From Candidatus Woesearchaeota archaeon (GTDB taxonomy: Archaea; Nanobdellota; Nanobdellia; Pacearchaeales; GW2011-AR1): a DNA stretch of 64,000 nucleotides. The notes under the pieces are model-generated. The model made no database searches. It was not told the origin of the DNA and was given only the letters and a program-made list of their open reading frames with translations. Position numbers and translations under genes: made by a program. Below, piece by piece: positions 1 through 64,000 of this stretch (positions within the stretch are counted from its first letter, which is position 1; each line of letters starts with the position of its first letter). Location of the stretch: NCBI GenBank assembly GCA_964466575.1, contig CAYXNP010000005.1, positions 3,938-67,937 on the forward strand, in the 5' to 3' direction.

Positions 1-4
1 CATT

Positions 5-1024
5 TTATGAGTATAATTCATTTAATAGCGTAGAATCAACAATTTCATTGGAATCAATTTCTGAAGTGATTATACCGTCTTCCTTATAGATTTCTACAGC
101 TTTTTTTGTTAATTCATGTATGTTTAATTTAGAAGATGTCCCAAACTTTTCTAAATTCTGATTGTAATCTAAAAATCTTACTGTTTTAATTTGTAGTTTA
201 AAATCTTCTACTGGCAAACCTAAGTTTTTAGCCATAATTTTATTAGCTTCATCTGGATTAGATTCTATAAACTCTATTGAATCAAACCAAGCTCTAACTA
301 CTGCTTTTATATCACCGTTTCTTGATTCTAAAATATCCGTTCTAACTATAAATGTGTCAGTTATAATTCCAGGAATATCTTTACTTGAGAAGAATAGTCT
401 TCCATCTTTTCTTTCTGAAGCTTTTGATAACCAAGGTTCCCAACTCATCCCATAATCTATCTGTTTAGAAAAAAAAGCTGCTCCTACTTGATCTGCGCCC
501 ATGTCCACAATAGTTACATCTCCATTTTCAAATCCTGCTTGTTCGGTTAGAAATCTAAATAAAAAGTGTGAAGGATAACCTTTTCCAAGATAGATCGTTT
601 TTCCTTTTAGATCTTCAATTGAATTTACATCATTTTTAACTAATAATCCATCGGAACCATAACCAATATCTGATGCAAATATCTCTTTTACATCCACTCC
701 TGCATCTTTAACTATAGGTGTAAAATCTGCTGAACTAAAAAGCATCTGTACATCATTACTTTCTAAAAGAGAGATGGCTTGATTCGGATCTGAAATTAAA
801 ACAACTTCAGCATTTACTCCTTGATTCTCAAAAAATCCCTTTTCTTCAGCTATATAGAAAGGTGCAAATCCAGGATAATTGATTATGCCAATTCTTATTG
901 GTTTTTTATTCTCAATAATTTTTTCTGTTGCCCTCTCTTTAACTGTGAACATGAAAATATTTCCAATCATTAAAGTTAAAACTAGAATAATCAGCATACT
1001 GATAAGAATATTTTTTGTTATCAT
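5..1024 (-). CDS. ABC transporter substrate-binding protein, NMT1/THI5/SsuA-like
   Basis: N-terminal membrane anchor; PFYIAEEKGFFENQG, DLKGK and WEPW motifs typical of this binding-protein family. Confidence 0.8.
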   Translation of the reverse strand: MITKNILISMLIILVLTLMIGNIFMFTVKERATEKIIENKKPIRIGIINYPGFAPFYIAEEKGFFENQGVNAEVVLISDPNQAISLLESNDVQMLFSSADFTPIVKDAGVDVKEIFASDIGYGSDGLLVKNDVNSIEDLKGKTIYLGKGYPSHFLFRFLTEQAGFENGDVTIVDMGADQVGAAFFSKQIDYGMSWEPWLSKASERKDGRLFFSSKDIPGIITDTFIVRTDILESRNGDIKAVVRAWFDSIEFIESNPDEANKIMAKNLGLPVEDFKLQIKTVRFLDYNQNLEKFGTSSKLNIHELTKKAVEIYKEDGIITSEIDSNEIVDSTLLNELYS

Positions 1025-1082
1025 TTTTTACTCCTTAGTAATTAATATTAATATCACAAAAAACTATATAAATACTTAATTC

Positions 1083-1096
1083 GTATGATATCATAC
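1083..1096. promoter_or_regulatory. Putative TrmB-family operator (perfect 14-bp palindrome)
   Basis: GTATGATATCATAC lies 4 bp before the regulator ATG, in the divergent intergenic region. Confidence 0.45.
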
Positions 1097-1100
1097 TAAT

Positions 1101-1829
1101 ATGAATAAGGAAATATTAAAACAAATTGGATTGACAGAATATGAGACAAGGGTGTATTTAGCTCTGCTTTCAAAAGGCCAGAACTCAGCATATGAACTCG
1201 CAGAAAAAGCCGGATTATATAGACAAGTAACTTATGATTCACTTAAACGATTAATGGAAAAAGGATTTGTAAGTTCTGTTATAGAGGGAAAAACAAAGTT
1301 ATTCAAAGCGATTGATCCAAAGTTAATCTTAGAATATCTAAACGAAAAGACTGAAAGCTTTAAACAAATTCTTCCAGAGCTTTCTAAATTAAATGAAGCA
1401 TCAAAACAATCATTAGTTGTAGAAACTTATAAGGGAAAAAATGTTGTGGGAATTGCTTTAAAAGATATAATCAATAATCTAAAGAATTCTAAAAATAAAG
1501 AAGTTTTATGCACTGCGGTTGACGAATACATTCCGGAAAAAGAATTTGAATTGGTCGTTGCGCAATATGAACGCGACTTATTGTATTATAAAATTAAAGA
1601 AAGAGTTATAATTCAGGAAGGAGCAAAAGGCATTTTCCAAAAAGGAAGTTCTTCATACAAAAAAGTTCCAAAAAAGTTTTTTAATGAAAACCCTATTCAA
1701 ATTTATGAGGACAATGTACAGATGTTAATATGGGGAAATCCTAATCATCTTATAATAATTAGAAATAAAAGTGTTGCAGATTCGTACAGGAAACAATTTG
1801 AATTAATATGGAGTGTTGCAAAGAAATGA
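1101..1829 (+). CDS. TrmB-family transcriptional regulator
   Basis: LKQIGLTEYETRVYLALL winged-HTH start, with a C-terminal effector-like domain. Confidence 0.85.
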   Translation: MNKEILKQIGLTEYETRVYLALLSKGQNSAYELAEKAGLYRQVTYDSLKRLMEKGFVSSVIEGKTKLFKAIDPKLILEYLNEKTESFKQILPELSKLNEASKQSLVVETYKGKNVVGIALKDIINNLKNSKNKEVLCTAVDEYIPEKEFELVVAQYERDLLYYKIKERVIIQEGAKGIFQKGSSSYKKVPKKFFNENPIQIYEDNVQMLIWGNPNHLIIIRNKSVADSYRKQFELIWSVAKK

Positions 1830-2173
1830 TAATTAAAATAAAAAATAAAGAGGTTAGCTTAGATGTGAAAAAAGTCTCTGGCTTTAAAAAATTCTCGGGC
1901 CTAATGTTTTCTCGAAGAGAAAAAGCTTCTCCGCTTCTTTTTGATTTTCAAAAACCAACTAAAACAACATTTCATTCGCTGTTTTGTTTTTTTCCATTCT
2001 TGATAATTTGGCTTGACAAAGACAATAATGTCTTAGAAAAAAGAATTTGCAAGCCATTTCTGCCGACGATAAAACCAAGAAACTCATTTGTAAAAGTTGT
2101 TGAGATTCCTTTAAACAAAAAATATTCAAAATTGGTAAAAGAAATCATCGACGAGGAAAGGTTTAAATACTAA
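1826..2173 (+). CDS. DUF192-like protein
   Basis: GLMF...LLFDF...HSLFCFFP...WLD...VVEIP pattern; ATGA overlap with the trmB stop. Confidence 0.7.
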   Translation: MIIKIKNKEVSLDVKKVSGFKKFSGLMFSRREKASPLLFDFQKPTKTTFHSLFCFFPFLIIWLDKDNNVLEKRICKPFLPTIKPRNSFVKVVEIPLNKKYSKLVKEIIDEERFKY

Positions 2174-2226
2174 TTTAGTTTTAATTTTATAAATAATAAT
2201 TAAAAGGAGGTCAATAAAAATAAAAA

Positions 2227-2385
2227 ATGGGCACAGTAATCGCAAAAAACATTGTAAAACGAAAATCAGGATATCTTTACTATGTTGACGGAAAAGGAAA
2301 CGTATGTGAAGCAAAGATGGCTCGAGGCGGCAAAAAGAAAAAGAAACCAGCAAAGAAGAAAGCTGCTAAAAAGAAAAGAAGATAA
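2227..2385 (+). CDS. 52-aa basic protein with Lys/Ala-rich tail (below the ORF-track cutoff)
   Basis: MGTVIAKNIVKRKSGYLYYVDGKGNVCEAKMARGGKKKKKPAKKKAAKKKRR; strong AGGAGGT Shine-Dalgarno upstream and a T-rich tract downstream. Confidence 0.85.
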   Translation: MGTVIAKNIVKRKSGYLYYVDGKGNVCEAKMARGGKKKKKPAKKKAAKKKRR

Positions 2386-2460
2386 ATCTTAATTTTTATT
2401 TTATTTTTTATATTTTTATTGATTAGTTAATTTTTTAATATACAATTTCTCTCTATTTAT

Positions 2461-2946
2461 ATGGCAACAATTTTAGGAAGAGATAATCTCAAAAAAACAA
2501 CTAAAGACATAATTGAAAAGTCTTTTCCTTTACTAAAACACAAAAAATTTTATCTATATACTACCAAATCTAAAAAATATGTTGGCGGTGCAACTAAACT
2601 TCCATTTATTAATGTTATTAGAATTAATAAAAAATTGTTAAATGATAACCAATATTTAATTGGAGTTTTATCTCATGAATTGAGCCATTTAGAAAGATTT
2701 ACAAAAATGGGATGGATCAAATACTTTTTTGTGGGTATATCATATTGGATAAACGGTTCTGCAAGAACAAAAGAAGAAATGGAAGTAAACAAATTATCAA
2801 TAAGAAAAGGATATGCAAAAGAACTTTATTACGCTATGGTTAAAAATGAACAAAACCCTTACGCTAAGAAAATAAGAAAATATTATATGACTCCAAGTGA
2901 AATTAAATCATATGCAATAAAAATAAAAAAATGGCAACAATTTTAG
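2461..2946 (+). CDS. Hypothetical HExxH (zincin-like) protein
   Basis: SHELSHLE motif; its first 6 codons are identical to the kae1 start. Confidence 0.65.
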   Translation: MATILGRDNLKKTTKDIIEKSFPLLKHKKFYLYTTKSKKYVGGATKLPFINVIRINKKLLNDNQYLIGVLSHELSHLERFTKMGWIKYFFVGISYWINGSARTKEEMEVNKLSIRKGYAKELYYAMVKNEQNPYAKKIRKYYMTPSEIKSYAIKIKKWQQF

Positions 2947-2949
2947 GAA
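2461..2949 (+). repeat. 19-bp exact direct repeat (2461-2479 and 2931-2949) bounding a 470-bp cassette
   Basis: ATGGCAACAATTTTAGGAA occurs at both positions. Confidence 0.9.
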
Positions 2950-4061
2950 TTGAATCAACAGCACACACTTTTGGAATTGGAATTGTGAAAGACGGAAAAA
3001 TCTTAGCAAACAAAAAACACACTTACACGACTGAGAAAGGAGGAATAATACCAATAGACGCGGCAAAGCATCATGAAATACACAAGCACGAATTATATTT
3101 TGAAGCAGTAACAGAAGCAAACATCGACGAGAAACAAATTGACGCGATTGCATTTTCACAAGGTCCAGGATTATCTCCATGTCTTCTTGAAGGATTAAAA
3201 TTCGCAAAAGAACTTTCTAAAAAATTAAACAAACCTTTGGTTCCAGTAAACCATTGCGTTGCACATTTAGAAATTGGAAAATTAACCGGTGCTAAAAACC
3301 CTGTTTTACTTTACGCGTCAGGCGCAAACACACAAATCATTGCCTACGCATCCGGCAAATACAGAGTCTTCGGAGAAACTCTCGATCTCGGCATCGGAAA
3401 TTTCATTGATACTTTCGCGCGAGAATGTGGAATAGGATTTCCCGGCGGCCCAAAAATCGAAGAGCTCGCAAAAAAATCCTCAGAAAAAAATTACATAGAA
3501 CTACCCTACATCGTAAAAGGAATGGACGTCGCATTCTCTGGAATTTTGACAAATTTGAAACAAAAATTAGAAAAAATGAATAAAAATAATTTACCCTCCT
3601 CACAAACTCGTGAGTTATTAAAAAATGTTAGTCTAGATTCATCTGATGATTACATAAATCAAGTTAACAATCTCAAAAGATTTCGAGCGAAGCGAGACAA
3701 ATCAAATAAACCAAATTACACCCTCGAAGATCTTTGTTTCTCACTTCAAGAAACAGTTTTCGCAATGCTCGTCGAGGTTTCTGAAAGAGCAATGGCTCAT
3801 ACTGGAAAAAAGGAATTAGTTTTAGGCGGCGGAGTCGCATGCAACAAACGCCTTCAAGAAATGTGCAAAACAATGTGTAAAGAGCGAGGAGCAAAATTTT
3901 TCACAGTCCCAAATTCCCTTCTCGTCGACAACGGCGCAATGATTGCTTATCTTGGCGAAATTGAATTTAAATCTGGAATAAAATTCGAAGGAAAAAAAGC
4001 ACAAGAATTAGATATTCTTCCTCGACAAAGAACCAACGACGTCGACGTTAGTTGGAGATAG
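2931..4061 (+). CDS. kae1: KEOPS t6A synthase Kae1, with a ~42-aa in-frame insertion
   Basis: LGIESTAHT, GPGL, VNHCVAHLE, SGANT, GGVACN and DNGAMIA motifs. Confidence 0.97.
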   Translation: MATILGIESTAHTFGIGIVKDGKILANKKHTYTTEKGGIIPIDAAKHHEIHKHELYFEAVTEANIDEKQIDAIAFSQGPGLSPCLLEGLKFAKELSKKLNKPLVPVNHCVAHLEIGKLTGAKNPVLLYASGANTQIIAYASGKYRVFGETLDLGIGNFIDTFARECGIGFPGGPKIEELAKKSSEKNYIELPYIVKGMDVAFSGILTNLKQKLEKMNKNNLPSSQTRELLKNVSLDSSDDYINQVNNLKRFRAKRDKSNKPNYTLEDLCFSLQETVFAMLVEVSERAMAHTGKKELVLGGGVACNKRLQEMCKTMCKERGAKFFTVPNSLLVDNGAMIAYLGEIEFKSGIKFEGKKAQELDILPRQRTNDVDVSWR

Positions 4062-4063
4062 AA

Positions 4064-4359
4064 ATGGTAATTAAATTTCAAACAAAGGATGAAACAGGCA
4101 GAACACTAAGAATGACCGATTGGAATTGGATACATATAATTAGAAGACATCCAGAAATATCTTCTGAAAAAGAAAGAATAATTGAAACAATTGAAAATCC
4201 AGACAAAATATTGCCCTCTTTAAAAGATGAAAATGTTAGATATTATTACAAATATTATAAAGAGAGATATTCAATGAATAAATTTATGATGGTTTTAGTT
4301 AAATATTAAACGGCGATGGATTTATCATATCATCACATTTCGTTAGAAATATAAAATAA
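4064..4359 (+). pseudogene. Frameshifted RelE/DUF4258-like toxin
   Basis: WIHIIRRHPE motif; premature TAA at 4307-4309; adding one T gives a continuation KYLNGDGFIISSHFVRNIK ending just before the next gene. Confidence 0.65.
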
Positions 4360-4360
4360 A

Positions 4361-4606
4361 ATGAAAGAAGCTATTGATGTTTATTATGATGAAGAAACAG
4401 ACTACTTAGAAGTTTCATTCGGCGCTCCGCCGGAAACAGAATACACCGAACAATATGAATCAGAAGTTTTAATTACGCGGGATACAAAAACAAATGAAGT
4501 AAAAAGTATAGGTATTGTAGCATTCAAAAAAAGAACCGATATCCTCAAATCAATTCTTAAAAAAATTGGAATGTCTATTCCTCTAGATATTTCTATCCCA
4601 AAATAA
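4361..4606 (+). CDS. DUF2283-like putative antitoxin
   Basis: VYYDEETDYLEVSF...ITRD...IGI pattern. Confidence 0.7.
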   Translation: MKEAIDVYYDEETDYLEVSFGAPPETEYTEQYESEVLITRDTKTNEVKSIGIVAFKKRTDILKSILKKIGMSIPLDISIPK

Positions 4607-4630
4607 TTAAGTTTAATTAAACAACAAAAT

Positions 4631-4678
4631 TTGCCGGGGCAGAGGACGGATGATGTTGATGTGAGTTGGAAAAATTAA
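4631..4678 (+). pseudogene. Displaced relic copy of the kae1 3' end
   Basis: Translates LPGQRTDDVDVSWKN*, versus the Kae1 end LPRQRTNDVDVSWR*. Confidence 0.85.
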
Positions 4679-5508
4679 TCCATTCTTTGTGATTGTTTCC
4701 AAAATGACTGGAACATAAAAAGATCTTTACCTGTGTATCTTTTCTGCTCCTCTGTACAAGATGTACAATCTGACCAGATTGCTTTATCTGTAATCATCTC
4801 TTTTAGTTTGATTAAATCGTTGCTGTTGATTATGCCATCGCCTTTTTTTAATGCGGTTATGGGATAAAGGTCATATTTAGAAAAAAAGTTTATTGTTGGT
4901 GTGGGAGTTGGTGTTGGTGTTTCATAAATAATTTCTTCTATTGTTGTCGTAAGATTGACTGTACCACTCATTGCTGCTTCTGGATAATCTCCAGACAGTT
5001 CAACATTCTTCCCATCTACTGCTATGTAGTAAAATGTCCCAGGTACCGCTTCAAATGTAACTTTGCTCCTACTTTCGTTCATATTAAAATCAATATCATC
5101 ATTTGCTACAACTTCTGTTAAAGTTTTATCTTCATTCAATGTATAAACAGCCATGATAGTATCAAAATCGCTCCTTATCGTATCAATACTTACGATCGTC
5201 CTGTAATCTATTACTTCATATCTGAACCATATAGATTTTCCCCCTGGATTACCTGCATGACCTGTTTCTGCCACCACCCCATTAATTAAACGCCCCGGTT
5301 GATTCTGAATTGTTGCCTCATTATTTGTGTACCCGGACATTTCTTCATCTTGACCAAATGCCGTTGCATTCTCAAAATCATCATTTGGTAAAAGTGATTT
5401 AGATATCTCATCCTTTGGCTTTGCATTCACAATATATTTATCTGCATAAACTGTAGAAAGACCGCCTAATGCCAATCCTAATCCAACAATTACTTCAAGT
5501 GTTCTCAT
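4675..5508 (-). CDS. Secreted or surface protein with PPC-like domain, TP-repeat linker and dockerin/EF-hand-like end
   Basis: Signal peptide; NDDF, FDTIMAVY, YYIAVDG, TPTPTPTPT and GDGIINSNDL motifs. Confidence 0.65.
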   Translation of the reverse strand: MRTLEVIVGLGLALGGLSTVYADKYIVNAKPKDEISKSLLPNDDFENATAFGQDEEMSGYTNNEATIQNQPGRLINGVVAETGHAGNPGGKSIWFRYEVIDYRTIVSIDTIRSDFDTIMAVYTLNEDKTLTEVVANDDIDFNMNESRSKVTFEAVPGTFYYIAVDGKNVELSGDYPEAAMSGTVNLTTTIEEIIYETPTPTPTPTINFFSKYDLYPITALKKGDGIINSNDLIKLKEMITDKAIWSDCTSCTEEQKRYTGKDLFMFQSFWKQSQRMD

Positions 5509-5804
5509 TATCAACGAAAAGAAATCCTATTTTTAAGCTTTTTGATGAATGCTCGCAAGCGCAGATCTATGTTTAATATCATGATAAAAATAACCCTTCT
5601 TTAATAATCACTCAACATCACAACAATTGCACTCCTCCAAAGTCGTCGTGTTATTAACCCTATGTTAACTCTGCGACATTTGAAAGGAAGGTTAAGCGAA
5701 GGAAACCTTGGTGTCCTCGCGCAGCAAATTATTAATTGAAACAGAATTTGAGCAAAAGATTAAAAGTAAATGATGTTAAGATTCATGGTTTACTTTATAG
5801 TAAA

Positions 5805-7613
5805 TTATGTAGATATAAATTCTGAAATAGGAATTCCATACTTCCCCATTTCTTCGTGGATTTTTACTTTTAATGTTTCGTATTGTTCAGTAGCTTCTTT
5901 TCTAAAATCCCTATGAAGTTCATGGCATTTTTCTTCAGCGCTTTTTAAAATTGAGTCTGCTCTTTTTCTCACCTGCCTGACTTTCTCCTTAACATCACAT
6001 CTTTGAGAAAGATTTTCAAGATAAGTTGAAAATTGCTCGTAAAGTGTTTCTGTTTGTTTTGTAAAACCATGTGCATCAGACAAAGCGCGAGTTATTGCCT
6101 TATAATGGTCCAATTTAATTGAATTTGATACAGCGTCGGGAAAATACCGTGGATTTGTTGCAAGAGTCCCTAATAAATATTTGGTATACTCAACAACATC
6201 TGGAGCAAAAAGATGATTTCGCAAGGACCTTCCAAAAGCAACCATGCCTTCAAGATTTAAATGGGAGACTCTTTTTATTGGGCCTTTATTTCTTTGTAAA
6301 ACTCTATCCCTATCGTAAAAATTCTTGGGGTCAAACAATTTCTCAAGCATATCCACATATCCTTCAATCAAAAATTTTTCATCAAGTTTTGGTTTAAAAT
6401 TTAAACTTAATTGATGAGTATTATCTCCTTTTGTTTGTGTACGCAAACGCCCCTCTTTTTCAAGCCGCTCATAAAGCGGAGTGCCTTTTGACGCAATTAG
6501 CAAACCTGGCATTGGAATTACTATCCCTGCTGTTTGAATAAACTCATATAATTTTTCAAAAACATCTGGCTTGTCTTCATCGCTTCCGACGATAAAACCG
6601 CTGGAAACATTAAGTCCTGCCTTTTGCATTCTCTGAACAGATTCTAATGGAGACATTTTTGTATTTTGCCTTTTACCCATTCCTTTAAGAACATCTTCAT
6701 CAACAGATTCTAAACCAATAAAAACTTCTTCAAATCCTGCCTTAACCATCTTCTCAAGAATATCTTTATTTTCATCAAACGCCAAATCCAAACTTGCTTG
6801 AGTAAACAATGGATATGGAAATTCATTATCTTTTTGCCACTTTTCCAAATAAGGCAAGAACTCTCTAAGATTTTTCACATTTCCCATTAAGTTATCATCT
6901 AAAACCATAACCGAACCCATAAATCCAGTATCCTTTACTGCTTGAAATTCATGTATCATTTGTTCAGGAGATTTTGTCCTCGGAATTCGTCCGTTTAAAA
7001 CAACTACATCACAAAATTCACAATTATATTTGCATCCGCGGGAATATTGAATTCCTACAGAATTATAATCACCTAATCTTAATAAATCCCAGCGAGGAAT
7101 CGGCGTCGACGACAAATCGGGCTTGCCGTTTCTCAATAAAGGAATATTAAAACGCCCTTGACTAATAACATCTTCTTCTGTATAAAAATGTCTTGCGTTT
7201 CCACTTTTGAAATCTTCTAAAAACGCAGGAAGTATTAACTCTGCTTCTCCTCGAAAAACAAAATCTGCTTTTGAATTTTCAGGATAAGATGATGGACCTG
7301 GCCCGCCGTCAAGAACAGGAACTCCATAAAAATGCGCTCTATCAACAATTTCATCTCGTGAACCTTCCTGAATTTTCATTGACGAAATCCCCAATAAATC
7401 TGCGCTTCTAATTTTCTCTTCAGTTAATTCTTCAACATTCAAATCAATAATTCTCTGAACTTCAAAATCTTCCTGAGGAAACATTGAAGCAACAGTTGCT
7501 GCGCCCGTCGGAGTCATAACCCATTTTTTCCCAACATATTTCAATGATTCTCTAAAACTCCAAAATGTATCTGGAAATTCAGGATAAACAATTTGAATTT
7601 TTGCTCTTAACAT
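5805..7613 (-). CDS. B12-binding-domain radical SAM protein (DUF4070-type C-terminus)
   Basis: RGCKYNCEFC CxxxCxxC motif; YPEFPDTFWSF N-terminus; FIGLES. Confidence 0.9.
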   Translation of the reverse strand: MLRAKIQIVYPEFPDTFWSFRESLKYVGKKWVMTPTGAATVASMFPQEDFEVQRIIDLNVEELTEEKIRSADLLGISSMKIQEGSRDEIVDRAHFYGVPVLDGGPGPSSYPENSKADFVFRGEAELILPAFLEDFKSGNARHFYTEEDVISQGRFNIPLLRNGKPDLSSTPIPRWDLLRLGDYNSVGIQYSRGCKYNCEFCDVVVLNGRIPRTKSPEQMIHEFQAVKDTGFMGSVMVLDDNLMGNVKNLREFLPYLEKWQKDNEFPYPLFTQASLDLAFDENKDILEKMVKAGFEEVFIGLESVDEDVLKGMGKRQNTKMSPLESVQRMQKAGLNVSSGFIVGSDEDKPDVFEKLYEFIQTAGIVIPMPGLLIASKGTPLYERLEKEGRLRTQTKGDNTHQLSLNFKPKLDEKFLIEGYVDMLEKLFDPKNFYDRDRVLQRNKGPIKRVSHLNLEGMVAFGRSLRNHLFAPDVVEYTKYLLGTLATNPRYFPDAVSNSIKLDHYKAITRALSDAHGFTKQTETLYEQFSTYLENLSQRCDVKEKVRQVRKRADSILKSAEEKCHELHRDFRKEATEQYETLKVKIHEEMGKYGIPISEFIST

Positions 7614-7785
7614 ATAAATTACATAAATAATAAGTATAAATAATTTATTCTTATTCAATCCTAACTAATCAAACATTATTCGGGCGGTGTTTTTTCATAG
7701 CAACATTTAAAAACCAAATTTTTCATACTATTTTATCCAATGACTAAATGGAGGATATTATTCTCTAAGTTTTTGGGTTATCAAT

Positions 7786-8088
7786 ATGGCAGACATTTAT
7801 TCAATAGTCGAGAAAGCGCGAAAATCTGGAAAAATAGAAAAAGGCACAAACGAAGTTACAAAAGCGATTGAACGAGAAACTGCAAAGTTAGTTGTCTACG
7901 CTTCTGACGTCGAGCCAAAAGAAATTATCCAGCACATTCCAATTTTGTGCAAAGAAAAAAACATAAAATGTCAGGAAATTGATTCTAAACAAAAATTAGG
8001 AATTGCAGCAGGTTTGCAGGTTGCAACTTCAAGTGTTGCCGTTATTGAAGCTGGCGACGCTAAAAACGAAATAAATTCTTTGAAATAA
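7786..8088 (+). CDS. rpl7ae: Ribosomal protein L7Ae
   Basis: GKIEKGTNEVTKAIER...DVEP motif. Confidence 0.95.
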   Translation: MADIYSIVEKARKSGKIEKGTNEVTKAIERETAKLVVYASDVEPKEIIQHIPILCKEKNIKCQEIDSKQKLGIAAGLQVATSSVAVIEAGDAKNEINSLK

Positions 8089-8092
8089 TAAA

Positions 8093-8338
8093 ATGGCAGC
8101 TCAAACACAAAATGTATTCGCTGAAACAAGAACTTTTTGTATCAAGGGATATTATGAAAAAGGCGGTAATATATTTAATCCCATTTCAGAATTAGAAAAA
8201 AGAAATTATACTTCAAAAGATAGATTTGGTGCATTAGCCCAAGCAAAAGAAGATGGATTAGTTCAATTAGCTTCAATTACAGATGTAACTCCTAAAATAA
8301 TAACTAAAGTGCAGGGAATGACTATTTACGGAAATTAA
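8093..8338 (+). CDS. Hypothetical protein between rpl7ae and rps28e
   Basis: 81-aa ORF tightly coupled to both neighbours; no motif recognised. Confidence 0.65.
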
Positions 8339-8339
8339 A

Positions 8340-8651
8340 ATGGCAAAATCACAAAGACCACAAGATAAGAAATCACAACAAGGACAAAGTAAGCAAGGTG
8401 GATCTAGAAGCGATAAAATCGTAACTGGCGAAGCAGCACCTGGCCATGTTGAAGAAATTATTGGAAGAACAGGATTTCGTGGCGAGATAACGCAGGTAAA
8501 AGTAAAAGTCCTCGAAGGACGAGACCAAGGCCGTTCAATGAGACGAAATGTCAAAGGCCCAATAAGATTAAACGACGTTCTTATGTTAAGAGAAACAGAA
8601 ATCGAAGCGCGAAGAATTAAATCAAAAGTTTCAAAGGGAGCGTATACTTAA
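8340..8651 (+). CDS. rps28e: Ribosomal protein S28e with polar N-terminal extension
   Basis: IGRTG...TQVKV...[24 protein letters not shown]. Confidence 0.95.
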
Positions 8652-8911
8652 TGCCTAAATGCAGTTATTGCGGACACGATTACGACATCCCACGAGGATT
8701 AACTTATGTTTTAATAGATGGCACAGTAAAACATTTATGTTCTTCAAAATGCAGAAAAAATATGTTAATGAAAAGACGAAAAGTTCGTTGGATTACAAAG
8801 AAACAAAAAGACGGTTCTGAGAGTACAATCAAAAAGATTAATGTTATTAAGAAAAAGAGTAAAAAGAAAATTACTAAAAAGAAAAAATCTGGTTCTAAGA
8901 AAAATAAATGA
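8651..8911 (+). CDS. rpl24e: Ribosomal protein L24e with Lys-rich tail
   Basis: CSYCG...G...CSSKC...VRW. Confidence 0.93.
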   Translation: MPKCSYCGHDYDIPRGLTYVLIDGTVKHLCSSKCRKNMLMKRRKVRWITKKQKDGSESTIKKINVIKKKSKKKITKKKKSGSKKNK

Positions 8912-9081
8912 TTTCCCTCGACGAAGTCAAATCAAAATCAAGATTTAACCCCATTAACCCCTAATCCCATTAAATTTTGACAGCAAGGTTTTTAAACTCT
9001 ATTGAATTTTTTATAAGATAACTCCGTTTCTCGACGGAAAATCTGATTACAAAAATAAATAGTTATTGAAAAATATCCAAA

Positions 9082-12000
9082 ATGTCAGAAGATAAATCAG
9101 CGTATAATGCAGAATCGATTAAAGTACTCGAAGGTCTGGAAGGTGTCAGAAAACGTCCTGCGATGTACATCGGCTCAACAGGCAAAGACGGGTTGCATCA
9201 TTTAGTTTACGAAGCAGTAGATAATTCTGTCGACGAAGCTCTGGCAGGTTTCTGTAAAAATATTACAATCATATTAAAAAAAGACGGCTCTGCTGTCATT
9301 GAAGATGATGGAAGAGGAATTCCAGTAGATTTGCATCCAACTCTTAAAATACCGGCAGTTGAAGTTGCACTAACACGGTTGCACGCAGGCGGAAAATTCG
9401 ACAAAAAAAGTTATATGATTTCCGGAGGACTGCATGGTGTGGGTATTTCCTGCGTAAACGCATTATCAAAAAAATTAATTGTAGAAATAAAAAGGGACGG
9501 AAATATTTACCAAATGGAATTCTCAAAAGGAATTACAAAAACCAAATTAAAAATTATTGGAAAATCTTCTTCTAAAGATGACACAGGAACAAAAATTGTT
9601 TTCTTTCCAGATGAAGAAATCTTCTCAACTGTAGTTTTTGATTATAAAGTCTTGGAAACCCGGCTTCGTGAATTAGCTTTTTTGAATGCTGGGCTTAAAA
9701 TAAATTTAATTGATGAAGTTAAAGATAAAAAAGAAATCTTCCAATATCATGGAGGATTAATAGAATTTGTAAAATGGGTAAATCAATCTAAAGAAGTTAT
9801 ACATGCAAAACCAGTCTACTTCAAAAGAGAAGACCCAAAAAGCGGCGTCACAATTGACATAGCTATCCAATACAACTCATCATTCAATGAAAATATATTT
9901 GGTTTTGTAAATACTATAAACACTGTCGAAGGTGGAACTCACGTCGCTGGATTCAAAACTGCTTTAACTCGTGTAATAAATGACTATGCAAAGAAAAAAG
10001 GTTTATTAAAAAACGGGAAAAATGATGGAGAATCATTAAGTGGCGAGGATGTAAGAGAAGGACTAACAGCAATAATCAACTTAAAACTTCCACAACCGCA
10101 ATTTGAAGGACAAACAAAAACAAAATTAGGAAATTCAGAAATCAAAGGCCAGGTTGATTCTATTGTTAGTTCGGCATTAAGTGAATTCTTTGAGGAAAAT
10201 CCAAACGTCGCAAGAAAAATAACAGATAAATCATTGCAGGCTGCTAAAGCAAGGCTCGCTGCAAAAAAAGCAAAGGATTTAGTTCGAAGAAAAAACGCTT
10301 TTTCTTTAGGAGGGCTTCCAGGAAAATTAGCAGATTGCTCAGCTAAAAAATCCGACGACACTGAACTATATATCGTAGAAGGTGAATCAGCTGGAGGTTG
10401 TTTTGAGGGGGATACACAAATAGCTCTTGCAGATGGAAGAAATTTATCGTTTAAAGAATTAGTTAAAGAATACAATGAAAATAAAGAAAACTTCTGTTAC
10501 ACAATTATGGATAATGGAAATGTGGGTATTGAAAAAATTGAAAATCCAAGAATAACAAAAAAAGATGCTGAAGTTATAAAAGTTATTTTAGATAATAACC
10601 AAGAAATTATTTGTACTCCAGATCATAAATTTATGTTAAGAGATGGAGCATATAAAGAAGCTAAGGAATTAAATAAAGAAGATTCTTTAATGCCTTTTCA
10701 TAAAAGATTATCTAAAATTGGTGGAAGAATAACTATTGAAGGATATGAGATGATATGGGATCAAAATAAAACTTGGGTTTTTACACATATGCTTGCAGAC
10801 AAATATAACTTAGAAAATGAAATTTATGAAGAAAATCAAGGAACACATAAACACCATATTGATTTTAATAAATTAAATAATAATCCAACCAATATTATTA
10901 GGATGTCTAAAGAAGAACATTTAATTCTTCATACAGAGCATTTAGACAAAACTATTCATAGAGAAGATATTAAAGAAAAAGCAAAATTGGCTCATCAAAC
11001 TACGGAATACAAAGAAAAAATAAGCAATTGGGCAAAGCAACCTGAAATGAATACAATGCTTTCAATAAGGGCTAAGAAACAATGGGAGAACGATGAATAC
11101 AAGGAATTTATGGTTGAAAAGTTTAAAGAGTTTTATGAATCTAATGAGGAATATAGAAAAATTAATACTGAGAGATTGAATATTGAACAAAAGAAATATT
11201 GGTCAAATCCTATTAATCGTAAAAAGGCGTCTGAGAAAGTTAAGAAGTTTTTTGAGGAGAATCTCGACGCTAAAGTGTATTTATCTAATCTTGCAAAAGA
11301 ACAATGGAAAGATGAAACTTTAATAATTTGGAGAAGACAAAAGACTAGCGGGCAATGGACACCAGAATTTAGAAAAAAAAGAAATGAATCTTTAAATAAA
11401 ACTTATTATAATAAGACGATTAAGTTTATGAAATCTGTTCTAGAACAAAATGGCTCCGTTAATTCTTTTGATGAAGTTCGAATTAAAAATAACGATAAAA
11501 ATATTCTGAGTATGGAAACTTTTTGTGAAAGATTTTTTGATGGAAATTTTGATTTAATGTTGGAAGCAGTTGAAAATTCCAATCACAAGATTAAGAGTAT
11601 TGAAAAATTAGATAATAAAATTGATGTTTATGATATTGAAATTCCTAATACTCATAATTTTGCATTAGCATCAGGAGTTTTTGTCCATAATAGCGCAAAA
11701 CAGGCCCGTAATAAAGAACTCCAGGCAATACTCCCATTAAAAGGAAAAATTCTAAACATTGAAAAAGCAGCTCCAACGAAAGCATTGGGAAGTGAAGAAA
11801 TTGCAAATTTAATTATTGCAATTGGAGTCGGCGTCGGAGAACAATTTAACTTAGAAAAGTTACGTTACAATAAAATAATAATTATGACAGATGCCGACGT
11901 AGATGGAGAACATATCAAGACATTGTTGTTAACTTTCTTTTTCAGATTCATGCCGCAATTAATTGAAAATGGAAACGTATACATTGCGCTGCCCCCTTTA

Positions 12001-12294
12001 TTCAAAATTAGAAAAAACAAAGATTACTATGTTTACACCGACGACGAATTAAAGAAAACAATCGAGAAGCTTGGTGGAAATCCAGTTGTAAACAGATTCA
12101 AAGGTTTAGGAGAAATGTCATCACAACAACTTTGGGAAACAACAATGAATCCAAAAACCAGAAAAATAAAAAAGATTTACATTGAAGACGCCGTCGAGGC
12201 AGACCACACTTTCTCAATGCTTATGGGGGACGACGTGCAGGGAAGAAAAGATTTCATCGCAGAAAACGCAAAGGAGGCAATGTTGGATGTTTAA
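9082..12294 (+). CDS. gyrB: DNA gyrase subunit B precursor (intein-containing; 639-aa extein)
   Basis: VRKRPAMYIG, GGLHGVG, VEGESAGG|S, DADVDG and RFKGLGEM motifs. Confidence 0.97.
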   Translation: MSEDKSAYNAESIKVLEGLEGVRKRPAMYIGSTGKDGLHHLVYEAVDNSVDEALAGFCKNITIILKKDGSAVIEDDGRGIPVDLHPTLKIPAVEVALTRLHAGGKFDKKSYMISGGLHGVGISCVNALSKKLIVEIKRDGNIYQMEFSKGITKTKLKIIGKSSSKDDTGTKIVFFPDEEIFSTVVFDYKVLETRLRELAFLNAGLKINLIDEVKDKKEIFQYHGGLIEFVKWVNQSKEVIHAKPVYFKREDPKSGVTIDIAIQYNSSFNENIFGFVNTINTVEGGTHVAGFKTALTRVINDYAKKKGLLKNGKNDGESLSGEDVREGLTAIINLKLPQPQFEGQTKTKLGNSEIKGQVDSIVSSALSEFFEENPNVARKITDKSLQAAKARLAAKKAKDLVRRKNAFSLGGLPGKLADCSAKKSDDTELYIVEGESAGGCFEGDTQIALADGRNLSFKELVKEYNENKENFCYTIMDNGNVGIEKIENPRITKKDAEVIKVILDNNQEIICTPDHKFMLRDGAYKEAKELNKEDSLMPFHKRLSKIGGRITIEGYEMIWDQNKTWVFTHMLADKYNLENEIYEENQGTHKHHIDFNKLNNNPTNIIRMSKEEHLILHTEHLDKTIHREDIKEKAKLAHQTTEYKEKISNWAKQPEMNTMLSIRAKKQWENDEYKEFMVEKFKEFYESNEEYRKINTERLNIEQKKYWSNPINRKKASEKVKKFFEENLDAKVYLSNLAKEQWKDETLIIWRRQKTSGQWTPEFRKKRNESLNKTYYNKTIKFMKSVLEQNGSVNSFDEVRIKNNDKNILSMETFCERFFDGNFDLMLEAVENSNHKIKSIEKLDNKIDVYDIEIPNTHNFALASGVFVHNSAKQARNKELQAILPLKGKILNIEKAAPTKALGSEEIANLIIAIGVGVGEQFNLEKLRYNKIIIMTDADVDGEHIKTLLLTFFFRFMPQLIENGNVYIALPPLFKIRKNKDYYVYTDDELKKTIEKLGGNPVVNRFKGLGEMSSQQLWETTMNPKTRKIKKIYIEDAVEADHTFSMLMGDDVQGRKDFIAENAKEAMLDV
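10399..11691 (+). mobile_element. 431-aa intein with HNH endonuclease in GyrB
   Basis: Starts CFEGDT; block B CTPDHKF; HHIDFNKLNN; ends [14 protein letters not shown] followed by Ser. Confidence 0.95.
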
Positions 12295-12295
12295 A

Positions 12296-12547
12296 ATGGG
12301 AAAATTAGAAAAACTTGATGGAGCAAATATGGATATTGATTTAGTATCTGAAGATAAAACATCTTGGAAACAAATGAAATGTCCTTGGAACGAAGCCAAA
12401 GGAACAAATATCCACAAATGTGCAATAAAAAATGTCTCTATATGCCCTTATTTTTGTGGAATAGAATACTTAGATAATGTTATATGCTGTTACCCTAATA
12501 AAAATAAATTAGTAGATAATAAATTAAACAAAAAGATAAATAAATAA
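12296..12547 (+). CDS. Small Cys-rich hypothetical protein
   Basis: CPW...HKC...SICPYFCG...CCY; ATG lies just after the gyrB stop. Confidence 0.7.
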   Translation: MGKLEKLDGANMDIDLVSEDKTSWKQMKCPWNEAKGTNIHKCAIKNVSICPYFCGIEYLDNVICCYPNKNKLVDNKLNKKINK

Positions 12548-12548
12548 A

Positions 12549-12881
12549 ATGGCAGATATAAATGATTTCAAAAAGTTAAACATAAGAGTCGGAAAAATAA
12601 TTAGTATAGATGATTTTCCAGAAGCAAAAAAACCAACTTACAAATTAAAAATTGATTTTGGTAAAGAAATAGGAATTAAAAAATCATCAGCTCAATTAGT
12701 TGATAATTACACAAAAGAAGAATTAAAAGATAAATTAGTTTTAGGTATTATCAATCTCCAGCCAAGGCAAATAGGAAATTTCATATCAGAAGTTTTAACT
12801 CTCGGAGTTCCAGATGAAAAAAATAAATGTCTCTTAGTTCAACCTGAATTAAATACTCCTTTAGGAGCCAAATTATATTAA
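12549..12881 (+). CDS. csaA: CsaA/Trbp111 tRNA-binding OB-fold protein
   Basis: DFKKLNIRVGKI...KPTYKLKIDFG...SSAQ...SEVLTLG. Confidence 0.92.
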   Translation: MADINDFKKLNIRVGKIISIDDFPEAKKPTYKLKIDFGKEIGIKKSSAQLVDNYTKEELKDKLVLGIINLQPRQIGNFISEVLTLGVPDEKNKCLLVQPELNTPLGAKLY

Positions 12882-12882
12882 A

Positions 12883-13230
12883 ATGGGAAAATTAGAAACA
12901 CCAGCCTGGATTAAAGAAGGATATGATTCTCCAGCTGAATACAAAAAAGCCATGCAGAAAAATAAATCTTTTACATCGTCAAAGCAATCTGATAATTCTT
13001 CAACAAAAAATCTAAACAAAACATCGTCTAAAAAATTTGAAAAAACTTTTAAAATCAGGGAATGTCCAAAGTGCGAGAGTGATGATGTGGGTGTTGTTGT
13101 TGGCGAAGAGAAAAGTGGAATGTGGGAATGCCGAAAATGTAAATGGAAAGGTGTGAATATTATTCAAAAAGAATTAAACGAAGACGAATTGATGGCTTAT
13201 ATGGATAGCAAAGGGGAGGAAGTTGCATAA
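12883..13230 (+). CDS. Zn-ribbon hypothetical protein
   Basis: CPKCES...WECRKCKW. Confidence 0.75.
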   Translation: MGKLETPAWIKEGYDSPAEYKKAMQKNKSFTSSKQSDNSSTKNLNKTSSKKFEKTFKIRECPKCESDDVGVVVGEEKSGMWECRKCKWKGVNIIQKELNEDELMAYMDSKGEEVA

Positions 13231-13284
13231 AATGATACTAGCACACCCCACATCAAAATTATTCTCACTTAAAATAAATCTTAA

Positions 13285-13342
13285 GCGAAGAAATCTACCG
13301 AAGGTGATTTCGTAGCCATAGATAACACGAATGAAATGAGTG
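13285..13342 (+). repeat. Structured repeat: module B hairpin followed by module A hairpin
   Basis: GC-GAA-GAAATC..GATTTC-GTA-GC, then CAC-GA-AT-GAA-AT-GA-GTG. Confidence 0.7.
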
Positions 13343-13359
13343 GTAAATAAAAATTTAAA

Positions 13360-16300
13360 ATGACAGAAGAAGAAAAACCAATAGATGTTAAAGATGAAAA
13401 AGGAATCATAAACACTGAAATATCAACCGAAATGAAAAAGGCATACTTAGATTATGCTATGTCAGTTATTGTAAGCAGAGCTATTCCTTCAGCAGAAGAC
13501 GGATTGAAACCAGTTCAGCGAAGAATTCTTTATTCAATGAATGCAATGGGATTAAAACCCGGAACTCAAACAAAAAAATCAGCACGTATTGTCGGAGATG
13601 TTATTGGCAAGTTCCACCCGCATGGAGATACAGCAGTTTACGACGCATTAGTGCGGATGGCGCAGGATTTCTCATTAAGATATCCATTAGTTTACGGACA
13701 AGGAAACTTCGGGTGTTTTACGGCCGATACTAAAATTAAACTTGCAGATGGAAGAAATTTATCATTTGCTGAACTTATTGAAGAACATAAACAAGGAAAA
13801 AGAAATTTTACTTATACTATGGATGAGGGGATAATAAAGATAGCTGAAATAAAAAACCCAAGAAAAACAAAAGAAAACACGGAAATTATGAAAGTCATCC
13901 TTGATAATGGGGAAGAAATAAAATGCACTCTTAATCATAAATTTATGTTAAAAGATGGAGATTATAAAGACGCCCAAGAACTAAAGTCTGGAGATTCATT
14001 AATGCCCATTTATTCCAGACTATCTGTAAAATCAGATGATCCTAATGCTATCGGTTATACTATGATTTTTCAGCCAAAATTAAATTTATGGAATTTTGCA
14101 CATATATTATCTGATGAATGGAATATTGAAAATGGAATTTATCAAAAGTCTTCAGGAAGAATAAGACATCACGTTAATTTTAATAAACTTAACAATAATC
14201 CCCATAATATAAGGAGAATGAACTGGAAAGAACATTGGCAAACACATTATAATCTTACTTCTGAAAAGCACAAAAATGATCCGGAATATAGAAAACAGCT
14301 GCAAAAAGGAAGAGAAAAATTCTGGTCAAATGAAGAAAATAGAAAAAAATATTCAAAAAGATTATCTGAAAGAAATTTAGAGAATTGGAAAAAAGAAGAT
14401 TATAGGCAGGAAATGTCAGTTACTTTAAGTGAAGTTAACAAAAGATATTTGAAAGATCATCCTGAAGTTATTGAAGAAATAAGCAAACGAGCTTCTATAA
14501 CTATGAAAAAAATGTGGCAAATGCCAGAATATAAAAGATTATTCCATGATACTATTACTAAAACTAACAAACAAAGAAAAACAAATCAAACGGGCAAAAA
14601 GAAATTTTTGAAAATTTGCAATTACCTTAAAGAAAAGAATATTCCCTTAAATGAGGAAAACTTTGAGAAAATAAGAAAAGATATTTTTGGAATAAAAAGT
14701 TTTACTTCATGGAATTTAGGTTTGCATAAATATTATGAAAATGATAATAACTTGCTTTTAGCAGAAATTAATGGAAATCATAAGGTGGTTGAAATAATAT
14801 TTCTACAGGAGTATGAAGACGTATATGATATTAGCATTGATGTAACGCATAACTTTGCTTTAGCTTCAGGAGTTTTTGTGCATAATTCAATCGACGGTGA
14901 TCCGCCGGCAGCTTATCGTTATACTGAAGCAAGAATAATGCCAATCACTTTAGAACTCTTAGAAGATATTGAAAAAGAAACAGTAAAATTTATCCCTAAT
15001 TTTGACAACTCAACAAAAGAGCCGGTTTTACTTCCAGGAAAATTACCCAACTTATTGTTAAACGGCGCAACAGGAATCGCAGTAGGAATGGCAACAAATA
15101 TTCCGCCGCACAATCTAACAGAAATCTGCGACGCGATAATCACCTATATTAAAAATCCAGATATCACTTTTGAAAAACTTGCACAAATCGTAACAGGCCC
15201 TGATTTTCCAACAGGCGGTTATGTTTCAGGAGACATGCTTGAACTCTACAAAACTGGAAAAGGAAGAATGGTAATGCGTGGAAAAATAACAACTGAATCT
15301 GTACGCAGCAAAGATGCAATTGTCATAACAGAAATTCCATACATGGTTAACAAAACCGATTTAATCACCCAAATCGCAAAAATGATACAGGACAAAAAAC
15401 TTCGGGACGTTTCAGATTTAAGAGACGAATCAAGCAAAGGAAAAATACGAATCGTAATTGAATTAAGAAAAGGAGGAAATTCAAAATTCATAACAAACGC
15501 TATATACAAATACACAAGAATGCAGGACAACTTCAACGCAAACATTTTAGCTCTAGTAGATAACCAACCAAAAGTCCTAAACCTAAAACAAATATTGGAA
15601 GAATACGTCAGATACAGAAAAAAAGTCATAACAAACAGAACAAAATACCTGTTAAAAAAAGCGCAGGAAAGATTAGAAATCGTTGAAGGTTTGCTCATCG
15701 CATTAAATAATATCGACGCTGTAATTACACTAATCAAGAAATCTAAGAACGCAATAGAGGCCTTGGAAGGATTAGTTAAAAAATTTAATTTATCAAGAAA
15801 ACAAGCCCAGGCAGTATTAGATACAAAATTACAGCAGCTAACATCTTTAGAAGTTGAAAAACTCGTGCGGGAACAAAAAGAACTGCATGAGAATATTAAA
15901 GAATATGAAAAAATACTTTCAGATGTCAATGAAGTCTTAAAATTAATAACTAAAGACTTGAACGAATTAAAACGAAAATATGGGGATACTAGAAGAACAT
16001 ATGTATTGCAAAAAGTCGCGGAAATTTCAGAGAAAGACTTGGTGCAAAAAAAAGAAGTTGTTGTGACAATTACTGAAAAAGGTTATTGCAAACGAATGGA
16101 TGTAAAATCCTATCGGGAGCAAAAGCGCGGGGGAAAAGGCGCGATTGGAAGTAATTTAGCAATGGGAGATTTTGTCAAGCAAATGATAACTTGTTCAACG
16201 CACGATTACTTGATGTTCTTTACAACAAGAGGTAAAGTTTATTGGTTGAAAACATACGACATTCCAGAAGCAGAAAAATACAGCAAAGGAAAAGCAATTG

Positions 16301-16989
16301 TTAACCTGTTAAATTTGAAAGATGAAGCGGTTACAAATGTAATCTCAGTTAAATCTTTTGAAGATTCATTATTTATGACAACTAAAAAAGGAATAGTTAA
16401 AAAAATATCCCTGCAGCATTTCTCTAAACTTCGTGCCAGCGGAGTTAGAGCATTAAATCTTCCGAATGACAATTCTGATTTTTTGATTGGAGTAGAAATT
16501 GTCAAACCAAAACAGGAAGTTCTCTTGGCGACAAAAAAAGGGCAGGCAATAAAATTCAACAGTGATGATATTAGAGAAATGGGAAGAGCTTCTTATGGTG
16601 TTACAGGAATAAAAATGAGTAGTGGCGACGAGGTTGTTTCATTGGAAATCTTAGATACAGTCGCTGTTATGACAATTACAGAAAATGGTTATGGTAAAAG
16701 AACTGCTGTTCAAGACTATAGAAAAACAGCTCGTGCAGGAAAAGGCGTTATCAATGTCAAAGTCTCAGAAAAAACCGGCGAAGTTGTAACAACAGTTTCA
16801 GTAAACGATTCTGATTCAATAATAATCACAACTGCAAAAGGAATTGTTATTAGAACTTCTTTGAAGAACATCCGAGTAATGGGAAGAGCCGCGCAAGGAG
16901 TTAGAATTGTAAAACTTCAGCAAGGTGATAAAGTTACTGACTTGGTAAAAGTGCAGGAAGAGAATGGGAATGGGGAGGGAAAAGAGTAA
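13360..16989 (+). CDS. gyrA: DNA gyrase subunit A precursor (intein-containing; 818-aa extein)
   Basis: [23 protein letters not shown] catalytic Tyr, GyrA-box QKRGGKG and C-terminal pinwheel repeats. Confidence 0.97.
13714..14886 (+). mobile_element. 391-aa intein with HNH-like endonuclease in GyrA
   Basis: GNFG|CFTADT start; CTLNHKF; [10 protein letters not shown]; ends [14 protein letters not shown]|S. Confidence 0.95.
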
Positions 16990-16995
16990 AATTAA

Positions 16996-17514
16996 TTACA
17001 ATGTCCCATACCAAATATCTGATTTATGTTTTTGTTTTAAAAATTTAACAACCTGATGAACTTCGCCTATTTTTGAAGAATAATTTCTTCTATTTCTAGT
17101 TCTTTCAAATTTAGATAATCCTTTAGGTTCAACCCACTCTCCAAATTCTTCTTGAGCTATTTCAAAAGATGATTTCGGTTCACAACCTATTCCGTAATTT
17201 CTCTTAAAATATTCTATTAATTTAATTGGTATTGATCTTCCATGTTCAATTCTTTCAATCTTTGGTTTTGGAGAAATCCGGGGACTTCCATAACATCCAA
17301 CAATTTCTGAAGTTGAAGGAGAAGAATGAACTTTTCTATAATCAACAATATCAATTATCGCCTTTTTCCCATCTAAATATTCTTTCAAGCAATCTTCAAC
17401 AGCTCCTTCAAATCTTTCATAAGATTCATCAGAATCCAAAAGCGCAGCTAATGATTGGCTCATTCCAAGTTTTCCTACAAGTTCATCTAACTTCTTCCTT
17501 TTAGTTTCTTCCAT
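16996..17514 (-). CDS. Hypothetical protein
   Basis: 172-aa ORF with a TATA-like element upstream. Confidence 0.65.
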   Translation of the reverse strand: MEETKRKKLDELVGKLGMSQSLAALLDSDESYERFEGAVEDCLKEYLDGKKAIIDIVDYRKVHSSPSTSEIVGCYGSPRISPKPKIERIEHGRSIPIKLIEYFKRNYGIGCEPKSSFEIAQEEFGEWVEPKGLSKFERTRNRRNYSSKIGEVHQVVKFLKQKHKSDIWYGTL

Positions 17515-17573
17515 AAAATCAAGTAAAATTCGTCCTATAAAAACCTTTCGTCTATTACCACTTGCAAGTTACA

Positions 17574-17819
17574 TTATTGCTCGTCCTTATGATAAATTGT
17601 TAAGAAAATAAGCTCGTTAGCATTTTGTTCATAAGAATATGATAACCTAAAACTCCCAGCATAAACTTCCCTCGTTCCTTTTCTTTCATACTTCATTGGT
17701 TTTCCAATTTCAGGATTTTCAATAATTTTATTTACTAATTTCTTTATTTGAATCTTTAAAGAATTATCCAGTTTTTTAAAAGTCTTTTGAAATCTTGGCG
17801 CATAAGTATATTTTACCAT
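17574..17819 (-). CDS. RelE/ParE-family toxin
   Basis: FQKTFKKL...IIENPEIGKPM...FRLSY...IYHKD. Confidence 0.85.
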   Translation of the reverse strand: MVKYTYAPRFQKTFKKLDNSLKIQIKKLVNKIIENPEIGKPMKYERKGTREVYAGSFRLSYSYEQNANELIFLTIYHKDEQ

Positions 17820-18004
17820 TTATCAATTTCTTTCAAAAATTCTTCTTTAGGCATTGTAATGCCTTTTCCTTCATCTATTTCTTCCCAAGCTTCTTCAGTA
17901 TCACGCGCGAAATCTAAATCTTCTCTAATTTTAGCAACCTCTAACTTTAAGGCAATCAAATCTTCATTCATTTTCCTAATATCAATAGTTTGTTCCATAA
18001 TCAT
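17813..18004 (-). CDS. Putative antitoxin
   Basis: Small acidic ORF overlapping the toxin start; EAWEEIDEGKG...EEFLKE. Confidence 0.8.
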   Translation of the reverse strand: MIMEQTIDIRKMNEDLIALKLEVAKIREDLDFARDTEEAWEEIDEGKGITMPKEEFLKEIDKW

Positions 18005-18062
18005 AAATAATTCTAAAGTTTTTATATTTTTCTGTGAAGAGAAATGGTGGGGGAAAGAGTAA
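17995..18062 (+). repeat. Antitoxin promoter plus gyrA-end relic, copy 1 (copy 2 at 18708-18776)
   Basis: Near-identical ~68-bp segments; both end like the gyrA 3' end GAAGAGAA...GGGAAAAGAGTAA. Confidence 0.85.
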
Positions 18063-18109
18063 ATACCTGCTCACCTCATTCGCAGATCATATAATCATTT
18101 TAATCTAGA

Positions 18110-18179
18110 TTTATCAATTAATACCATCATCAATGTTGAATCTGAGTTAACCAAGATTTATAGAACGAGCTTGCGAGTG
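18110..18179 (+). repeat. ~70-bp repeat ending in a module A hairpin (second copy ~19178-19246)
   Basis: TATCAATTAATACCATCATCAAT..AATCTGAGTTAACCAA.ATTTATAGAACGAGCTTGCGAGT occurs twice. Confidence 0.9.
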
Positions 18180-18249
18180 CTAATTTTTATTTAGAAAGTG
18201 AACTTAACACAAGATAATATTTTATAAATAGTTCTATATTAACAATATC

Positions 18250-18576
18250 ATGACTAACTTTAAAGTTTATCATTCGGCTAGGTTTAATAGAGAATTATCT
18301 AAGCTTGGTGTTGATTTTCAAAGGCGGGTTGATAAAATTGAAGATGAGATTTCTGAAAATCCATATACAGGAAAACCATTAAATGTAAAATGGTTTAGAG
18401 AGAAAAGATATGGAAGTCACCGAATTTATTATCTTGTTTATGAAGACTTGAAATCAGTTATTTTTGTTGGTATAAGTGATAAAGATAATCAACAGCAAGT
18501 TATTAACACAATTAGATTATTATTTAGTTATTTTAGAGAGGAAATAGAAAAACTGCTGGAAAAAGACTTTGATTAA
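18250..18576 (+). CDS. RelE-like toxin
   Basis: ENPYTGKPL...FREKR...RIYYLVY...SDKDNQQ. Confidence 0.75.
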   Translation: MTNFKVYHSARFNRELSKLGVDFQRRVDKIEDEISENPYTGKPLNVKWFREKRYGSHRIYYLVYEDLKSVIFVGISDKDNQQQVINTIRLLFSYFREEIEKLLEKDFD

Positions 18577-18711
18577 TTATCTAACTCTTATAATTCTCCC
18601 TTCTTTTATGTCCTTAAAACTTTCTATGAGTTGTTCTAATAATTCTACATCTATGTTTGCTTGCATTTTCAGCTTTTCATATTCTTCTTTTGAAATAGTT
18701 ATCATTTCCAT
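18577..18711 (-). CDS. 44-aa antitoxin-like peptide convergent on the toxin
   Basis: MEMITISKEEYEKLKMQANIDVELLEQLIESFKDIKEGRIIRVR; shares its upstream region with the 17813-18004 antitoxin. Confidence 0.75.
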   Translation of the reverse strand: MEMITISKEEYEKLKMQANIDVELLEQLIESFKDIKEGRIIRVR

Positions 18712-18808
18712 AATCATAAATAATCTTCAAGTTTTTATATTTTTCTGTGAAGAGAAATGATGAGGGGAAAGAGTGAGAATAAAATAATTGAAAATTCACT
18801 AGAAATTT

Positions 18809-19120
18809 TTATAAACAAATATTTAGCGCAGAGTTATTTACTTTAGTTATAAAACAACTACCATTATACCAAAGAGTAGCGTTACCAACGGTTATATGTT
18901 GAATACTTGCATTATTTGCACTTAACTCATAAAAACTTCCTAACTTAGATTCTATTTCATCAACATTTTGTTTGATTATTATTTGTTGACTTGATGTTTT
19001 AATTAAAAAAATAGCAGTTATTATTAAACCGATTATAGTTGCAATTAAACCTATAAAATTCAGGATTAACATTCCTCTCTGAATTTTCTGATTTCTTGAC
19101 CATTTATTATTCTTTTCCAT
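18809..19120 (-). CDS. Membrane-anchored hypothetical protein
   Basis: One TM helix; start moved to 19120 because the upstream extension lies in a repeat. Confidence 0.6.
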   Translation of the reverse strand: MEKNNKWSRNQKIQRGMLILNFIGLIATIIGLIITAIFLIKTSSQQIIIKQNVDEIESKLGSFYELSANNASIQHITVGNATLWYNGSCFITKVNNSALNICL

Positions 19121-19252
19121 AATATTCACTAACTCTAATGGGTTATAAATTTTTCTCAATACCTTTTGATTTCTATATTTATCAATTAATACCATCATCA
19201 ATATTAAATCTGAGTTAACCAAAATTTATAGAACGAGCTTGCGAGTTCCAAA

Positions 19253-20089
19253 TCATTCCTTCATATACTTCAACAGCGTCGGATATTTATCAATCTTGTC
19301 ATATTTCTCAATCTTCTTAGGAGAATTTCCCCACGCCGGACAAATGCTTTTGTATTCACACCAATCGCAAAGTGCAGATTTGCTGAACGGAAAATATCTT
19401 TCGTTTTCAATTTCTTTTATTAGTTTTTTTATTCTCTGAATAAGTTCTTCAAGCTGTTTGTTTGTTCTAGATGAATGAATCTCTTGATTATACGCAAGAT
19501 AATGCCAAATCAATTTCACTTCTTTGTCAAATCCATAAGTTCTTTTTATCGCGTAAGAATAAAGAGCTAATTGTCTGTCTTGTTCAAACCTTTCTCTCGA
19601 TGGAAGAGAATTTCCAGTCTTGTAATCATGAATCTCAAAGCGGTTGAGTTTTTTATTATGAACAAATCTGTCAATAAAACCAATTATATGATGCTCTTCA
19701 GTTTCATCCAAGGGCATTATAATTTTCTTCTCTGTCTCAAGCGTGCCGTCGTCAAACGGCTGATGTTTTATATAATAATCAAGAAGAAATCTAATGCCCA
19801 TCTCAAAATAACTTTTGTCAGTCAAATGACTTTTAACTATGAGAAAATTCGGAGAAAATCCTTCCCTCCACAAATCGCTGAAATAAACAATTAATTCATC
19901 TATTGTCGCCGTTTTTCCCTCCTCAATTTTCAATTTGTAAAGCCATTCAAGCACAGAGTGAACAACACCTCCAAGAAAACTCTCAATCGTCTCTTCAACT
20001 TCAACTTCAATTTTGTCAATATATTTGAATTTATATTTCAGTTTGCACTGTTCAAACGTAGAAAGCTTTGAATGAGAATACATTGCCAT
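19253..20089 (-). CDS. PD-(D/E)XK nuclease, RecB/Cas4-like with Fe-S Cys pattern
   Basis: YSHS...C, GFIDR, DYKTG, QLALY and CDWCEYKSIC motifs. Confidence 0.9.
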   Translation of the reverse strand: MAMYSHSKLSTFEQCKLKYKFKYIDKIEVEVEETIESFLGGVVHSVLEWLYKLKIEEGKTATIDELIVYFSDLWREGFSPNFLIVKSHLTDKSYFEMGIRFLLDYYIKHQPFDDGTLETEKKIIMPLDETEEHHIIGFIDRFVHNKKLNRFEIHDYKTGNSLPSRERFEQDRQLALYSYAIKRTYGFDKEVKLIWHYLAYNQEIHSSRTNKQLEELIQRIKKLIKEIENERYFPFSKSALCDWCEYKSICPAWGNSPKKIEKYDKIDKYPTLLKYMKE

Positions 20090-20135
20090 GAATTGAAAAA
20101 GAAAAGGAGGTTTTAAAGTTTTGTTGATATTTTAA

Positions 20136-21182
20136 TTAAGCAATATCATAGCGACCATTAATAGTATCAATCAATTCTTTTCCCCATGACTCTTTTTTAT
20201 ATGGTAAAACTTTCCTTATCAATTCCTCTTTCTGAGCAGAAGTCAAATTTCTAAGGCCACGATCTTGAAGAATAGGCACAAGGAATCTCATTAGTTCTGG
20301 TTGACTTGTAATTTCATTAGCCGCATTCCAAAATGATTCATCTGGAGAATAACTTTTTCCATTCTTTAACAAATCTGAGATCGTAGAAAGAGGAATCAAA
20401 GACAAATAAGCTTGAGGCATTGGATTAGCCATATATCCAGAAACATGTTCTAGCAAATTTGAAGGTCTTCCTTCGATCGCCCTAAGATGTAAATAAGGAG
20501 TCATATCTGCATCATTCACAGGATAATTATCCCACAAAAAAGGCTTTCTTCTAAAAGTTTCTTCAACTTCTACTAAGTGGTCGATAGTAATTTTCGGAGA
20601 AACAATTTTCGGACCTGTCCAAATTATCTCAACGCCATTAGGAATCAATCTTCCAATATCTTCAAAATATCCGTCGGGAATAAATCCTCCTCCAAATTCT
20701 TTATACAATGCAAAATCATACGAATAATAAGTTGGACAAAAAAGAATTTTTGCATTTGTTCTCTCAGTTACATATGAAACAATTTCAGATTGTCTTTTCG
20801 CAAGATCTGACACATTTCCATTCATATCATCAAATTGAAAAGAAATAACTTCAACACCAATATCTTCAATTGCTCGAAGTTTACTGCTCAAACTAGTCAG
20901 TGTATTATTATTCCAATTATTATAAATATTAAGAGGACTTAAACCAACACCATAATTAATGTCTTCCAAATGAAAAACATTTCCCAAATCTTGCAATTCA
21001 TCAAAAACATCGTCGGGAAAATCCTCTACCCATCTTTCTCTCAAAAAAGGGCTGTCCTTTGGAGAATTAATATATAAATTAAAACCTTTATTCTTAAGAA
21101 ATTCTGCGTGTTTTCTTCTTGCATCCATTGACCAAGGCTCTCCATAAAAACCCTCAATCTCTCCAACCAGTTGATTCTCCAT
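20136..21182 (-). CDS. GH84 beta-N-acetylglucosaminidase (O-GlcNAcase-like)
   Basis: IEGFYGEPWS, PKD, catalytic FDDM, CPTYY and WDNYPVND motifs. Confidence 0.88.
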   Translation of the reverse strand: MENQLVGEIEGFYGEPWSMDARRKHAEFLKNKGFNLYINSPKDSPFLRERWVEDFPDDVFDELQDLGNVFHLEDINYGVGLSPLNIYNNWNNNTLTSLSSKLRAIEDIGVEVISFQFDDMNGNVSDLAKRQSEIVSYVTERTNAKILFCPTYYSYDFALYKEFGGGFIPDGYFEDIGRLIPNGVEIIWTGPKIVSPKITIDHLVEVEETFRRKPFLWDNYPVNDADMTPYLHLRAIEGRPSNLLEHVSGYMANPMPQAYLSLIPLSTISDLLKNGKSYSPDESFWNAANEITSQPELMRFLVPILQDRGLRNLTSAQKEELIRKVLPYKKESWGKELIDTINGRYDIA

Positions 21183-21213
21183 AAACTAAAACAATATTAA
21201 CGCTTTATAAATT

Positions 21214-22401
21214 CTATTGAATTATCTCCCCAAACCCAATCAATCTCCAATGCCCGCCGATGTTTCTTGCAATTCCCACATTATCACCTTTCAATGCAAC
21301 AATCGGGATGTTCAATGTTAAATCCATATTTCCATTTTGAAGTTTTTCAACAATTCCGACGGTGATTGTCGTATTCACACTCAACATCAAAAATTCTTTT
21401 GTTTTAATAACCTCAACACCCTTATGTTCCTGAACTCCTAAAACTTCTTCGAATAAATTATATTTCAATTTTAATTTATGTGTAATCTCCGGGAGCTCGC
21501 CTTTTTTAGAAACTAAACAACCTGTCAAAGAATCGGTCTTAGTCAAAAAAGGATCAAGTTCTGTCTCAATTGAAATGCTAACTCCAGGAAAAACTTCATC
21601 AACATTAGAATTGCCTTTATGCAACGAAATAATTTTAGTCGTAAGAGTTTCGTAAACTTGCTGATTTGCTTTCTTCAAACTCAAACCCGGCTTAATTTCA
21701 ATTTCATCTCCAACTTTCAAAACACCTTGTTTCAAAATACCTCCAAGAACACCACCATTCAATTTTTCTATTTTTGTTCCAGGTTTATTTATATCAAAAC
21801 TTCTTGCTACAAGAAAAATCGGCTTGTCTTTTTTGTTCTTCTCTGGAATATCTAACTTAACAAGTTCTTCTAAAATTTTATCAATATTAATTTCCTGCTG
21901 CGCTGATACAGGAATAATCGGCGAACTTTCTGCAATAGTGCCCTTAACAAATTTTTTAATTTCATTATAATTTTTCAAAGCGTCTTCTTTTGAAACCAAA
22001 TCGATTTTATTCTGGACAATAATTATATTCTTAATATTTTTTGCCTGCAGTGCCATAAAATGTTCTTTTGTCTGTGGTTTAATTCCTTCTTGCGCAGACA
22101 CAACTAAAATCGCAGCGTCAATAATCGCCGCTCCGCTCAACATCGTCGCCATTAACATCTCGTGCCCCGGCGCATCTATAAAACTAATATATCTTACTGG
22201 TGTTCCTTTTTTAGTATTATAATTATTTCCTTCTTTGTAAATCACTGCATCAGCATAACCAAGCTTAATCGTAATTCCCCTCTTCAATTCTTCAGAGTGG
22301 GTGTCAGTAAACTTTCCAGTAATCTTACTCAACAGCGTCGTCTTTCCGTGGTCAATATGCCCGACAACTCCCACATTTAATTCTGGTATTTGTTTTGTCA
22401 T
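21214..22401 (-). CDS. eif2g: Translation initiation factor aIF2 gamma
   Basis: GHIDHGKTT, RGITIKLGYA, DAPGHE, NKID and WRLIGFG motifs. Confidence 0.97.
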   Translation of the reverse strand: MTKQIPELNVGVVGHIDHGKTTLLSKITGKFTDTHSEELKRGITIKLGYADAVIYKEGNNYNTKKGTPVRYISFIDAPGHEMLMATMLSGAAIIDAAILVVSAQEGIKPQTKEHFMALQAKNIKNIIIVQNKIDLVSKEDALKNYNEIKKFVKGTIAESSPIIPVSAQQEINIDKILEELVKLDIPEKNKKDKPIFLVARSFDINKPGTKIEKLNGGVLGGILKQGVLKVGDEIEIKPGLSLKKANQQVYETLTTKIISLHKGNSNVDEVFPGVSISIETELDPFLTKTDSLTGCLVSKKGELPEITHKLKLKYNLFEEVLGVQEHKGVEVIKTKEFLMLSVNTTITVGIVEKLQNGNMDLTLNIPIVALKGDNVGIARNIGGHWRLIGFGEIIQ

Positions 22402-22464
22402 AAAAATTAGAGAAATGGTTAGGTTAAAAGGGTTTTGGTTCGGCTTAAGTTGGTGGTATCCGAA

Positions 22465-22737
22465 AATTACTTCTTACTTCGTTCGAAAATTTATTGCGAC
22501 TTCAAATCTGTAAGGCACCTACGGTTCCTTGACAATCAACCTCCCTTAAACTTGCAGGATTTTCCGTCGAGAAAAATGATAACAATATATCTCAAAATTT
22601 ATGGATTAACAATTTCTTAGTGAAGAGCCTAAGCCGAGCGTTTACGTTTTGACTAATTTGAATTATCAATAGCAAAGTCAAGGCGCGAGTAGAAGCCATT
22701 AATCTTTGCGAAGCAAGAAAATTTACGTATAAAAAAT
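22465..22737. repeat. Long composite hairpin repeat, copy 1
   Basis: ~165 bp nearly identical to 35991-36156, then a variable insert, then a shared end. Confidence 0.9.
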
Positions 22738-22788
22738 AGTGATATATGTCATGGCCCTACACATGTTGGCTTAAGTTCTTCTAACATA

Positions 22789-23091
22789 CTACAATAAATC
22801 GCTGCGGGAAGTTCTTCTAACAGTTTTTATGCCATTCCTAATTCCAAAATAAATCGCTGCGGGAATAGAAAGCAAAGCATCAACTAATGTAAGATTTTGT
22901 TTATCATCCCTCCTTTGCCTTGCCCTATATTCTTTCAAGGAAATAGCATCTCTCATACAATCACTTTCGCTTGATAATTGTCTTAACACAGTATTATGAT
23001 TCCTTATCATTTCAGATTCAGTCAAACCATCATCTGGAAGTTCGTATATGGTTGCTAAACCCTCACGTCTGCATCCGTATCCCTTTGTCAT
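22789..23091 (-). CDS. Hypothetical protein
   Basis: 100-aa ORF coupled to the upstream ORF. Confidence 0.6.
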   Translation of the reverse strand: MTKGYGCRREGLATIYELPDDGLTESEMIRNHNTVLRQLSSESDCMRDAISLKEYRARQRRDDKQNLTLVDALLSIPAAIYFGIRNGIKTVRRTSRSDLL

Positions 23092-23570
23092 TTTATTTCA
23101 TTTTCCTCGAGGGAATTTAATCTATAAACCCCCATCTTTGCAAATTCCCTGCAAAATCTTCGCCTCGCTAAAGCCAAAGGATTGCCCATTTCAACCAATC
23201 CAATATTTTCCTTATATCTTTCAAAATCTTTTTCATCTCCAAAGTGTTTTATCTGATTCGGAGTTATAACTTTAATTTTTGGATCTGGAACATATCCAAC
23301 AATTTCTCCAAAGAAAGGATTTGCCTTGAATAAATTTATTGCACCTAATCTATCTAATTCTCTATAAGTCTCCGGAGTAACAATCATATAATCAACCCTT
23401 CCTTCTTCATGTTCAAAACTTTCAATACACCTATCAATTTTTCTTTCTAATTCAGTTTCTTTCATTCGTTTTAAGTTTTCTGATTCTTCTCTTTGTCTTT
23501 CAGTTTCTCTGAATAAATGACCATAAAGATTTTCAGCAGCATCCCAAGAGTCACCAAAATTCAAATTCAT
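23088..23570 (-). CDS. Hypothetical protein
   Basis: ATG lies directly after the rps6e stop. Confidence 0.65.
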   Translation of the reverse strand: MNLNFGDSWDAAENLYGHLFRETERQREESENLKRMKETELERKIDRCIESFEHEEGRVDYMIVTPETYRELDRLGAINLFKANPFFGEIVGYVPDPKIKVITPNQIKHFGDEKDFERYKENIGLVEMGNPLALARRRFCREFAKMGVYRLNSLEENEIK

Positions 23571-23571
23571 T

Positions 23572-24093
23572 TTACTCCTCCCCACCAACCTCTTCTGATT
23601 TTTCTTCTTTCACTTCTTTCGGAGTATTCTTTTTATTCGCTCTTTTCACTTTCCGATTTTCCTTCGGCTCCTTTTTTTTAGCTTGGTCAGAAAAAACCTG
23701 CTCAAGTTTCTTCTCACCTTCGTTAATAATTTTTAAATTAATTTGAGCAACATGATTTGAAATTGTATTGCCTCTAACAGTTTTTCTCAATCGAAGACCT
23801 TTTGGTTTATTATCGCTTCTTTTTCGCTTGCCTTCGTGCTTTGGGCGTTTGTGCATTCCTTTTTCATAACTCAAAAGTTGCTTGCTATAACCAACACCCT
23901 CTGCATTTTCAACTAAAGGAAAACCAGAACTATCGCTTGCTCCGGAAATCTCAAATTCATAACCTTTCAAATCCGGCAAAACTTCGTTTCCAGGAATCTT
24001 CTCGTGAAGTTTCTTTCCATCAAAGCTCTCACTCTCTAACTCAAGCTTATACGTCCTCCCATCTTTTGACGCAATATTAATTTTGAAAACCAT
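23572..24093 (-). CDS. rps6e: Ribosomal protein S6e
   Basis: FKINI...GYEFEISGASDSSGFP...RKTVRGN...QINLKI. Confidence 0.95.
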   Translation of the reverse strand: MVFKINIASKDGRTYKLELESESFDGKKLHEKIPGNEVLPDLKGYEFEISGASDSSGFPLVENAEGVGYSKQLLSYEKGMHKRPKHEGKRKRSDNKPKGLRLRKTVRGNTISNHVAQINLKIINEGEKKLEQVFSDQAKKKEPKENRKVKRANKKNTPKEVKEEKSEEVGGEE

Positions 24094-24142
24094 AATTATC
24101 TGTGAGAAAATAGGTTTAAAAGACTTTTGGCGAGAACACTAA

Positions 24143-24466
24143 TTATATTCCACCCATAGCAGTTTCTTTTTCATATTCTTCTTTTGCCAATTCTCTAATA
24201 GAAAATCCACAAGCACCTAATACTCTTTCTACAGAATCATCTAAAGGTTGTTTTACCGCTGCATAAAAATAAGTGAGTTTTTTGAAATCTAAACCGCCTT
24301 CACTTAGTGGTTCAACAACCTCATTTGTTGCTCTAAGAAAACTTTCAGTTCTTCTAGTTCTTCTAAAATCACCTAAAGCTACAAGTGCTTTTTCCAAAGG
24401 AGATAATTCAGATATCTTTTGTGTTTTATTTCCATCATACTTAATTTCATAGTATACGTCTGTCAT
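24143..24466 (-). CDS. Hypothetical protein
   Basis: 107-aa ORF with a TATA-like element upstream. Confidence 0.6.
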   Translation of the reverse strand: MTDVYYEIKYDGNKTQKISELSPLEKALVALGDFRRTRRTESFLRATNEVVEPLSEGGLDFKKLTYFYAAVKQPLDDSVERVLGACGFSIRELAKEEYEKETAMGGI

Positions 24467-24583
24467 AAAATAAGTCTTTTACTGTAATTTATAAAACTTT
24501 TGTTTAACCAACCAACTAATAAATATCACCTCTTTTTTGTTGAACAATTATATTCAAAGGTTTATGCATTAATTTTATCTTAA

Positions 24584-24646
24584 GCGAAAAGCCGTGCGTC
24601 TAACCGGCTTGTAGCCACATATTCTCGCGAGTTTACGAGCGCTAAT
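24584..24646 (+). repeat. Structured repeat: module B plus module A
   Basis: GC-GAA-AAGCCG..CGGCTT-GTA-GC, then CGC-GA-GT-TT-AC-GA-GCG-CTAAT. Confidence 0.75.
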
Positions 24647-24844
24647 TCACCTTACCACAACACCCAATATCAAAAGAACAATAGCAATAACAATCTCTGC
24701 CATTCCCAGCTTACGCATCAATTTCGGGGTTTCCATCAGCGAAGTTACAATCTTCTTCGCCCAATTAGGCCACAAAAGAACAATAATTCCTTCGAGCAAA
24801 GCCAGCATTCCAACAGTCACAAATACAGTGCCAAAATCAACCAT
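24647..24844 (-). CDS. DUF2065-like small membrane protein
   Basis: LEG...P..K...RKLG two-TM pattern. Confidence 0.7.
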   Translation of the reverse strand: MVDFGTVFVTVGMLALLEGIIVLLWPNWAKKIVTSLMETPKLMRKLGMAEIVIAIVLLILGVVVR

Positions 24845-25022
24845 TTTTTCCCAACAATATATTTTTAATTTTATCTCCGTTTCTTATAAAAAAATCCTTA
24901 ATCTCAGGAAAATAAATAATAAACACAACAATAAAAAATATAATTACTAATATTAAAATAATTTTCAATAGCATTCTAAAATAATATCTTCTCAAACCCG
25001 CCGGAGGATAATAAGTTTTCAT
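24837..25022 (-). CDS. Small single-TM protein
   Basis: Hydrophobic helix; GAGG Shine-Dalgarno; overlaps the next start. Confidence 0.6.
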   Translation of the reverse strand: MKTYYPPAGLRRYYFRMLLKIILILVIIFFIVVFIIYFPEIKDFFIRNGDKIKNILLGKNG

Positions 25023-25300
25023 GTCGCCTCTTTTCCTATTTAATAATTAAATCCTGAATTTAAAAATGTATCATTCAGCGTAGGCTACATCCCACATTAC
25101 AAAAAATCAATTTAATTAAATCAGAGATTTTGTTTGGTATTAGGGTGGGACACAGTTTGGGCGAGTGATTTCACGTTTGGGTGGGTTTTCGTTCGCGGGT
25201 GGAGTGGGGTCGCGAGTTGGGCATATGATAACAAACAAAATCCCCAAAAGAATTTAATTTGGAATGTAACCTTCAGCGTAAGAATATTTATATAAATCCC

Positions 25301-25708
25301 ATGTCAAATTCAAAAATGACAAAAAAGCAAAAAGGATTTTGGAATAGATTTGTAGAATTCAGTGCAATGCAAACAGCAATGCTTCACGCAATGCCAACCT
25401 ATTTTAGAAAAAATGACGACGAATATATTGATCCAAAAGAAAAATCATCAATGATGGAATGCGCGGGCGCCATTTACGGCGGAATATTGGGAATGACATT
25501 ATTTACAGGAGAAGTTATCTCGTACACATTCTCATTTATGAATTTAGCTCCAGACACTAATTTAAATTTTCCTTTTACAGAACAGGGAGTTCCAGAAGAA
25601 CTTTTATTAATACCTCCAATAACAAATACACTATCTTTAATATATGAAGGAATTCGTGGAAAAATAATTGAAAGAAAAAATAGGAACTTAGAAGATAAAA
25701 TTGAATGA
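25301..25708 (+). CDS. Hypothetical membrane-associated protein
   Basis: ATG follows a TTTATAAA box; has a hydrophobic segment. Confidence 0.6.
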   Translation: MSNSKMTKKQKGFWNRFVEFSAMQTAMLHAMPTYFRKNDDEYIDPKEKSSMMECAGAIYGGILGMTLFTGEVISYTFSFMNLAPDTNLNFPFTEQGVPEELLLIPPITNTLSLIYEGIRGKIIERKNRNLEDKIE

Positions 25709-25749
25709 TTATATTCTCCAAGTTTAATATTAGGTCTTCTTTTCTAAAC

Positions 25750-26337
25750 TTATTTCTTCCAATCTCCAGCTAAAAATCTATTGCTCCCATTAACAAGATG
25801 CCAATTATGAGGGTTGGATGTTTGAAGACTTTTCCATAATTTCTTAGCCGATTGTGTGTGAAGCTTGTTTAATACTTCATCTCTTAACTTTCTCTGATTA
25901 TTTGGAAGAGTATGTCCCATTGCAACCTGTTCTTGTAATTCAAAATCTCCATCAAGAATGTCTGCATCTTTAACTATCTTAGATTCAATACTTTCATGTT
26001 TTTCATATTCTTTCCCTAATTCAATTAATTCCTCCAAAGATGTTTCTTGTAATGTTTCACAAAGTGCGCCTTCATTATTTCTTTTTGTAAATTGCCTTGA
26101 AAGATAATTTACATCTCCAGTCCTGCTTTCTGCTAAATCATGAATTAATGCCATTTTTATTATTTTATCTGTATTTGAGATTCCTTCATTTTTAGCTAAT
26201 ACTAGAGAGATAAATATTACTCTCAGTGTATGCTCAGCTACATTTTGAACATCAGGGTTCAAAAATTGTCTCCACGTTCTTTGTATGAAACGAAGACAAC
26301 CTACTTCATATAAAAGGTCTATATCTTTATTTTTCAT
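25750..26337 (-). CDS. HD-domain hydrolase (YfbR/5'-deoxynucleotidase-like)
   Basis: RTW...VAEH...MALIHDLAESRTGD...KDAD. Confidence 0.88.
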   Translation of the reverse strand: MKNKDIDLLYEVGCLRFIQRTWRQFLNPDVQNVAEHTLRVIFISLVLAKNEGISNTDKIIKMALIHDLAESRTGDVNYLSRQFTKRNNEGALCETLQETSLEELIELGKEYEKHESIESKIVKDADILDGDFELQEQVAMGHTLPNNQRKLRDEVLNKLHTQSAKKLWKSLQTSNPHNWHLVNGSNRFLAGDWKK

Positions 26338-26444
26338 TTTACAATTTATTAATTACTTAAGGGTAGTTACTATATTTAAGTGTTGTGTTTCTTTAAGGGG
26401 GATACTATAATAAGGTTTTTAATGCCAAAAAACATAGTATATTT

Positions 26445-27200
26445 ATGGATAAGAAATTATTTTATGATATAGGATTAACAAAAGGTGAATGTGAAGTTTA
26501 TTTGGCTTTATTAAAAATTGGATATTCTTCAATTGGAAATATAGTTGAGGAATCAAAAGTAACAAAATCAAAAGTTTATGACATCCTTTATAGATTAAAA
26601 GATAAGGGTTTAGTATCAGTATTCGTAAAAAATAATGTTCATTATTACAATGCAGCATCGCCAAATTTCCTAAATGAGATTGTTAATAAAAAGGAAAAGA
26701 TTATTCATGAGCAACAATCTGAACTTCAAAAATTAATCCCTTCACTTTTATCAATGCAAGCACCTTCATCACAAAAAGAAAGAGCAGAGATATATGAAGG
26801 ATTTCAAGGAATGAAAAATGCTTTTGAAACTCTTGTAAATGAATTTGAGAAAGATAAAGAATTTCTTGTTCTTGGCGTCGATAAAACTCTAACTCAACAA
26901 CAACTTAATTTCTTTATTCAGTATCATCAAAGAAAAGTCAAAGCAAAAGTAATTACTAAAGTAATATTTACATCTAATTTAAGAGGAATTAAAGAATATC
27001 ACTTAAAACAAGATAAATATAATGAAGAAAGATATTTCAATCAAACGAGTGCAGTTCCTATAAATATTTACAAAGATTTTGTCCTCATTCCATTGATTGA
27101 AAAAGGTGAAAAAGAAACTACTATTCTTATCCATAATAGAAAACTCGCAAGAGGATTTAGAGAATATTTTAATACATTATGGAAGATTTCCAAACCTTAA
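26445..27200 (+). CDS. TrmB-family transcriptional regulator
   Basis: IGLTKGECEVYLALL...VYDILYRLKDKGLV. Confidence 0.85.
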   Translation: MDKKLFYDIGLTKGECEVYLALLKIGYSSIGNIVEESKVTKSKVYDILYRLKDKGLVSVFVKNNVHYYNAASPNFLNEIVNKKEKIIHEQQSELQKLIPSLLSMQAPSSQKERAEIYEGFQGMKNAFETLVNEFEKDKEFLVLGVDKTLTQQQLNFFIQYHQRKVKAKVITKVIFTSNLRGIKEYHLKQDKYNEERYFNQTSAVPINIYKDFVLIPLIEKGEKETTILIHNRKLARGFREYFNTLWKISKP

Positions 27201-28957
27201 ATTCCCCACTCCCCCTTCCCCTTCCTTTTAACTTCTGCAATTTCCTGCAAAGTTTTAATCTCGCTCTGCGACAATAAATCTTTATTCTTTTTGAATTTCT
27301 TAAATTGCGATTCGCTCAAATCAGTATACAAAGTTTCAATATCACCAAGTCGTCTTTCAAAATTTGTTCCGGGCAGTGAAATCGCAATTTCCATTCCTTC
27401 CGACGCTGAATCAACAGATTTATTCTCCGACTGAATATTTTTTACACGGCTGACTTTTTCTCCTTTATTATCAATCAATTGCAAATTTTGTTTTAATTTC
27501 CCGGCTTCAACTTTAACTCCAAAAATCGCAGGATTAGAATTCCGAAAAACATATTTATGCAAAATCGTCAATTTACAAATCGCCGCCAATTCCATTAATC
27601 TTCGTTTTTCAATTTCGCCAGATTTATTTTTTCTCCATTCATCCAAGTTTTCAATAAGTTTGTAAACAACTTCATCAGTCAAAAAATGAATTCCTTTTAT
27701 TCCCTTTGCCAATTCCTTGGCATCCTCGTCAATATTAACATTAAATCCAACAACAATCGCGTCAATTTCATTAATATCTAAATTCGCCTTTGCAGAAATA
27801 ATATCTGTCTTGTTAATATTTCCAATTCCAACTTTCACAACAGGAACATGCGACTGCTCTAACATAACCAACAGCGCCTCCAAACTTCCCAGCGAATCAG
27901 CCTTCGCAATAATTCCGCTCTTCGAAGTTTTAACCACCTCACTAATTTCTTTCTTAAATTCTTTTTCTAAATCTTTTTTATTATTCTTAAAAATAACAAA
28001 CGGCATTCCAGGCAAAACATTTTCTTTCTCAACTAATTGCAATCTCAATCCAGTCGAAGCAGTAACCTCTTTCTTTGCTTTAAATTTTGAAGACAATGGT
28101 AAAACCTCCTCGAGAATCCTAATTTTTGAAATAATAACAGACGAACTATCGGTTCCAGGAAAATTCGCAATAGCAATCGTGTCGCTGTTTTTTAAAATGC
28201 CGTCATACAAAATCGCCTCTGCGTAATTAATTGTCTTTTCTTTTTTAACTTCTAAAATAATTCCCTTCGCCTCTTTATTCAATTTCAACCTATCTCCAAG
28301 ATACTTCTGGCTAATCCCGCACAAAACCATTGTCAATTCCTGCAAACCTTCTTTTGTCCTCGCTGAAACAGGCACAATCGCAATCTTTTTTGTAAAATCG
28401 TTCATGTTATAAAATAAATCTGATTCAAAACCATGACTATGCAGCGCGCCTTCCAAAATAAAAAGTCTTTCATCAAACGGCCGCCTTACATTCTGCGCTT
28501 GCGACTCAATCGATTCCTTAATTCCTTTATCTTTTTGAATTTGCCAGCCGGAAATATTATCAATCTTATTTAAAGCGATAAGAAACGGTGTCTTATTATG
28601 TTTTAAAATCTGTATAACTTCTGCAGTCTGTGGTTTAATTCCTTCGTTAATGTCAATAACTAAAACAGCCAAATCAGCCAAACTCCCGCCGCGTTTTCGT
28701 AAATTCGTGAACGCTGCATGTCCTGGTGTGTCAATAAATAAAAAACCAGGTATATCTAATTTAATTCCGGATTTCTCAATTAAAGGGCAGGATTTTTTTA
28801 ATTCATCGCTAGGCATCAAAGTAAAACTAATTTTCTGTGTAATCCCACCAGCCTCGCCTTTCTGAACTGAAGTCGAACGCAAACTATCCAGTATGGATGT
28901 CTTTCCATGATCAACATGCCCGCATACAGTTACAATTGGTTGTCTTAAATTTAGCAT
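27197..28957 (-). CDS. infB: Translation initiation factor aIF5B (IF-2)
   Basis: LRQPIVTVCGHVDHGKTS, EAGGITQ, DTPGH and GSLEAL motifs. Confidence 0.97.
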   Translation of the reverse strand: MLNLRQPIVTVCGHVDHGKTSILDSLRSTSVQKGEAGGITQKISFTLMPSDELKKSCPLIEKSGIKLDIPGFLFIDTPGHAAFTNLRKRGGSLADLAVLVIDINEGIKPQTAEVIQILKHNKTPFLIALNKIDNISGWQIQKDKGIKESIESQAQNVRRPFDERLFILEGALHSHGFESDLFYNMNDFTKKIAIVPVSARTKEGLQELTMVLCGISQKYLGDRLKLNKEAKGIILEVKKEKTINYAEAILYDGILKNSDTIAIANFPGTDSSSVIISKIRILEEVLPLSSKFKAKKEVTASTGLRLQLVEKENVLPGMPFVIFKNNKKDLEKEFKKEISEVVKTSKSGIIAKADSLGSLEALLVMLEQSHVPVVKVGIGNINKTDIISAKANLDINEIDAIVVGFNVNIDEDAKELAKGIKGIHFLTDEVVYKLIENLDEWRKNKSGEIEKRRLMELAAICKLTILHKYVFRNSNPAIFGVKVEAGKLKQNLQLIDNKGEKVSRVKNIQSENKSVDSASEGMEIAISLPGTNFERRLGDIETLYTDLSESQFKKFKKNKDLLSQSEIKTLQEIAEVKRKGKGEWGI

Positions 28958-29007
28958 AATAACTTAAAATTCATAATCTTTAAAAAGGTTAATATTTGTA
29001 AATTTTG

Positions 29008-29340
29008 ATGACACCCCTCGGAATTAGTTACACTGGAAACCAAGAATATGCAAAACTGGACCAAAGACCAATTTATTTGAAACAAGGTTTAGATAATTTA
29101 GAAGAATCAATAAAGTTGCTTGCTTCAGATAGCCAATCTCAAGACGGCGGAGTCCTTTATCATATAAGCGACACAAAAAAAGCATATGTACGTAACTCTA
29201 AAAAAGATAAACAAGAAAAAAGAACATTAGTATATTTAATAGATAGAAGTGAAGAGAGTTTATTGAAATGGGCAGAAACACTTGGATTACCCTTTAAGTT
29301 GCATAAAGTAGAACAACTAAAATTAGCAGAATCAAAATAA
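29008..29340 (+). CDS. Hypothetical protein
   Basis: 110-aa ORF divergent from infB. Confidence 0.55.
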   Translation: MTPLGISYTGNQEYAKLDQRPIYLKQGLDNLEESIKLLASDSQSQDGGVLYHISDTKKAYVRNSKKDKQEKRTLVYLIDRSEESLLKWAETLGLPFKLHKVEQLKLAESK

Positions 29341-29601
29341 TCATTATATTAAATCAGTTTAGACAACATACTGTTAAGTAAACCCTATCTTAATCTGAAA
29401 AACCCAATAAACCCAAAATTGTGCTCACTTTGTTCGCATATCTTTATAGTTAATATTATCCGACGAAGTCGCAAATTTTATAATTAAATATCTTAGATAA
29501 TCTAAATATTAATATGTTTGTTTGACTACAAGAAATGTTAAGTTAGCAACTTGACTTAACACATACACAAATTAGTTAAATTTCAGTATACTTGTTAAAA
29601 T

Positions 29602-30060
29602 ATGGTATTTTACATGACACTTAATCTTCAGGGTAGATTAAAAGACCTAGCAAGCTTTGATATTGGTGAATTAATGGCTACTGAACCTGGAACACATATG
29701 GATTCAAATTATGGAAATTATATGAGTTTTCCAGGATGGAAACAAGGAAAAGCTATTTATCAATTAAATATGCCTAGATTAACAATTAGAGAAAAGGAAT
29801 TAGTAACTTATGTTCCTATGGGAATGGCAAAATTGATTGGTGAACAAGATGTTAAAAGAGTTAAAGCAAATTTGTCCAGACGGCCGTTTATTGATGGAAT
29901 CGGGCCTTTTGGTCCTTATAGATCCTATACTATCGGTGTAGATTCAAAAATTATTCATGAATTCCGATATGACCAAATTCAATATGACCGATTTACTATT
30001 TCCACTCCTGATGAACAAGAATGCGGAAATGTTTTTACATGGGTAGGTTTACTTAATTAA
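29602..30060 (+). CDS. Hypothetical protein
   Basis: 152-aa ORF; no motif recognised. Confidence 0.6.
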   Translation: MVFYMTLNLQGRLKDLASFDIGELMATEPGTHMDSNYGNYMSFPGWKQGKAIYQLNMPRLTIREKELVTYVPMGMAKLIGEQDVKRVKANLSRRPFIDGIGPFGPYRSYTIGVDSKIIHEFRYDQIQYDRFTISTPDEQECGNVFTWVGLLN

Positions 30061-30143
30061 GTCTGGAATTTCAAAATTAATAGTAGTATACAATTATACA
30101 ACTAACTCCAAAAACCTTATAAAGTTTGAAGAGATTTAATTTT

Positions 30144-30347
30144 ATGGAAAAAATGATTAATCTTGAAGAATTGAATAGAAAGTTGAAGGTAATAGAAGAA
30201 AATATGGTTACTAAAAATGAACTTAATTTTGCATTAGAGACTATTATGGTTTTCTCAAATGAAGACACTATAAGGCAGATTAAGCAAAGCGATGAGGATA
30301 TTCTGTCTGGAAGAACAAAAAAAATTAATTTTGCAGATGAGATATAA
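30144..30347 (+). CDS. Putative antitoxin
   Basis: QIKQSDEDILSGR motif; coupled to the RelE gene. Confidence 0.75.
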   Translation: MEKMINLEELNRKLKVIEENMVTKNELNFALETIMVFSNEDTIRQIKQSDEDILSGRTKKINFADEI

Positions 30348-30625
30348 TGGGTTATGAAATTGAAGTTACCGAGACTTTCTCAAAAGAATTTAAGAAACAT
30401 AAGAAAGACGCGGAGTTTGTGAATGCCTTAGATAATAAAATAAAAAGGTTGAAAGATAACCCTCATAATGTCGGCGGATATCTTTCTGGAAAATTACATG
30501 GTTATAAATCAACAAGGGTAATAAGAAAATTCAGATTGATTTTCAAAATTGACGACGATAAAAAGATTGTCTATTTGTCAGCAATTGATCACAGGAAATC
30601 TTCATATAAAGATTTCTATGGTTGA
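30347..30625 (+). CDS. RelE/ParE-family toxin
   Basis: YEIEVTETFSKE...DNP...LSGKLHG...FRLIF...IDHRK. Confidence 0.88.
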   Translation: MGYEIEVTETFSKEFKKHKKDAEFVNALDNKIKRLKDNPHNVGGYLSGKLHGYKSTRVIRKFRLIFKIDDDKKIVYLSAIDHRKSSYKDFYG

Positions 30626-30661
30626 AATAAAGAGGGAATTATGGGGGGTGGAAGGAGGAGG

Positions 30662-31399
30662 TTATTTTCTTTCCTTAAGATGAATTAATCGATGGCAATT
30701 AGGACATAATAATATACATTTATCCATTTCTTTTTTTATTAGGGGCATAGAACTTGGAGAAATTGTTTTTCGTGCAATAGTAAAAGATTTCTTTTTTTCA
30801 TCTTTATGATGAAATTGTAATATTTCGGGGTGTTTATTATATCCACACTTAGCGCAACATTTTCCTTTTTTATAAGTAGATATAAATTCTTCTAACATTT
30901 TTCTACGATATTCACTCTGGCGTATCTTTATTTTATCTTTATTTTTCTCAATATATATTTTCCTAAGTTTTTTATAACGCTCTTTAACCCTTGGATTCTT
31001 GCGATACTCTTTTTGATATTCTTTAAAATGTTTTCCCTGCCGATATTCCTTACCCTTTGCTTTAACCTCTGGTTTATCACGATATGCTTTTATTTTGTCT
31101 TGATTATTTTGATACCATATTTTATTAACCCGACGTATCCTATCTTTATTCTTTTTACGATACTCTTTACTATATTCTTTTCTTTTTTGTTTAACCTTTG
31201 GTTTATCACGATACTTTTTCCAACGCTCTCTTAATTTCTCTCTATTCTTTTCACGATACTTTTTAAGATACTCTCTTCTTTTTTCTCTATTTTCAGGCTT
31301 TTGGCGATATTCTTTTTCAAGTTTTCTTGCTCTCCCTTTATTTTTTTGATACCATTTTTTATGATACTCTTTCATATATTCTTTTTCATTAAACACCAT
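30662..31399 (-). CDS. HNH endonuclease with long basic Tyr-rich helical repeats
   Basis: CAKCG...LQFHH...LLCPNCHRLIH; repeated KEYR/KPEVK units. Confidence 0.8.
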   Translation of the reverse strand: MVFNEKEYMKEYHKKWYQKNKGRARKLEKEYRQKPENREKRREYLKKYREKNREKLRERWKKYRDKPKVKQKRKEYSKEYRKKNKDRIRRVNKIWYQNNQDKIKAYRDKPEVKAKGKEYRQGKHFKEYQKEYRKNPRVKERYKKLRKIYIEKNKDKIKIRQSEYRRKMLEEFISTYKKGKCCAKCGYNKHPEILQFHHKDEKKKSFTIARKTISPSSMPLIKKEMDKCILLCPNCHRLIHLKERK

Positions 31400-31487
31400 T
31401 TTCTAAGTTATCTAAAACCAAGAACCCAAACCTCTTAAAGTTTACTGAAACAGAAAAAGATAAATAGAAGCAAGTGTTTGAAGCAAT

Positions 31488-31730
31488 ATGAGTAAATACA
31501 AAGATATGCCTTTATTCAAAACAAAGAAATGGAAATACATATTAAACAAATCAGATTTATGGCAAGTCATTACACTTCTTACAATTGGAATCGTGCCCCT
31601 ATTAATATCAACTTTTAATTATTTCAGTCCATTAATATCTCTTATTCTTTCGGGGATATTTTTTATTCTATTAATTTTGATTTCATTATATGTTTTTGTG
31701 GAAAGATTAACCAATAAGGAACAAAGTTAA
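31488..31730 (+). CDS. Small two-TM protein
   Basis: Two hydrophobic helices. Confidence 0.55.
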   Translation: MSKYKDMPLFKTKKWKYILNKSDLWQVITLLTIGIVPLLISTFNYFSPLISLILSGIFFILLILISLYVFVERLTNKEQS

Positions 31731-31752
31731 ATCTAAAAAAGGAGAAATAAAA

Positions 31753-32256
31753 TTGAAGAAGAAATATGATTGGCTTTCAATATTTACAATAATCATTTCA
31801 ATTGTGGCAATAGGAATTTCAGGATTTAATCTATTGATATATTGGAATCTTCAGAAGACAAGTAATCAACTTCAAACTGAAAATAACCAACTTCAAAATC
31901 AAGTAAATAAATTAGTAGAAGCAGGATTAGTACATGATAGGGCAGTGGAGAGTCTTAACTTTTTAAAAAGTATGGGGAATTCGCCAAGTTGTCCAAATGA
32001 AACACGTAAAGAAATTGTTAAATCATACAATAAAGCATTAGGAGCGTATATTGAAGAAGATTATGATCTGACAATGGATATCATTAAAGAAACTGAGTTG
32101 GGTAATTGTGTTGAGGCTGGTTCTGAAACATTTGAAGAGGCAGCAAGGGGGAAAGAAGATATAGAAAGTGTGAATTTTGTTTATGGTTGGATTTTAATAC
32201 TTCTTATCCTTATTTGTTTGATAGTTTTATTGATAATTCTTAGGAGTAGAAAATAA
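31753..32256 (+). CDS. Membrane protein with N- and C-terminal TM helices
   Basis: AGGAG Shine-Dalgarno, TTG start and a coiled-coil centre. Confidence 0.65.
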   Translation: MKKKYDWLSIFTIIISIVAIGISGFNLLIYWNLQKTSNQLQTENNQLQNQVNKLVEAGLVHDRAVESLNFLKSMGNSPSCPNETRKEIVKSYNKALGAYIEEDYDLTMDIIKETELGNCVEAGSETFEEAARGKEDIESVNFVYGWILILLILICLIVLLIILRSRK

Positions 32257-32333
32257 CAAACCCTCTCAACTATAAATAATTTTCCTTCCCTCCTCCCCCT
32301 TCAACCTCGAAGGTAGAGGCTCCTCCCGAATTA

Positions 32334-32424
32334 GTGGGTTTTCGTCGGAATAAAATGGAGACGAAATTTAGTGGGCGATTACTAACTCAAAAAATTCCAA
32401 ATAAAGAAGATTTTCACCAAAGCA
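32334..32424. mobile_element. Partial MITE (right half)
   Basis: Matches the interior and a degenerate right end of the 55225-55383 element. Confidence 0.75.
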
Positions 32425-32466
32425 GTTAATAAAAAGACTTAAAAACACCTAACAAATCAAAATAAA

Positions 32467-32751
32467 ATGATAGCCTTGCCAAAAACACAAACAGAAGAAT
32501 TAATTGATTTATATCAACAAGCTTTGACATCACTAATTGAATTCGAGAATCCTGAAATAGCATGTTTAGATATATCAAGTCCTGCATATATACAAATAAG
32601 ACTTCGTATGTGTTACAGAGTAATTCATCCAGAAACAACACAAGCCCAATCAATGTCTCCAGAAGATTTAGCATCATATTATGATAAAGTAATTACTGCA
32701 AACACATCAAAATCTCGAAGACGTGCATTAGATGGATTTTTATCTGGTTAA
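32467..32751 (+). CDS. Hypothetical protein
   Basis: 94-aa ORF. Confidence 0.55.
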   Translation: MIALPKTQTEELIDLYQQALTSLIEFENPEIACLDISSPAYIQIRLRMCYRVIHPETTQAQSMSPEDLASYYDKVITANTSKSRRRALDGFLSG

Positions 32752-33014
32752 ACCCTCGGCGCTTTTATCTTCAATTTTCTCCTTGAGAAAGTTGTTTTTG
32801 CTTTTCTTGGATTCACATTCGGCAAAGTTGTCATATAATGAAATGACTGGTGATGTCGCTCCTCATGAAAAAAATCTTTTCTCTGCAACTTCGTCTCGTG
32901 TTTTTTCTCGCCCTTTATTTCGACAGAATTTTTATTTATCTTAACTTTTATCTCTTCCTTCTTAAAATTAGGAAGGTCAAATTCCATTCGAATCCCTTTA
33001 TCTGAAATTAACAT
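32748..33014 (-). CDS. Hsp20/alpha-crystallin small heat-shock protein (minimal)
   Basis: DLPNFKKEEIKV...VEIKGE...ER...LP.VNP..AK...LKIKAP. Confidence 0.85.
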   Translation of the reverse strand: MLISDKGIRMEFDLPNFKKEEIKVKINKNSVEIKGEKKHETKLQRKDFFHEERHHQSFHYMTTLPNVNPRKAKTTFSRRKLKIKAPRV

Positions 33015-33275
33015 CAAGATAATAAGAAATTGGGATTTTTAAAATTTTTGGAAATGAAATTGACTCGCTGAGCTCGCGTATCATTGACGGCTCGCGACCC
33101 CGCTCAGTTATTAATAATAAATAAACTTTAGTCCTTCGCAAAGTCGCTCGTCAAATCTGACTCTGTTAAAATTTTCGCTAAAGAAAAATGTTAATGTACA
33201 ATTATTTAATTGTGGGAAGATAACTTGTTTTTTAGTTAACATCTTTATAATTCGCGAACGTAAGTGAGCGCTAAA

Positions 33276-33980
33276 TTACAACCAACCCATTAACAAACTT
33301 AATCCAACTAAAAACAACAAGATTCCTGCAACTAAATGCAATCGCTTGATATTTCTTTCTTTCCAACCCGAAATTTCATCAACTTTCTTGTAACTAAAAT
33401 AAACAAATGCAACAATTATCAACATAGGCAGCACAAATATAAAATTATAATACAATACCCATGGAATTGATTTCATTATTCCTATTTCTGAAAGTAAACC
33501 AGAGGCAACAAACAATGGACCTGCAGTGCATGGAAGCAAAAATAAAGTAACTAAAATTCCAATAACAAAAGCTCCTTTAGTTGAAGCAATTCCTTTTATC
33601 ATCATTTTCACTCTTGGACGAAAACTTAAAGGCATTTCAGTTGCAAAACTTCCGGGCTTGTAGTAAAAATAATCTTTAATATTTAATGCTCCCATAATCA
33701 TTGAAAAAATCGCTAAACCATTATACACATAAACTGAAAAACCACTTATTTTTACAGTTAAAAAACTAAAAAACTGAATTAATAAAAAAGCATAAATTAA
33801 ATAACCAATAAAAATGGCAGAAACAAACGCCAGTCCAGCATACAAAACTTTTTTTCTATTTTCAGGATTTTTAGTCAAAATAGTTACGAGAACAATTAGC
33901 AGCACAGCCATCTCGCATGGATTAACTGAATCTGCCAAAGCCAAACCAGTTATGCTTGTTAATAAAGATGTATCAATCAC
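33276..33980 (-). CDS. CcdA/DsbD-like membrane electron transporter
   Basis: DSVNPC and LPCTAGP motifs; multiple TM helices. Confidence 0.85.
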   Translation of the reverse strand: MIDTSLLTSITGLALADSVNPCEMAVLLIVLVTILTKNPENRKKVLYAGLAFVSAIFIGYLIYAFLLIQFFSFLTVKISGFSVYVYNGLAIFSMIMGALNIKDYFYYKPGSFATEMPLSFRPRVKMMIKGIASTKGAFVIGILVTLFLLPCTAGPLFVASGLLSEIGIMKSIPWVLYYNFIFVLPMLIIVAFVYFSYKKVDEISGWKERNIKRLHLVAGILLFLVGLSLLMGWL

Positions 33981-33982
33981 TT

Positions 33983-34321
33983 TTATTCACATCCTGTAAG
34001 CTGTTTTAATGTTTCAATACTTTGAACACCAGAATATTTCTCATCATTAATAACCCATGTCGGAGTCGAAGTAATTCCTAATTCAGTCAATGGTTCCCAT
34101 GTATCAAAATTCTTAACATTCAAAAATTTATAACTGTCTCCAAATAATTCTTTTTGTTTAACACAAGCAAAACACCCTGTCTTAGAATACAAAACAGAAT
34201 TCGCCCCAATACATTTAGCTAACTCACTATCAACATTCCCTCCACGATTATTCAATATATACCAAGCCAATCCAATTACCGCAACTACAATCACCAATGT
34301 AATAATTGTGTTCTTTTTCAT
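33983..34321 (-). CDS. Membrane-anchored thioredoxin-fold protein
   Basis: LAKC...CFAC..QK..FG...PTW. Confidence 0.85.
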   Translation of the reverse strand: MKKNTIITLVIVVAVIGLAWYILNNRGGNVDSELAKCIGANSVLYSKTGCFACVKQKELFGDSYKFLNVKNFDTWEPLTELGITSTPTWVINDEKYSGVQSIETLKQLTGCE

Positions 34322-34375
34322 AATTTAATATAAAAAAAGAATATTATAAATGTTATTGTGCAACTGGTTACATAA

Positions 34376-34640
34376 TTAGCACTCACAGACTCGCAGGATA
34401 ATTAAGAACCATAAAGTGAATTGGATTCAATTAATAATTATAACAATTGATAAAATCTGGAGTAACAATTTCTTAGCGAAGAGCTTTGGCAAAGCCAGGC
34501 TCGTAACCATTAATCTTTGCGAAGCAAGAAAAATCTTTCTCCTAGTGAAGAGCCGTGTGTCAAGCCGAGCGATTTCACGTTTGGGTTCTTCGGTATTCAA
34601 ATTAACAGGCGGAGTGAGGTCGGGAGTAGGCTCGTAGCCG
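34376..34640. repeat. Composite repeat: module A, spacer, B, GAA-triloop hairpin, then B with nested D
   Basis: Shares modules with 22465-22737, 35380-35640 and 36140-36217. Confidence 0.7.
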
Positions 34641-34742
34641 ATATTATATCAAACGTAGCGAGACAAATTCCCAAAACCACCTTAATCAAAAGTAGTAACA
34701 CGCCACATAAATGTTTATAAATTAAAACAATGCTACTTTAAA

Positions 34743-35258
34743 ATGGCTAATGGTGTTCAATCAGCAATTATTATTATTTTAGTAATCGTTGCACTTTTAT
34801 TGATTGGCGTAGCAAGTTACGCAATTGGCGCCGGCGCAATTCAATTTTCAGACGATTCAGATGAAAACACAAAGTCAAATTCAAATTCTAATTATGACAA
34901 TGAACTTGTTAAGCTGCAGACAGAATTGTTGGTAATGAAACTTGAGAAAACACAACAACCAACAATTAACCAACCTTACACTGATCCTTTCTACAATCAA
35001 TATTCTGTTTCTGGATCTTACAAGGACAGCTTCAAAAATAAATGCGATGACATTGAAGAAGATATTGATGATCTCAGAGAGGATATTGACGACCAAGAAG
35101 ATGATATTAGTGAATTGAGAACAAGGATAGATAATGAAACTGATCCTGTTAGAAAAGCTGAATTGCAAGCTGAATTAGCAGATTTAGAAGACGAACTTGA
35201 TGATATGAATAATGATTTAGATGATCTTTATGACGACGAGGACGACGAGAACTGCTAA
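34743..35258 (+). CDS. Membrane-anchored protein with acidic coiled coil
   Basis: N-terminal TM helix; D/E-rich heptads flanked by Cys. Confidence 0.75.
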   Translation: MANGVQSAIIIILVIVALLLIGVASYAIGAGAIQFSDDSDENTKSNSNSNYDNELVKLQTELLVMKLEKTQQPTINQPYTDPFYNQYSVSGSYKDSFKNKCDDIEEDIDDLREDIDDQEDDISELRTRIDNETDPVRKAELQAELADLEDELDDMNNDLDDLYDDEDDENC

Positions 35259-35379
35259 AGACTTATTCTTTTAATTTTCTATTAATTTAAATCTTGTTTA
35301 ACAAACAAATAATATCAACTAACAATCAACAACAACCGACTTAGAAATTATTTTTGCATTAACTTTCTTTCTTGCGTAG

Positions 35380-35640
35380 ACGAGCGATTTCACGAGTGGC
35401 ACCTCAAAACTTTGTTTGAGTGAGGTCGCGAGCAGTGACAAAGTCAGACTCGAAGCTATCAATTCTCATTTAATATTTAGCACGCAAGCATATAAAATAA
35501 ATAAGAATCCTATATTGAACTAGATTCAACCTCGACAATATGATAATAAATAAATCTACATTCACATTTTTCTCAGCGAAGAGCCTTGAGCTTGCTCTGG
35601 CTCTGAGTAATTAATATCGGGCAACTTGTTGCGAGTCAAT
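35380..35640. repeat. Composite repeat: modules D, A-like, spacer and B
   Basis: CGAGCGATTTCACGA...GAGTGAGGTCGCGAG; GCGAAGAGCCTTGAGCTTGCTCTGGCTC. Confidence 0.7.
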
Positions 35641-35652
35641 TTAATTTAGAAA

Positions 35653-35940
35653 TCAATAATCCTCAACATCAGTTTGCTCTTTTGGTTTTGGTTTTGGCTT
35701 CGGTGCTTCACTAGCTCCCGCAACTTCCTTCATATCTTCAGCAGTTATTGAGTTAATCATTTCCTTAAATTTTGAAAACTCCGCAGAAAGAATTCTTACT
35801 CCAGATTTCGTAAAGCCAGTATATCTTTCGCTTTTAACAAACTCTCGGATTGTCAAACCTTTTCTGCCGCCGAAATCATCAACACGAATTATGATGTCAG
35901 TTTCGTCGTTCTTTTTTATTTTCCCAATATCTTTTTCCAT
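35653..35940 (-). CDS. PC4/YdbC-like ssDNA-binding protein
   Basis: IRVDDFGG...IREF...TKSGVRI. Confidence 0.75.
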   Translation of the reverse strand: MEKDIGKIKKNDETDIIIRVDDFGGRKGLTIREFVKSERYTGFTKSGVRILSAEFSKFKEMINSITAEDMKEVAGASEAPKPKPKPKEQTDVEDY

Positions 35941-35990
35941 AATTAGAATTAATAACAGAGTTATTTAAAGTTTGTTGTTTTTAGAAATAT

Positions 35991-36217
35991 AATTATTTCT
36001 CACTTCGTTCGAAAATTTATTGCGACTTCAAACCTGTAAGGCACCTACGGTTCCTTGACAATCAACCTCCCTTAAACTAGCAGGATTTTCCGTCGAGAAA
36101 AATAATAACAACCTATCTCAAAATTTATGGATTAACAATTTCTTAGCGGAGAGCCTTGAGCTTGCTCTGGCTCGAAGCCATTAATATTGCGTTAGCAACA
36201 AATTTACACATAAAAAA
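35991..36217. repeat. Long composite hairpin repeat, copy 2
   Basis: Near-identical to 22465-22737 apart from the variable insert. Confidence 0.9.
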
Positions 36218-36294
36218 GGGTGAACCTATTTCAGGACATCACATATTCCAATAAATATAGAAAAATATTTAAGTGGAATTCAGAAGCATATTTT

Positions 36295-37269
36295 ATGGAG
36301 ATAGAAGAACTAAAAACATTAGAAGGTACTGAGCCATTAAAAAAAGAATGGGATTCTTTAGTAGAATTATCTGGAAATAATGTTTTTTCAGTATACGATT
36401 TCTTTAGAAGTTGGGAAAAAGCATACGGGGATTTAGCTCAAATGAAAATCCAATTATTATATGAGGATAGAAAACTCGTAGGAATCCTGCCTTTAGCCTC
36501 AGAAAATGGAGTTCTAAAATTCGCTACAGGTATTGATTATAAAGGAGTCTCTGATTACAATGATTTCATTGTAAATCCTCAATTTGAATTAGAAGCTTTT
36601 GAGCATATTAAAGATTTTTTATCTAGAGAAAAAATCGTTTTAAGAGAGATACCTCAACATTCTAAAACCCTACAACACTTTCACGGCGATTCAAGATTCT
36701 CTATTTCAGATTCATCAGAAGTTTCTTCTAAAATTCATTTAGTTGGAAGTTTGGAAGAATATTTATCTACAATAAGAAGTAGTTACAGATCTCTTTTTAG
36801 GAAACAAAAATCAAATCCGGACTTTTCATTTGAAGTATTGAGAGATAAAGGTCAGTTAGAAGCCTGGTTCGAAGAATTTGTCAAACTTCATCAAAGCTCT
36901 TGGAATAAACGTGGTCTGCCGGGTTGTTTCGCTGATGATGATAAACATAGAAGATTTAGAAATTTCCATGCTAATTTAAAAGATAGACTATTTCAAGATA
37001 ATCACCTCCACTTCCAAAGATTAAGACATAAAGATGAAATTATTGCAATAGAATATTCTTTTATTGACAAAGATACTATGTACTTTTATCTTGGAGCAAT
37101 GAATGAAAATTATAGAAATTTATCACCAGGAATTCTCATACAATTATTTTCTTTAAGAGAATCATTTGATCGTGGATTGCAGTATTATGACTTCTTAAGA
37201 GGAGACGAGGATTATAAACAAGGATTAAGAGCAGTTAAAGAACAAAATAAAACTATTTCTTCGGTTTAA
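36295..37269 (+). CDS. GNAT acetyltransferase, CelD/BcsL-like
   Basis: LVGILPL, SDYNDF, LSPG and YDFLRGDEDYK motifs. Confidence 0.85.
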   Translation: MEIEELKTLEGTEPLKKEWDSLVELSGNNVFSVYDFFRSWEKAYGDLAQMKIQLLYEDRKLVGILPLASENGVLKFATGIDYKGVSDYNDFIVNPQFELEAFEHIKDFLSREKIVLREIPQHSKTLQHFHGDSRFSISDSSEVSSKIHLVGSLEEYLSTIRSSYRSLFRKQKSNPDFSFEVLRDKGQLEAWFEEFVKLHQSSWNKRGLPGCFADDDKHRRFRNFHANLKDRLFQDNHLHFQRLRHKDEIIAIEYSFIDKDTMYFYLGAMNENYRNLSPGILIQLFSLRESFDRGLQYYDFLRGDEDYKQGLRAVKEQNKTISSV

Positions 37270-38143
37270 TCAATTCTCTGTAAAGCTCAATACTCTTCCT
37301 CACATCTTCATCTGTTGATTGAGAGCGATAATTATAAATTTCTAAAACTGGATGGATTAATCCTCTATTAATTCTATTTCTCAAAAAACCAAACAATTTT
37401 GTTAAATCTATCTTTCCAGTTTGTAGTGGTGCATGAAGATCTTTTTTTCCGTCATTATTATGAAGATGTAATCCAATAATATTTTGACAATGTTCTGCAA
37501 TTTCATATACGTCAGATAATTTATTTACAAATGCATGGCCAATATCAAACCATAAACCAATATTAGGATAGAAATCATTTATTGCTCTTATTTCTTCTGG
37601 AGTTATAAACATATTACTGGGATAAGGGCCGTTTTCAATTCCAATTCTTATTCTAGAATTAGTATCATAAAGATGACGATAAATTTCTTGAACAGATTTT
37701 TTTAAAGAATGTAAATTTTCTTCCCTAGATTTATTTCTTTCCTTAAATCCAGCGTGTACAACAACATACTTTGCACCAATTTCTTCTGCTAAAGAAATCA
37801 CTTCTTGAAGACCCCTCACTGCAAATGTTCTTCTTTCTTCATTACAACTGCTTAAATTATAGTAATCAGCCGGGTGATTCCCTACCTCAAAATCATCTCT
37901 TAAAGGAGCAAACGCATGAATTGAACTAATTTTTCCAGGTCTTTCTTTTAAAAATTTTCTGATTCCTTCCATTGCAATTTCAGGCATCCAACAAGTTAAT
38001 TCATAAGAATCTAATTTAAATGTAGAATCTATTTGTTCCATTAAATGATACCCATCTAAGTTCCTTGCACTTACATCCTGTTTAAATAAATCTTCTAAAT
38101 TTCTTGGACCCCACACATACTCAGTTGTTAATGATAAATTCAT
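37253..38143 (-). CDS. Sugar-phosphate isomerase/epimerase TIM barrel
   Basis: VVHAG, IENG, FDIGHA, HLHNNDG..DLH and VLEI motifs. Confidence 0.85.
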   Translation of the reverse strand: MNLSLTTEYVWGPRNLEDLFKQDVSARNLDGYHLMEQIDSTFKLDSYELTCWMPEIAMEGIRKFLKERPGKISSIHAFAPLRDDFEVGNHPADYYNLSSCNEERRTFAVRGLQEVISLAEEIGAKYVVVHAGFKERNKSREENLHSLKKSVQEIYRHLYDTNSRIRIGIENGPYPSNMFITPEEIRAINDFYPNIGLWFDIGHAFVNKLSDVYEIAEHCQNIIGLHLHNNDGKKDLHAPLQTGKIDLTKLFGFLRNRINRGLIHPVLEIYNYRSQSTDEDVRKSIELYRELIKPKK

Positions 38144-39213
38144 TTTGCTCTCCTTATAACATCTTCATAAACTTTAATATATTTTTCAGAGATTAAACTT
38201 ATATCAAATCTATTTAATACTGATTTTCTACAATACCCTCTATCAATTTCATCAATCCTAGATAAATAACGAACCATCTCTTCTGCATCTTCAACCAAGA
38301 AACCATTTTTACCATGTTCGATAATTTCAGGAATTGCACCGCGTGAAAAAGCAATTACAGGTGTTCCACAAGCTAACGATTCTATAACAACTAATCCAAA
38401 TGCTTCATTACAACTTATAGGCATCAAAAATGCATATGCGTCTCTGAAAAAAACCTTTTTTTGTTCATCATTTAATTCTCCAACATATTTAATAGAACTA
38501 CCCAAATGAGGCCTAATTTCATTATCAAAATAATTTCTATCTTCGGAATCTGTAGGATCTTCACTAATATTTCCTCCCAAGATTAACGGCTTATTGGTTC
38601 TTTCCGCAGCTGCAATTGCATGATGCTGCCCTTTATATCTTGTTATTTGTCCAAGAGAAAAAAGATAACTTCCCGACGACAAACTAAAAGGAAATGATTT
38701 AAGCTCCAAACCATTGTAAACAACATATTGTGGATCTAAAAAATGATAATCTTGTCTTTGTGATTCGCTGACTGCATTAAAATTACATCCTTTAAAAAAT
38801 TCTTTGTATAAATCTTTGTCCCAAAACCATTCTGAAGGCCCATGAAGAGTTGTTAAAAGAGGTTTATTAAGTGACTTATGAAATGAAAAAACTTTTCCTG
38901 TATGGTCGTGAACAATATCAACATCAGACGCATTTGCAATTTCGAGAACTTTAGAAATATGCGCTAAATTGTTAAATACTGCGTTTCCTGGACTTTGAAA
39001 TTTAGAATCTCTTTTAATTGACGCCCAATAGCTTTCGAATAAAGAAGGAAGAACATTTGGAATTGAATTGTCACCGTCTGGTGCTATCACATAATTTTCT
39101 AATCCCATTAAATCATATTGTTCTTTCAAACCAAGAACTAATCTCTCAATTCCACCATAGGTCATATTTTTATTAAGATTTAAAACATTTGGTGATACTT
39201 GCAGGATTTTCAT
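38140..39213 (-). CDS. Glycosyltransferase family 4
   Basis: YGGIER, HDH, TLHG and EAFGLVVIESLACGTPV motifs. Confidence 0.92.
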   Translation of the reverse strand: MKILQVSPNVLNLNKNMTYGGIERLVLGLKEQYDLMGLENYVIAPDGDNSIPNVLPSLFESYWASIKRDSKFQSPGNAVFNNLAHISKVLEIANASDVDIVHDHTGKVFSFHKSLNKPLLTTLHGPSEWFWDKDLYKEFFKGCNFNAVSESQRQDYHFLDPQYVVYNGLELKSFPFSLSSGSYLFSLGQITRYKGQHHAIAAAERTNKPLILGGNISEDPTDSEDRNYFDNEIRPHLGSSIKYVGELNDEQKKVFFRDAYAFLMPISCNEAFGLVVIESLACGTPVIAFSRGAIPEIIEHGKNGFLVEDAEEMVRYLSRIDEIDRGYCRKSVLNRFDISLISEKYIKVYEDVIRRAK

Positions 39214-39214
39214 T

Positions 39215-40000
39215 TTATATTAAACATTTATTTAATTCGTCCATCACATCCAATGGATTGACTTTAACATTTACAACCTCATAAAACAATGGCCTCTGAT
39301 GGGGAAATTGTATTTTTTTTGGAAAATCACTTAATCTAAATAACTCCCTTTCCATAATTCCTGATTCCAAAAATGGCATTATATATTTTTGCTGAGATGC
39401 AAAAGCATTAAACGCTTGTCTTTTTTTTGAGCTTTCTTCAAATAATAAATTAAACATATACTCCTCTTGTTTGTTTGGAATAAATCTTGAAAAGTTCTTG
39501 CTTCCACTATAATAATTATATTCTGGATATTCAACAACCAATGGTTTAATAGATGATTTTTCTCTGGCTAGATGTGATATCAAATGCAACGAATCATGAT
39601 CTGGATGCCCCCCTTCAAATGCTGGACAAAATATTACTTCGGGTTTTTGCTTTTCTATTAATTCTCTAACTCTATCAACAATTTCTTCTACATGCCAAGC
39701 CAATCTTTGATCATCTACATTTGACAGATATATTTTATCTTCTTCAATTCCTAAAATACCTGCTGCTTGAATTAATTCTTCTCGCCTCATTTGAGCATAA
39801 CTCATTGGAGAATCGCAACTATATCGTGGATAATATGTCAAATCCGAAGGTGCTCCATTTGTTACGCAAAAATACCAAACAGAAAATCCTAAATCTAAAG
39901 TTCTTTTAATCAAACCGCCGCAAGTTACTTCGACATCATCAGGATGCGCCCCTAAAAATAATTTTGCTGTTTCAACATAAGGAAATTCGTCTAATGCCAT
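39215..40000 (-). CDS. PIG-L/LmbE-family N-deacetylase
   Basis: AHPDD, RREE, GGHPDH and SQ motifs. Confidence 0.92.
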   Translation of the reverse strand: MALDEFPYVETAKLFLGAHPDDVEVTCGGLIKRTLDLGFSVWYFCVTNGAPSDLTYYPRYSCDSPMSYAQMRREELIQAAGILGIEEDKIYLSNVDDQRLAWHVEEIVDRVRELIEKQKPEVIFCPAFEGGHPDHDSLHLISHLAREKSSIKPLVVEYPEYNYYSGSKNFSRFIPNKQEEYMFNLLFEESSKKRQAFNAFASQQKYIMPFLESGIMERELFRLSDFPKKIQFPHQRPLFYEVVNVKVNPLDVMDELNKCLI

Positions 40001-40109
40001 TTTATTCTTATTTGCACGCTCTTTTTAAACATTATTAAGTTGTCTTTTTATAATAGTATCATTAGAAGGTTTTATATACTTAAATAAAATCTTGAAAATT
40101 GGAGGATTT

Positions 40110-41231
40110 ATGAAAGTCTTGCAATCAATCGGTTTGTATAATTTACCTGTAAATGAGAATGCAGTAGGAGGAACCGAAATGTTTTTGTATCAATTTGATA
40201 AAGAATTAATAAGAAGAGGAATAGATTCTCGAGTTATAACTTGGAGCGAAAGCCAACTTTACGATGATCCAGAAAAAAGAAGAGTTATTCCTTTTATGAA
40301 TCCAGTCGGCAATGTAGAAAGATTTTTGCATGAACATGCAGAAGAGCCTTTACATATTCAAAGATATGCTGTTGAATTAGAGGAAATTAAAAGAGGAGGA
40401 TATGATTTAGTCCATAACCATACTTCAAACACATTTAGATTTGGAAATATTATTGACATTCCAATTATCACAACAATTCATATGCCTCCAGAATCATTCT
40501 TTAATCCAGCAAGAGATAAAAAAAGATATCCAAATAATACTTTTGTTTGTGTGAGTTATGCACAAAAAGAATTGTATGACGAAGCTGGATTAGAAATTGA
40601 TTATGTTATCCAGAATGGTGTTGATGAAGCAAACTTTACGCCTGCAGAAACAAGAGACAATTATTTATTAATTCTTGGAAGAGTTACACATGAAAAAGGA
40701 ACTGATATCGCAATAGAAGCAGCCAAAAAAACAGGATTAGATTTAATAATTGCAGGAAGTGTCGACGGTGATAAAGACTCTCAAAGTTTTTTTAATGAAC
40801 AAATAAGACCTTTTGTGGATGTGGATTTAAGTGATGAAGAAGATAAATATAATTCATATAAATCTTCAACCAAAAACAAAGGAAAAATATTTTATGTTGG
40901 AAGAGTTAATTTATTTCAAAAAATACCTTTACTCTCTCATGCAAAAGCTGTTCTCATGCCTTCACGACTAAAAGAAGGATTAAGTTTAGTTTCTTTGGAA
41001 GCTTTAGCATCAGGAGCCCCAATCATTGGATACCCCAGCGGCGGAATAAAAGAAGTAGTTATAGATGATAAAACAGGTTACCTTGTACATTCCTCTGAAG
41101 AAATGGGCGACGCTGTCCGAAATATTGGAAACATCCAAAATGATGCTTGCAGACAATTAGTTCTTGATAATTTTACTCTCTCAAAGATGGTTGATAAATA
41201 TGTCAAACTTTATCAAAGTATCCTAAATTAA
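40110..41231 (+). CDS. Glycosyltransferase family 4
   Basis: GGTE, HNH and EGLSLVSLEALASGAP motifs. Confidence 0.9.
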   Translation: MKVLQSIGLYNLPVNENAVGGTEMFLYQFDKELIRRGIDSRVITWSESQLYDDPEKRRVIPFMNPVGNVERFLHEHAEEPLHIQRYAVELEEIKRGGYDLVHNHTSNTFRFGNIIDIPIITTIHMPPESFFNPARDKKRYPNNTFVCVSYAQKELYDEAGLEIDYVIQNGVDEANFTPAETRDNYLLILGRVTHEKGTDIAIEAAKKTGLDLIIAGSVDGDKDSQSFFNEQIRPFVDVDLSDEEDKYNSYKSSTKNKGKIFYVGRVNLFQKIPLLSHAKAVLMPSRLKEGLSLVSLEALASGAPIIGYPSGGIKEVVIDDKTGYLVHSSEEMGDAVRNIGNIQNDACRQLVLDNFTLSKMVDKYVKLYQSILN

Positions 41232-42469
41232 TTTTCTAAAAGTTCATTATACGTTTCAAATGTTTGTTTAGCTACTCTATCCCAATTATATACTTCTATA
41301 CATTTTTTTCTGGCTTGTAATCCAATTTTCTTTTTCAGTTTTTTATTAAGAACAAGTTTTTTTAGTGATTTTGCCATCTCTTCATAGTTTCCAACAACAA
41401 ATCCGGCCGAACTATTTACAATTTCTTGTGGCCCGCCCGAACCTTTCCAAACAATTACAGGTTTTCCTGTTGCCATAAATTCAACTAAACTTAATCCAAA
41501 TGTTTCATGAATAGACGGTATAACTCCCACATCTGCAACTTGAAACTTTTCTAAAAGTGACCTTCCTGTTTGATAACCATGAAATTGTGTTCTGCTTCCT
41601 AACTTTAATTCTTTCACTACATCCATAAGATATTTTACATCTTTTCCTTTTCCTGTAATCATAACTCTTATTTTATCTGCAACTTCTCCGGATAAGCTGT
41701 CAAGGAGAATTGGAACAGAATAAAGAATTCTATCTACGGCTTTGTCAAAATCTAATCTTCCGCAGTATCCTATAACAAAAGAATCTGAAGGTAGGTCGTG
41801 ATTTACCAACAATTTTTCAAGATTTGCCATTCTTATAGGTTTAAAAAAATCTACATCTACTCCATTCGGAATAACCACTATTTTATTTCTAACTTCTCTT
41901 GGAATATCTCCCCCATAATAATCTCTATTAAACTCTCTTAATTGAGATTGAGAAACAAATATTGTTTTATCTGAATTTTCGACAGCAATTCTTTCTGATT
42001 CAATTCTCCATTCATTAAGAGGGTAATCTAAATCTTGCTCTCTAAATGCTACTGACATAGGTTTATCTAATTGATGAAGTTGTAAAACATATGGCAATCC
42101 TTTTTCTTTCAAAGCTTCTCCAGCTAAATGTGAAGACCAATAATGTGCATGAACTAATGAATAATCATCTTGTTTATCAGAAAAATATTCTAACACACTA
42201 TCTGCATATTTCTGCATATCTTCTGGATTTCTCATGTCAGATTTAACAGGAAGATCAAGACGTATAAGATTTACCCTCGGACAAAGTATTTGGGGAGAAG
42301 GTAAATCTCCAAAGTTTGGAGTTAATATATCAATCCTTTTATGATAATCTCTGCTTAATTCTTGAGCAAGTTTAAACATATATTTGCCCATGCCTCCTTT
42401 CCACTCTTCTTCATATGGACTTTCCCAATGACATATCCACAAAATCTTTTTACTTTCTTTTGAAGGCAT
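41228..42469 (-). CDS. Glycosyltransferase family 4, MshA-like
   Basis: GGMGKY, HAHYWSS and ETFGLSLVEFMATGKPV motifs. Confidence 0.9.
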   Translation of the reverse strand: MPSKESKKILWICHWESPYEEEWKGGMGKYMFKLAQELSRDYHKRIDILTPNFGDLPSPQILCPRVNLIRLDLPVKSDMRNPEDMQKYADSVLEYFSDKQDDYSLVHAHYWSSHLAGEALKEKGLPYVLQLHQLDKPMSVAFREQDLDYPLNEWRIESERIAVENSDKTIFVSQSQLREFNRDYYGGDIPREVRNKIVVIPNGVDVDFFKPIRMANLEKLLVNHDLPSDSFVIGYCGRLDFDKAVDRILYSVPILLDSLSGEVADKIRVMITGKGKDVKYLMDVVKELKLGSRTQFHGYQTGRSLLEKFQVADVGVIPSIHETFGLSLVEFMATGKPVIVWKGSGGPQEIVNSSAGFVVGNYEEMAKSLKKLVLNKKLKKKIGLQARKKCIEVYNWDRVAKQTFETYNELLEN

Positions 42470-42725
42470 TTAAAATTCCCCCCCATATTTTTTGCATTTT
42501 GAAATTAACTCATTACAAAATCTAAATTCAAACAAATACACTTTAGAAAAAATACATTCATTCCCGGCGCCTCTGCCGTTTTGTTTCATATTTCTTTTGA
42601 CACTTTCTCCCCCTATAAATTAACGAGTTTATTTTTTACAAACATATTAAAAATATTTATATTTTCGTTGATGAGAAAATAGTAAAAGAAGACTATTTAA
42701 AGATTATTGTTCATTTTGATAAGAG

Positions 42726-44306
42726 GTGAAAATGAACTGGCTCTTAATTTTATTATCGTTCCTTCCATTTGTATTGCTTTTATTTTTAATAGTTTGGCGA
42801 AGGTGGCCAGCACTTTACGCGATGCCATTAGTTTGGATAATTACTGCAATATCCCTATTTTATATTTGGGAGCTCAACATTATTTGGATTTCAGCGTCTT
42901 TCATCAAAGGAACTTTACTTTCTTTAGAAATAATGCTGATTATCTTCGGAGCTGTCTGGTTGATTGAAATCTTAAAAGTCAAAGGACAAATTAAATATTT
43001 TCAGTCTCTTCTTAGTTTTATTTCAGATGATGCAAGAGTTCAAGTATTAATAATTGCCTGGTTGTTTGGCAGTTTGATCGAAGGCGTCGCCGGCTTCGGA
43101 ACACCTGCAGCATTAACAGCCCCTCTTCTCGTAAGTTTAGGATTCACTCCATTCTTATCTGTTGTTCTCGCCTTAATTGCAAATTCAACAGCAGTAAGCT
43201 TTGGCGCAGCAGGAACGCCAGTACTGCTTGGCTTGGGCGGATTAGGTTTAGAACGGAATTTCCTAGAACAGCTTTCAACAAACATCGCTTTAATTCATTT
43301 AATCGCAAGCATCATAATCCCATTAGCATTAGTCTACTTTATTGTATCATTTAAATCAGAGAAAAATAAATTCAATGATCTTTCTCCAGCAATTCCATTC
43401 GCATTATTTGCATGGTTGGCGTTTACTGTTCCTTATTTCCTAACTGCAAAATACATCGGCCCAGAACTACCTTCAATAATCGGAGGAATAACAGGACTAA
43501 TAATCGTCTCGCTCGCCGCGCATTTCAAATTCCTAACTCCAAAAAAAATTATATCATTCAGCAAACATAAAAAACACAAATACCCTTTAAAACAAATTTC
43601 TCTTGCATTGCTTCCATATTTTTTAATTGTGATTCTCCTAACTTTATCAAGAACAATTCCAACAATAACAAAATACATTTCAAATATTTCTCTGTCATTA
43701 AATTCAATTTTAGGTGTTAACCTAAGCTACAAATTCCTTCCATTATTCACGCCGTCATTTTATTTAATTTTAACAGGAATAATTTGCATTTTCATTTTCA
43801 AAGCAGACAAAAAAGAAGTTTCTTCAACACTAAAACAAACCTTCAGCAGAGTAAAATATCCAACACTCGCATTAATCTTCGCTGTTGCGCTTGTTCAGTT
43901 GCTTTTAGTTTCTGGAAACGGAAATTCAAATCTTCAAAGCATGCCGTTGATTTTAGCAGGATTCTTCGCAGACACATTCAAAAACTATTTTGTTTTAGCT
44001 TCCCCATTTGTAGGAATGTTTGGCTCATTTTTAGCAGGAAGCAACACTGTATCAAATTTATTATTCGGAACATTTCAATTAGAAACAGCAAAAAACCTCG
44101 GAATGTCAGTAATAATAATTCTTTCATTGCAAGTCGTCGGCGGCGCAGTTGGAAACATGATTGCAATTCATAATGTTCTTGCAGCAGAAGCGACAGTTAA
44201 TCTGCGTGGCGCCGAAGGAAAAATAATAAGAAAAACAATCGGCGTAGCAATTCTTTACGCATTAATTGCAGGAATTGTTGGTTGGATTTTAACGAATGTA
44301 ATTTAG
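42726..44306 (+). CDS. lctP: L-lactate permease
   Basis: EGVAGFGTP, FGAAGTP and GSNTVSNLLF motifs; many TM helices. Confidence 0.9.
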   Translation: MKMNWLLILLSFLPFVLLLFLIVWRRWPALYAMPLVWIITAISLFYIWELNIIWISASFIKGTLLSLEIMLIIFGAVWLIEILKVKGQIKYFQSLLSFISDDARVQVLIIAWLFGSLIEGVAGFGTPAALTAPLLVSLGFTPFLSVVLALIANSTAVSFGAAGTPVLLGLGGLGLERNFLEQLSTNIALIHLIASIIIPLALVYFIVSFKSEKNKFNDLSPAIPFALFAWLAFTVPYFLTAKYIGPELPSIIGGITGLIIVSLAAHFKFLTPKKIISFSKHKKHKYPLKQISLALLPYFLIVILLTLSRTIPTITKYISNISLSLNSILGVNLSYKFLPLFTPSFYLILTGIICIFIFKADKKEVSSTLKQTFSRVKYPTLALIFAVALVQLLLVSGNGNSNLQSMPLILAGFFADTFKNYFVLASPFVGMFGSFLAGSNTVSNLLFGTFQLETAKNLGMSVIIILSLQVVGGAVGNMIAIHNVLAAEATVNLRGAEGKIIRKTIGVAILYALIAGIVGWILTNVI

Positions 44307-44322
44307 CACTCGCAAGCTCGTG
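44307..44322 (-). repeat. Module A hairpin directly after the lctP stop codon
   Basis: Minus strand reads CAC-GA-GC-TT-GC-GA-GTG. Confidence 0.75.
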
Positions 44323-44433
44323 ATATTAAAAATAGAGTTATCAAAAGACAACAATTCAAAACGTTAGTTTTGAAGCCACTGATAATCGAACAAGCTAGAC
44401 AATTTTAAAAAATAAAATAAATAATTAACCTAA

Positions 44434-44520
44434 TTAAAACTCATCATCGTCAGAGTCATCTGATTCAGAATCGTCATCTTCATCGTCTTCATCTTCTTCA
44501 ATTGTTTCGTCTTCTTCCAT
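44434..44520 (-). CDS. 28-aa poly-acidic micropeptide
   Basis: MEEDETIEEDEDDEDDDSESDDSDDDEF; AAGGGGG Shine-Dalgarno-like site upstream. Confidence 0.65.
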   Translation of the reverse strand: MEEDETIEEDEDDEDDDSESDDSDDDEF

Positions 44521-44633
44521 GTTTTATAACCCCCTTATGATTATATAATAAATCCCTTTATATTTTTTCTTTTTTAAAGCTTTCCCAACAAAAAATGTCA
44601 TCTTTAAAGCGTAATAAAGTTTTAAAAAGAAAA

Positions 44634-46382
44634 TTAAGCTTCACTAATTTGCTCCCTCCATAATGCTGAATAAAGTCCTTTTTTTTTCAACAAAGATACA
44701 TGAGTTCCTTTTTCAATTATCTTGCTATTTTCTAAAACATAAATTATATCAGAATGATTAATTGTTGAAAGTCTATGAGCAACAAGTATTGTTATCAAAT
44801 TAGGATTCGACTTGGATATTTCTTTTATTGTTTTTGTAATTTCCTTCTCAGTTAATGAATCCAAGCTTGAAGTTGCTTCGTCAAAAATAAGCAAATCGGG
44901 TTTCCTAAGTAATGCCCTGGCAATTGCAAGTCGTTGCCTTTCTCCTCCAGACAACTTCAAACCACCCTCCCCAATTTTATTGTTAAGACCTTTTCCTCCT
45001 CTTTCAAGAAGATTATCTACCGAAGCTAATTTCAATGATTCAATACATTCCTTATCACTCGCACCAGGTTTAACAAAAAGCAAATTTTCCCTCAAAGTTC
45101 CTGCAAACAATTGAGTGTCTTGACTCACAAGTCCAATTTTATTTCTTAATAATTCAAAGTCTATCTTAGTTGCATCAACACCATTAAACAACAATTTCCC
45201 TTTTGTTGGTTTGTACAATCCAAGAAGTAATTTAACAAGAGTCGTCTTCCCACTTCCACTCAAACCGACAAACGCAATAGTTTCTCCATTCTTAATATTC
45301 AAATTAATTTTATTTACAGATGGGTTGCCATTCGAAGCATAAGAAAAACTCACGTCATCAAACGAAATTGAATTAACTTTATCTATCGTCTTTGGATTAT
45401 CTGGTTTTTTCTCTGGCTTTATGCTTAAAATTTCTTCAAGTTTTTCATTACTCGCCTTAGCTTCCTGATATTGGCTCACCACAATCCCCAATTCACCCAA
45501 TGGAGCAAATAAAAAGAACGAATAAAAAAACAGCGACAAGAATTCTCCTAAACTAATTTGTTGATTATACAATAAAAACAACATTAAAAATAAAAGCCCT
45601 GCCCTCACTGCATTAACAATTGTTCCTTGAGTAAAACTTAACAGTCTAATATACTTAACCTTCTTCAATTCCAAACCAAGAATTTTTTCATTCATATTAT
45701 TCAAGCGTTTAATTTCCTGATTTTCCAAGCCAAGACTCTTAACAAGTTCAACATTTCGAATTGTTTCTGTTGTCAAACCAGCAAGTTCAGCAGATTCCTT
45801 AACAATTTCTCTCTGAGATTTTTTTATTTTCTTGCTGATTGAATAAATAAAAATACTCATAAATGGAACTGCAGTAATGAACGCTGCTCCAATACTCCAA
45901 TGAACATAAAACGCATAAATCAAAACGAAAAGCAATCCAACCAATGTTAAAAAAACAGTATTTATTGAACTCAGAATAATTGTCTGCGTATCAAGTCTCG
46001 CTTTTTGCAGCTTTTGAAGTATTTCTCCGCTTCTTTGGTCTTCAAAAACACCATAAGGCAGGGAAAAAGTATGAGATACAGCGTCGGAGTACATTTCTGT
46101 CCCAACTTTCTGTGTTATAACATTAACATAATAATCCTGAAAATTCTTCGCTACTCTAGAAACAAACGCTACTCCTATAAAAGCTAAAAGAAGTAAACCA
46201 ACACCTTTAACAAAAGCTTCTTTAGATAATTCACCAGTTTTCAAAGCATAGTTATCAATAAGCAAACGAATAATCTGAGGATCCAGCAAAGAGAAAAATT
46301 GATTTATTGTCGCAAGCAGCAAAGCTATATACAAAATTTTCTTATGATTTTTCAAGTATTTCCAAAAATTAGATTGCGCCAT
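44634..46382 (-). CDS. ABC exporter, fused permease/ATPase (MdlB/MsbA-like)
   Basis: GLSGSGKT, LSGGERQR and DEATSSLD motifs; N-terminal TM domain. Confidence 0.93.
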   Translation of the reverse strand: MAQSNFWKYLKNHKKILYIALLLATINQFFSLLDPQIIRLLIDNYALKTGELSKEAFVKGVGLLLLAFIGVAFVSRVAKNFQDYYVNVITQKVGTEMYSDAVSHTFSLPYGVFEDQRSGEILQKLQKARLDTQTIILSSINTVFLTLVGLLFVLIYAFYVHWSIGAAFITAVPFMSIFIYSISKKIKKSQREIVKESAELAGLTTETIRNVELVKSLGLENQEIKRLNNMNEKILGLELKKVKYIRLLSFTQGTIVNAVRAGLLFLMLFLLYNQQISLGEFLSLFFYSFFLFAPLGELGIVVSQYQEAKASNEKLEEILSIKPEKKPDNPKTIDKVNSISFDDVSFSYASNGNPSVNKINLNIKNGETIAFVGLSGSGKTTLVKLLLGLYKPTKGKLLFNGVDATKIDFELLRNKIGLVSQDTQLFAGTLRENLLFVKPGASDKECIESLKLASVDNLLERGGKGLNNKIGEGGLKLSGGERQRLAIARALLRKPDLLIFDEATSSLDSLTEKEITKTIKEISKSNPNLITILVAHRLSTINHSDIIYVLENSKIIEKGTHVSLLKKKGLYSALWREQISEA

Positions 46383-46426
46383 ATACTCACATAATAAAAT
46401 AGTTTATTAAATGTTTACTAGGATAA

Positions 46427-46638
46427 GGCTTTGTTGAAAAAGTATGAATTTTTTGAGTTAGGTAAAATCTTGGCAATTCAAAATACGGAATAAAGGTGGG
46501 CGAGTAATTTCGTGATAAGGGTGTAAGTGTGGGAAGGTGGGCGAAGTTACGAGTTTTCGTCGGAATAAAATGGAGACGAAATTTAGTGAGCATTACTGAC
46601 ACAAAAAATTTCAGTAAGAAAATATTTTCAACAGAGCC
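46427..46638. mobile_element. MITE, IS903/IS5-like ends, with a nested hairpin insert
   Basis: GGCTTTGTTGAAAA...TTTTCAACAGAGCC; flanks CTAGGATAA/CCAGGATAA (8 of 9 match). Confidence 0.88.
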
Positions 46639-46708
46639 CCAGGATAAATTATTTCTATAATTCTTCATCATAACAAATTTTATATATTCCAAAACCCATT
46701 AATATATT

Positions 46709-46885
46709 ATGGTATACAATGAATTTCACCTTCCTCAACCAAAAGAAGAAAAATGCCCGAAATGTAATGGAACAGGCATCATTAAAGAACCAAACGGCAG
46801 TGTCCACGTTTGCTTCGATTGCTTAAATTCCGGAAGATTAGACGTCCATGATAAAAACATAAAGAGTTCTGGTTTAGACATCTGA
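46709..46885 (+). CDS. 58-aa zinc-finger protein
   Basis: CPKCNGTG...CFDCLNSG. Confidence 0.7.
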   Translation: MVYNEFHLPQPKEEKCPKCNGTGIIKEPNGSVHVCFDCLNSGRLDVHDKNIKSSGLDI

Positions 46886-47512
46886 ATTATGTTGTCCTGG
46901 CCACTTTCCATCTAAAAAATCTATTTCAGATTGAATATCTCTTGCAACATCTTCAATAGCCCTATTTCCATCAACATAAGTTATGTTTCTTCCTTTATTC
47001 TTTGCCAACTTTGCAAAAGCTAAAAGATAATTAAATCTTAATTTATTTTGAAATTGCGCATCATCTTCAAATTTCTTTTCTTGCCTATCTGTTCTTTCCA
47101 TACAAACTTCTACTGGAGTATCAACCAAAAAAGTTACATCCGGAACAAGCAACCCCCGATGTCTTTCAATCAAATCATTAATATCAATCCCTTGAGTAGC
47201 CTGATAAGCAATTGTAGATAAATCATATCTATCTGAAACAACGTTCTCACCATCCTTTATTCGAGGCAATATGTATTCCTCAACGTGAATTCTCCTATCT
47301 TCAATGAAAAGTCCAGCTAATTCTTCTGCCCTAGAATAAGGACTTGATTCTTCTCTTAAAACTTTTCTAACTCGTTCAGATATTTGAGAATCATATGGTT
47401 CTTGTGTTAACAAAACCACCAATCTATCTGCTAAAATTCTTGCCTGAGTTGATTTTCCACAGCCATCAATTCCTTCAAAAACAATAAATTTTCCTTTTCT
47501 CATTTTCTTCAT
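46874..47512 (-). CDS. tmk: Thymidylate kinase
   Basis: FIVFEGIDGCGKSTQ and SDRYDLSTIAYQ motifs. Confidence 0.95.
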   Translation of the reverse strand: MKKMRKGKFIVFEGIDGCGKSTQARILADRLVVLLTQEPYDSQISERVRKVLREESSPYSRAEELAGLFIEDRRIHVEEYILPRIKDGENVVSDRYDLSTIAYQATQGIDINDLIERHRGLLVPDVTFLVDTPVEVCMERTDRQEKKFEDDAQFQNKLRFNYLLAFAKLAKNKGRNITYVDGNRAIEDVARDIQSEIDFLDGKWPGQHNSDV

Positions 47513-47608
47513 ATTTCAACAAATAATCTTTTTAAAGAAATCTGTACTGAAAAACATATTGATCCCTATCTCACAAAGATATTTATAATCAATGAGTATT
47601 AATTATAT

Positions 47609-48049
47609 ATGGAGACACTCAACACACTTATTCATGAACATCTCCTTCTTAGAGGACAACTTGATTATTTGGAAGCATTTACTTTGCTCGATGAAGAAAA
47701 CAAAATTGAAAAGCTCTCCCGAACATTATCGAACATAAAATCTATATGGGATCCCCACGAAGAAAAAGAAGAAAAGTTTTTTACAAAACTCAGCAAATCA
47801 GGAATTGGAATTGAGATACTTAATGAAAAAATGCTCATAGAAGAGCATAGGCAATTAAGAGGGCATTGGGAAGTGTTAAATAAATCCTTAAAAACAAAAG
47901 ATAAGAATAAAATATGGACAACATTGGACACAGACGGTAAAATGATTATAGAAAAATTCAGAAAACATATGGAAAAAGAAGAGAATTCATTTAGAAGAAT
48001 ATTTCTTCCATCTAATCCTCCGATAGATTTTAATGTATCGCATGACTAA
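47609..48049 (+). CDS. Hemerythrin-like domain protein
   Basis: EH, HEEKEE, EEH and HMEKEE motifs. Confidence 0.75.
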   Translation: METLNTLIHEHLLLRGQLDYLEAFTLLDEENKIEKLSRTLSNIKSIWDPHEEKEEKFFTKLSKSGIGIEILNEKMLIEEHRQLRGHWEVLNKSLKTKDKNKIWTTLDTDGKMIIEKFRKHMEKEENSFRRIFLPSNPPIDFNVSHD

Positions 48050-48056
48050 TCTTCGA

Positions 48057-48365
48057 TTAGTCTTTCATCTCAATCTTTATATTAACTGACTTCGGAATTC
48101 TTAAACGCATAATATGATGAAGAACTTTTTCATTCGCCGGCAAATCAATAAGTCTCTTATGAATTCTCATCTCAAATCTATCAAACGTCGCAGTTCCGTC
48201 GCCACAAGGCGATTTCCGAGTTGTAATCTTCAACTTTTTTGTCGGAAGCGGAACAGGTCCATGAGGAATAATTCCTGACTTTTTAGCAACATCAACTATA
48301 GAATTACAAATATCATTAAGCATTTCAATATCAATACTATTTAACTTAATTCTTACTCTTGCCAT
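48057..48365 (-). CDS. rpsJ: Ribosomal protein uS10
   Basis: GPVPLPTK...RKSPCGDG...RIHKRLID. Confidence 0.97.
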   Translation of the reverse strand: MARVRIKLNSIDIEMLNDICNSIVDVAKKSGIIPHGPVPLPTKKLKITTRKSPCGDGTATFDRFEMRIHKRLIDLPANEKVLHHIMRLRIPKSVNIKIEMKD

Positions 48366-48586
48366 TAAATGTAAATTTAAAATTAGTTTTTAAAGTTATT
48401 GATTGAGCACAGTAAACCTTAAATTAATATATTTACAATAAAAATGCTCGCCCACAATTTACCAATTATCATTATTATCAGGTGAATCCAGTTCACTTCA
48501 TGATTCCAATTTATATCACGAGTTTAAGCGAGTGGTAATTTTCATTTAATTTGTCTTAAAAGAAATTAGAAAAACAAACCAAAGAA

Positions 48587-49384
48587 TTAATAATCGCCCC
48601 TCTTCAATGCATCTAATTCTTCCATATCTTTTCTTAGCTTCGCCTCGATTGTCTTTATTTTATCCTCGTTCTTAAACTTATTAATACTTGCCTGCGCCTC
48701 TCTAATTTTTCTTTCTGCTTCCTCAATTTCTTTACTCAACGTAGCAGATCCTTTATTCATATCAGATAATTTTGTAACCCTAATCTCCTTGGGTTCAGAA
48801 CCAAGTTTCCTTTTCATTACCATTTTGGAAACTAAAAAAATTACAATTCCTGTAATAAGTACTAAACCAACAACATAGTAAACTACAGAAGGAATTAAGG
48901 TTTTATTTCCCTCACCTGTTGATAATCCAGTTAATGGTGTACCTTCATTTTCTTCAGAGATTATTATTTCTTCAGTTAAATTCTGTTCTTCAGTTAAATT
49001 CTGTTCTTCAATTACTACTTCTGATTCTTTTGGAATTTGTTCAGATAAAGGAATATAATCATCAGGATACAATTCATAAACTAATTGTCCGCCTGTTTCC
49101 TGATTATCAAATCTCTCAGTAAGAACCTTTTTTCCAAATTTAGAAATAAAAATAATTATATCAACATTCTCTCCATTATTCTTATAAATAATTGAAGTAG
49201 TTTCATTAGCAGGGGAAACTTCCCTAGTTCTATTAATAAAATTACCCCCATTAGCTCCATAAAAAGAAAACATAATATCATGATTTGGTGCAGTTTTTAC
49301 AATAATGTCTGTTGTTGTAGACGCCACAATCGGCAAAACAAACACCACAGCAAAGATTACAAACAACAAACCCCTTTTTATCAT
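48587..49384 (-). CDS. Secreted/membrane protein with C-terminal coiled coil
   Basis: Signal peptide, EEQNLT twice, TM helix and coiled coil. Confidence 0.7.
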   Translation of the reverse strand: MIKRGLLFVIFAVVFVLPIVASTTTDIIVKTAPNHDIMFSFYGANGGNFINRTREVSPANETTSIIYKNNGENVDIIIFISKFGKKVLTERFDNQETGGQLVYELYPDDYIPLSEQIPKESEVVIEEQNLTEEQNLTEEIIISEENEGTPLTGLSTGEGNKTLIPSVVYYVVGLVLITGIVIFLVSKMVMKRKLGSEPKEIRVTKLSDMNKGSATLSKEIEEAERKIREAQASINKFKNEDKIKTIEAKLRKDMEELDALKRGDY

Positions 49385-49432
49385 TATATAAAATAGAATC
49401 AAACGTTTTTAAACTTTATTATTAAATAAATA

Positions 49433-49609
49433 TCATTTACTTATGCAACTAACAGGACAGCTATCTATTGCTTCTTTTATACATTCAGCATTTTTATCGC
49501 CGCCTTTTTTTATCTTGGCTTTGCCGTCTTTTCCCATTTCAAACACACTATTGCAAATCGCCTCGCAAAGCGCGCATCCAATACATTCATTTTCATTTAT
49601 CTTAACCAT
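49433..49609 (-). CDS. Monocluster ferredoxin (58 aa; absent from the ORF track)
   Basis: CIGCALCEAIC...SCPVSCI. Confidence 0.9.
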   Translation of the reverse strand: MVKINENECIGCALCEAICNSVFEMGKDGKAKIKKGGDKNAECIKEAIDSCPVSCISK

Positions 49610-49664
49610 ATTTTATTATAACAAAATTCATTTTTAAAGTTTGTTAAGGAAAAATTTACAAAAA

Positions 49665-49960
49665 TTAGCTCGCGCATAAATTCGCGAAATATTGATAATT
49701 ATTAATATCTAAGCCCGATAAGTAAAGTGTCACAATTTATCGTCGTTTTTTAGTTAACCCAAAATTATTCACGAGCTTGCGAGTGCTAATTTATTTAGAT
49801 AATAAATAGTCAAATAGAATTCGCCAGCGAATTTCAATTTCTGAGCGTGTCTAATAATTCATTACAACCATTTAGTTTATCGACGTGATTTCGTTAATTC
49901 GTTCACGCTTCCGGGAGGGTGGGCGGGGGAAGGTGGCGGGAATCGAAATCACGTCGGAAG
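49665..49960. repeat. Cluster of hairpin repeats (module A and a D-like long stem)
   Basis: CACGAGCTTGCGAGTG at 49770; CGACGTGATTTCG...CGAAATCACGTCG. Confidence 0.7.
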
Positions 49961-50003
49961 AAAGCATTCAAAAAACATTATTTTTAGACACGCTTCCAAT
50001 TTC

Positions 50004-50399
50004 TCAATTTTCATAAAAATATTGTATCGCTTTTAAATTTTCTTTAGTAAACTTCTCACCTAAAAAATTCCTAATTTCATCTTCGGTAACTTTAACATTT
50101 ATATCTTTCAAAATCCTGCTAAGCAAAACCATATTTAATTTTCCCTTCGCTTCCAATTCATCTCTAAAAGACTCGTTAGTAATATCATACTTCAATTCAG
50201 CATCCCTAAACAGAGGATTATTTATTTCTTCATCAGAATAAAAAATAAAAGCAGAACTAACCCCTTTCCTCACTAACGGACTATAATCATGAGACAACGC
50301 AACATTAAATCCTCTTTCTGTTAAAGTCCTTGACAACATCAAACCCACAAATTGAACCCCGTCTCCTGCTTTTCCTTTAATAACAATTTTCTTAATCAT
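50004..50399 (-). CDS. 2-oxoacid:ferredoxin oxidoreductase gamma subunit (short)
   Basis: GKAGDGVQ...DYSPLVRKG...NMV. Confidence 0.8.
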   Translation of the reverse strand: MIKKIVIKGKAGDGVQFVGLMLSRTLTERGFNVALSHDYSPLVRKGVSSAFIFYSDEEINNPLFRDAELKYDITNESFRDELEAKGKLNMVLLSRILKDINVKVTEDEIRNFLGEKFTKENLKAIQYFYEN

Positions 50400-51123
50400 T
50401 TTTGTACACCCCTAATTCTCCTTCTCCCAATTTCTCACCGGTTTCAATAATTTTATACTCTGACCTCAAATCAGTTATAACATCACTAACACCTTTTCCT
50501 AATCTTCTTGAAAAATTAATAACGCACGGAGAAATAACTTCAACAAATGAAAAACCTTCATGATTAATTGCTTGTTTCAAAACATCTTTAAAATGCTGCG
50601 GAAAAATATGGCTCGTCCTTGCATAAAAATAATTTTTATTTGAAAAAAGAATATCTTGCACATTCAGTGGTTCTTTTAAATTTCCTTGTGGTGTTGTAAT
50701 TGTTTTGGCGCCCAATCTTGTCGTCGGTGAAACCTGTCCGCCTGTCATTCCAAAAACTTCGTTCGAATTGCAAATTACTGTAATATTATCGTTTCTTCTC
50801 GCAGAATGAACAAAATGCCCCAGCCCGATTTCTAATAAATCTCCGTCGCCAGAAATAACTGCCACATCTAATTTTGGATTTCCCTGTTTTACACCAACAG
50901 CCAACGGAATCGCCCGCCCATGCAAACCATGAACAGAATCTAAATCAAAATGCGCCGCAACTCTTCCAGTGCACCCAATTCCAGAAACAACTACAAAATT
51001 CTTTCCCTCTTTCTCAAGCTCTTCAAAAACATCAGCAGTCATATAAAAAAAACTATTAATCCCGCAACCATCGCACCATTTCAAAGGCAGCATTTCACTT
51101 CTAACAAATTTTTTTGAGCTCAT
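50392..51123 (-). CDS. 2-oxoacid:ferredoxin oxidoreductase beta subunit
   Basis: WCDGCG, SGIGC, LHGRA, GDGD and MTGGQ motifs. Confidence 0.93.
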   Translation of the reverse strand: MSSKKFVRSEMLPLKWCDGCGINSFFYMTADVFEELEKEGKNFVVVSGIGCTGRVAAHFDLDSVHGLHGRAIPLAVGVKQGNPKLDVAVISGDGDLLEIGLGHFVHSARRNDNITVICNSNEVFGMTGGQVSPTTRLGAKTITTPQGNLKEPLNVQDILFSNKNYFYARTSHIFPQHFKDVLKQAINHEGFSFVEVISPCVINFSRRLGKGVSDVITDLRSEYKIIETGEKLGEGELGVYKND

Positions 51124-52123
51124 CCTTTACCTCCTCAATAGAAATTTTACCGCCTAATAAAGAAATGCATTCAACATCTCTTTTCAAAAAGCCTTCAACT
51201 TCTCCTCGATACTGTCCATCATTCATTTCAATAACAACTATTTTCTCATAATTCTTTGCAGCTTCTTTCAATTCGTCCAAAATAGGAAACAATCTAATCG
51301 GCCTAAAAATCGCAAATTCGTCCTTTAATTCAGAAACAACTCTCGACGTGATTCCATAAGCAATCAACAACGTATCTGCACTTTTGTTTCCATAAAACTC
51401 ATAAAAATTATATTTTTTAATAACAGCTAAAATTTGCTTCTTCCTATTCCAATACCATTCTCTATAACCCTCTGAATTCTTCGTATCAGGAATTCCATTT
51501 TTACTGGACAATCCTGTAAAATGACGTTTCAAATTTCCTAATGGTTCTACGATTCTTTTTTTCAATTCAATTTTCTCGTTCTTCAACTTTTCAAAATTAA
51601 TTGTCTCTGCCATTCTGCTCAATATCCCATCACTCAATAAAATCACAGGCATTCTCGCTTCTTCAGAAGCATTAATTGCATGAATAGTAGTTTTGTAAAG
51701 TTCTGCAACAGAATTCGGATAAAAAACTAAACTTTGATAATCACCGTGGCTTCCGTGCTTTGCTTGCAAAATATCGCCTTGACTACCAACAGTCGGCATT
51801 CCTGTCGAAGGTCCAACTCGCTGACTATCTATTATTAACAAAGGCGCTCCAACCACATAGGCATAACCAATGCCTTCTTGCATCAAAGAAAAACCGGGCC
51901 CGCTTGTTCCAGTCATAGATTTGGCTCCAGCCAGCGACGCGCCAATACACATATTTATTGCAGCAATCTCATCCTCTACCTGCATAAACTTAACATCTTT
52001 CTTAAGAACAGCAAGCATTATATCAGACGCAGGCGTAATCGGATACGATGGATAAAACTTCAAACCAGCCCGAACTGCACCCTCAACAATTGCTTCATTT
52101 CCAGACATAAGTACATTTGACAT
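51101..52123 (-). CDS. 2-oxoacid:ferredoxin oxidoreductase alpha subunit
   Basis: GNEA, YPITP, EDEIAA, TSGPG and QRVGPSTG motifs. Confidence 0.93.
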   Translation of the reverse strand: MSNVLMSGNEAIVEGAVRAGLKFYPSYPITPASDIMLAVLKKDVKFMQVEDEIAAINMCIGASLAGAKSMTGTSGPGFSLMQEGIGYAYVVGAPLLIIDSQRVGPSTGMPTVGSQGDILQAKHGSHGDYQSLVFYPNSVAELYKTTIHAINASEEARMPVILLSDGILSRMAETINFEKLKNEKIELKKRIVEPLGNLKRHFTGLSSKNGIPDTKNSEGYREWYWNRKKQILAVIKKYNFYEFYGNKSADTLLIAYGITSRVVSELKDEFAIFRPIRLFPILDELKEAAKNYEKIVVIEMNDGQYRGEVEGFLKRDVECISLLGGKISIEEVKDELKKIC

Positions 52124-52349
52124 CACAAAGAATAAATTAATTGACTTTTAAAGTTTGTTGATGATAACTATTTTATAAATCACTTCTTAAAACTTTCTGC
52201 AACCTAAAAACTATATTAACCCAGATTTACCAATTATCACCAGTATCAAAGTTGAATCAAATTCACTATATTATTCCTAACAAAATCCACTTATGAATTT
52301 TACAAATTTCTTCAAAAAAATTTATAAACTCTCCTTCCCAATAATAAAT

Positions 52350-52637
52350 ATGGCAAAAAAGAGGGGAATGTCAGAAAGAAAAGAAGCATGGTTTAGAATT
52401 ATAGTATTAATCTTATCTGGAATTATATTAACAATTTGGAAAGTATTAGTTATTATCTTAACAATAATAAATTGGCTTGTCGTTGTTTTCTCTGGAAAAA
52501 GAAATAAAGGCATGGCAAACTTCTGTGAATACTGGAATACTGAAAGCTACAAATTCGCAAGATACTTGACATTAGTAAATAATGCAAGACCCTTCCCCTT
52601 CTCTGACTTAGAAAGAATAAGCAAGTTTGAAAAATAA
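52350..52637 (+). CDS. DUF4389-like membrane protein
   Basis: Two TM helices...RYLT...RPFPFS. Confidence 0.75.
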   Translation: MAKKRGMSERKEAWFRIIVLILSGIILTIWKVLVIILTIINWLVVVFSGKRNKGMANFCEYWNTESYKFARYLTLVNNARPFPFSDLERISKFEK

Positions 52638-52770
52638 ATAAAGACGCCCTAGAAAGATATACCATTTTTTGTTGAACAAATCTGTTGATAGTATACCACA
52701 TTATCAATTCGCGAGCTAGAAGCGAGTGCTAAATAAAAAAGTATATAACTGTCCTTAATTTTATTAATTC

Positions 52771-53502
52771 ATGAAAAACAAATTTCTTTCATTTATCACA
52801 AAACCTTTTACAAATTTTATAGAAAGAAAAAAGAATCAAAGCAACCTAAAGAAAAAACTAAAATCAGTTCCGCGTTATTCTTCATTTAATGAAATAAAAA
52901 AGTTAGAAGGAGAATTAAGCTATTTTGAAAATAAACTGAACGACTACGGAAAAATAGGAATTATTCTTGGAGCAAGAGGTTCTGGAAAATCTGCATTAGG
53001 AATGAAAATCTTAGAAAACATCGCTTCAAAAAATAAAAAAGTTTTTGCGTTAGGGTTTAGAAAAGACAGATTGCCAGTATGGATAACCCCTATTGAAAAC
53101 ATAAACGAAGTCCCAAACAATTCTTTTCTCCTAGTTGATGAAGCAGGAATTGAATTTTCCTCGCGAAGCGCAATGAGTTCAGTGAATAAACTTCTTTCAG
53201 AACTGCTTTTAATCTCGCGCCACAAAAATATTTCAATAATTTTCATAACCCAAAACTCATCAAACATAGAAATCAACACATTAAGACAAGCTGACTATTT
53301 ATTATTGAAACCTTCTTCACTTTTGCAATTAGATTTTGAAAGAAAAAAAATAAAAGAAATTTACAAAGAAGTTATTGAAATATTCAAAAAACACCCAGAC
53401 AAAGACACAACATACATTTACTCTGATTCTTATAGAGGTTTTGTAAAAGTTCCCCTTCCTTTATTCTGGACTGAAGATTTGAGCAGAAGTTATAGCAAAT
53501 AA
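52771..53502 (+). CDS. P-loop ATPase, Zot/FtsK-HerA-like
   Basis: GARGSGKS, LLVDEAG and SRH...ITQ motifs. Confidence 0.7.
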   Translation: MKNKFLSFITKPFTNFIERKKNQSNLKKKLKSVPRYSSFNEIKKLEGELSYFENKLNDYGKIGIILGARGSGKSALGMKILENIASKNKKVFALGFRKDRLPVWITPIENINEVPNNSFLLVDEAGIEFSSRSAMSSVNKLLSELLLISRHKNISIIFITQNSSNIEINTLRQADYLLLKPSSLLQLDFERKKIKEIYKEVIEIFKKHPDKDTTYIYSDSYRGFVKVPLPLFWTEDLSRSYSK

Positions 53503-53575
53503 AAGGTTAAATTAGGCTTATTTTCAATGTTTTACACCTGAAAAAGTATTTAAAATAGCGAATTTTCCCTATATA

Positions 53576-54334
53576 ATGAGAAATGATAACCCCCGAATTG
53601 CTTTGGCGCAAATCAAGTATTTTGATATTAATGAAAAAAATAACCTGGATAAAATAATTGAATATATTAAAAAAGCTAAGAAAAAAAAAGCTGATATTGT
53701 GTGTTTTCCAGAAACTTGTGTTTTAAAAGATAACCACCTGGATTTAAATCATAAACTATTGATTAAAATTAAAAAAGAATGTAAAAAACAGCAAATTTGG
53801 TGTATTATAACCGACGATTTTATGTATAAAGACAAACAATATAATATGTCTGTTTTGATTAATAGAGAGGGCAAGATTAAAGGCAGTTATAAAAAAATGA
53901 GACCTTATGCTGAAAGAAATGTGACGCCCGGATATAAAATAAGAGTTTTTGATACTGATTTTGGAAAAATAGGAATTGCAATTTGTTGGGACTTGGCCTT
54001 CCCAAGTTTTTTTAGAAGCATGAAAAAATCAGGAGCACAGATTATTTTTTGTCCAGCCCAATGGGCATACGAAGAAAGAGCACATAAAGAAGACCATAGT
54101 AATAGAGAATTAGCTATAATAAAATCTTTAATTTTAACAAGAGCTTTTGAAAATCTGAGTTATGTTGCTTTTTGCAGCCCATGCAGATTAGAGCAAAAAG
54201 ATTTAATTTGTTATTCAGCAATAGCATCGCCTCACAGAATAATTGAAGAAATCCATAATGAAGAAGGTCTTATCTTTGCTGACTTGGATTTGAAAGAAAT
54301 AGATAATTTTAGGAAGATTTATCCTGGGAAATAG
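53576..54334 (+). CDS. Nitrilase-superfamily C-N hydrolase, copy 1
   Basis: FPE, YKK and ICWD catalytic triad. Confidence 0.92.
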   Translation: MRNDNPRIALAQIKYFDINEKNNLDKIIEYIKKAKKKKADIVCFPETCVLKDNHLDLNHKLLIKIKKECKKQQIWCIITDDFMYKDKQYNMSVLINREGKIKGSYKKMRPYAERNVTPGYKIRVFDTDFGKIGIAICWDLAFPSFFRSMKKSGAQIIFCPAQWAYEERAHKEDHSNRELAIIKSLILTRAFENLSYVAFCSPCRLEQKDLICYSAIASPHRIIEEIHNEEGLIFADLDLKEIDNFRKIYPGK

Positions 54335-55181
54335 GTTCCACTTTCGATTTAAGCAAATCTAAAACCTCGCCAACCAACATTTCTTTTTCTTCTTTGAAAA
54401 AATCTAATGAAGGCTCAGAATTTATTTCTAAAGCATACCAATTCCCATTATTTTTCAAAAAATCAATCCCGCAAATATCAATCTTGCAAACTTTAACAAG
54501 TTTATTCGTTAGTTTAATAATCTCGTCGTCCAATTCAAATTTCTCAGATTTTTCTGCATACATTCCTGTTGCTTTCCAGCCATAACCAATTTTTAATGCA
54601 GTCTGAACAATCTTGCCTCCAATAACAGTTACACGATAAGCATGTGACTTGATGTATTGTTGTGCAATTATAGGAAGCCGTTCCAATCCACGCTCATAAA
54701 AACTTTTTATTATTTGAATTGCTTCTTCCTTAGTTTCTGCTTTTTTTACAAATTCTCCTTGCTCTCCAACAACTCGTTTTAAAATAATGGGTTGATGATT
54801 AAAATCAGTAAGTTGTTTTTTTACAGAATTAAAATTATTTGAAAGGAGCATTGTTTCTGGAGTGGGTATATCTGCTTTTTTACATTTCAAATAAAACATC
54901 CATTTGTCTTCGGTATAAAAATAAACCTTGGAATCGCTTGAAGTTTTTATTCCAAGAAATTCAGCCATTTTTACAATTTCTTGCGCCAGCGCTCCAGCTG
55001 TGTTATTAAAAACAATATCGCATTGTTTTATTTTTTCTTCAAGTTCGATAACAGACATATTTTCAGAAACATTAATCATAACCAATTCAAGGTCTTTGTC
55101 TTTCGCAACCTTCAAGAATAATTCTTCTTCTTCAGTTGGGCTTTGGCTTCCGAATATATATCCAATTGTTATTTTTTTCAC
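54309..55181 (-). CDS. RimK-like ATP-grasp ligase, copy 1
   Basis: DKW...IPTP, IAQQYI and GIDF...LEINSEP motifs. Confidence 0.88.
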   Translation of the reverse strand: MKKITIGYIFGSQSPTEEEELFLKVAKDKDLELVMINVSENMSVIELEEKIKQCDIVFNNTAGALAQEIVKMAEFLGIKTSSDSKVYFYTEDKWMFYLKCKKADIPTPETMLLSNNFNSVKKQLTDFNHQPIILKRVVGEQGEFVKKAETKEEAIQIIKSFYERGLERLPIIAQQYIKSHAYRVTVIGGKIVQTALKIGYGWKATGMYAEKSEKFELDDEIIKLTNKLVKVCKIDICGIDFLKNNGNWYALEINSEPSLDFFKEEKEMLVGEVLDLLKSKVEPISQDKSS

Positions 55182-55224
55182 AAGAATAGAAAGTTTTTTA
55201 GTTTATAAAATTTTATATTAAGAA

Positions 55225-55383
55225 GGTTCTGTTGAAAAAGTATGAATTTTTTGAGTTAGATAAAATTTTGGCAATGCAAAACACGAAAGAGGGTGGGTTT
55301 TCGTCGGAATAAAATGGAGACGAAATTTAGTGGGCGATTACTGATACAAAAAATTCCAAAGAAAAAATATTTTCAACAGAGCC
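55225..55383. mobile_element. MITE with perfect 9-bp target-site duplication
   Basis: GGTTCTGTTGAAAA...TTTTCAACAGAGCC, flanked by TATTAAGAA on both sides. Confidence 0.92.
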
Positions 55384-55416
55384 TATTAAGAAAATAATGG
55401 ACAAAAACGGAAAATT

Positions 55417-55572
55417 TTAATCAACTCCGTCTTCAAACTTAAGCAAATGCCTGTTTTCCCAATCTTTTTTCCTTTCTTCAGAACACTTCGGACAAAACTT
55501 TCTTTTATATTTTGGATTATAATTATAAGTAAATTCTTTCTTGCACTCCTGGCAATTCATTGTTTTTTCCAT
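55417..55572 (-). CDS. Small Zn-ribbon protein
   Basis: CQECKKEF...FCPKC; lies immediately downstream of the tRNA. Confidence 0.7.
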   Translation of the reverse strand: MEKTMNCQECKKEFTYNYNPKYKRKFCPKCSEERKKDWENRHLLKFEDGVD

Positions 55573-55584
55573 TTTGATTATAAA

Positions 55585-55657
55585 CGCCCCCACCGGGATT
55601 CGAACCCGGGTCACCGCCGTGAAAGGGCAGCATTCTTGGCCTCTAAACTATAGGGGC
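55585..55657 (-). tRNA. tRNA-Glu(TTC), no intron, CCA not encoded
   Basis: Acceptor GCCCCTA/TGGGGGC; anticodon loop CTTTCAC; T-arm CCGGG-TTCGAAT-CCCGG. Confidence 0.96.
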
Positions 55658-55764
55658 TGAGCGATGTTCACGAGTATTGCCTCAAAACTTTGTTTGAGTG
55701 GGCTCGCGAATCAAGCGATGTTCACGAGTCTCCCAAATCACTTGATACGAGTGGGCTCGCGAAC
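55658..55764 (+). repeat. Two tandem module D hairpins abutting the tRNA 5' end
   Basis: AGCGATGTTCACGAGT...GAGTGGGCTCGCGAA occurs twice. Confidence 0.85.
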
Positions 55765-55854
55765 ATATTGAAGGAAGATAAATTTAGTTTTTAAAGATAA
55801 CTACTCCATTTATCAAAGAGCAAAGAATTTAAACTTCCTTAGATTTATGAATTA

Positions 55855-56607
55855 ATGAAAAGACAGAAAAAACCAATTATCGCACTTGCTCAAATAAAGT
55901 ATTACGATACTTCTAAAGAAAGCAATGTCGAAAAAATTAAGAAATTCATCCGCTTGGCAAAAAAGAAAAACGCCGATATTGTCTGCTTCCCTGAATCCTG
56001 CGTCCACAAAACAATCTTTTTCAGCAAAAACCACAAATTAATAAACGAGATAAAAGAGGAATGCAAAAAAAACAAAATATGGTGCATTATAACTGAAGAC
56101 TTAAAAATCAGAAAAAAATTATACAATACTGCATTATTAATAGACCGCAAAGGGAAAATCAAAGGACATTATAAAAAAATTCATCTTTATGGGGATAAAA
56201 CAAAAGCTGGAGAAGAAATCAGGGTTTTCAAAACCGACTTTGCAAAAATTGGAATTGCAATATGCTGGGACTTGGCGTTTCCTAATTTATTCCAAAAAAT
56301 GAAAAAAAATAACGCCCAAATAATCTTTTGTCCTGCACAATGGTGGTATGACACAGGCGCGCACAAAAAAGACCATCAAAAACATGAGTTAAAAATATTA
56401 GAATCATTAGTTAGAACAAGAGCTTATGAAAATGTCTGTTATCTTGCAATCTGCAATCCAGTCGTGAAATCAAAACAACAAATATCTTATACAGCTATCG
56501 CCTCACCGACGAGAATTCTTTCACAAATAGTAAAAAAAGAGGGATTAATTACAGCCAAAATTAATCTAAATGAAATCAAAAGGATTGAAAAAATTTACAA
56601 AACCTAA
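55855..56607 (+). CDS. Nitrilase-superfamily C-N hydrolase, copy 2
   Basis: FPE, YKK and ICWD; paralog of 53576-54334. Confidence 0.92.
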   Translation: MKRQKKPIIALAQIKYYDTSKESNVEKIKKFIRLAKKKNADIVCFPESCVHKTIFFSKNHKLINEIKEECKKNKIWCIITEDLKIRKKLYNTALLIDRKGKIKGHYKKIHLYGDKTKAGEEIRVFKTDFAKIGIAICWDLAFPNLFQKMKKNNAQIIFCPAQWWYDTGAHKKDHQKHELKILESLVRTRAYENVCYLAICNPVVKSKQQISYTAIASPTRILSQIVKKEGLITAKINLNEIKRIEKIYKT

Positions 56608-57458
56608 TTTTTCTTCGCAGCCTTTTTCAAAAAATTAACAAGTTTTTCTGCAAGTATTTCTCTTTCGCTGCCAAAAAAATCAAAACCCGGCGCAGCATTA
56701 ACTTCAAGAGCAACCCACTTCCCGTTTTTTTTTAAAAAATCAATCCCGCAAATTCTTATATCAACAAATTTCATCATTTTTTTAATAATCTTTCTAAGTT
56801 CATTATCAATAGGAAACTTCTTAAATTTGGTCGCATAAACACCTGTTGCCTTCCACATTTTATTTTTCTTCATCGCTGTTTGAACAATTTTATTATCAAT
56901 AATCAAAACCCTATAACTCGGTGAAAGAATGTATTCTTGCGCAATTATCGGAAGTTTTTCACTTCCCTTCTTCCAGAATTTTTTAATCAATTTTTCTGCC
57001 TCTTTCAAATTTTTTGCTTTTTCAACATATTCGCCGCAAGTCCCTGAAACTCGTTTAAGTATCACAGGCCATTCTCCAAAATTATGCAGCTCCTTTTTTG
57101 CAACAGCAATATCTTCTGACAGCAAAATCGTCTTAGGAGTTGGAACACCATGCTCTTTACACTTAAGAAAAAACATCCACTTGTCCTCAGTATAATAAAA
57201 CGACTTTGAAGTCTCAACCATTTTTTTCCCTAACTCTTCAACTGTTTTCTCAGTTTCAATCACAAAATCGTCCCCGCTTGAATTATAAATAACGTCGCAG
57301 GAATTTATTTTTTCTTTTAATTCTTCTTCGCTGCTCCAATTTGAAGTGCTTATCAAAACCGGAATTACATTTTTCTTTTTCGCAACTCTCCGAAAATAAA
57401 TTTCATCCAATCCCAATCTCCGTCCACTATACAAATATCCTATCACCACTTTTTTCAT
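56604..57458 (-). CDS. RimK-like ATP-grasp ligase, copy 2
   Basis: YTEDKWMF and GIDFLK...LEVN; paralog of 54309-55181. Confidence 0.88.
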   Translation of the reverse strand: MKKVVIGYLYSGRRLGLDEIYFRRVAKKKNVIPVLISTSNWSSEEELKEKINSCDVIYNSSGDDFVIETEKTVEELGKKMVETSKSFYYTEDKWMFFLKCKEHGVPTPKTILLSEDIAVAKKELHNFGEWPVILKRVSGTCGEYVEKAKNLKEAEKLIKKFWKKGSEKLPIIAQEYILSPSYRVLIIDNKIVQTAMKKNKMWKATGVYATKFKKFPIDNELRKIIKKMMKFVDIRICGIDFLKKNGKWVALEVNAAPGFDFFGSEREILAEKLVNFLKKAAKKN

Positions 57459-57501
57459 ATTAAATTAAGCAAACCATAATTTTTAAACCTATATAAATAA
57501 T

Positions 57502-57650
57502 GGCTCTGTTGAAAAAGTATGAATTTTTTGAGTTAGCTAACTTGTTGGAAAACTCAATGAACGCGAAGGGTGAGTTGCCTGTTGGAGACAGGCTTTAGTG
57601 GGCGATTACTAACTCAAAAAATTTCAATAAAAAAGATTTTCAATAGGGCC
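57502..57650. mobile_element. MITE, diverged interior
   Basis: GGCTCTGTTGAAAA...TTTTCAATAGGGCC; target duplication not clear. Confidence 0.82.
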
Positions 57651-57716
57651 TTATCATAATTATCCCAAGTCCTTTCAAAATATACAATTTATAAATTAGT
57701 CTTTCCCATATATAAT

Positions 57717-58535
57717 ATGAGAAACAAACCAGGCAAAAAAGGCAGAGGAAAATCAGACCCAATAAAACAAAGAAAAACTTTCCCAAGCATAGTAATAAAA
57801 GTAATAGATGAATCAGACATAATCCTGGAAATCCTCGACGCAAGATTCATTAAAGACACTCGAGACATAAAAATAGAAGACTATATAAAAAAACAAAAAA
57901 AAATCTTAATTTATGTTTTAAATAAATCAGATTTAGTTGAAGTAAAAGATTTGAAAAAAGAATTAGAAACTGAAAAAATTCATCCATTCGAAATCATCTC
58001 ATCCAAAACAAGAAAAGGAAGCAGAGAATTAAGAGATAGAATAAAAAGAGAAAGCAAAAAAATCAGCGCTCAACGAATTTATGTTGGAATAATCGGCTAC
58101 CCAAACACTGGAAAAAGCTCAGTAATAAATATTTTAGTCGGCAAACATTCTGCAAGAACAGCCTCGCAATCCGGCTTCACAAAAGGAATACAAAAATTAA
58201 AACTCTCAGAAAATGTCTACCTTTTAGACTCGCCTGGAGTAATCCCTATTTCCGAATATTCTTCAATAAAATCAGAAGCTTTAGGAAAACATACAAAAAT
58301 CAGTGTCAGAACTTACGACAAAGTCAAAGATCCAGAAATGCAAGTTGCATATTTAATGAAAGCTGCACCTTCAAAAATAGAAAAATTCTACCAAATTAAA
58401 GCAAATGGCAACTCAGAAATATTAATCGAAGAACTTGGAAGAAAAAAACACATAATAAAAAAAGGTGATGAAGTTGACGGCGATAAAGTCGCAAGATTAA
58501 TTCTAAAAGATTGGCAGGAAGGCAGGATTTATTGA
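57717..58535 (+). CDS. Circularly permuted GTPase, RbgA/YlqF family
   Basis: LDAR, NKSD, GYPNTGKSS and DSPG in G4-G1-G3 order. Confidence 0.92.
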   Translation: MRNKPGKKGRGKSDPIKQRKTFPSIVIKVIDESDIILEILDARFIKDTRDIKIEDYIKKQKKILIYVLNKSDLVEVKDLKKELETEKIHPFEIISSKTRKGSRELRDRIKRESKKISAQRIYVGIIGYPNTGKSSVINILVGKHSARTASQSGFTKGIQKLKLSENVYLLDSPGVIPISEYSSIKSEALGKHTKISVRTYDKVKDPEMQVAYLMKAAPSKIEKFYQIKANGNSEILIEELGRKKHIIKKGDEVDGDKVARLILKDWQEGRIY

Positions 58536-58752
58536 GAATGTTTTTTATGTCAATTATGTTAACTCAGATTTAATACTTATCACTATTACACTTTAATCTA
58601 AACACATTAAATAAAAAGAAGTTTATGCATTCACATAATCTCTCTGTTCGTAGAGTCGTGCGTCTAGCCGACTCGGAGCCTTCCCCACAATTTCTTAACC
58701 ACATTATCCCTGACAAAATTTTTTGAAAATCATCAACAAAAATCCAACATTA

Positions 58753-58956
58753 TTATTTAACTAACTGCCAAAGTTTTTTTCTTCTAACTTGTCCAGAATC
58801 ATCCTTAAACTCTCCATCGTAAACAACCCTATACAAATATCTTTTTCTTATATTAGAAATCTCATCAAAAACTAAAACAGGAAGTTCTAATCCTTCTTCA
58901 TGATTTTGAGCGTAAACAACTCCATTAACAGAACAAAAATATTCTAATCCTTCCAT
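58753..58956 (-). CDS. Small hypothetical protein
   Basis: 67-aa ORF downstream of elp3. Confidence 0.45.
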   Translation of the reverse strand: MEGLEYFCSVNGVVYAQNHEEGLELPVLVFDEISNIRKRYLYRVVYDGEFKDDSGQVRRKKLWQLVK

Positions 58957-58977
58957 AATTTAACAATAAAATGAATA

Positions 58978-60462
58978 TTATAAACTTTTCTCTAACTTCT
59001 TAACCATATATTCCCCTTCTTTCTTATATCCTAACTTTTTATAATATTCCCGCACACCAACGCCGGAAATCACTGCGATTTTTTTAAAACCATTTTCTCG
59101 GCTAATCTTCTCAGCTTCCAACATCAAACGTTTTCCCAACCCACGATGCTGAGCAATTGTAGAAGTTGGCTCACTCCCATGTCGGGGACGCAAAAGGGTG
59201 GGGTGGGCACCCTTAAAAGATTCACCTAAATCAAGAGCCTGTCCATAAACATGAAGTTCTCTAACAATCGCTTTATCATTTGTTAATCTTAATCTCAACA
59301 ATCCAAAAAGTATCCTATCCTTATCTATAACTTGCAAGAATATTTCACTTCCCCCACTGGCTTTGTAGTTAACTCTATCTATTTCTAACCGAGCCACGCG
59401 AGGTAAATTAAACCCAACCTCCCTCATCCGAATTTCTTTAACATCAGAATTATCCTCTCGAAGTTTTTTCTCAACCTGACTCCTCAAACCAATATCATCA
59501 CTTCCAGCAACTAACTTCTCCGGTGGAATCTCACGCATAACTCTCATAACCCGGCAATACTCTGGAATCAATTTAATCATCTCCTCAAGAACATCCCGCG
59601 TCTGATTTTTATCATAAGGTTTGTAGCCAATCTTCTTCCAATTTTTCTCTAACGCAGAACCTTTAATAACTTGACAAGGATAAATTTTAATTTGATCTGG
59701 CTTAAAATCCTCGTCGCTAAAAACTTTTTTAAACAACCTCAAATCTTTTTTTGGATTAGAAAAAGGCAAACCAGGCATAATATGATAACCAACTTTAAAA
59801 CCTGCGTCTTTCAATCTCTGCGTCGCGTCAACAACATCTTTAACTGTATGCCCCCTATTTATCTTTTTATAAATTTCATCATCTAAAATCTGAACTCCCA
59901 ATTCAACTCGCGTACATCCATAACTCAACATTCGCTTAATCTCTCCTTCAGAACAATTATCCGGCCGATTTTCAATACAAAGCGCAACGACTCTATGTTT
60001 TGATTTCTCATTCAGTTTTTTTGCTTCCTCTAAATTTTTTGATTTCTTTATATTTTCAGTGCCTCGCGATGCGTATGCGTAATCGCCATTCAATAAATCA
60101 TAAGTTGTTTTAATAACATACTCCTGATATTCAATATCATACTGCATAAACGTGCCTCCAAGAATTATAACTTCAATCTTGTCAAGAGGATGATTCATTT
60201 CTTTTAAAACTTTCATTCGCGCATTAACCTGTTTTTCAACATCGTAGTTCAAAGCCAACGCCCGCATTATCGCAGGACTTTTATTAGTATAACTTTGCGG
60301 AACATCGTCGCCCCCAGGACAATATAAACATACTCCATGATCGCACTTTCGCGGTTTCAAAACAACAGTCAAAACAGTCACGCCGGCCTTCGAACGAACT
60401 GGCTTCTTTACAATTCCTTCTCTCAATTCTTTCTGAAGAACTTGTTGATTTTTTATTTGCAT
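58978..60462 (-). CDS. elp3: Elp3 tRNA U34 carboxymethyltransferase (radical SAM plus KAT)
   Basis: CDHGVCLYCPGG, RPD, VRELHVYG, QHRGLG and ISGVGVREYY motifs. Confidence 0.96.
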   Translation of the reverse strand: MQIKNQQVLQKELREGIVKKPVRSKAGVTVLTVVLKPRKCDHGVCLYCPGGDDVPQSYTNKSPAIMRALALNYDVEKQVNARMKVLKEMNHPLDKIEVIILGGTFMQYDIEYQEYVIKTTYDLLNGDYAYASRGTENIKKSKNLEEAKKLNEKSKHRVVALCIENRPDNCSEGEIKRMLSYGCTRVELGVQILDDEIYKKINRGHTVKDVVDATQRLKDAGFKVGYHIMPGLPFSNPKKDLRLFKKVFSDEDFKPDQIKIYPCQVIKGSALEKNWKKIGYKPYDKNQTRDVLEEMIKLIPEYCRVMRVMREIPPEKLVAGSDDIGLRSQVEKKLREDNSDVKEIRMREVGFNLPRVARLEIDRVNYKASGGSEIFLQVIDKDRILFGLLRLRLTNDKAIVRELHVYGQALDLGESFKGAHPTLLRPRHGSEPTSTIAQHRGLGKRLMLEAEKISRENGFKKIAVISGVGVREYYKKLGYKKEGEYMVKKLEKSL

Positions 60463-60511
60463 GTAAATTGTAGAACAATAATACTTTTAAAGTATTTTAC
60501 TATGAAAAATC

Positions 60512-61090
60512 ATGGAAACCAATGAACCAGAATTTGAATCGGGACCTTTCACAACAGAACAAGCCAAAAATATACATGAGATTCTCAAACAAAAAAGTCT
60601 CGCAGATAAATTTTTATTTAGAAAATCATTAGATGAAAAATATGGTTTCCCTTTATTTTGGGCTTCATTAGAAGTAAAAAACATAGATTGGAATACCATT
60701 TATTCTCAATTAGAACTTGATTATCCAAATGCTAGAGATGTCGACTCTTTTATATTAAGAGTAAACCAAATTCCGCAAATTCCATGTGAAGGAGTTGTAA
60801 CTGAAAAAAACCTTTTTGTGAGTCGTAACAGAATTCCAATGATTGGTCCGGGTTTACTTAAAATGGTTCTTCCATCAGAAAGAAAGTTTGAGATTGATTT
60901 CTCTAGTGGAATTAATCAAGAATCTATTTTAACAAATAATATAGAAAATTATTTTGATGCAACACTAAATGGTAATACCTATCACTTCTCTAGAACTAAA
61001 AGCGGTGTATATGAAATAATTCAGTATGTTTCACACGGCGAAACTTTAGAAACTTCAAGTCTTGAAGAATCAGTCGAGCAAACACTTTAA
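60512..61090 (+). CDS. Hypothetical protein
   Basis: 192-aa ORF. Confidence 0.6.
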   Translation: METNEPEFESGPFTTEQAKNIHEILKQKSLADKFLFRKSLDEKYGFPLFWASLEVKNIDWNTIYSQLELDYPNARDVDSFILRVNQIPQIPCEGVVTEKNLFVSRNRIPMIGPGLLKMVLPSERKFEIDFSSGINQESILTNNIENYFDATLNGNTYHFSRTKSGVYEIIQYVSHGETLETSSLEESVEQTL

Positions 61091-61113
61091 AAAGTTCACC
61101 CCCAAATAAAATC

Positions 61114-61596
61114 ATGATAAACCCGCACGACTATCACATCCTTTTAGCAGAAGACGATGATTGGCTTCGAGAAACTTTTTCAATACTTCTTGAAAGAAAA
61201 AGATTTGCCTGCACACTCGCAAGAGATGGAAAAGAATTATATGAATTAGCTAAATCAGAAAAGTTAAAACAAATTGAAAATCTCGTTATTGTTTCAGATA
61301 CAGATATGCCATTAATGGATGGTGATCGGGCATGTAAAAAATTACTTGAAGAATTTCCAGAGATATATCAAAAAAGAATTATCATAGGGATGTCAGATAA
61401 CCCTGAAAATGAAAAACATTGGAAAGGCATTGAAGTATGGCAGTCATTCATATACAAAGGAAGTGAAATTGCAAATCCATCTAGCAAAAAAAATCTCGCT
61501 GAATTAGTTTTCAATAGAATGAATACAACTCAAGTAAATTCCGGATTTTACATAAATCCTGACGGAACATATAGAAAAAGTGTAAATCAAGATTAA
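61114..61596 (+). CDS. Stand-alone response-regulator receiver protein
   Basis: ILLAEDD, SDTDMPLMDG, GMS and K motifs. Confidence 0.85.
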   Translation: MINPHDYHILLAEDDDWLRETFSILLERKRFACTLARDGKELYELAKSEKLKQIENLVIVSDTDMPLMDGDRACKKLLEEFPEIYQKRIIIGMSDNPENEKHWKGIEVWQSFIYKGSEIANPSSKKNLAELVFNRMNTTQVNSGFYINPDGTYRKSVNQD

Positions 61597-62429
61597 TACA
61601 ATTTATTTATTCCGTTAATATCGCCGTCTTCCAACGTTCTTGCTTTAGTTTCTCCTTCACTTCCATAACCATACATTGTCATCTCACTGCAAACAGAATC
61701 ATATAAATCCCCTAATCCGACACTGTGTCCAAGCTCGTGAGTTGCAATTGATTCAAAATCCATTTTTGCAGTTTCAATTAATGCGTTCTCTGTCCATTCA
61801 AAATCAACATCATCATAAACTTGATCCCACTCGACTAATTCCCTTCCTTGCGGAGGTCCGTAAAAAATCCCCCAAACAATTGTTACAGCAATTGCTCCGT
61901 CGCTTCCAACATCAGCGAAGTAAACTTCATTTTTTCCATCAGTTGAAGAAGTGTCTGCTCCGTCGACAACCCCGGCAACTTCATTTCCAAGAATATTATA
62001 ACTGGATGCGTCTTCCCATTTTTGAAGATCATAAGCTAAATTACTTCTAACAAAAGAATCACCTAATCCGTCAAGATTATCTGTATCAACAATATAACTT
62101 TCTGGAGTTCCTTTCCATTTTGCATCCTTCGCTAAAAAAGTATAACAGCTTGAAGTTCCGCTTCCTCCACCACTTCCAGGTCTCCCAGGAACTCCTCCTC
62201 TCGCGTATACACCTTTATACTTGTAAATTGCATAACCTTGAACAACTTTTCCGCTTTGTGCATCAAAAGAATTTCCTAAATCATACAATCCCGGCGCGAT
62301 TTCAACTGCATGAGCCGGAACATTAACAACAGCTTTTCCATTCGCGCTTGCAGACTTAAATTCCGGAATAGCCATAACAAATGCGATTGATAATATAAAA
62401 AAGGTTAATATTGTAAATATCTTTTTCAT
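61593..62429 (-). CDS. Secreted matrixin-like (M10) metalloprotease
   Basis: Signal peptide; HELGHSVGLGD; Met-turn TMYG. Confidence 0.85.
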   Translation of the reverse strand: MKKIFTILTFFILSIAFVMAIPEFKSASANGKAVVNVPAHAVEIAPGLYDLGNSFDAQSGKVVQGYAIYKYKGVYARGGVPGRPGSGGGSGTSSCYTFLAKDAKWKGTPESYIVDTDNLDGLGDSFVRSNLAYDLQKWEDASSYNILGNEVAGVVDGADTSSTDGKNEVYFADVGSDGAIAVTIVWGIFYGPPQGRELVEWDQVYDDVDFEWTENALIETAKMDFESIATHELGHSVGLGDLYDSVCSEMTMYGYGSEGETKARTLEDGDINGINKLY

Positions 62430-62549
62430 TAAATTTAACAGTTGTTAAAGTTTAAATAATCTTCTACATATTCTTATCTTAAATTTTTATGTCATTATAA
62501 AGTAATATCAATTAGGAATATTTATAAAGAACAGTTCGCCTTTAAAAGA

Positions 62550-63011
62550 ATGGTAAGAAAAAAAGTAACCAAAAAAAGAATAAGTACAAAAAATCCTAGA
62601 CCAAGAATTGATGTAGCTCTTATAGTTATGCATGAAGACAGAATATTACTGGGAGAAAAAAGAAAATCAAAAAGTCAGGGAAGATGTTGGGATTTTCCTG
62701 GTGGAGCAATAGAATATGGAGAATCACCTCACACAACCGGATTAAGAGAAACATTTGAAGAATCAGGAATTCGTGTAAGAATAATCGACGAAGAACCTTA
62801 CTCTGTCACAAGTGATATGATTAAATCAGGTAGACATGAAATAACACAAGTTTATAGAGCGATACCAGAACCAATCGAAAAATATCATCCAAGACTAAGA
62901 GAACCAAATAAATTTCACCAATGGGCATATTTTCCTTTAGAGGAACTTCCTTCTAAACTTTCTATAGGAGTTCAAAACTTCTTAAAAAAAGGATATAATC
63001 CATTCAAATAA
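62550..63011 (+). CDS. NUDIX hydrolase
   Basis: PGGAIEYGE...LRETFEESG. Confidence 0.92.
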   Translation: MVRKKVTKKRISTKNPRPRIDVALIVMHEDRILLGEKRKSKSQGRCWDFPGGAIEYGESPHTTGLRETFEESGIRVRIIDEEPYSVTSDMIKSGRHEITQVYRAIPEPIEKYHPRLREPNKFHQWAYFPLEELPSKLSIGVQNFLKKGYNPFK

Positions 63012-63095
63012 AATAATAAACCCTCTGATTATTTATGTTTGCATTATATAATCTATTAAAATAATCTATTTAAAGAGTTTATTATTTCTATAAAA

Positions 63096-64000
63096 ATGAA
63101 AATCGGAATAATCGGCGGCTCGGGCTTGGACAATCCAGAACTTCTTCAGGATTTTCACGAGATAGAAATTGAAACACCCTTCGGCAAACCATCGTCGCCA
63201 TTAATAATTGGAAAAATAAAAAACGTCGAAGTAATAATAATTTCCCGGCATGGACGCAAACACGAAATCCCACCATCACAAGTCAACAACCGCGCAAACA
63301 TATTCGCGTTAAAAGACCAAGGCTGTAAAAAAATCTTATCAACAACTGCCTGCGGCTCTCTCCGTGAAGAAATTAAAAGAGGAGATTTTGTAATTTTAGA
63401 TCAGTTCATCGATTTCACAAAACACCGGCAGGTAACTTTCTTTGACAAATTCGAATTTGGTCCAATCCACAGACCAATGTCAAAACCATTTTCAGAAAAT
63501 CTTCGTAACAGATTAATAAACTCATGCAAGAAATTTAATTTCCCGCATCACGAAAATGGAACAGTCATAACAATTGAGGGAAATCGATTTTCTACAATCG
63601 CTGAAAGTTATATGTTCCAACATCTCGGAGCAGATGTAATAAATATGTCAATCGCTCCCGAATGCATTTTAGCAAATGAAGCAGAACTCGAATACGCAAC
63701 AATCGCAATGTCAACTGACTACGACTGCTGGAAAATCGACGAAGCTCCAGTAACATGGGAAGAAATCCTAAAAGTTTTCAACGCCAATGTCGAAAAAGTC
63801 AAACAAGTTTTAATAAATACAATTGAGTCTTTTGCTCAGGAAGATAAAACTACTCCCAAAAAGTTGGGGTCGAAGATTCTGGGAGGGGTGGGCACTGATG
63901 TTAGATTCGCTGAGATAAAAAACAAAATAAGAACAATTCCAAACTTCCCAAAACAAGGAATTCAATTTAGAGACATTACAACTTTATTAAAAGACCCAGA
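63096..64000 (+). CDS. mtnP: MTA phosphorylase fused in-frame to an adenine phosphoribosyltransferase domain (truncated by the window edge)
   Basis: IGIIGGSG, RHG, NRANI and TDYDCW, then no stop before IRTIPNFPKQGIQFRDITTLL. Confidence 0.92.
   Translation, partial: MKIGIIGGSGLDNPELLQDFHEIEIETPFGKPSSPLIIGKIKNVEVIIISRHGRKHEIPPSQVNNRANIFALKDQGCKKILSTTACGSLREEIKRGDFVILDQFIDFTKHRQVTFFDKFEFGPIHRPMSKPFSENLRNRLINSCKKFNFPHHENGTVITIEGNRFSTIAESYMFQHLGADVINMSIAPECILANEAELEYATIAMSTDYDCWKIDEAPVTWEEILKVFNANVEKVKQVLINTIESFAQEDKTTPKKLGSKILGGVGTDVRFAEIKNKIRTIPNFPKQGIQFRDITTLLKDP

Follow-up and report, generated by a model that had tools for sequence, protein, structure and literature searches.

Accessory genes in this archaeon lie between two copies of the ends of conserved genes, and on balance we attribute this to repeated import of DNA from relatives, joined by homologous recombination on one side and illegitimately on the other, that is, to terminal displacement. 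The window, a 64,000-nt stretch of contig C5 of a Candidatus Woesearchaeota genome, had been described as holding duplicated gene termini at four loci or more, and all four named are there: an exact repeat at the kae1 start, a 45-nt relic of the kae1 end, a near-exact repeat behind gyrB and weaker copies of the gyrA end (Table 1). The pattern is genome-wide, strand-specific and recurs in other genera.

Table 1. Features at the four duplicated-terminus loci, in window coordinates.
Feature	Position	Strand	Basis and remarks
Additional copy of kae1's 5'-terminal 19 nt	2461..2479	+	Exact repeat; provides the SprT-like ORF with its start codon and first 6 codons
SprT-like ORF, 161 aa	2461..2946	+	Pfam SprT-like E=0.0025, below cut-off; stop within second 19-nt copy
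kae1 (tRNA threonylcarbamoyl transferase), intact	2931..4061	+	PF00814 E=7e-78; native start 2931-2949, functional 3' end 4017-4061
Toxin gene, DUF4258/PBECR-like family	4052..4309	+	PBECR3 E=3e-4, below cut-off; family alignment; overlaps kae1 stop
Antitoxin-like gene (DUF2283-like)	4361..4606	+	DUF2283 E=0.012, below cut-off
Displaced relic of kae1 3' end, LPGQRTDDVDVSWKN plus stop	4631..4678	+	Behind two small ORFs; stop overlaps stop of minus-strand ORF 4675-5514
Older accessory block between kae1 and L7Ae: 279-aa ORF and B12/radical-SAM gene	4675..7658	-	kae1-L7Ae adjacency in relatives
Copy 1 of 24-nt junction (gyrB stop + A + ATGGGAAAATTAGAAA)	12291..12314	+	Start for 83-aa ORF
Inserted pair: 83-aa Cys-rich ORF (12296-12547) and accessory tRNA-binding-domain gene (12549-12881)	12296..12881	+	PF01588 E=9e-14
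Copy 2 of 24-nt junction and resident 115-aa zinc-ribbon gene (12883-13230)	12878..13230	+	gyrB-ZnR115-gyrA synteny
Functional gyrA 3' end	16956..16989	+	Sequence reading and segment-score test
Minus-strand cassette: 172-aa ORF, ParE toxin (17574-17819), 63-aa antitoxin-like ORF (17813-18004), promoter-like AT box	16996..18030	-	ParE_toxin 31.6 bits, cut-off 23
First displaced gyrA-end relic, EEKWWGKE plus stop	18036..18063	+	Within repeat D2a (17993-18056)
D1a, relic of the 137-aa ORF's 5' end and upstream region	18104..18183	.	80 nt, 93%; full copy D1b
ParE-like gene (18250-18576, +) and 46-aa antitoxin-like ORF (18577-18717, -)	18250..18717	.	ParE_toxin 22.3 bits, cut-off 23
D2b with second gyrA-end relic (18749-18780)	18706..18780	+	Repeat and segment-score test
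137-aa ORF and resident Cas4-like PD-(D/E)XK nuclease gene (19253-20089), closing the interval	18809..20089	-	PF12705 E=5e-33

At the start of kae1, ATGGCAACAATTTTAGGAA is repeated without mismatch (19/19 nt) and encodes MATILG, the first six codons of both the SprT-like ORF and kae1. The SprT-like gene had been taken for a captured cassette, but its homologues, found in 19 of 200 further genomes from the order, abut or overlap kae1 in 6/11 loci of other genera. There they have their own, differing N-termini. The gene is an old neighbour of kae1 in which only the first six codons have been replaced by kae1 sequence. In the close strain L164, it is missing upstream of kae1.

The functional kae1 C-terminus is LPRQRTNDVDVSWR followed by the stop, and the relic matches it at 28/45 nt and 9/12 aa. 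Over 14 codons, two are identical, nine synonymous and three non-synonymous, and the longest unbroken identity is 7 nt. The toxin gene between the two copies is shortened by a 1-nt deletion after 4305; L164 and runs X10/X12 have an extra T and an intact 102-aa gene. Its antitoxin-like partner accompanies the toxin in every locus of the family that was read. The identical kind of pair lies directly 3' of kae1 in 3/13 species-representative loci, and kae1-end relics occur in three other genomes, of other genera (G116, the genome of L129, and G131). Because a remnant of an older toxin sits behind the relic in G116, that locus is a stacked array.

Behind gyrB, the junction TTAAAATGGGAAAATTAGAAA(A/C)AC is found twice with 23/24 nt identical, the second time at 12878-12901. 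It comprises the gyrB stop and MGKLE, the start of both the 83-aa ORF and the resident zinc-ribbon gene ZnR115, which has gyrB upstream in 16/19 loci and gyrA downstream in 17/19. In G001, a genome of the same genus, the counterpart of the 83-aa ORF starts MVEIK and overlaps the gyrB stop. By reading, the junction in the 83-aa ORF, the sole one comparable with a relative, needs no more than an AAA overlap. The tRNA_bind gene is absent from this locus in G001, and 4 of 13 foreign loci have a close orthologue at a different position between gyrB and gyrA. An empty gyrB/ZnR115 junction was not found in the metagenome collection.

The two copies of the gyrA end are gapped and weaker than those at the other loci (p about 0.002 and 0.01). 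They score 17 and 16 against 11 for antisense, and among 982 random genome segments of 2261 nt each, 0.2% and 1.1% score equally well. Both copies lie inside longer direct repeats. The D2 repeat (64 nt, 91%) occurs at 17993 and 18706 and the D1 repeat (80 nt, 93%) at 18104 and 19172; D1b (19172-19251) is the full copy, and its end is 2 nt away from the Cas4-like gene's stop. A degenerate homologue of the ParE-like gene lies about 150 nt behind gyrA in G001. Relatives support the view, put forward originally for gain and loss, that genes are gained, lost or swapped at core-gene ends: kae1 adjoins L7Ae in 11/19 of their loci, gyrB lies within 45 nt of ZnR115 in 9/16, and the Cas4-like gene is convergent (tail-to-tail) with gyrA in 5/23, across gaps of about 150-750 nt.

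Over the whole genome such copies exceed chance, as had been proposed. Taking as a 3' copy a match of at least 8/12 to a gene's last 12 codons, 21/1261 genes have a same-strand copy of the C-terminal 12-mer within 2.5 kb downstream. The antisense control gave 0/1261, the upstream antisense control 0/1256, and permuted gene/region pairs 9 in 3 x 1279. Tandem paralogues, repeat elements or Lys-rich tails account for about half of the 21, and the 10 inspected as clean single-end relics include those of kae1, FtsZ, Nre, LemA, MnmA and DNA ligase. In the clean relics the likeness begins abruptly 20-55 nt before the stop and finishes at the stop. At gene starts, a same-strand upstream copy of the first 21 nt (at least 18/21) was found for 7/826 genes versus 0/826 antisense; two of the seven are the window loci and two are repeat-element paralogues. 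The cargo was expected to consist of single genes, and is instead often a two-gene toxin-antitoxin pair. The ParE toxin in the gyrA cassette scores over its cut-off, as do HepT+MNT and DUF4258+DUF2283 at other loci.

Comparison with L164, a metagenome contig, gives alternative alleles, with both slots beside kae1 filled by other genes. Cassette and relic together (4062-4678) are 98.4% identical between L164 and the genome studied here, G000 (10/617 differences, 1.6%), while kae1 itself is 17% diverged (58/336 over 3726-4061). The relic is identical at 46/48 positions, and both differences fall after a shared AGTTGGA. A 126-aa ORF stands in place of the 279-aa ORF, and the radical-SAM gene is 97.8% identical. 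Because kae1 is diverged, cassette and relic are near-identical and the flanking slots differ, the two strains switch at three points: where kae1 starts, where it stops and where the relic ends. Recombination breakpoints thus lie at gene ends, and the diverged, exchanged part in this comparison is the core gene kae1.

A mobile cassette tagged with a gene end would yield the identical picture of a conserved cassette-plus-relic unit. A toxin-antitoxin pair with a short gene-end copy would form a small circle, excised via the direct repeats and reintegrated through one crossover with the homologous gene end in a different cell; it would need no recombinase of its own, and the toxin-antitoxin pair would penalise its loss. 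We regard this as possible but unlikely. The diverged or unrelated flanks of the unit in L164 and the position of the only relic differences agree with it, as does the presence of the same cassette family with a kae1-end copy in three further genomes, and other loci have repeats of 24/24, 33/34 and 36/38 nt, between which recombination could take place. By reading, an Asn (VNV/VNA) occurs in 3/4 kae1 relics versus 2/27 functional copies, the kin among them not being independent, which hints that the relics may be related to one another. However, the 7 nt of unbroken identity at kae1 are too short for ordinary homologous recombination, and members of the family away from kae1 have no kae1-like tag (0 matches outside kae1 loci, L112-L139). 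With about 98% identity in the radical-SAM block as well, the conserved unit may be vertical background. The right junction of SprT and kae1 is ancestral synteny and no element end, and neither a circular nor a cassette-less junction was found in the contigs read.

A gene that stays intact with direct repeats of 17-55 nt at its 3' end is the classical signature of integrase insertion, and integrative and cis-mobilisable elements occupy gene 3' ends such as those of tRNA genes and of fda in Streptococcus thermophilus. Here, too, the repeats derive from the end of an intact target gene, and the stacked gyrA relics look like the tandem accretion of such elements. The repeats could then be attL and attR of small non-autonomous elements that bring a replacement gene end and depend for their movement on a tyrosine or serine recombinase acting in trans and targeting gene ends. 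The 7-nt common core of the kae1 pair would suit a tyrosine recombinase, and the genome has an integrase on contig C8, beside partial tRNA repeats (the sole PF00589 match), and one serine recombinase (PF00239, on C18 only). Neither is on C5. The original observation that the window has no integrase or transposase stands up to profile searches, which found no recombinase or transposase of the families searched on that contig; a Cas1 profile had no match in the genome. Unlike the known elements, the cassettes of 0.5-1 kb have no recombinase in or near them, and two recombinases would have to serve many targets. At each of at least ten loci the duplicated sequence is the end of the gene next to it; by reading, 10 loci have no motif or core in common, and duplication lengths vary from 19 to 80 nt. 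The in-frame fusion of truncated ORFs to resident starts is not accounted for. An integron-like or att-site system is unlikely, given that C5 lacks the searched families and that the repeat differs from locus to locus, and site-specific integration in trans is improbable.

The duplications might also have arisen by local events with no import, either tandem duplication of a gene end followed by decay or insertion, or ancient relics under gene conversion. Plain local duplications do exist on C7 (110/123 nt at +101) and C13 (134/172 nt at +838), and the G116 relic equals the functional kae1 end over its first 29 nt, as after conversion. Yet the DNA between copies is unrelated to its neighbours and patchy in relatives (19/200, about 14/200 and 50/300 genomes), and the slots hold alternative genes in a strain at about 2% background divergence. 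Moreover, differences between copies are mostly synonymous. Over 10 relic pairs, 63 codons are identical, 27 synonymous and 10 non-synonymous, an excess that is inflated because relics were found via amino-acid identity; such differences would be expected of two once-functional alleles. We therefore consider a purely local origin very improbable.

That the genome bin strings together strain variants of a single locus, an assembly artefact of the kind feared at the outset, is hardly credible. Logan contigs of the probable source run break at D2 (18045 and 18730), and one connects 18182 with 19193 through 27 other letters, so the locus also exists in a form lacking the 1,010 nt from D1a to D1b. 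Against an artefact, two other studies yielded contigs that run unbroken over 2353-2959 and 2353-2950, and also over 17701-18114; assembly words are longer than the 19- and 24-nt repeats; L164 independently has kae1, cassette and relic; and the kae1 layout recurs independently in other genera. The kae1 start, kae1 end and gyrB loci are already safe in this respect.

Three further candidates are not supported: a transposon with target-site duplication (DDE matches, PF01609, only on C9 and C37; rve and TnpB-type domains below cut-off, on C4 and C15; duplications of 19 to 80 nt), a diversity-generating retroelement (RVT_1 only on C1 and C20; by reading, kae1 copy differences involve all bases) and an integron, the sole PF00589 match being on C8 and no IntI-type recombinase beside the cassettes. 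Integrons, including archaeal ones, are described in the available part of one source as having short or promoterless cassettes, often toxin-antitoxin, added sequentially at a fixed place (PMC9668308). The proposed integron-like behaviour survives only as an analogy of outcome: the contig has no IntI, there is by reading no common site, and each border is the end of its own neighbour gene.

Homology-anchored recombination, one of the mechanisms first put forward, remains the best fit. The anatomy of the loci, their enrichment, the empty or alternative alleles and the gene-end breakpoints are observed, and the resident end is kept past the new DNA with the core gene intact. Under terminal displacement, incoming DNA of related archaea would carry a conserved core gene, or its end, and a neighbouring accessory gene. 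The core-gene side would recombine homologously, and the far side would be joined without homology, or at microhomology of a few bases, within the 20-55 nt at the start or end of the resident gene. That gene would remain or become intact, its old terminus would be shifted beyond the new DNA, and imported ORFs missing an end would take over its start or stop by in-frame fusion. Later ordinary homologous recombination could exchange cassettes, even the core gene, among strains with breakpoints at gene ends, and successive rounds would pile up relics, as behind gyrA. Arrangements like those of donors occur in relatives (SprT-kae1, 6/11; kae1-toxin-antitoxin, 3/13; tRNA_bind in the gyrB-gyrA interval, 4/13). 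A donor-type Nre + MNT/HepT arrangement was found in 0/23 of their loci, and no donor/recipient pair was caught among the genomes and contigs compared. RadA is present; the bacterial-type uptake genes ComEC and DprA were not found in the 89%-complete genome. The regularity with which joins fall within 20-55 nt of a gene end goes beyond the mechanism alone and needs selection or later trimming. Toxin-antitoxin cargo probably predominates because it is abundant in the pangenome and resistant to loss.

Jackson et al. 2009 is reportedly the work to cite for Rhs/CdiA displacement, and de Vries and Wackernagel 2002 and Prudhomme et al. 2002 are said to be those for homology-facilitated illegitimate recombination. 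According to the part of the source available, Vibrio T6SS arrays and Rhs loci have the same topology, ascribed to homology-facilitated illegitimate recombination: a new end and cargo lie beside a conserved body with the old end downstream as an orphan, and repeated rounds give arrays with no integrase (PMC5361080). The displaced tips of these bacterial warfare loci are described there as toxin domains, and the orphans as useful immunity genes (PMC5361080). Here, by contrast, the tips are 20-55 nt of housekeeping genes (kae1, gyrA, FtsZ, Nre, ligase), the relics are non-functional, the cargo is mostly toxin-antitoxin, and 5' ends are also affected. Homology-facilitated illegitimate recombination likewise places foreign DNA beside conserved DNA through a one-sided homologous anchor and an illegitimate join, and in the available part of its source it is experimental, in bacteria with known uptake (PMC3240628). 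In this uncultured DPANN archaeon, we infer the process from its scars; the inference extends to its enzymology, to how the DNA gets in and to which of the copies is native. By analogy, terminal displacement, known for Rhs and T6SS loci, would here operate at housekeeping genes. Taken together, the scars suggest that new genes enter this small groundwater archaeon by recombination anchored in conserved genes, without a dedicated integrase.

DPANN archaea have tiny genomes with few recognisable mobile elements and a very patchy accessory gene content, and to our knowledge their acquisition of genes is poorly understood. The genome analyzed here (G000) is a bin of 1.12 Mb in 40 contigs, with 32% G+C and 89% completeness, and the metagenome runs containing its DNA come from groundwater and soil. 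The first part of the window (1-20 kb) carries kae1, the genes for L7Ae, S28e and L24e, gyrB, gyrA and small accessory genes. We use relic for a displaced short copy of a core-gene end and cassette for the accessory genes, often toxin-antitoxin, between the intact end and the relic. The original prediction placed duplicated gene termini at the kae1 5' end, the kae1 3' end, downstream of gyrB and at the gyrA 3' end, and all four are present.

Duplicated gene ends and associated genes in the window, and blocks compared with L164, a metagenome contig of a close strain
Feature	Position	Strand	Description
Repeat at kae1 start (locus 1)	2461 and 2931	+	19 nt, ATGGCAACAATTTTAGGAA; starts the 161-aa SprT-like ORF and kae1, both MATILG
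Functional kae1 end (locus 2)	stop at 4061	+	ends LPRQRTNDVDVSWR, then stop
Toxin-like ORF	4052-4309	+	between kae1 stop and relic
Antitoxin-like ORF	4361-4606	+	between toxin-like ORF and relic
kae1-end relic	4631-4678	+	LPGQRTDDVDVSWKN, then stop; behind toxin-like and antitoxin-like ORFs
gyrB-ZnR115 junction (locus 3)	12291 and 12878	+	24 nt (gyrB stop, one A, ATGGGAAAATTAGAAA), 23/24; starts the 83-aa ORF and ZnR115, the resident 115-aa zinc-ribbon gene
Accessory tRNA-binding-domain gene			between 83-aa ORF and ZnR115
gyrA-end gapped copies (locus 4)	18036-18063 and 18749-18780	+	empirical p 0.002 and 0.011 against 982 random segments
Direct repeat D1	18104 and 19172		80 nt, 93%; encloses the gyrA copies, interleaved with D2
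Direct repeat D2	17993 and 18706		64 nt, 91%; encloses the gyrA copies, interleaved with D1
Genes between gyrA copies			ParE toxin with small upstream ORF, second ParE-like gene, second small ORF, two ORFs without assignment
Left flank, L164 vs G000	2409-2430		22/22 identical, to the limit of the locus
Slot upstream of kae1, L164			148-aa minus-strand ORF replaces the SprT-like gene
kae1 start, L164			MATILG; synonymous changes in codons 4-6
kae1, L164 vs G000	3726-4061 (measured)		17% diverged (58/336)
Cassette plus relic, L164 vs G000	4062-4678		1.6% diverged (10/617)
Slot behind relic, L164			126-aa ORF replaces the 279-aa ORF
Radical-SAM gene, L164 vs G000			97.8% identical

Relics were sought across the genome with the last 12 codons of each gene, stop included, requiring at least 8 of 12 on the same strand within 2.5 kb downstream. 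Such copies follow 21 of 1261 genes, against 0 of 1261 antisense and 0 of 1256 upstream antisense; permuted pairings gave nine in 3 x 1279, mostly repeat elements. At the other gene end, the first 21 nt recur upstream on the same strand (at least 18 of 21) in 7 of 826 genes, two of them the window loci, compared with 0 of 826 antisense. The enrichment over chance that had been named as a check is therefore found at both gene ends, and the antisense and permutation controls rule chance out. Tandem paralogues, repeat elements and Lys-rich tails account for roughly half of the 21 downstream cases. Ten are clean on inspection, and in all ten the likeness starts abruptly 20-55 nt 5' of the stop and finishes at the stop. 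Resident genes of these ten include FtsZ, Nre, LemA, an MnmA-type tRNA enzyme, an ATP-dependent DNA ligase and a laminin-G protein, and their cargo includes MNT+HepT, DUF4258+DUF2283, PBECR2-like+DUF2283 and ParE pairs. MNT/HepT adjoins Nre in 0 of 23 loci from relatives. Relic and functional copies differ by 27 synonymous and 10 non-synonymous changes in 100 codons, a biased count since relics were found by peptide identity. Raw counts of repeats of at least 16 nt, direct versus inverted, are 71 vs 5 at 150-500 nt and 54 vs 0 at 500-1000 nt; protein-internal repeats and paralogues are counted in them, so they are not our main test.

Across genera, the 3' end of kae1 acts repeatedly as a hot spot. 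In G000 the relic matches the functional end at 28 of 45 nt, and the 14 codons compared comprise 2 unchanged, 9 synonymously changed and 3 non-synonymously changed; kae1 and L7Ae lie 3.7 kb apart. L7Ae is downstream of kae1 within the flank in 11 of 19 loci of other genera. The window's toxin-antitoxin pair is absent from all 19, and no locus among them duplicates its kae1 ends (top scores 12-15 of 21 nt for the start, 21-25 of 45 nt for the end). Of 300 other genomes in the order, 50 encode the toxin family, commonly in multiple copies. A family member lies directly 3' of kae1 in three of 13 species-representative loci (L129, L138 and L139) and inverted, adjoining L7Ae, in one (L135, from genome G051). 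In G116, the genome of L138, a relic (INPRERTDDVNVGWR, then stop) sits directly behind the antitoxin; it shares its first 29 nt with the functional end (INPRERTDDVIVVWR, then stop), and the remnant of an older toxin gene after the relic points to a stacked array. L129 has a decayed kae1 relic (17 of 20 nt), and G131 (locus L023) has one without cargo, 31 nt 3' of the kae1 stop, after a 29-nt hairpin. The same scan on 659 ORFs of foreign loci returned three matches and none antisense. Set against 27 functional kae1 ends from other genomes, all pairs score 24-29 of 33, so this comparison does not discriminate the native copy. Two observations belong to the same region. The L023 hairpin (G131:C9, 3087-3153) has a perfect 7-bp stem (CGTGAAC...GTTCACG) between functional end and relic. 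The G000 toxin gene is shortened by a missing T after 4305 (window 4300-4310), through decay or through an erroneous consensus at a run of T; in L164 and contigs of metagenome runs X10 and X12 the T is present and the toxin intact, 102 aa long and ending in NGDGFIISSHFVRNIK and the stop.

Comparison with L164 places the breakpoints at gene ends. Conserved and replaced blocks alternate between the two strains, changing over where kae1 starts, where it stops and where the relic ends. The relics themselves are identical at 46 of 48 positions, both differences lying 3' of AGTTGGA. Contigs of X10 and X12 have the same variant positions as L164 (4022-4061 and others), and these runs also hold SprT-like-gene contigs of ~98-99% identity covering 2353-2959 and 2353-2950; both alleles therefore circulate. 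Relatives had been named as the place to look for empty alleles, and empty or alternative alleles do occur there: L164 has other genes in both slots beside kae1, and the same-genus genome G001 has no tRNA-binding-domain gene behind gyrB. None of the 15 joints listed from the run contigs (161 more exist) is cassette-less; contig data of this kind are unable to demonstrate absence.

The SprT-like gene at the kae1 start had been taken for a newly captured cassette but is an old neighbour. Found in 19 of 200 other genomes, it abuts or overlaps kae1 in 6 of 11 loci retrieved, its GKW end and stop falling on the kae1 ATGG just as in G000. The homologues there carry different N-termini of their own. 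This layout, together with those N-termini, indicates that the second 19-nt copy is in its ancestral context and the first is the added one. By this comparison, the first copy probably replaced the first SprT-like codons and gave the gene the start of kae1. Upstream of kae1, 14 of the 19 loci from other genera have a small basic ORF. The kae1 gene itself has a ~46-aa insertion (window ~3576-3713, residues ~216-261). Only G011 and G021, among 37 other genomes with a match, align over the full length in one piece, and the L164 kae1 is likewise long (386 aa).

The order gyrB-ZnR115-gyrA is kept: of 19 loci, 16 have gyrB and 17 have gyrA. In nine of the 16, at most 45 nt separate gyrB from ZnR115; the remaining seven have other ORFs in between. 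G001 has gyrB, the 83-aa ORF and ZnR115 without the tRNA-binding-domain gene, and its 83-aa ORF starts MVEIK, not MGKLE; by reading of this one junction, the overlap with G000 is AAA only. Close orthologues of the tRNA-binding-domain gene are patchy (~14 of 200 genomes at 49% identity or more, the remainder matching paralogues) and lie inside the gyrB-gyrA interval, at differing positions, in 4 of 13 foreign loci. An empty gyrB-ZnR115 junction had 0 matches in the metagenome contig collection.

Behind gyrA, each relic adjoins the promoter-plus-MIME start of a different small ORF, and the two starts are homologous. In 5 of 23 loci gyrA and a Cas4-like gene stand tail to tail, ~150-750 nt apart; the G000 gap is 2263 nt. 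In the probable source run, a contig of depth 11.7 links 18182 to 19193 across 27 different letters. At least one further form of the gyrA interval therefore exists, lacking the 1,010 nt that separate the two D1 repeats; this form could represent an allele of a relative or an alternative arrangement within the population. The tail of G001 gyrA gave no informative match in the G000 relics, such tails being too variable. Separately, gyrB (9082-12294) and gyrA (13360-16989) each contain an intein-like insert of ~440 aa, with closely similar ends (CF.GDT...LADGRNLSF...). The gyrA frame of relatives is mostly ~810-870 aa and reaches 1250-1280 aa in 5 of 30 (G007, G018, G010, G032, G030), indicating that some genomes have the insert and others lack it.

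How these structures arose is best read, with somewhat better than even confidence, as terminal displacement by one-sided homologous recombination. A conserved stretch would anchor incoming DNA by homology, the other end would join illegitimately, and the old gene end would be shifted behind the new cargo; 5'-truncated ORFs (the SprT-like and 83-aa ORFs) would be fused in frame to resident starts. The in-frame fusions, the AAA-only overlap and the mostly synonymous differences fit displacement. RadA is present in G000; ComEC and DprA were not found in this 89% complete genome. PMC5361080 proposes homology-facilitated illegitimate recombination for Rhs and T6SS loci, where C-terminal or sequential displacement, as described there, has the same anatomy as the G000 loci. 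Such recombination is also treated in PMC3240628.

The main competitor to displacement is a self-addressed cassette, in which the pair brings along a gene-end tag of its own and inserts as a circle. Two things speak for it: cassette and relic are equally conserved between G000 and L164, and three of four kae1 relics have an Asn in common. Against it, the longest identity between the kae1 copies is 7 nt and no kae1-like tags lie beside cassettes at other sites, and we consider it unlikely. Slightly less likely still is its general form, that Pacearchaeota toxin-antitoxin pairs travel as recombinase-free cassettes addressed by a copy of a housekeeping-gene end. Recombination between the two copies would free a circle, which would re-enter the same gene end in other cells, other genera included, and the toxin would penalise loss. 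Integration at specific sites by a trans-acting recombinase is doubtful. G000 does have one tyrosine and one serine recombinase (C8, C18) and two DDE matches (C9, C37), but every locus repeats its own neighbour's end, so a site-specific system would need many specificities. None of the recombinase or transposase families searched is on C5, the contig of the window, in agreement with the predicted lack of an integrase or transposase. Purely local duplication is more doubtful again, and we give an assembly artefact very little weight. Retro-insertion with variable duplications is the least credible; the genome has two partial RT matches, but without any link to cassettes. An integron or att-site system was rejected (no recombinase on the contig, no site common to the loci), as were a Cas1/casposon origin (no Cas1 in G000) and a diversity-generating retroelement (RT matches elsewhere, mismatches not adenine-specific). 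The process in G000 is neither an integron nor a classical integrative element. G000 also has no TnpB-type or rve match over the cut-off.

Other elements of the genome were recorded. A locus on C8 (25651-28512) resembles a classical integrative element, with the sole tyrosine integrase (454 aa) beside three partial direct repeats of tRNA-like sequence (25697, 25921, 26083). The partial RVT_1 matches are at C1:23515-23802 and C20:15541-15840; the latter, which has direct repeats beside it (16436, 16870), could belong to a diversity-generating retroelement. Further intergenic direct repeats in the window are an exact 24-nt pair 570 nt apart (35580-36173) and a pair ~110 nt long, 2277 nt apart (55228-57610). 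At C6:12984-16704 a 2.8-kb segment (MNT-like plus small ORFs) occurs twice, 2794 nt apart, with exact identity up to 488 nt and more partial copies close by. Short G+C-rich intergenic motif families are conspicuous against the A+T-rich genome, for instance GCTCGC-N2-4-GCGAG(C) hairpins or tandem GCTCGC, as well as a longer ACTCGCGACCCCACTCGAACAAAG family. They are frequent directly 3' of gene stops and of relics (window 18163-18183 and 19231-19251, C1:80549, C2:18640, C2:20079, C3:43819/43881 and many others) and could represent terminators or a small repetitive element.

The novelty lies in setting and extent, namely housekeeping genes in a DPANN archaeon, affected at both ends. Scars lie at ~10-15 loci in 1.1 Mb, with mostly toxin-antitoxin cargo and with recurrence at kae1 across genera. 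The literature searched, in which coverage was limited, subscription papers few and supplements excluded, holds no description of this pattern at archaeal housekeeping genes. If the self-addressed reading were true, such a cassette would be a minimal selfish integrative element using host recombination alone. It would define a class of mobile element that is new and needs no recombinase, and would explain the movement of toxin-antitoxin modules. Strains also exchange essential genes, kae1 among them, along with the neighbouring genes, which is relevant to the use of such genes as markers. The scars are a readable footprint of acquisition, recording the entry point of new DNA, the gene that acted as anchor and, because relics stack, the order of events, and they make the question of gene acquisition testable with existing population metagenomes.
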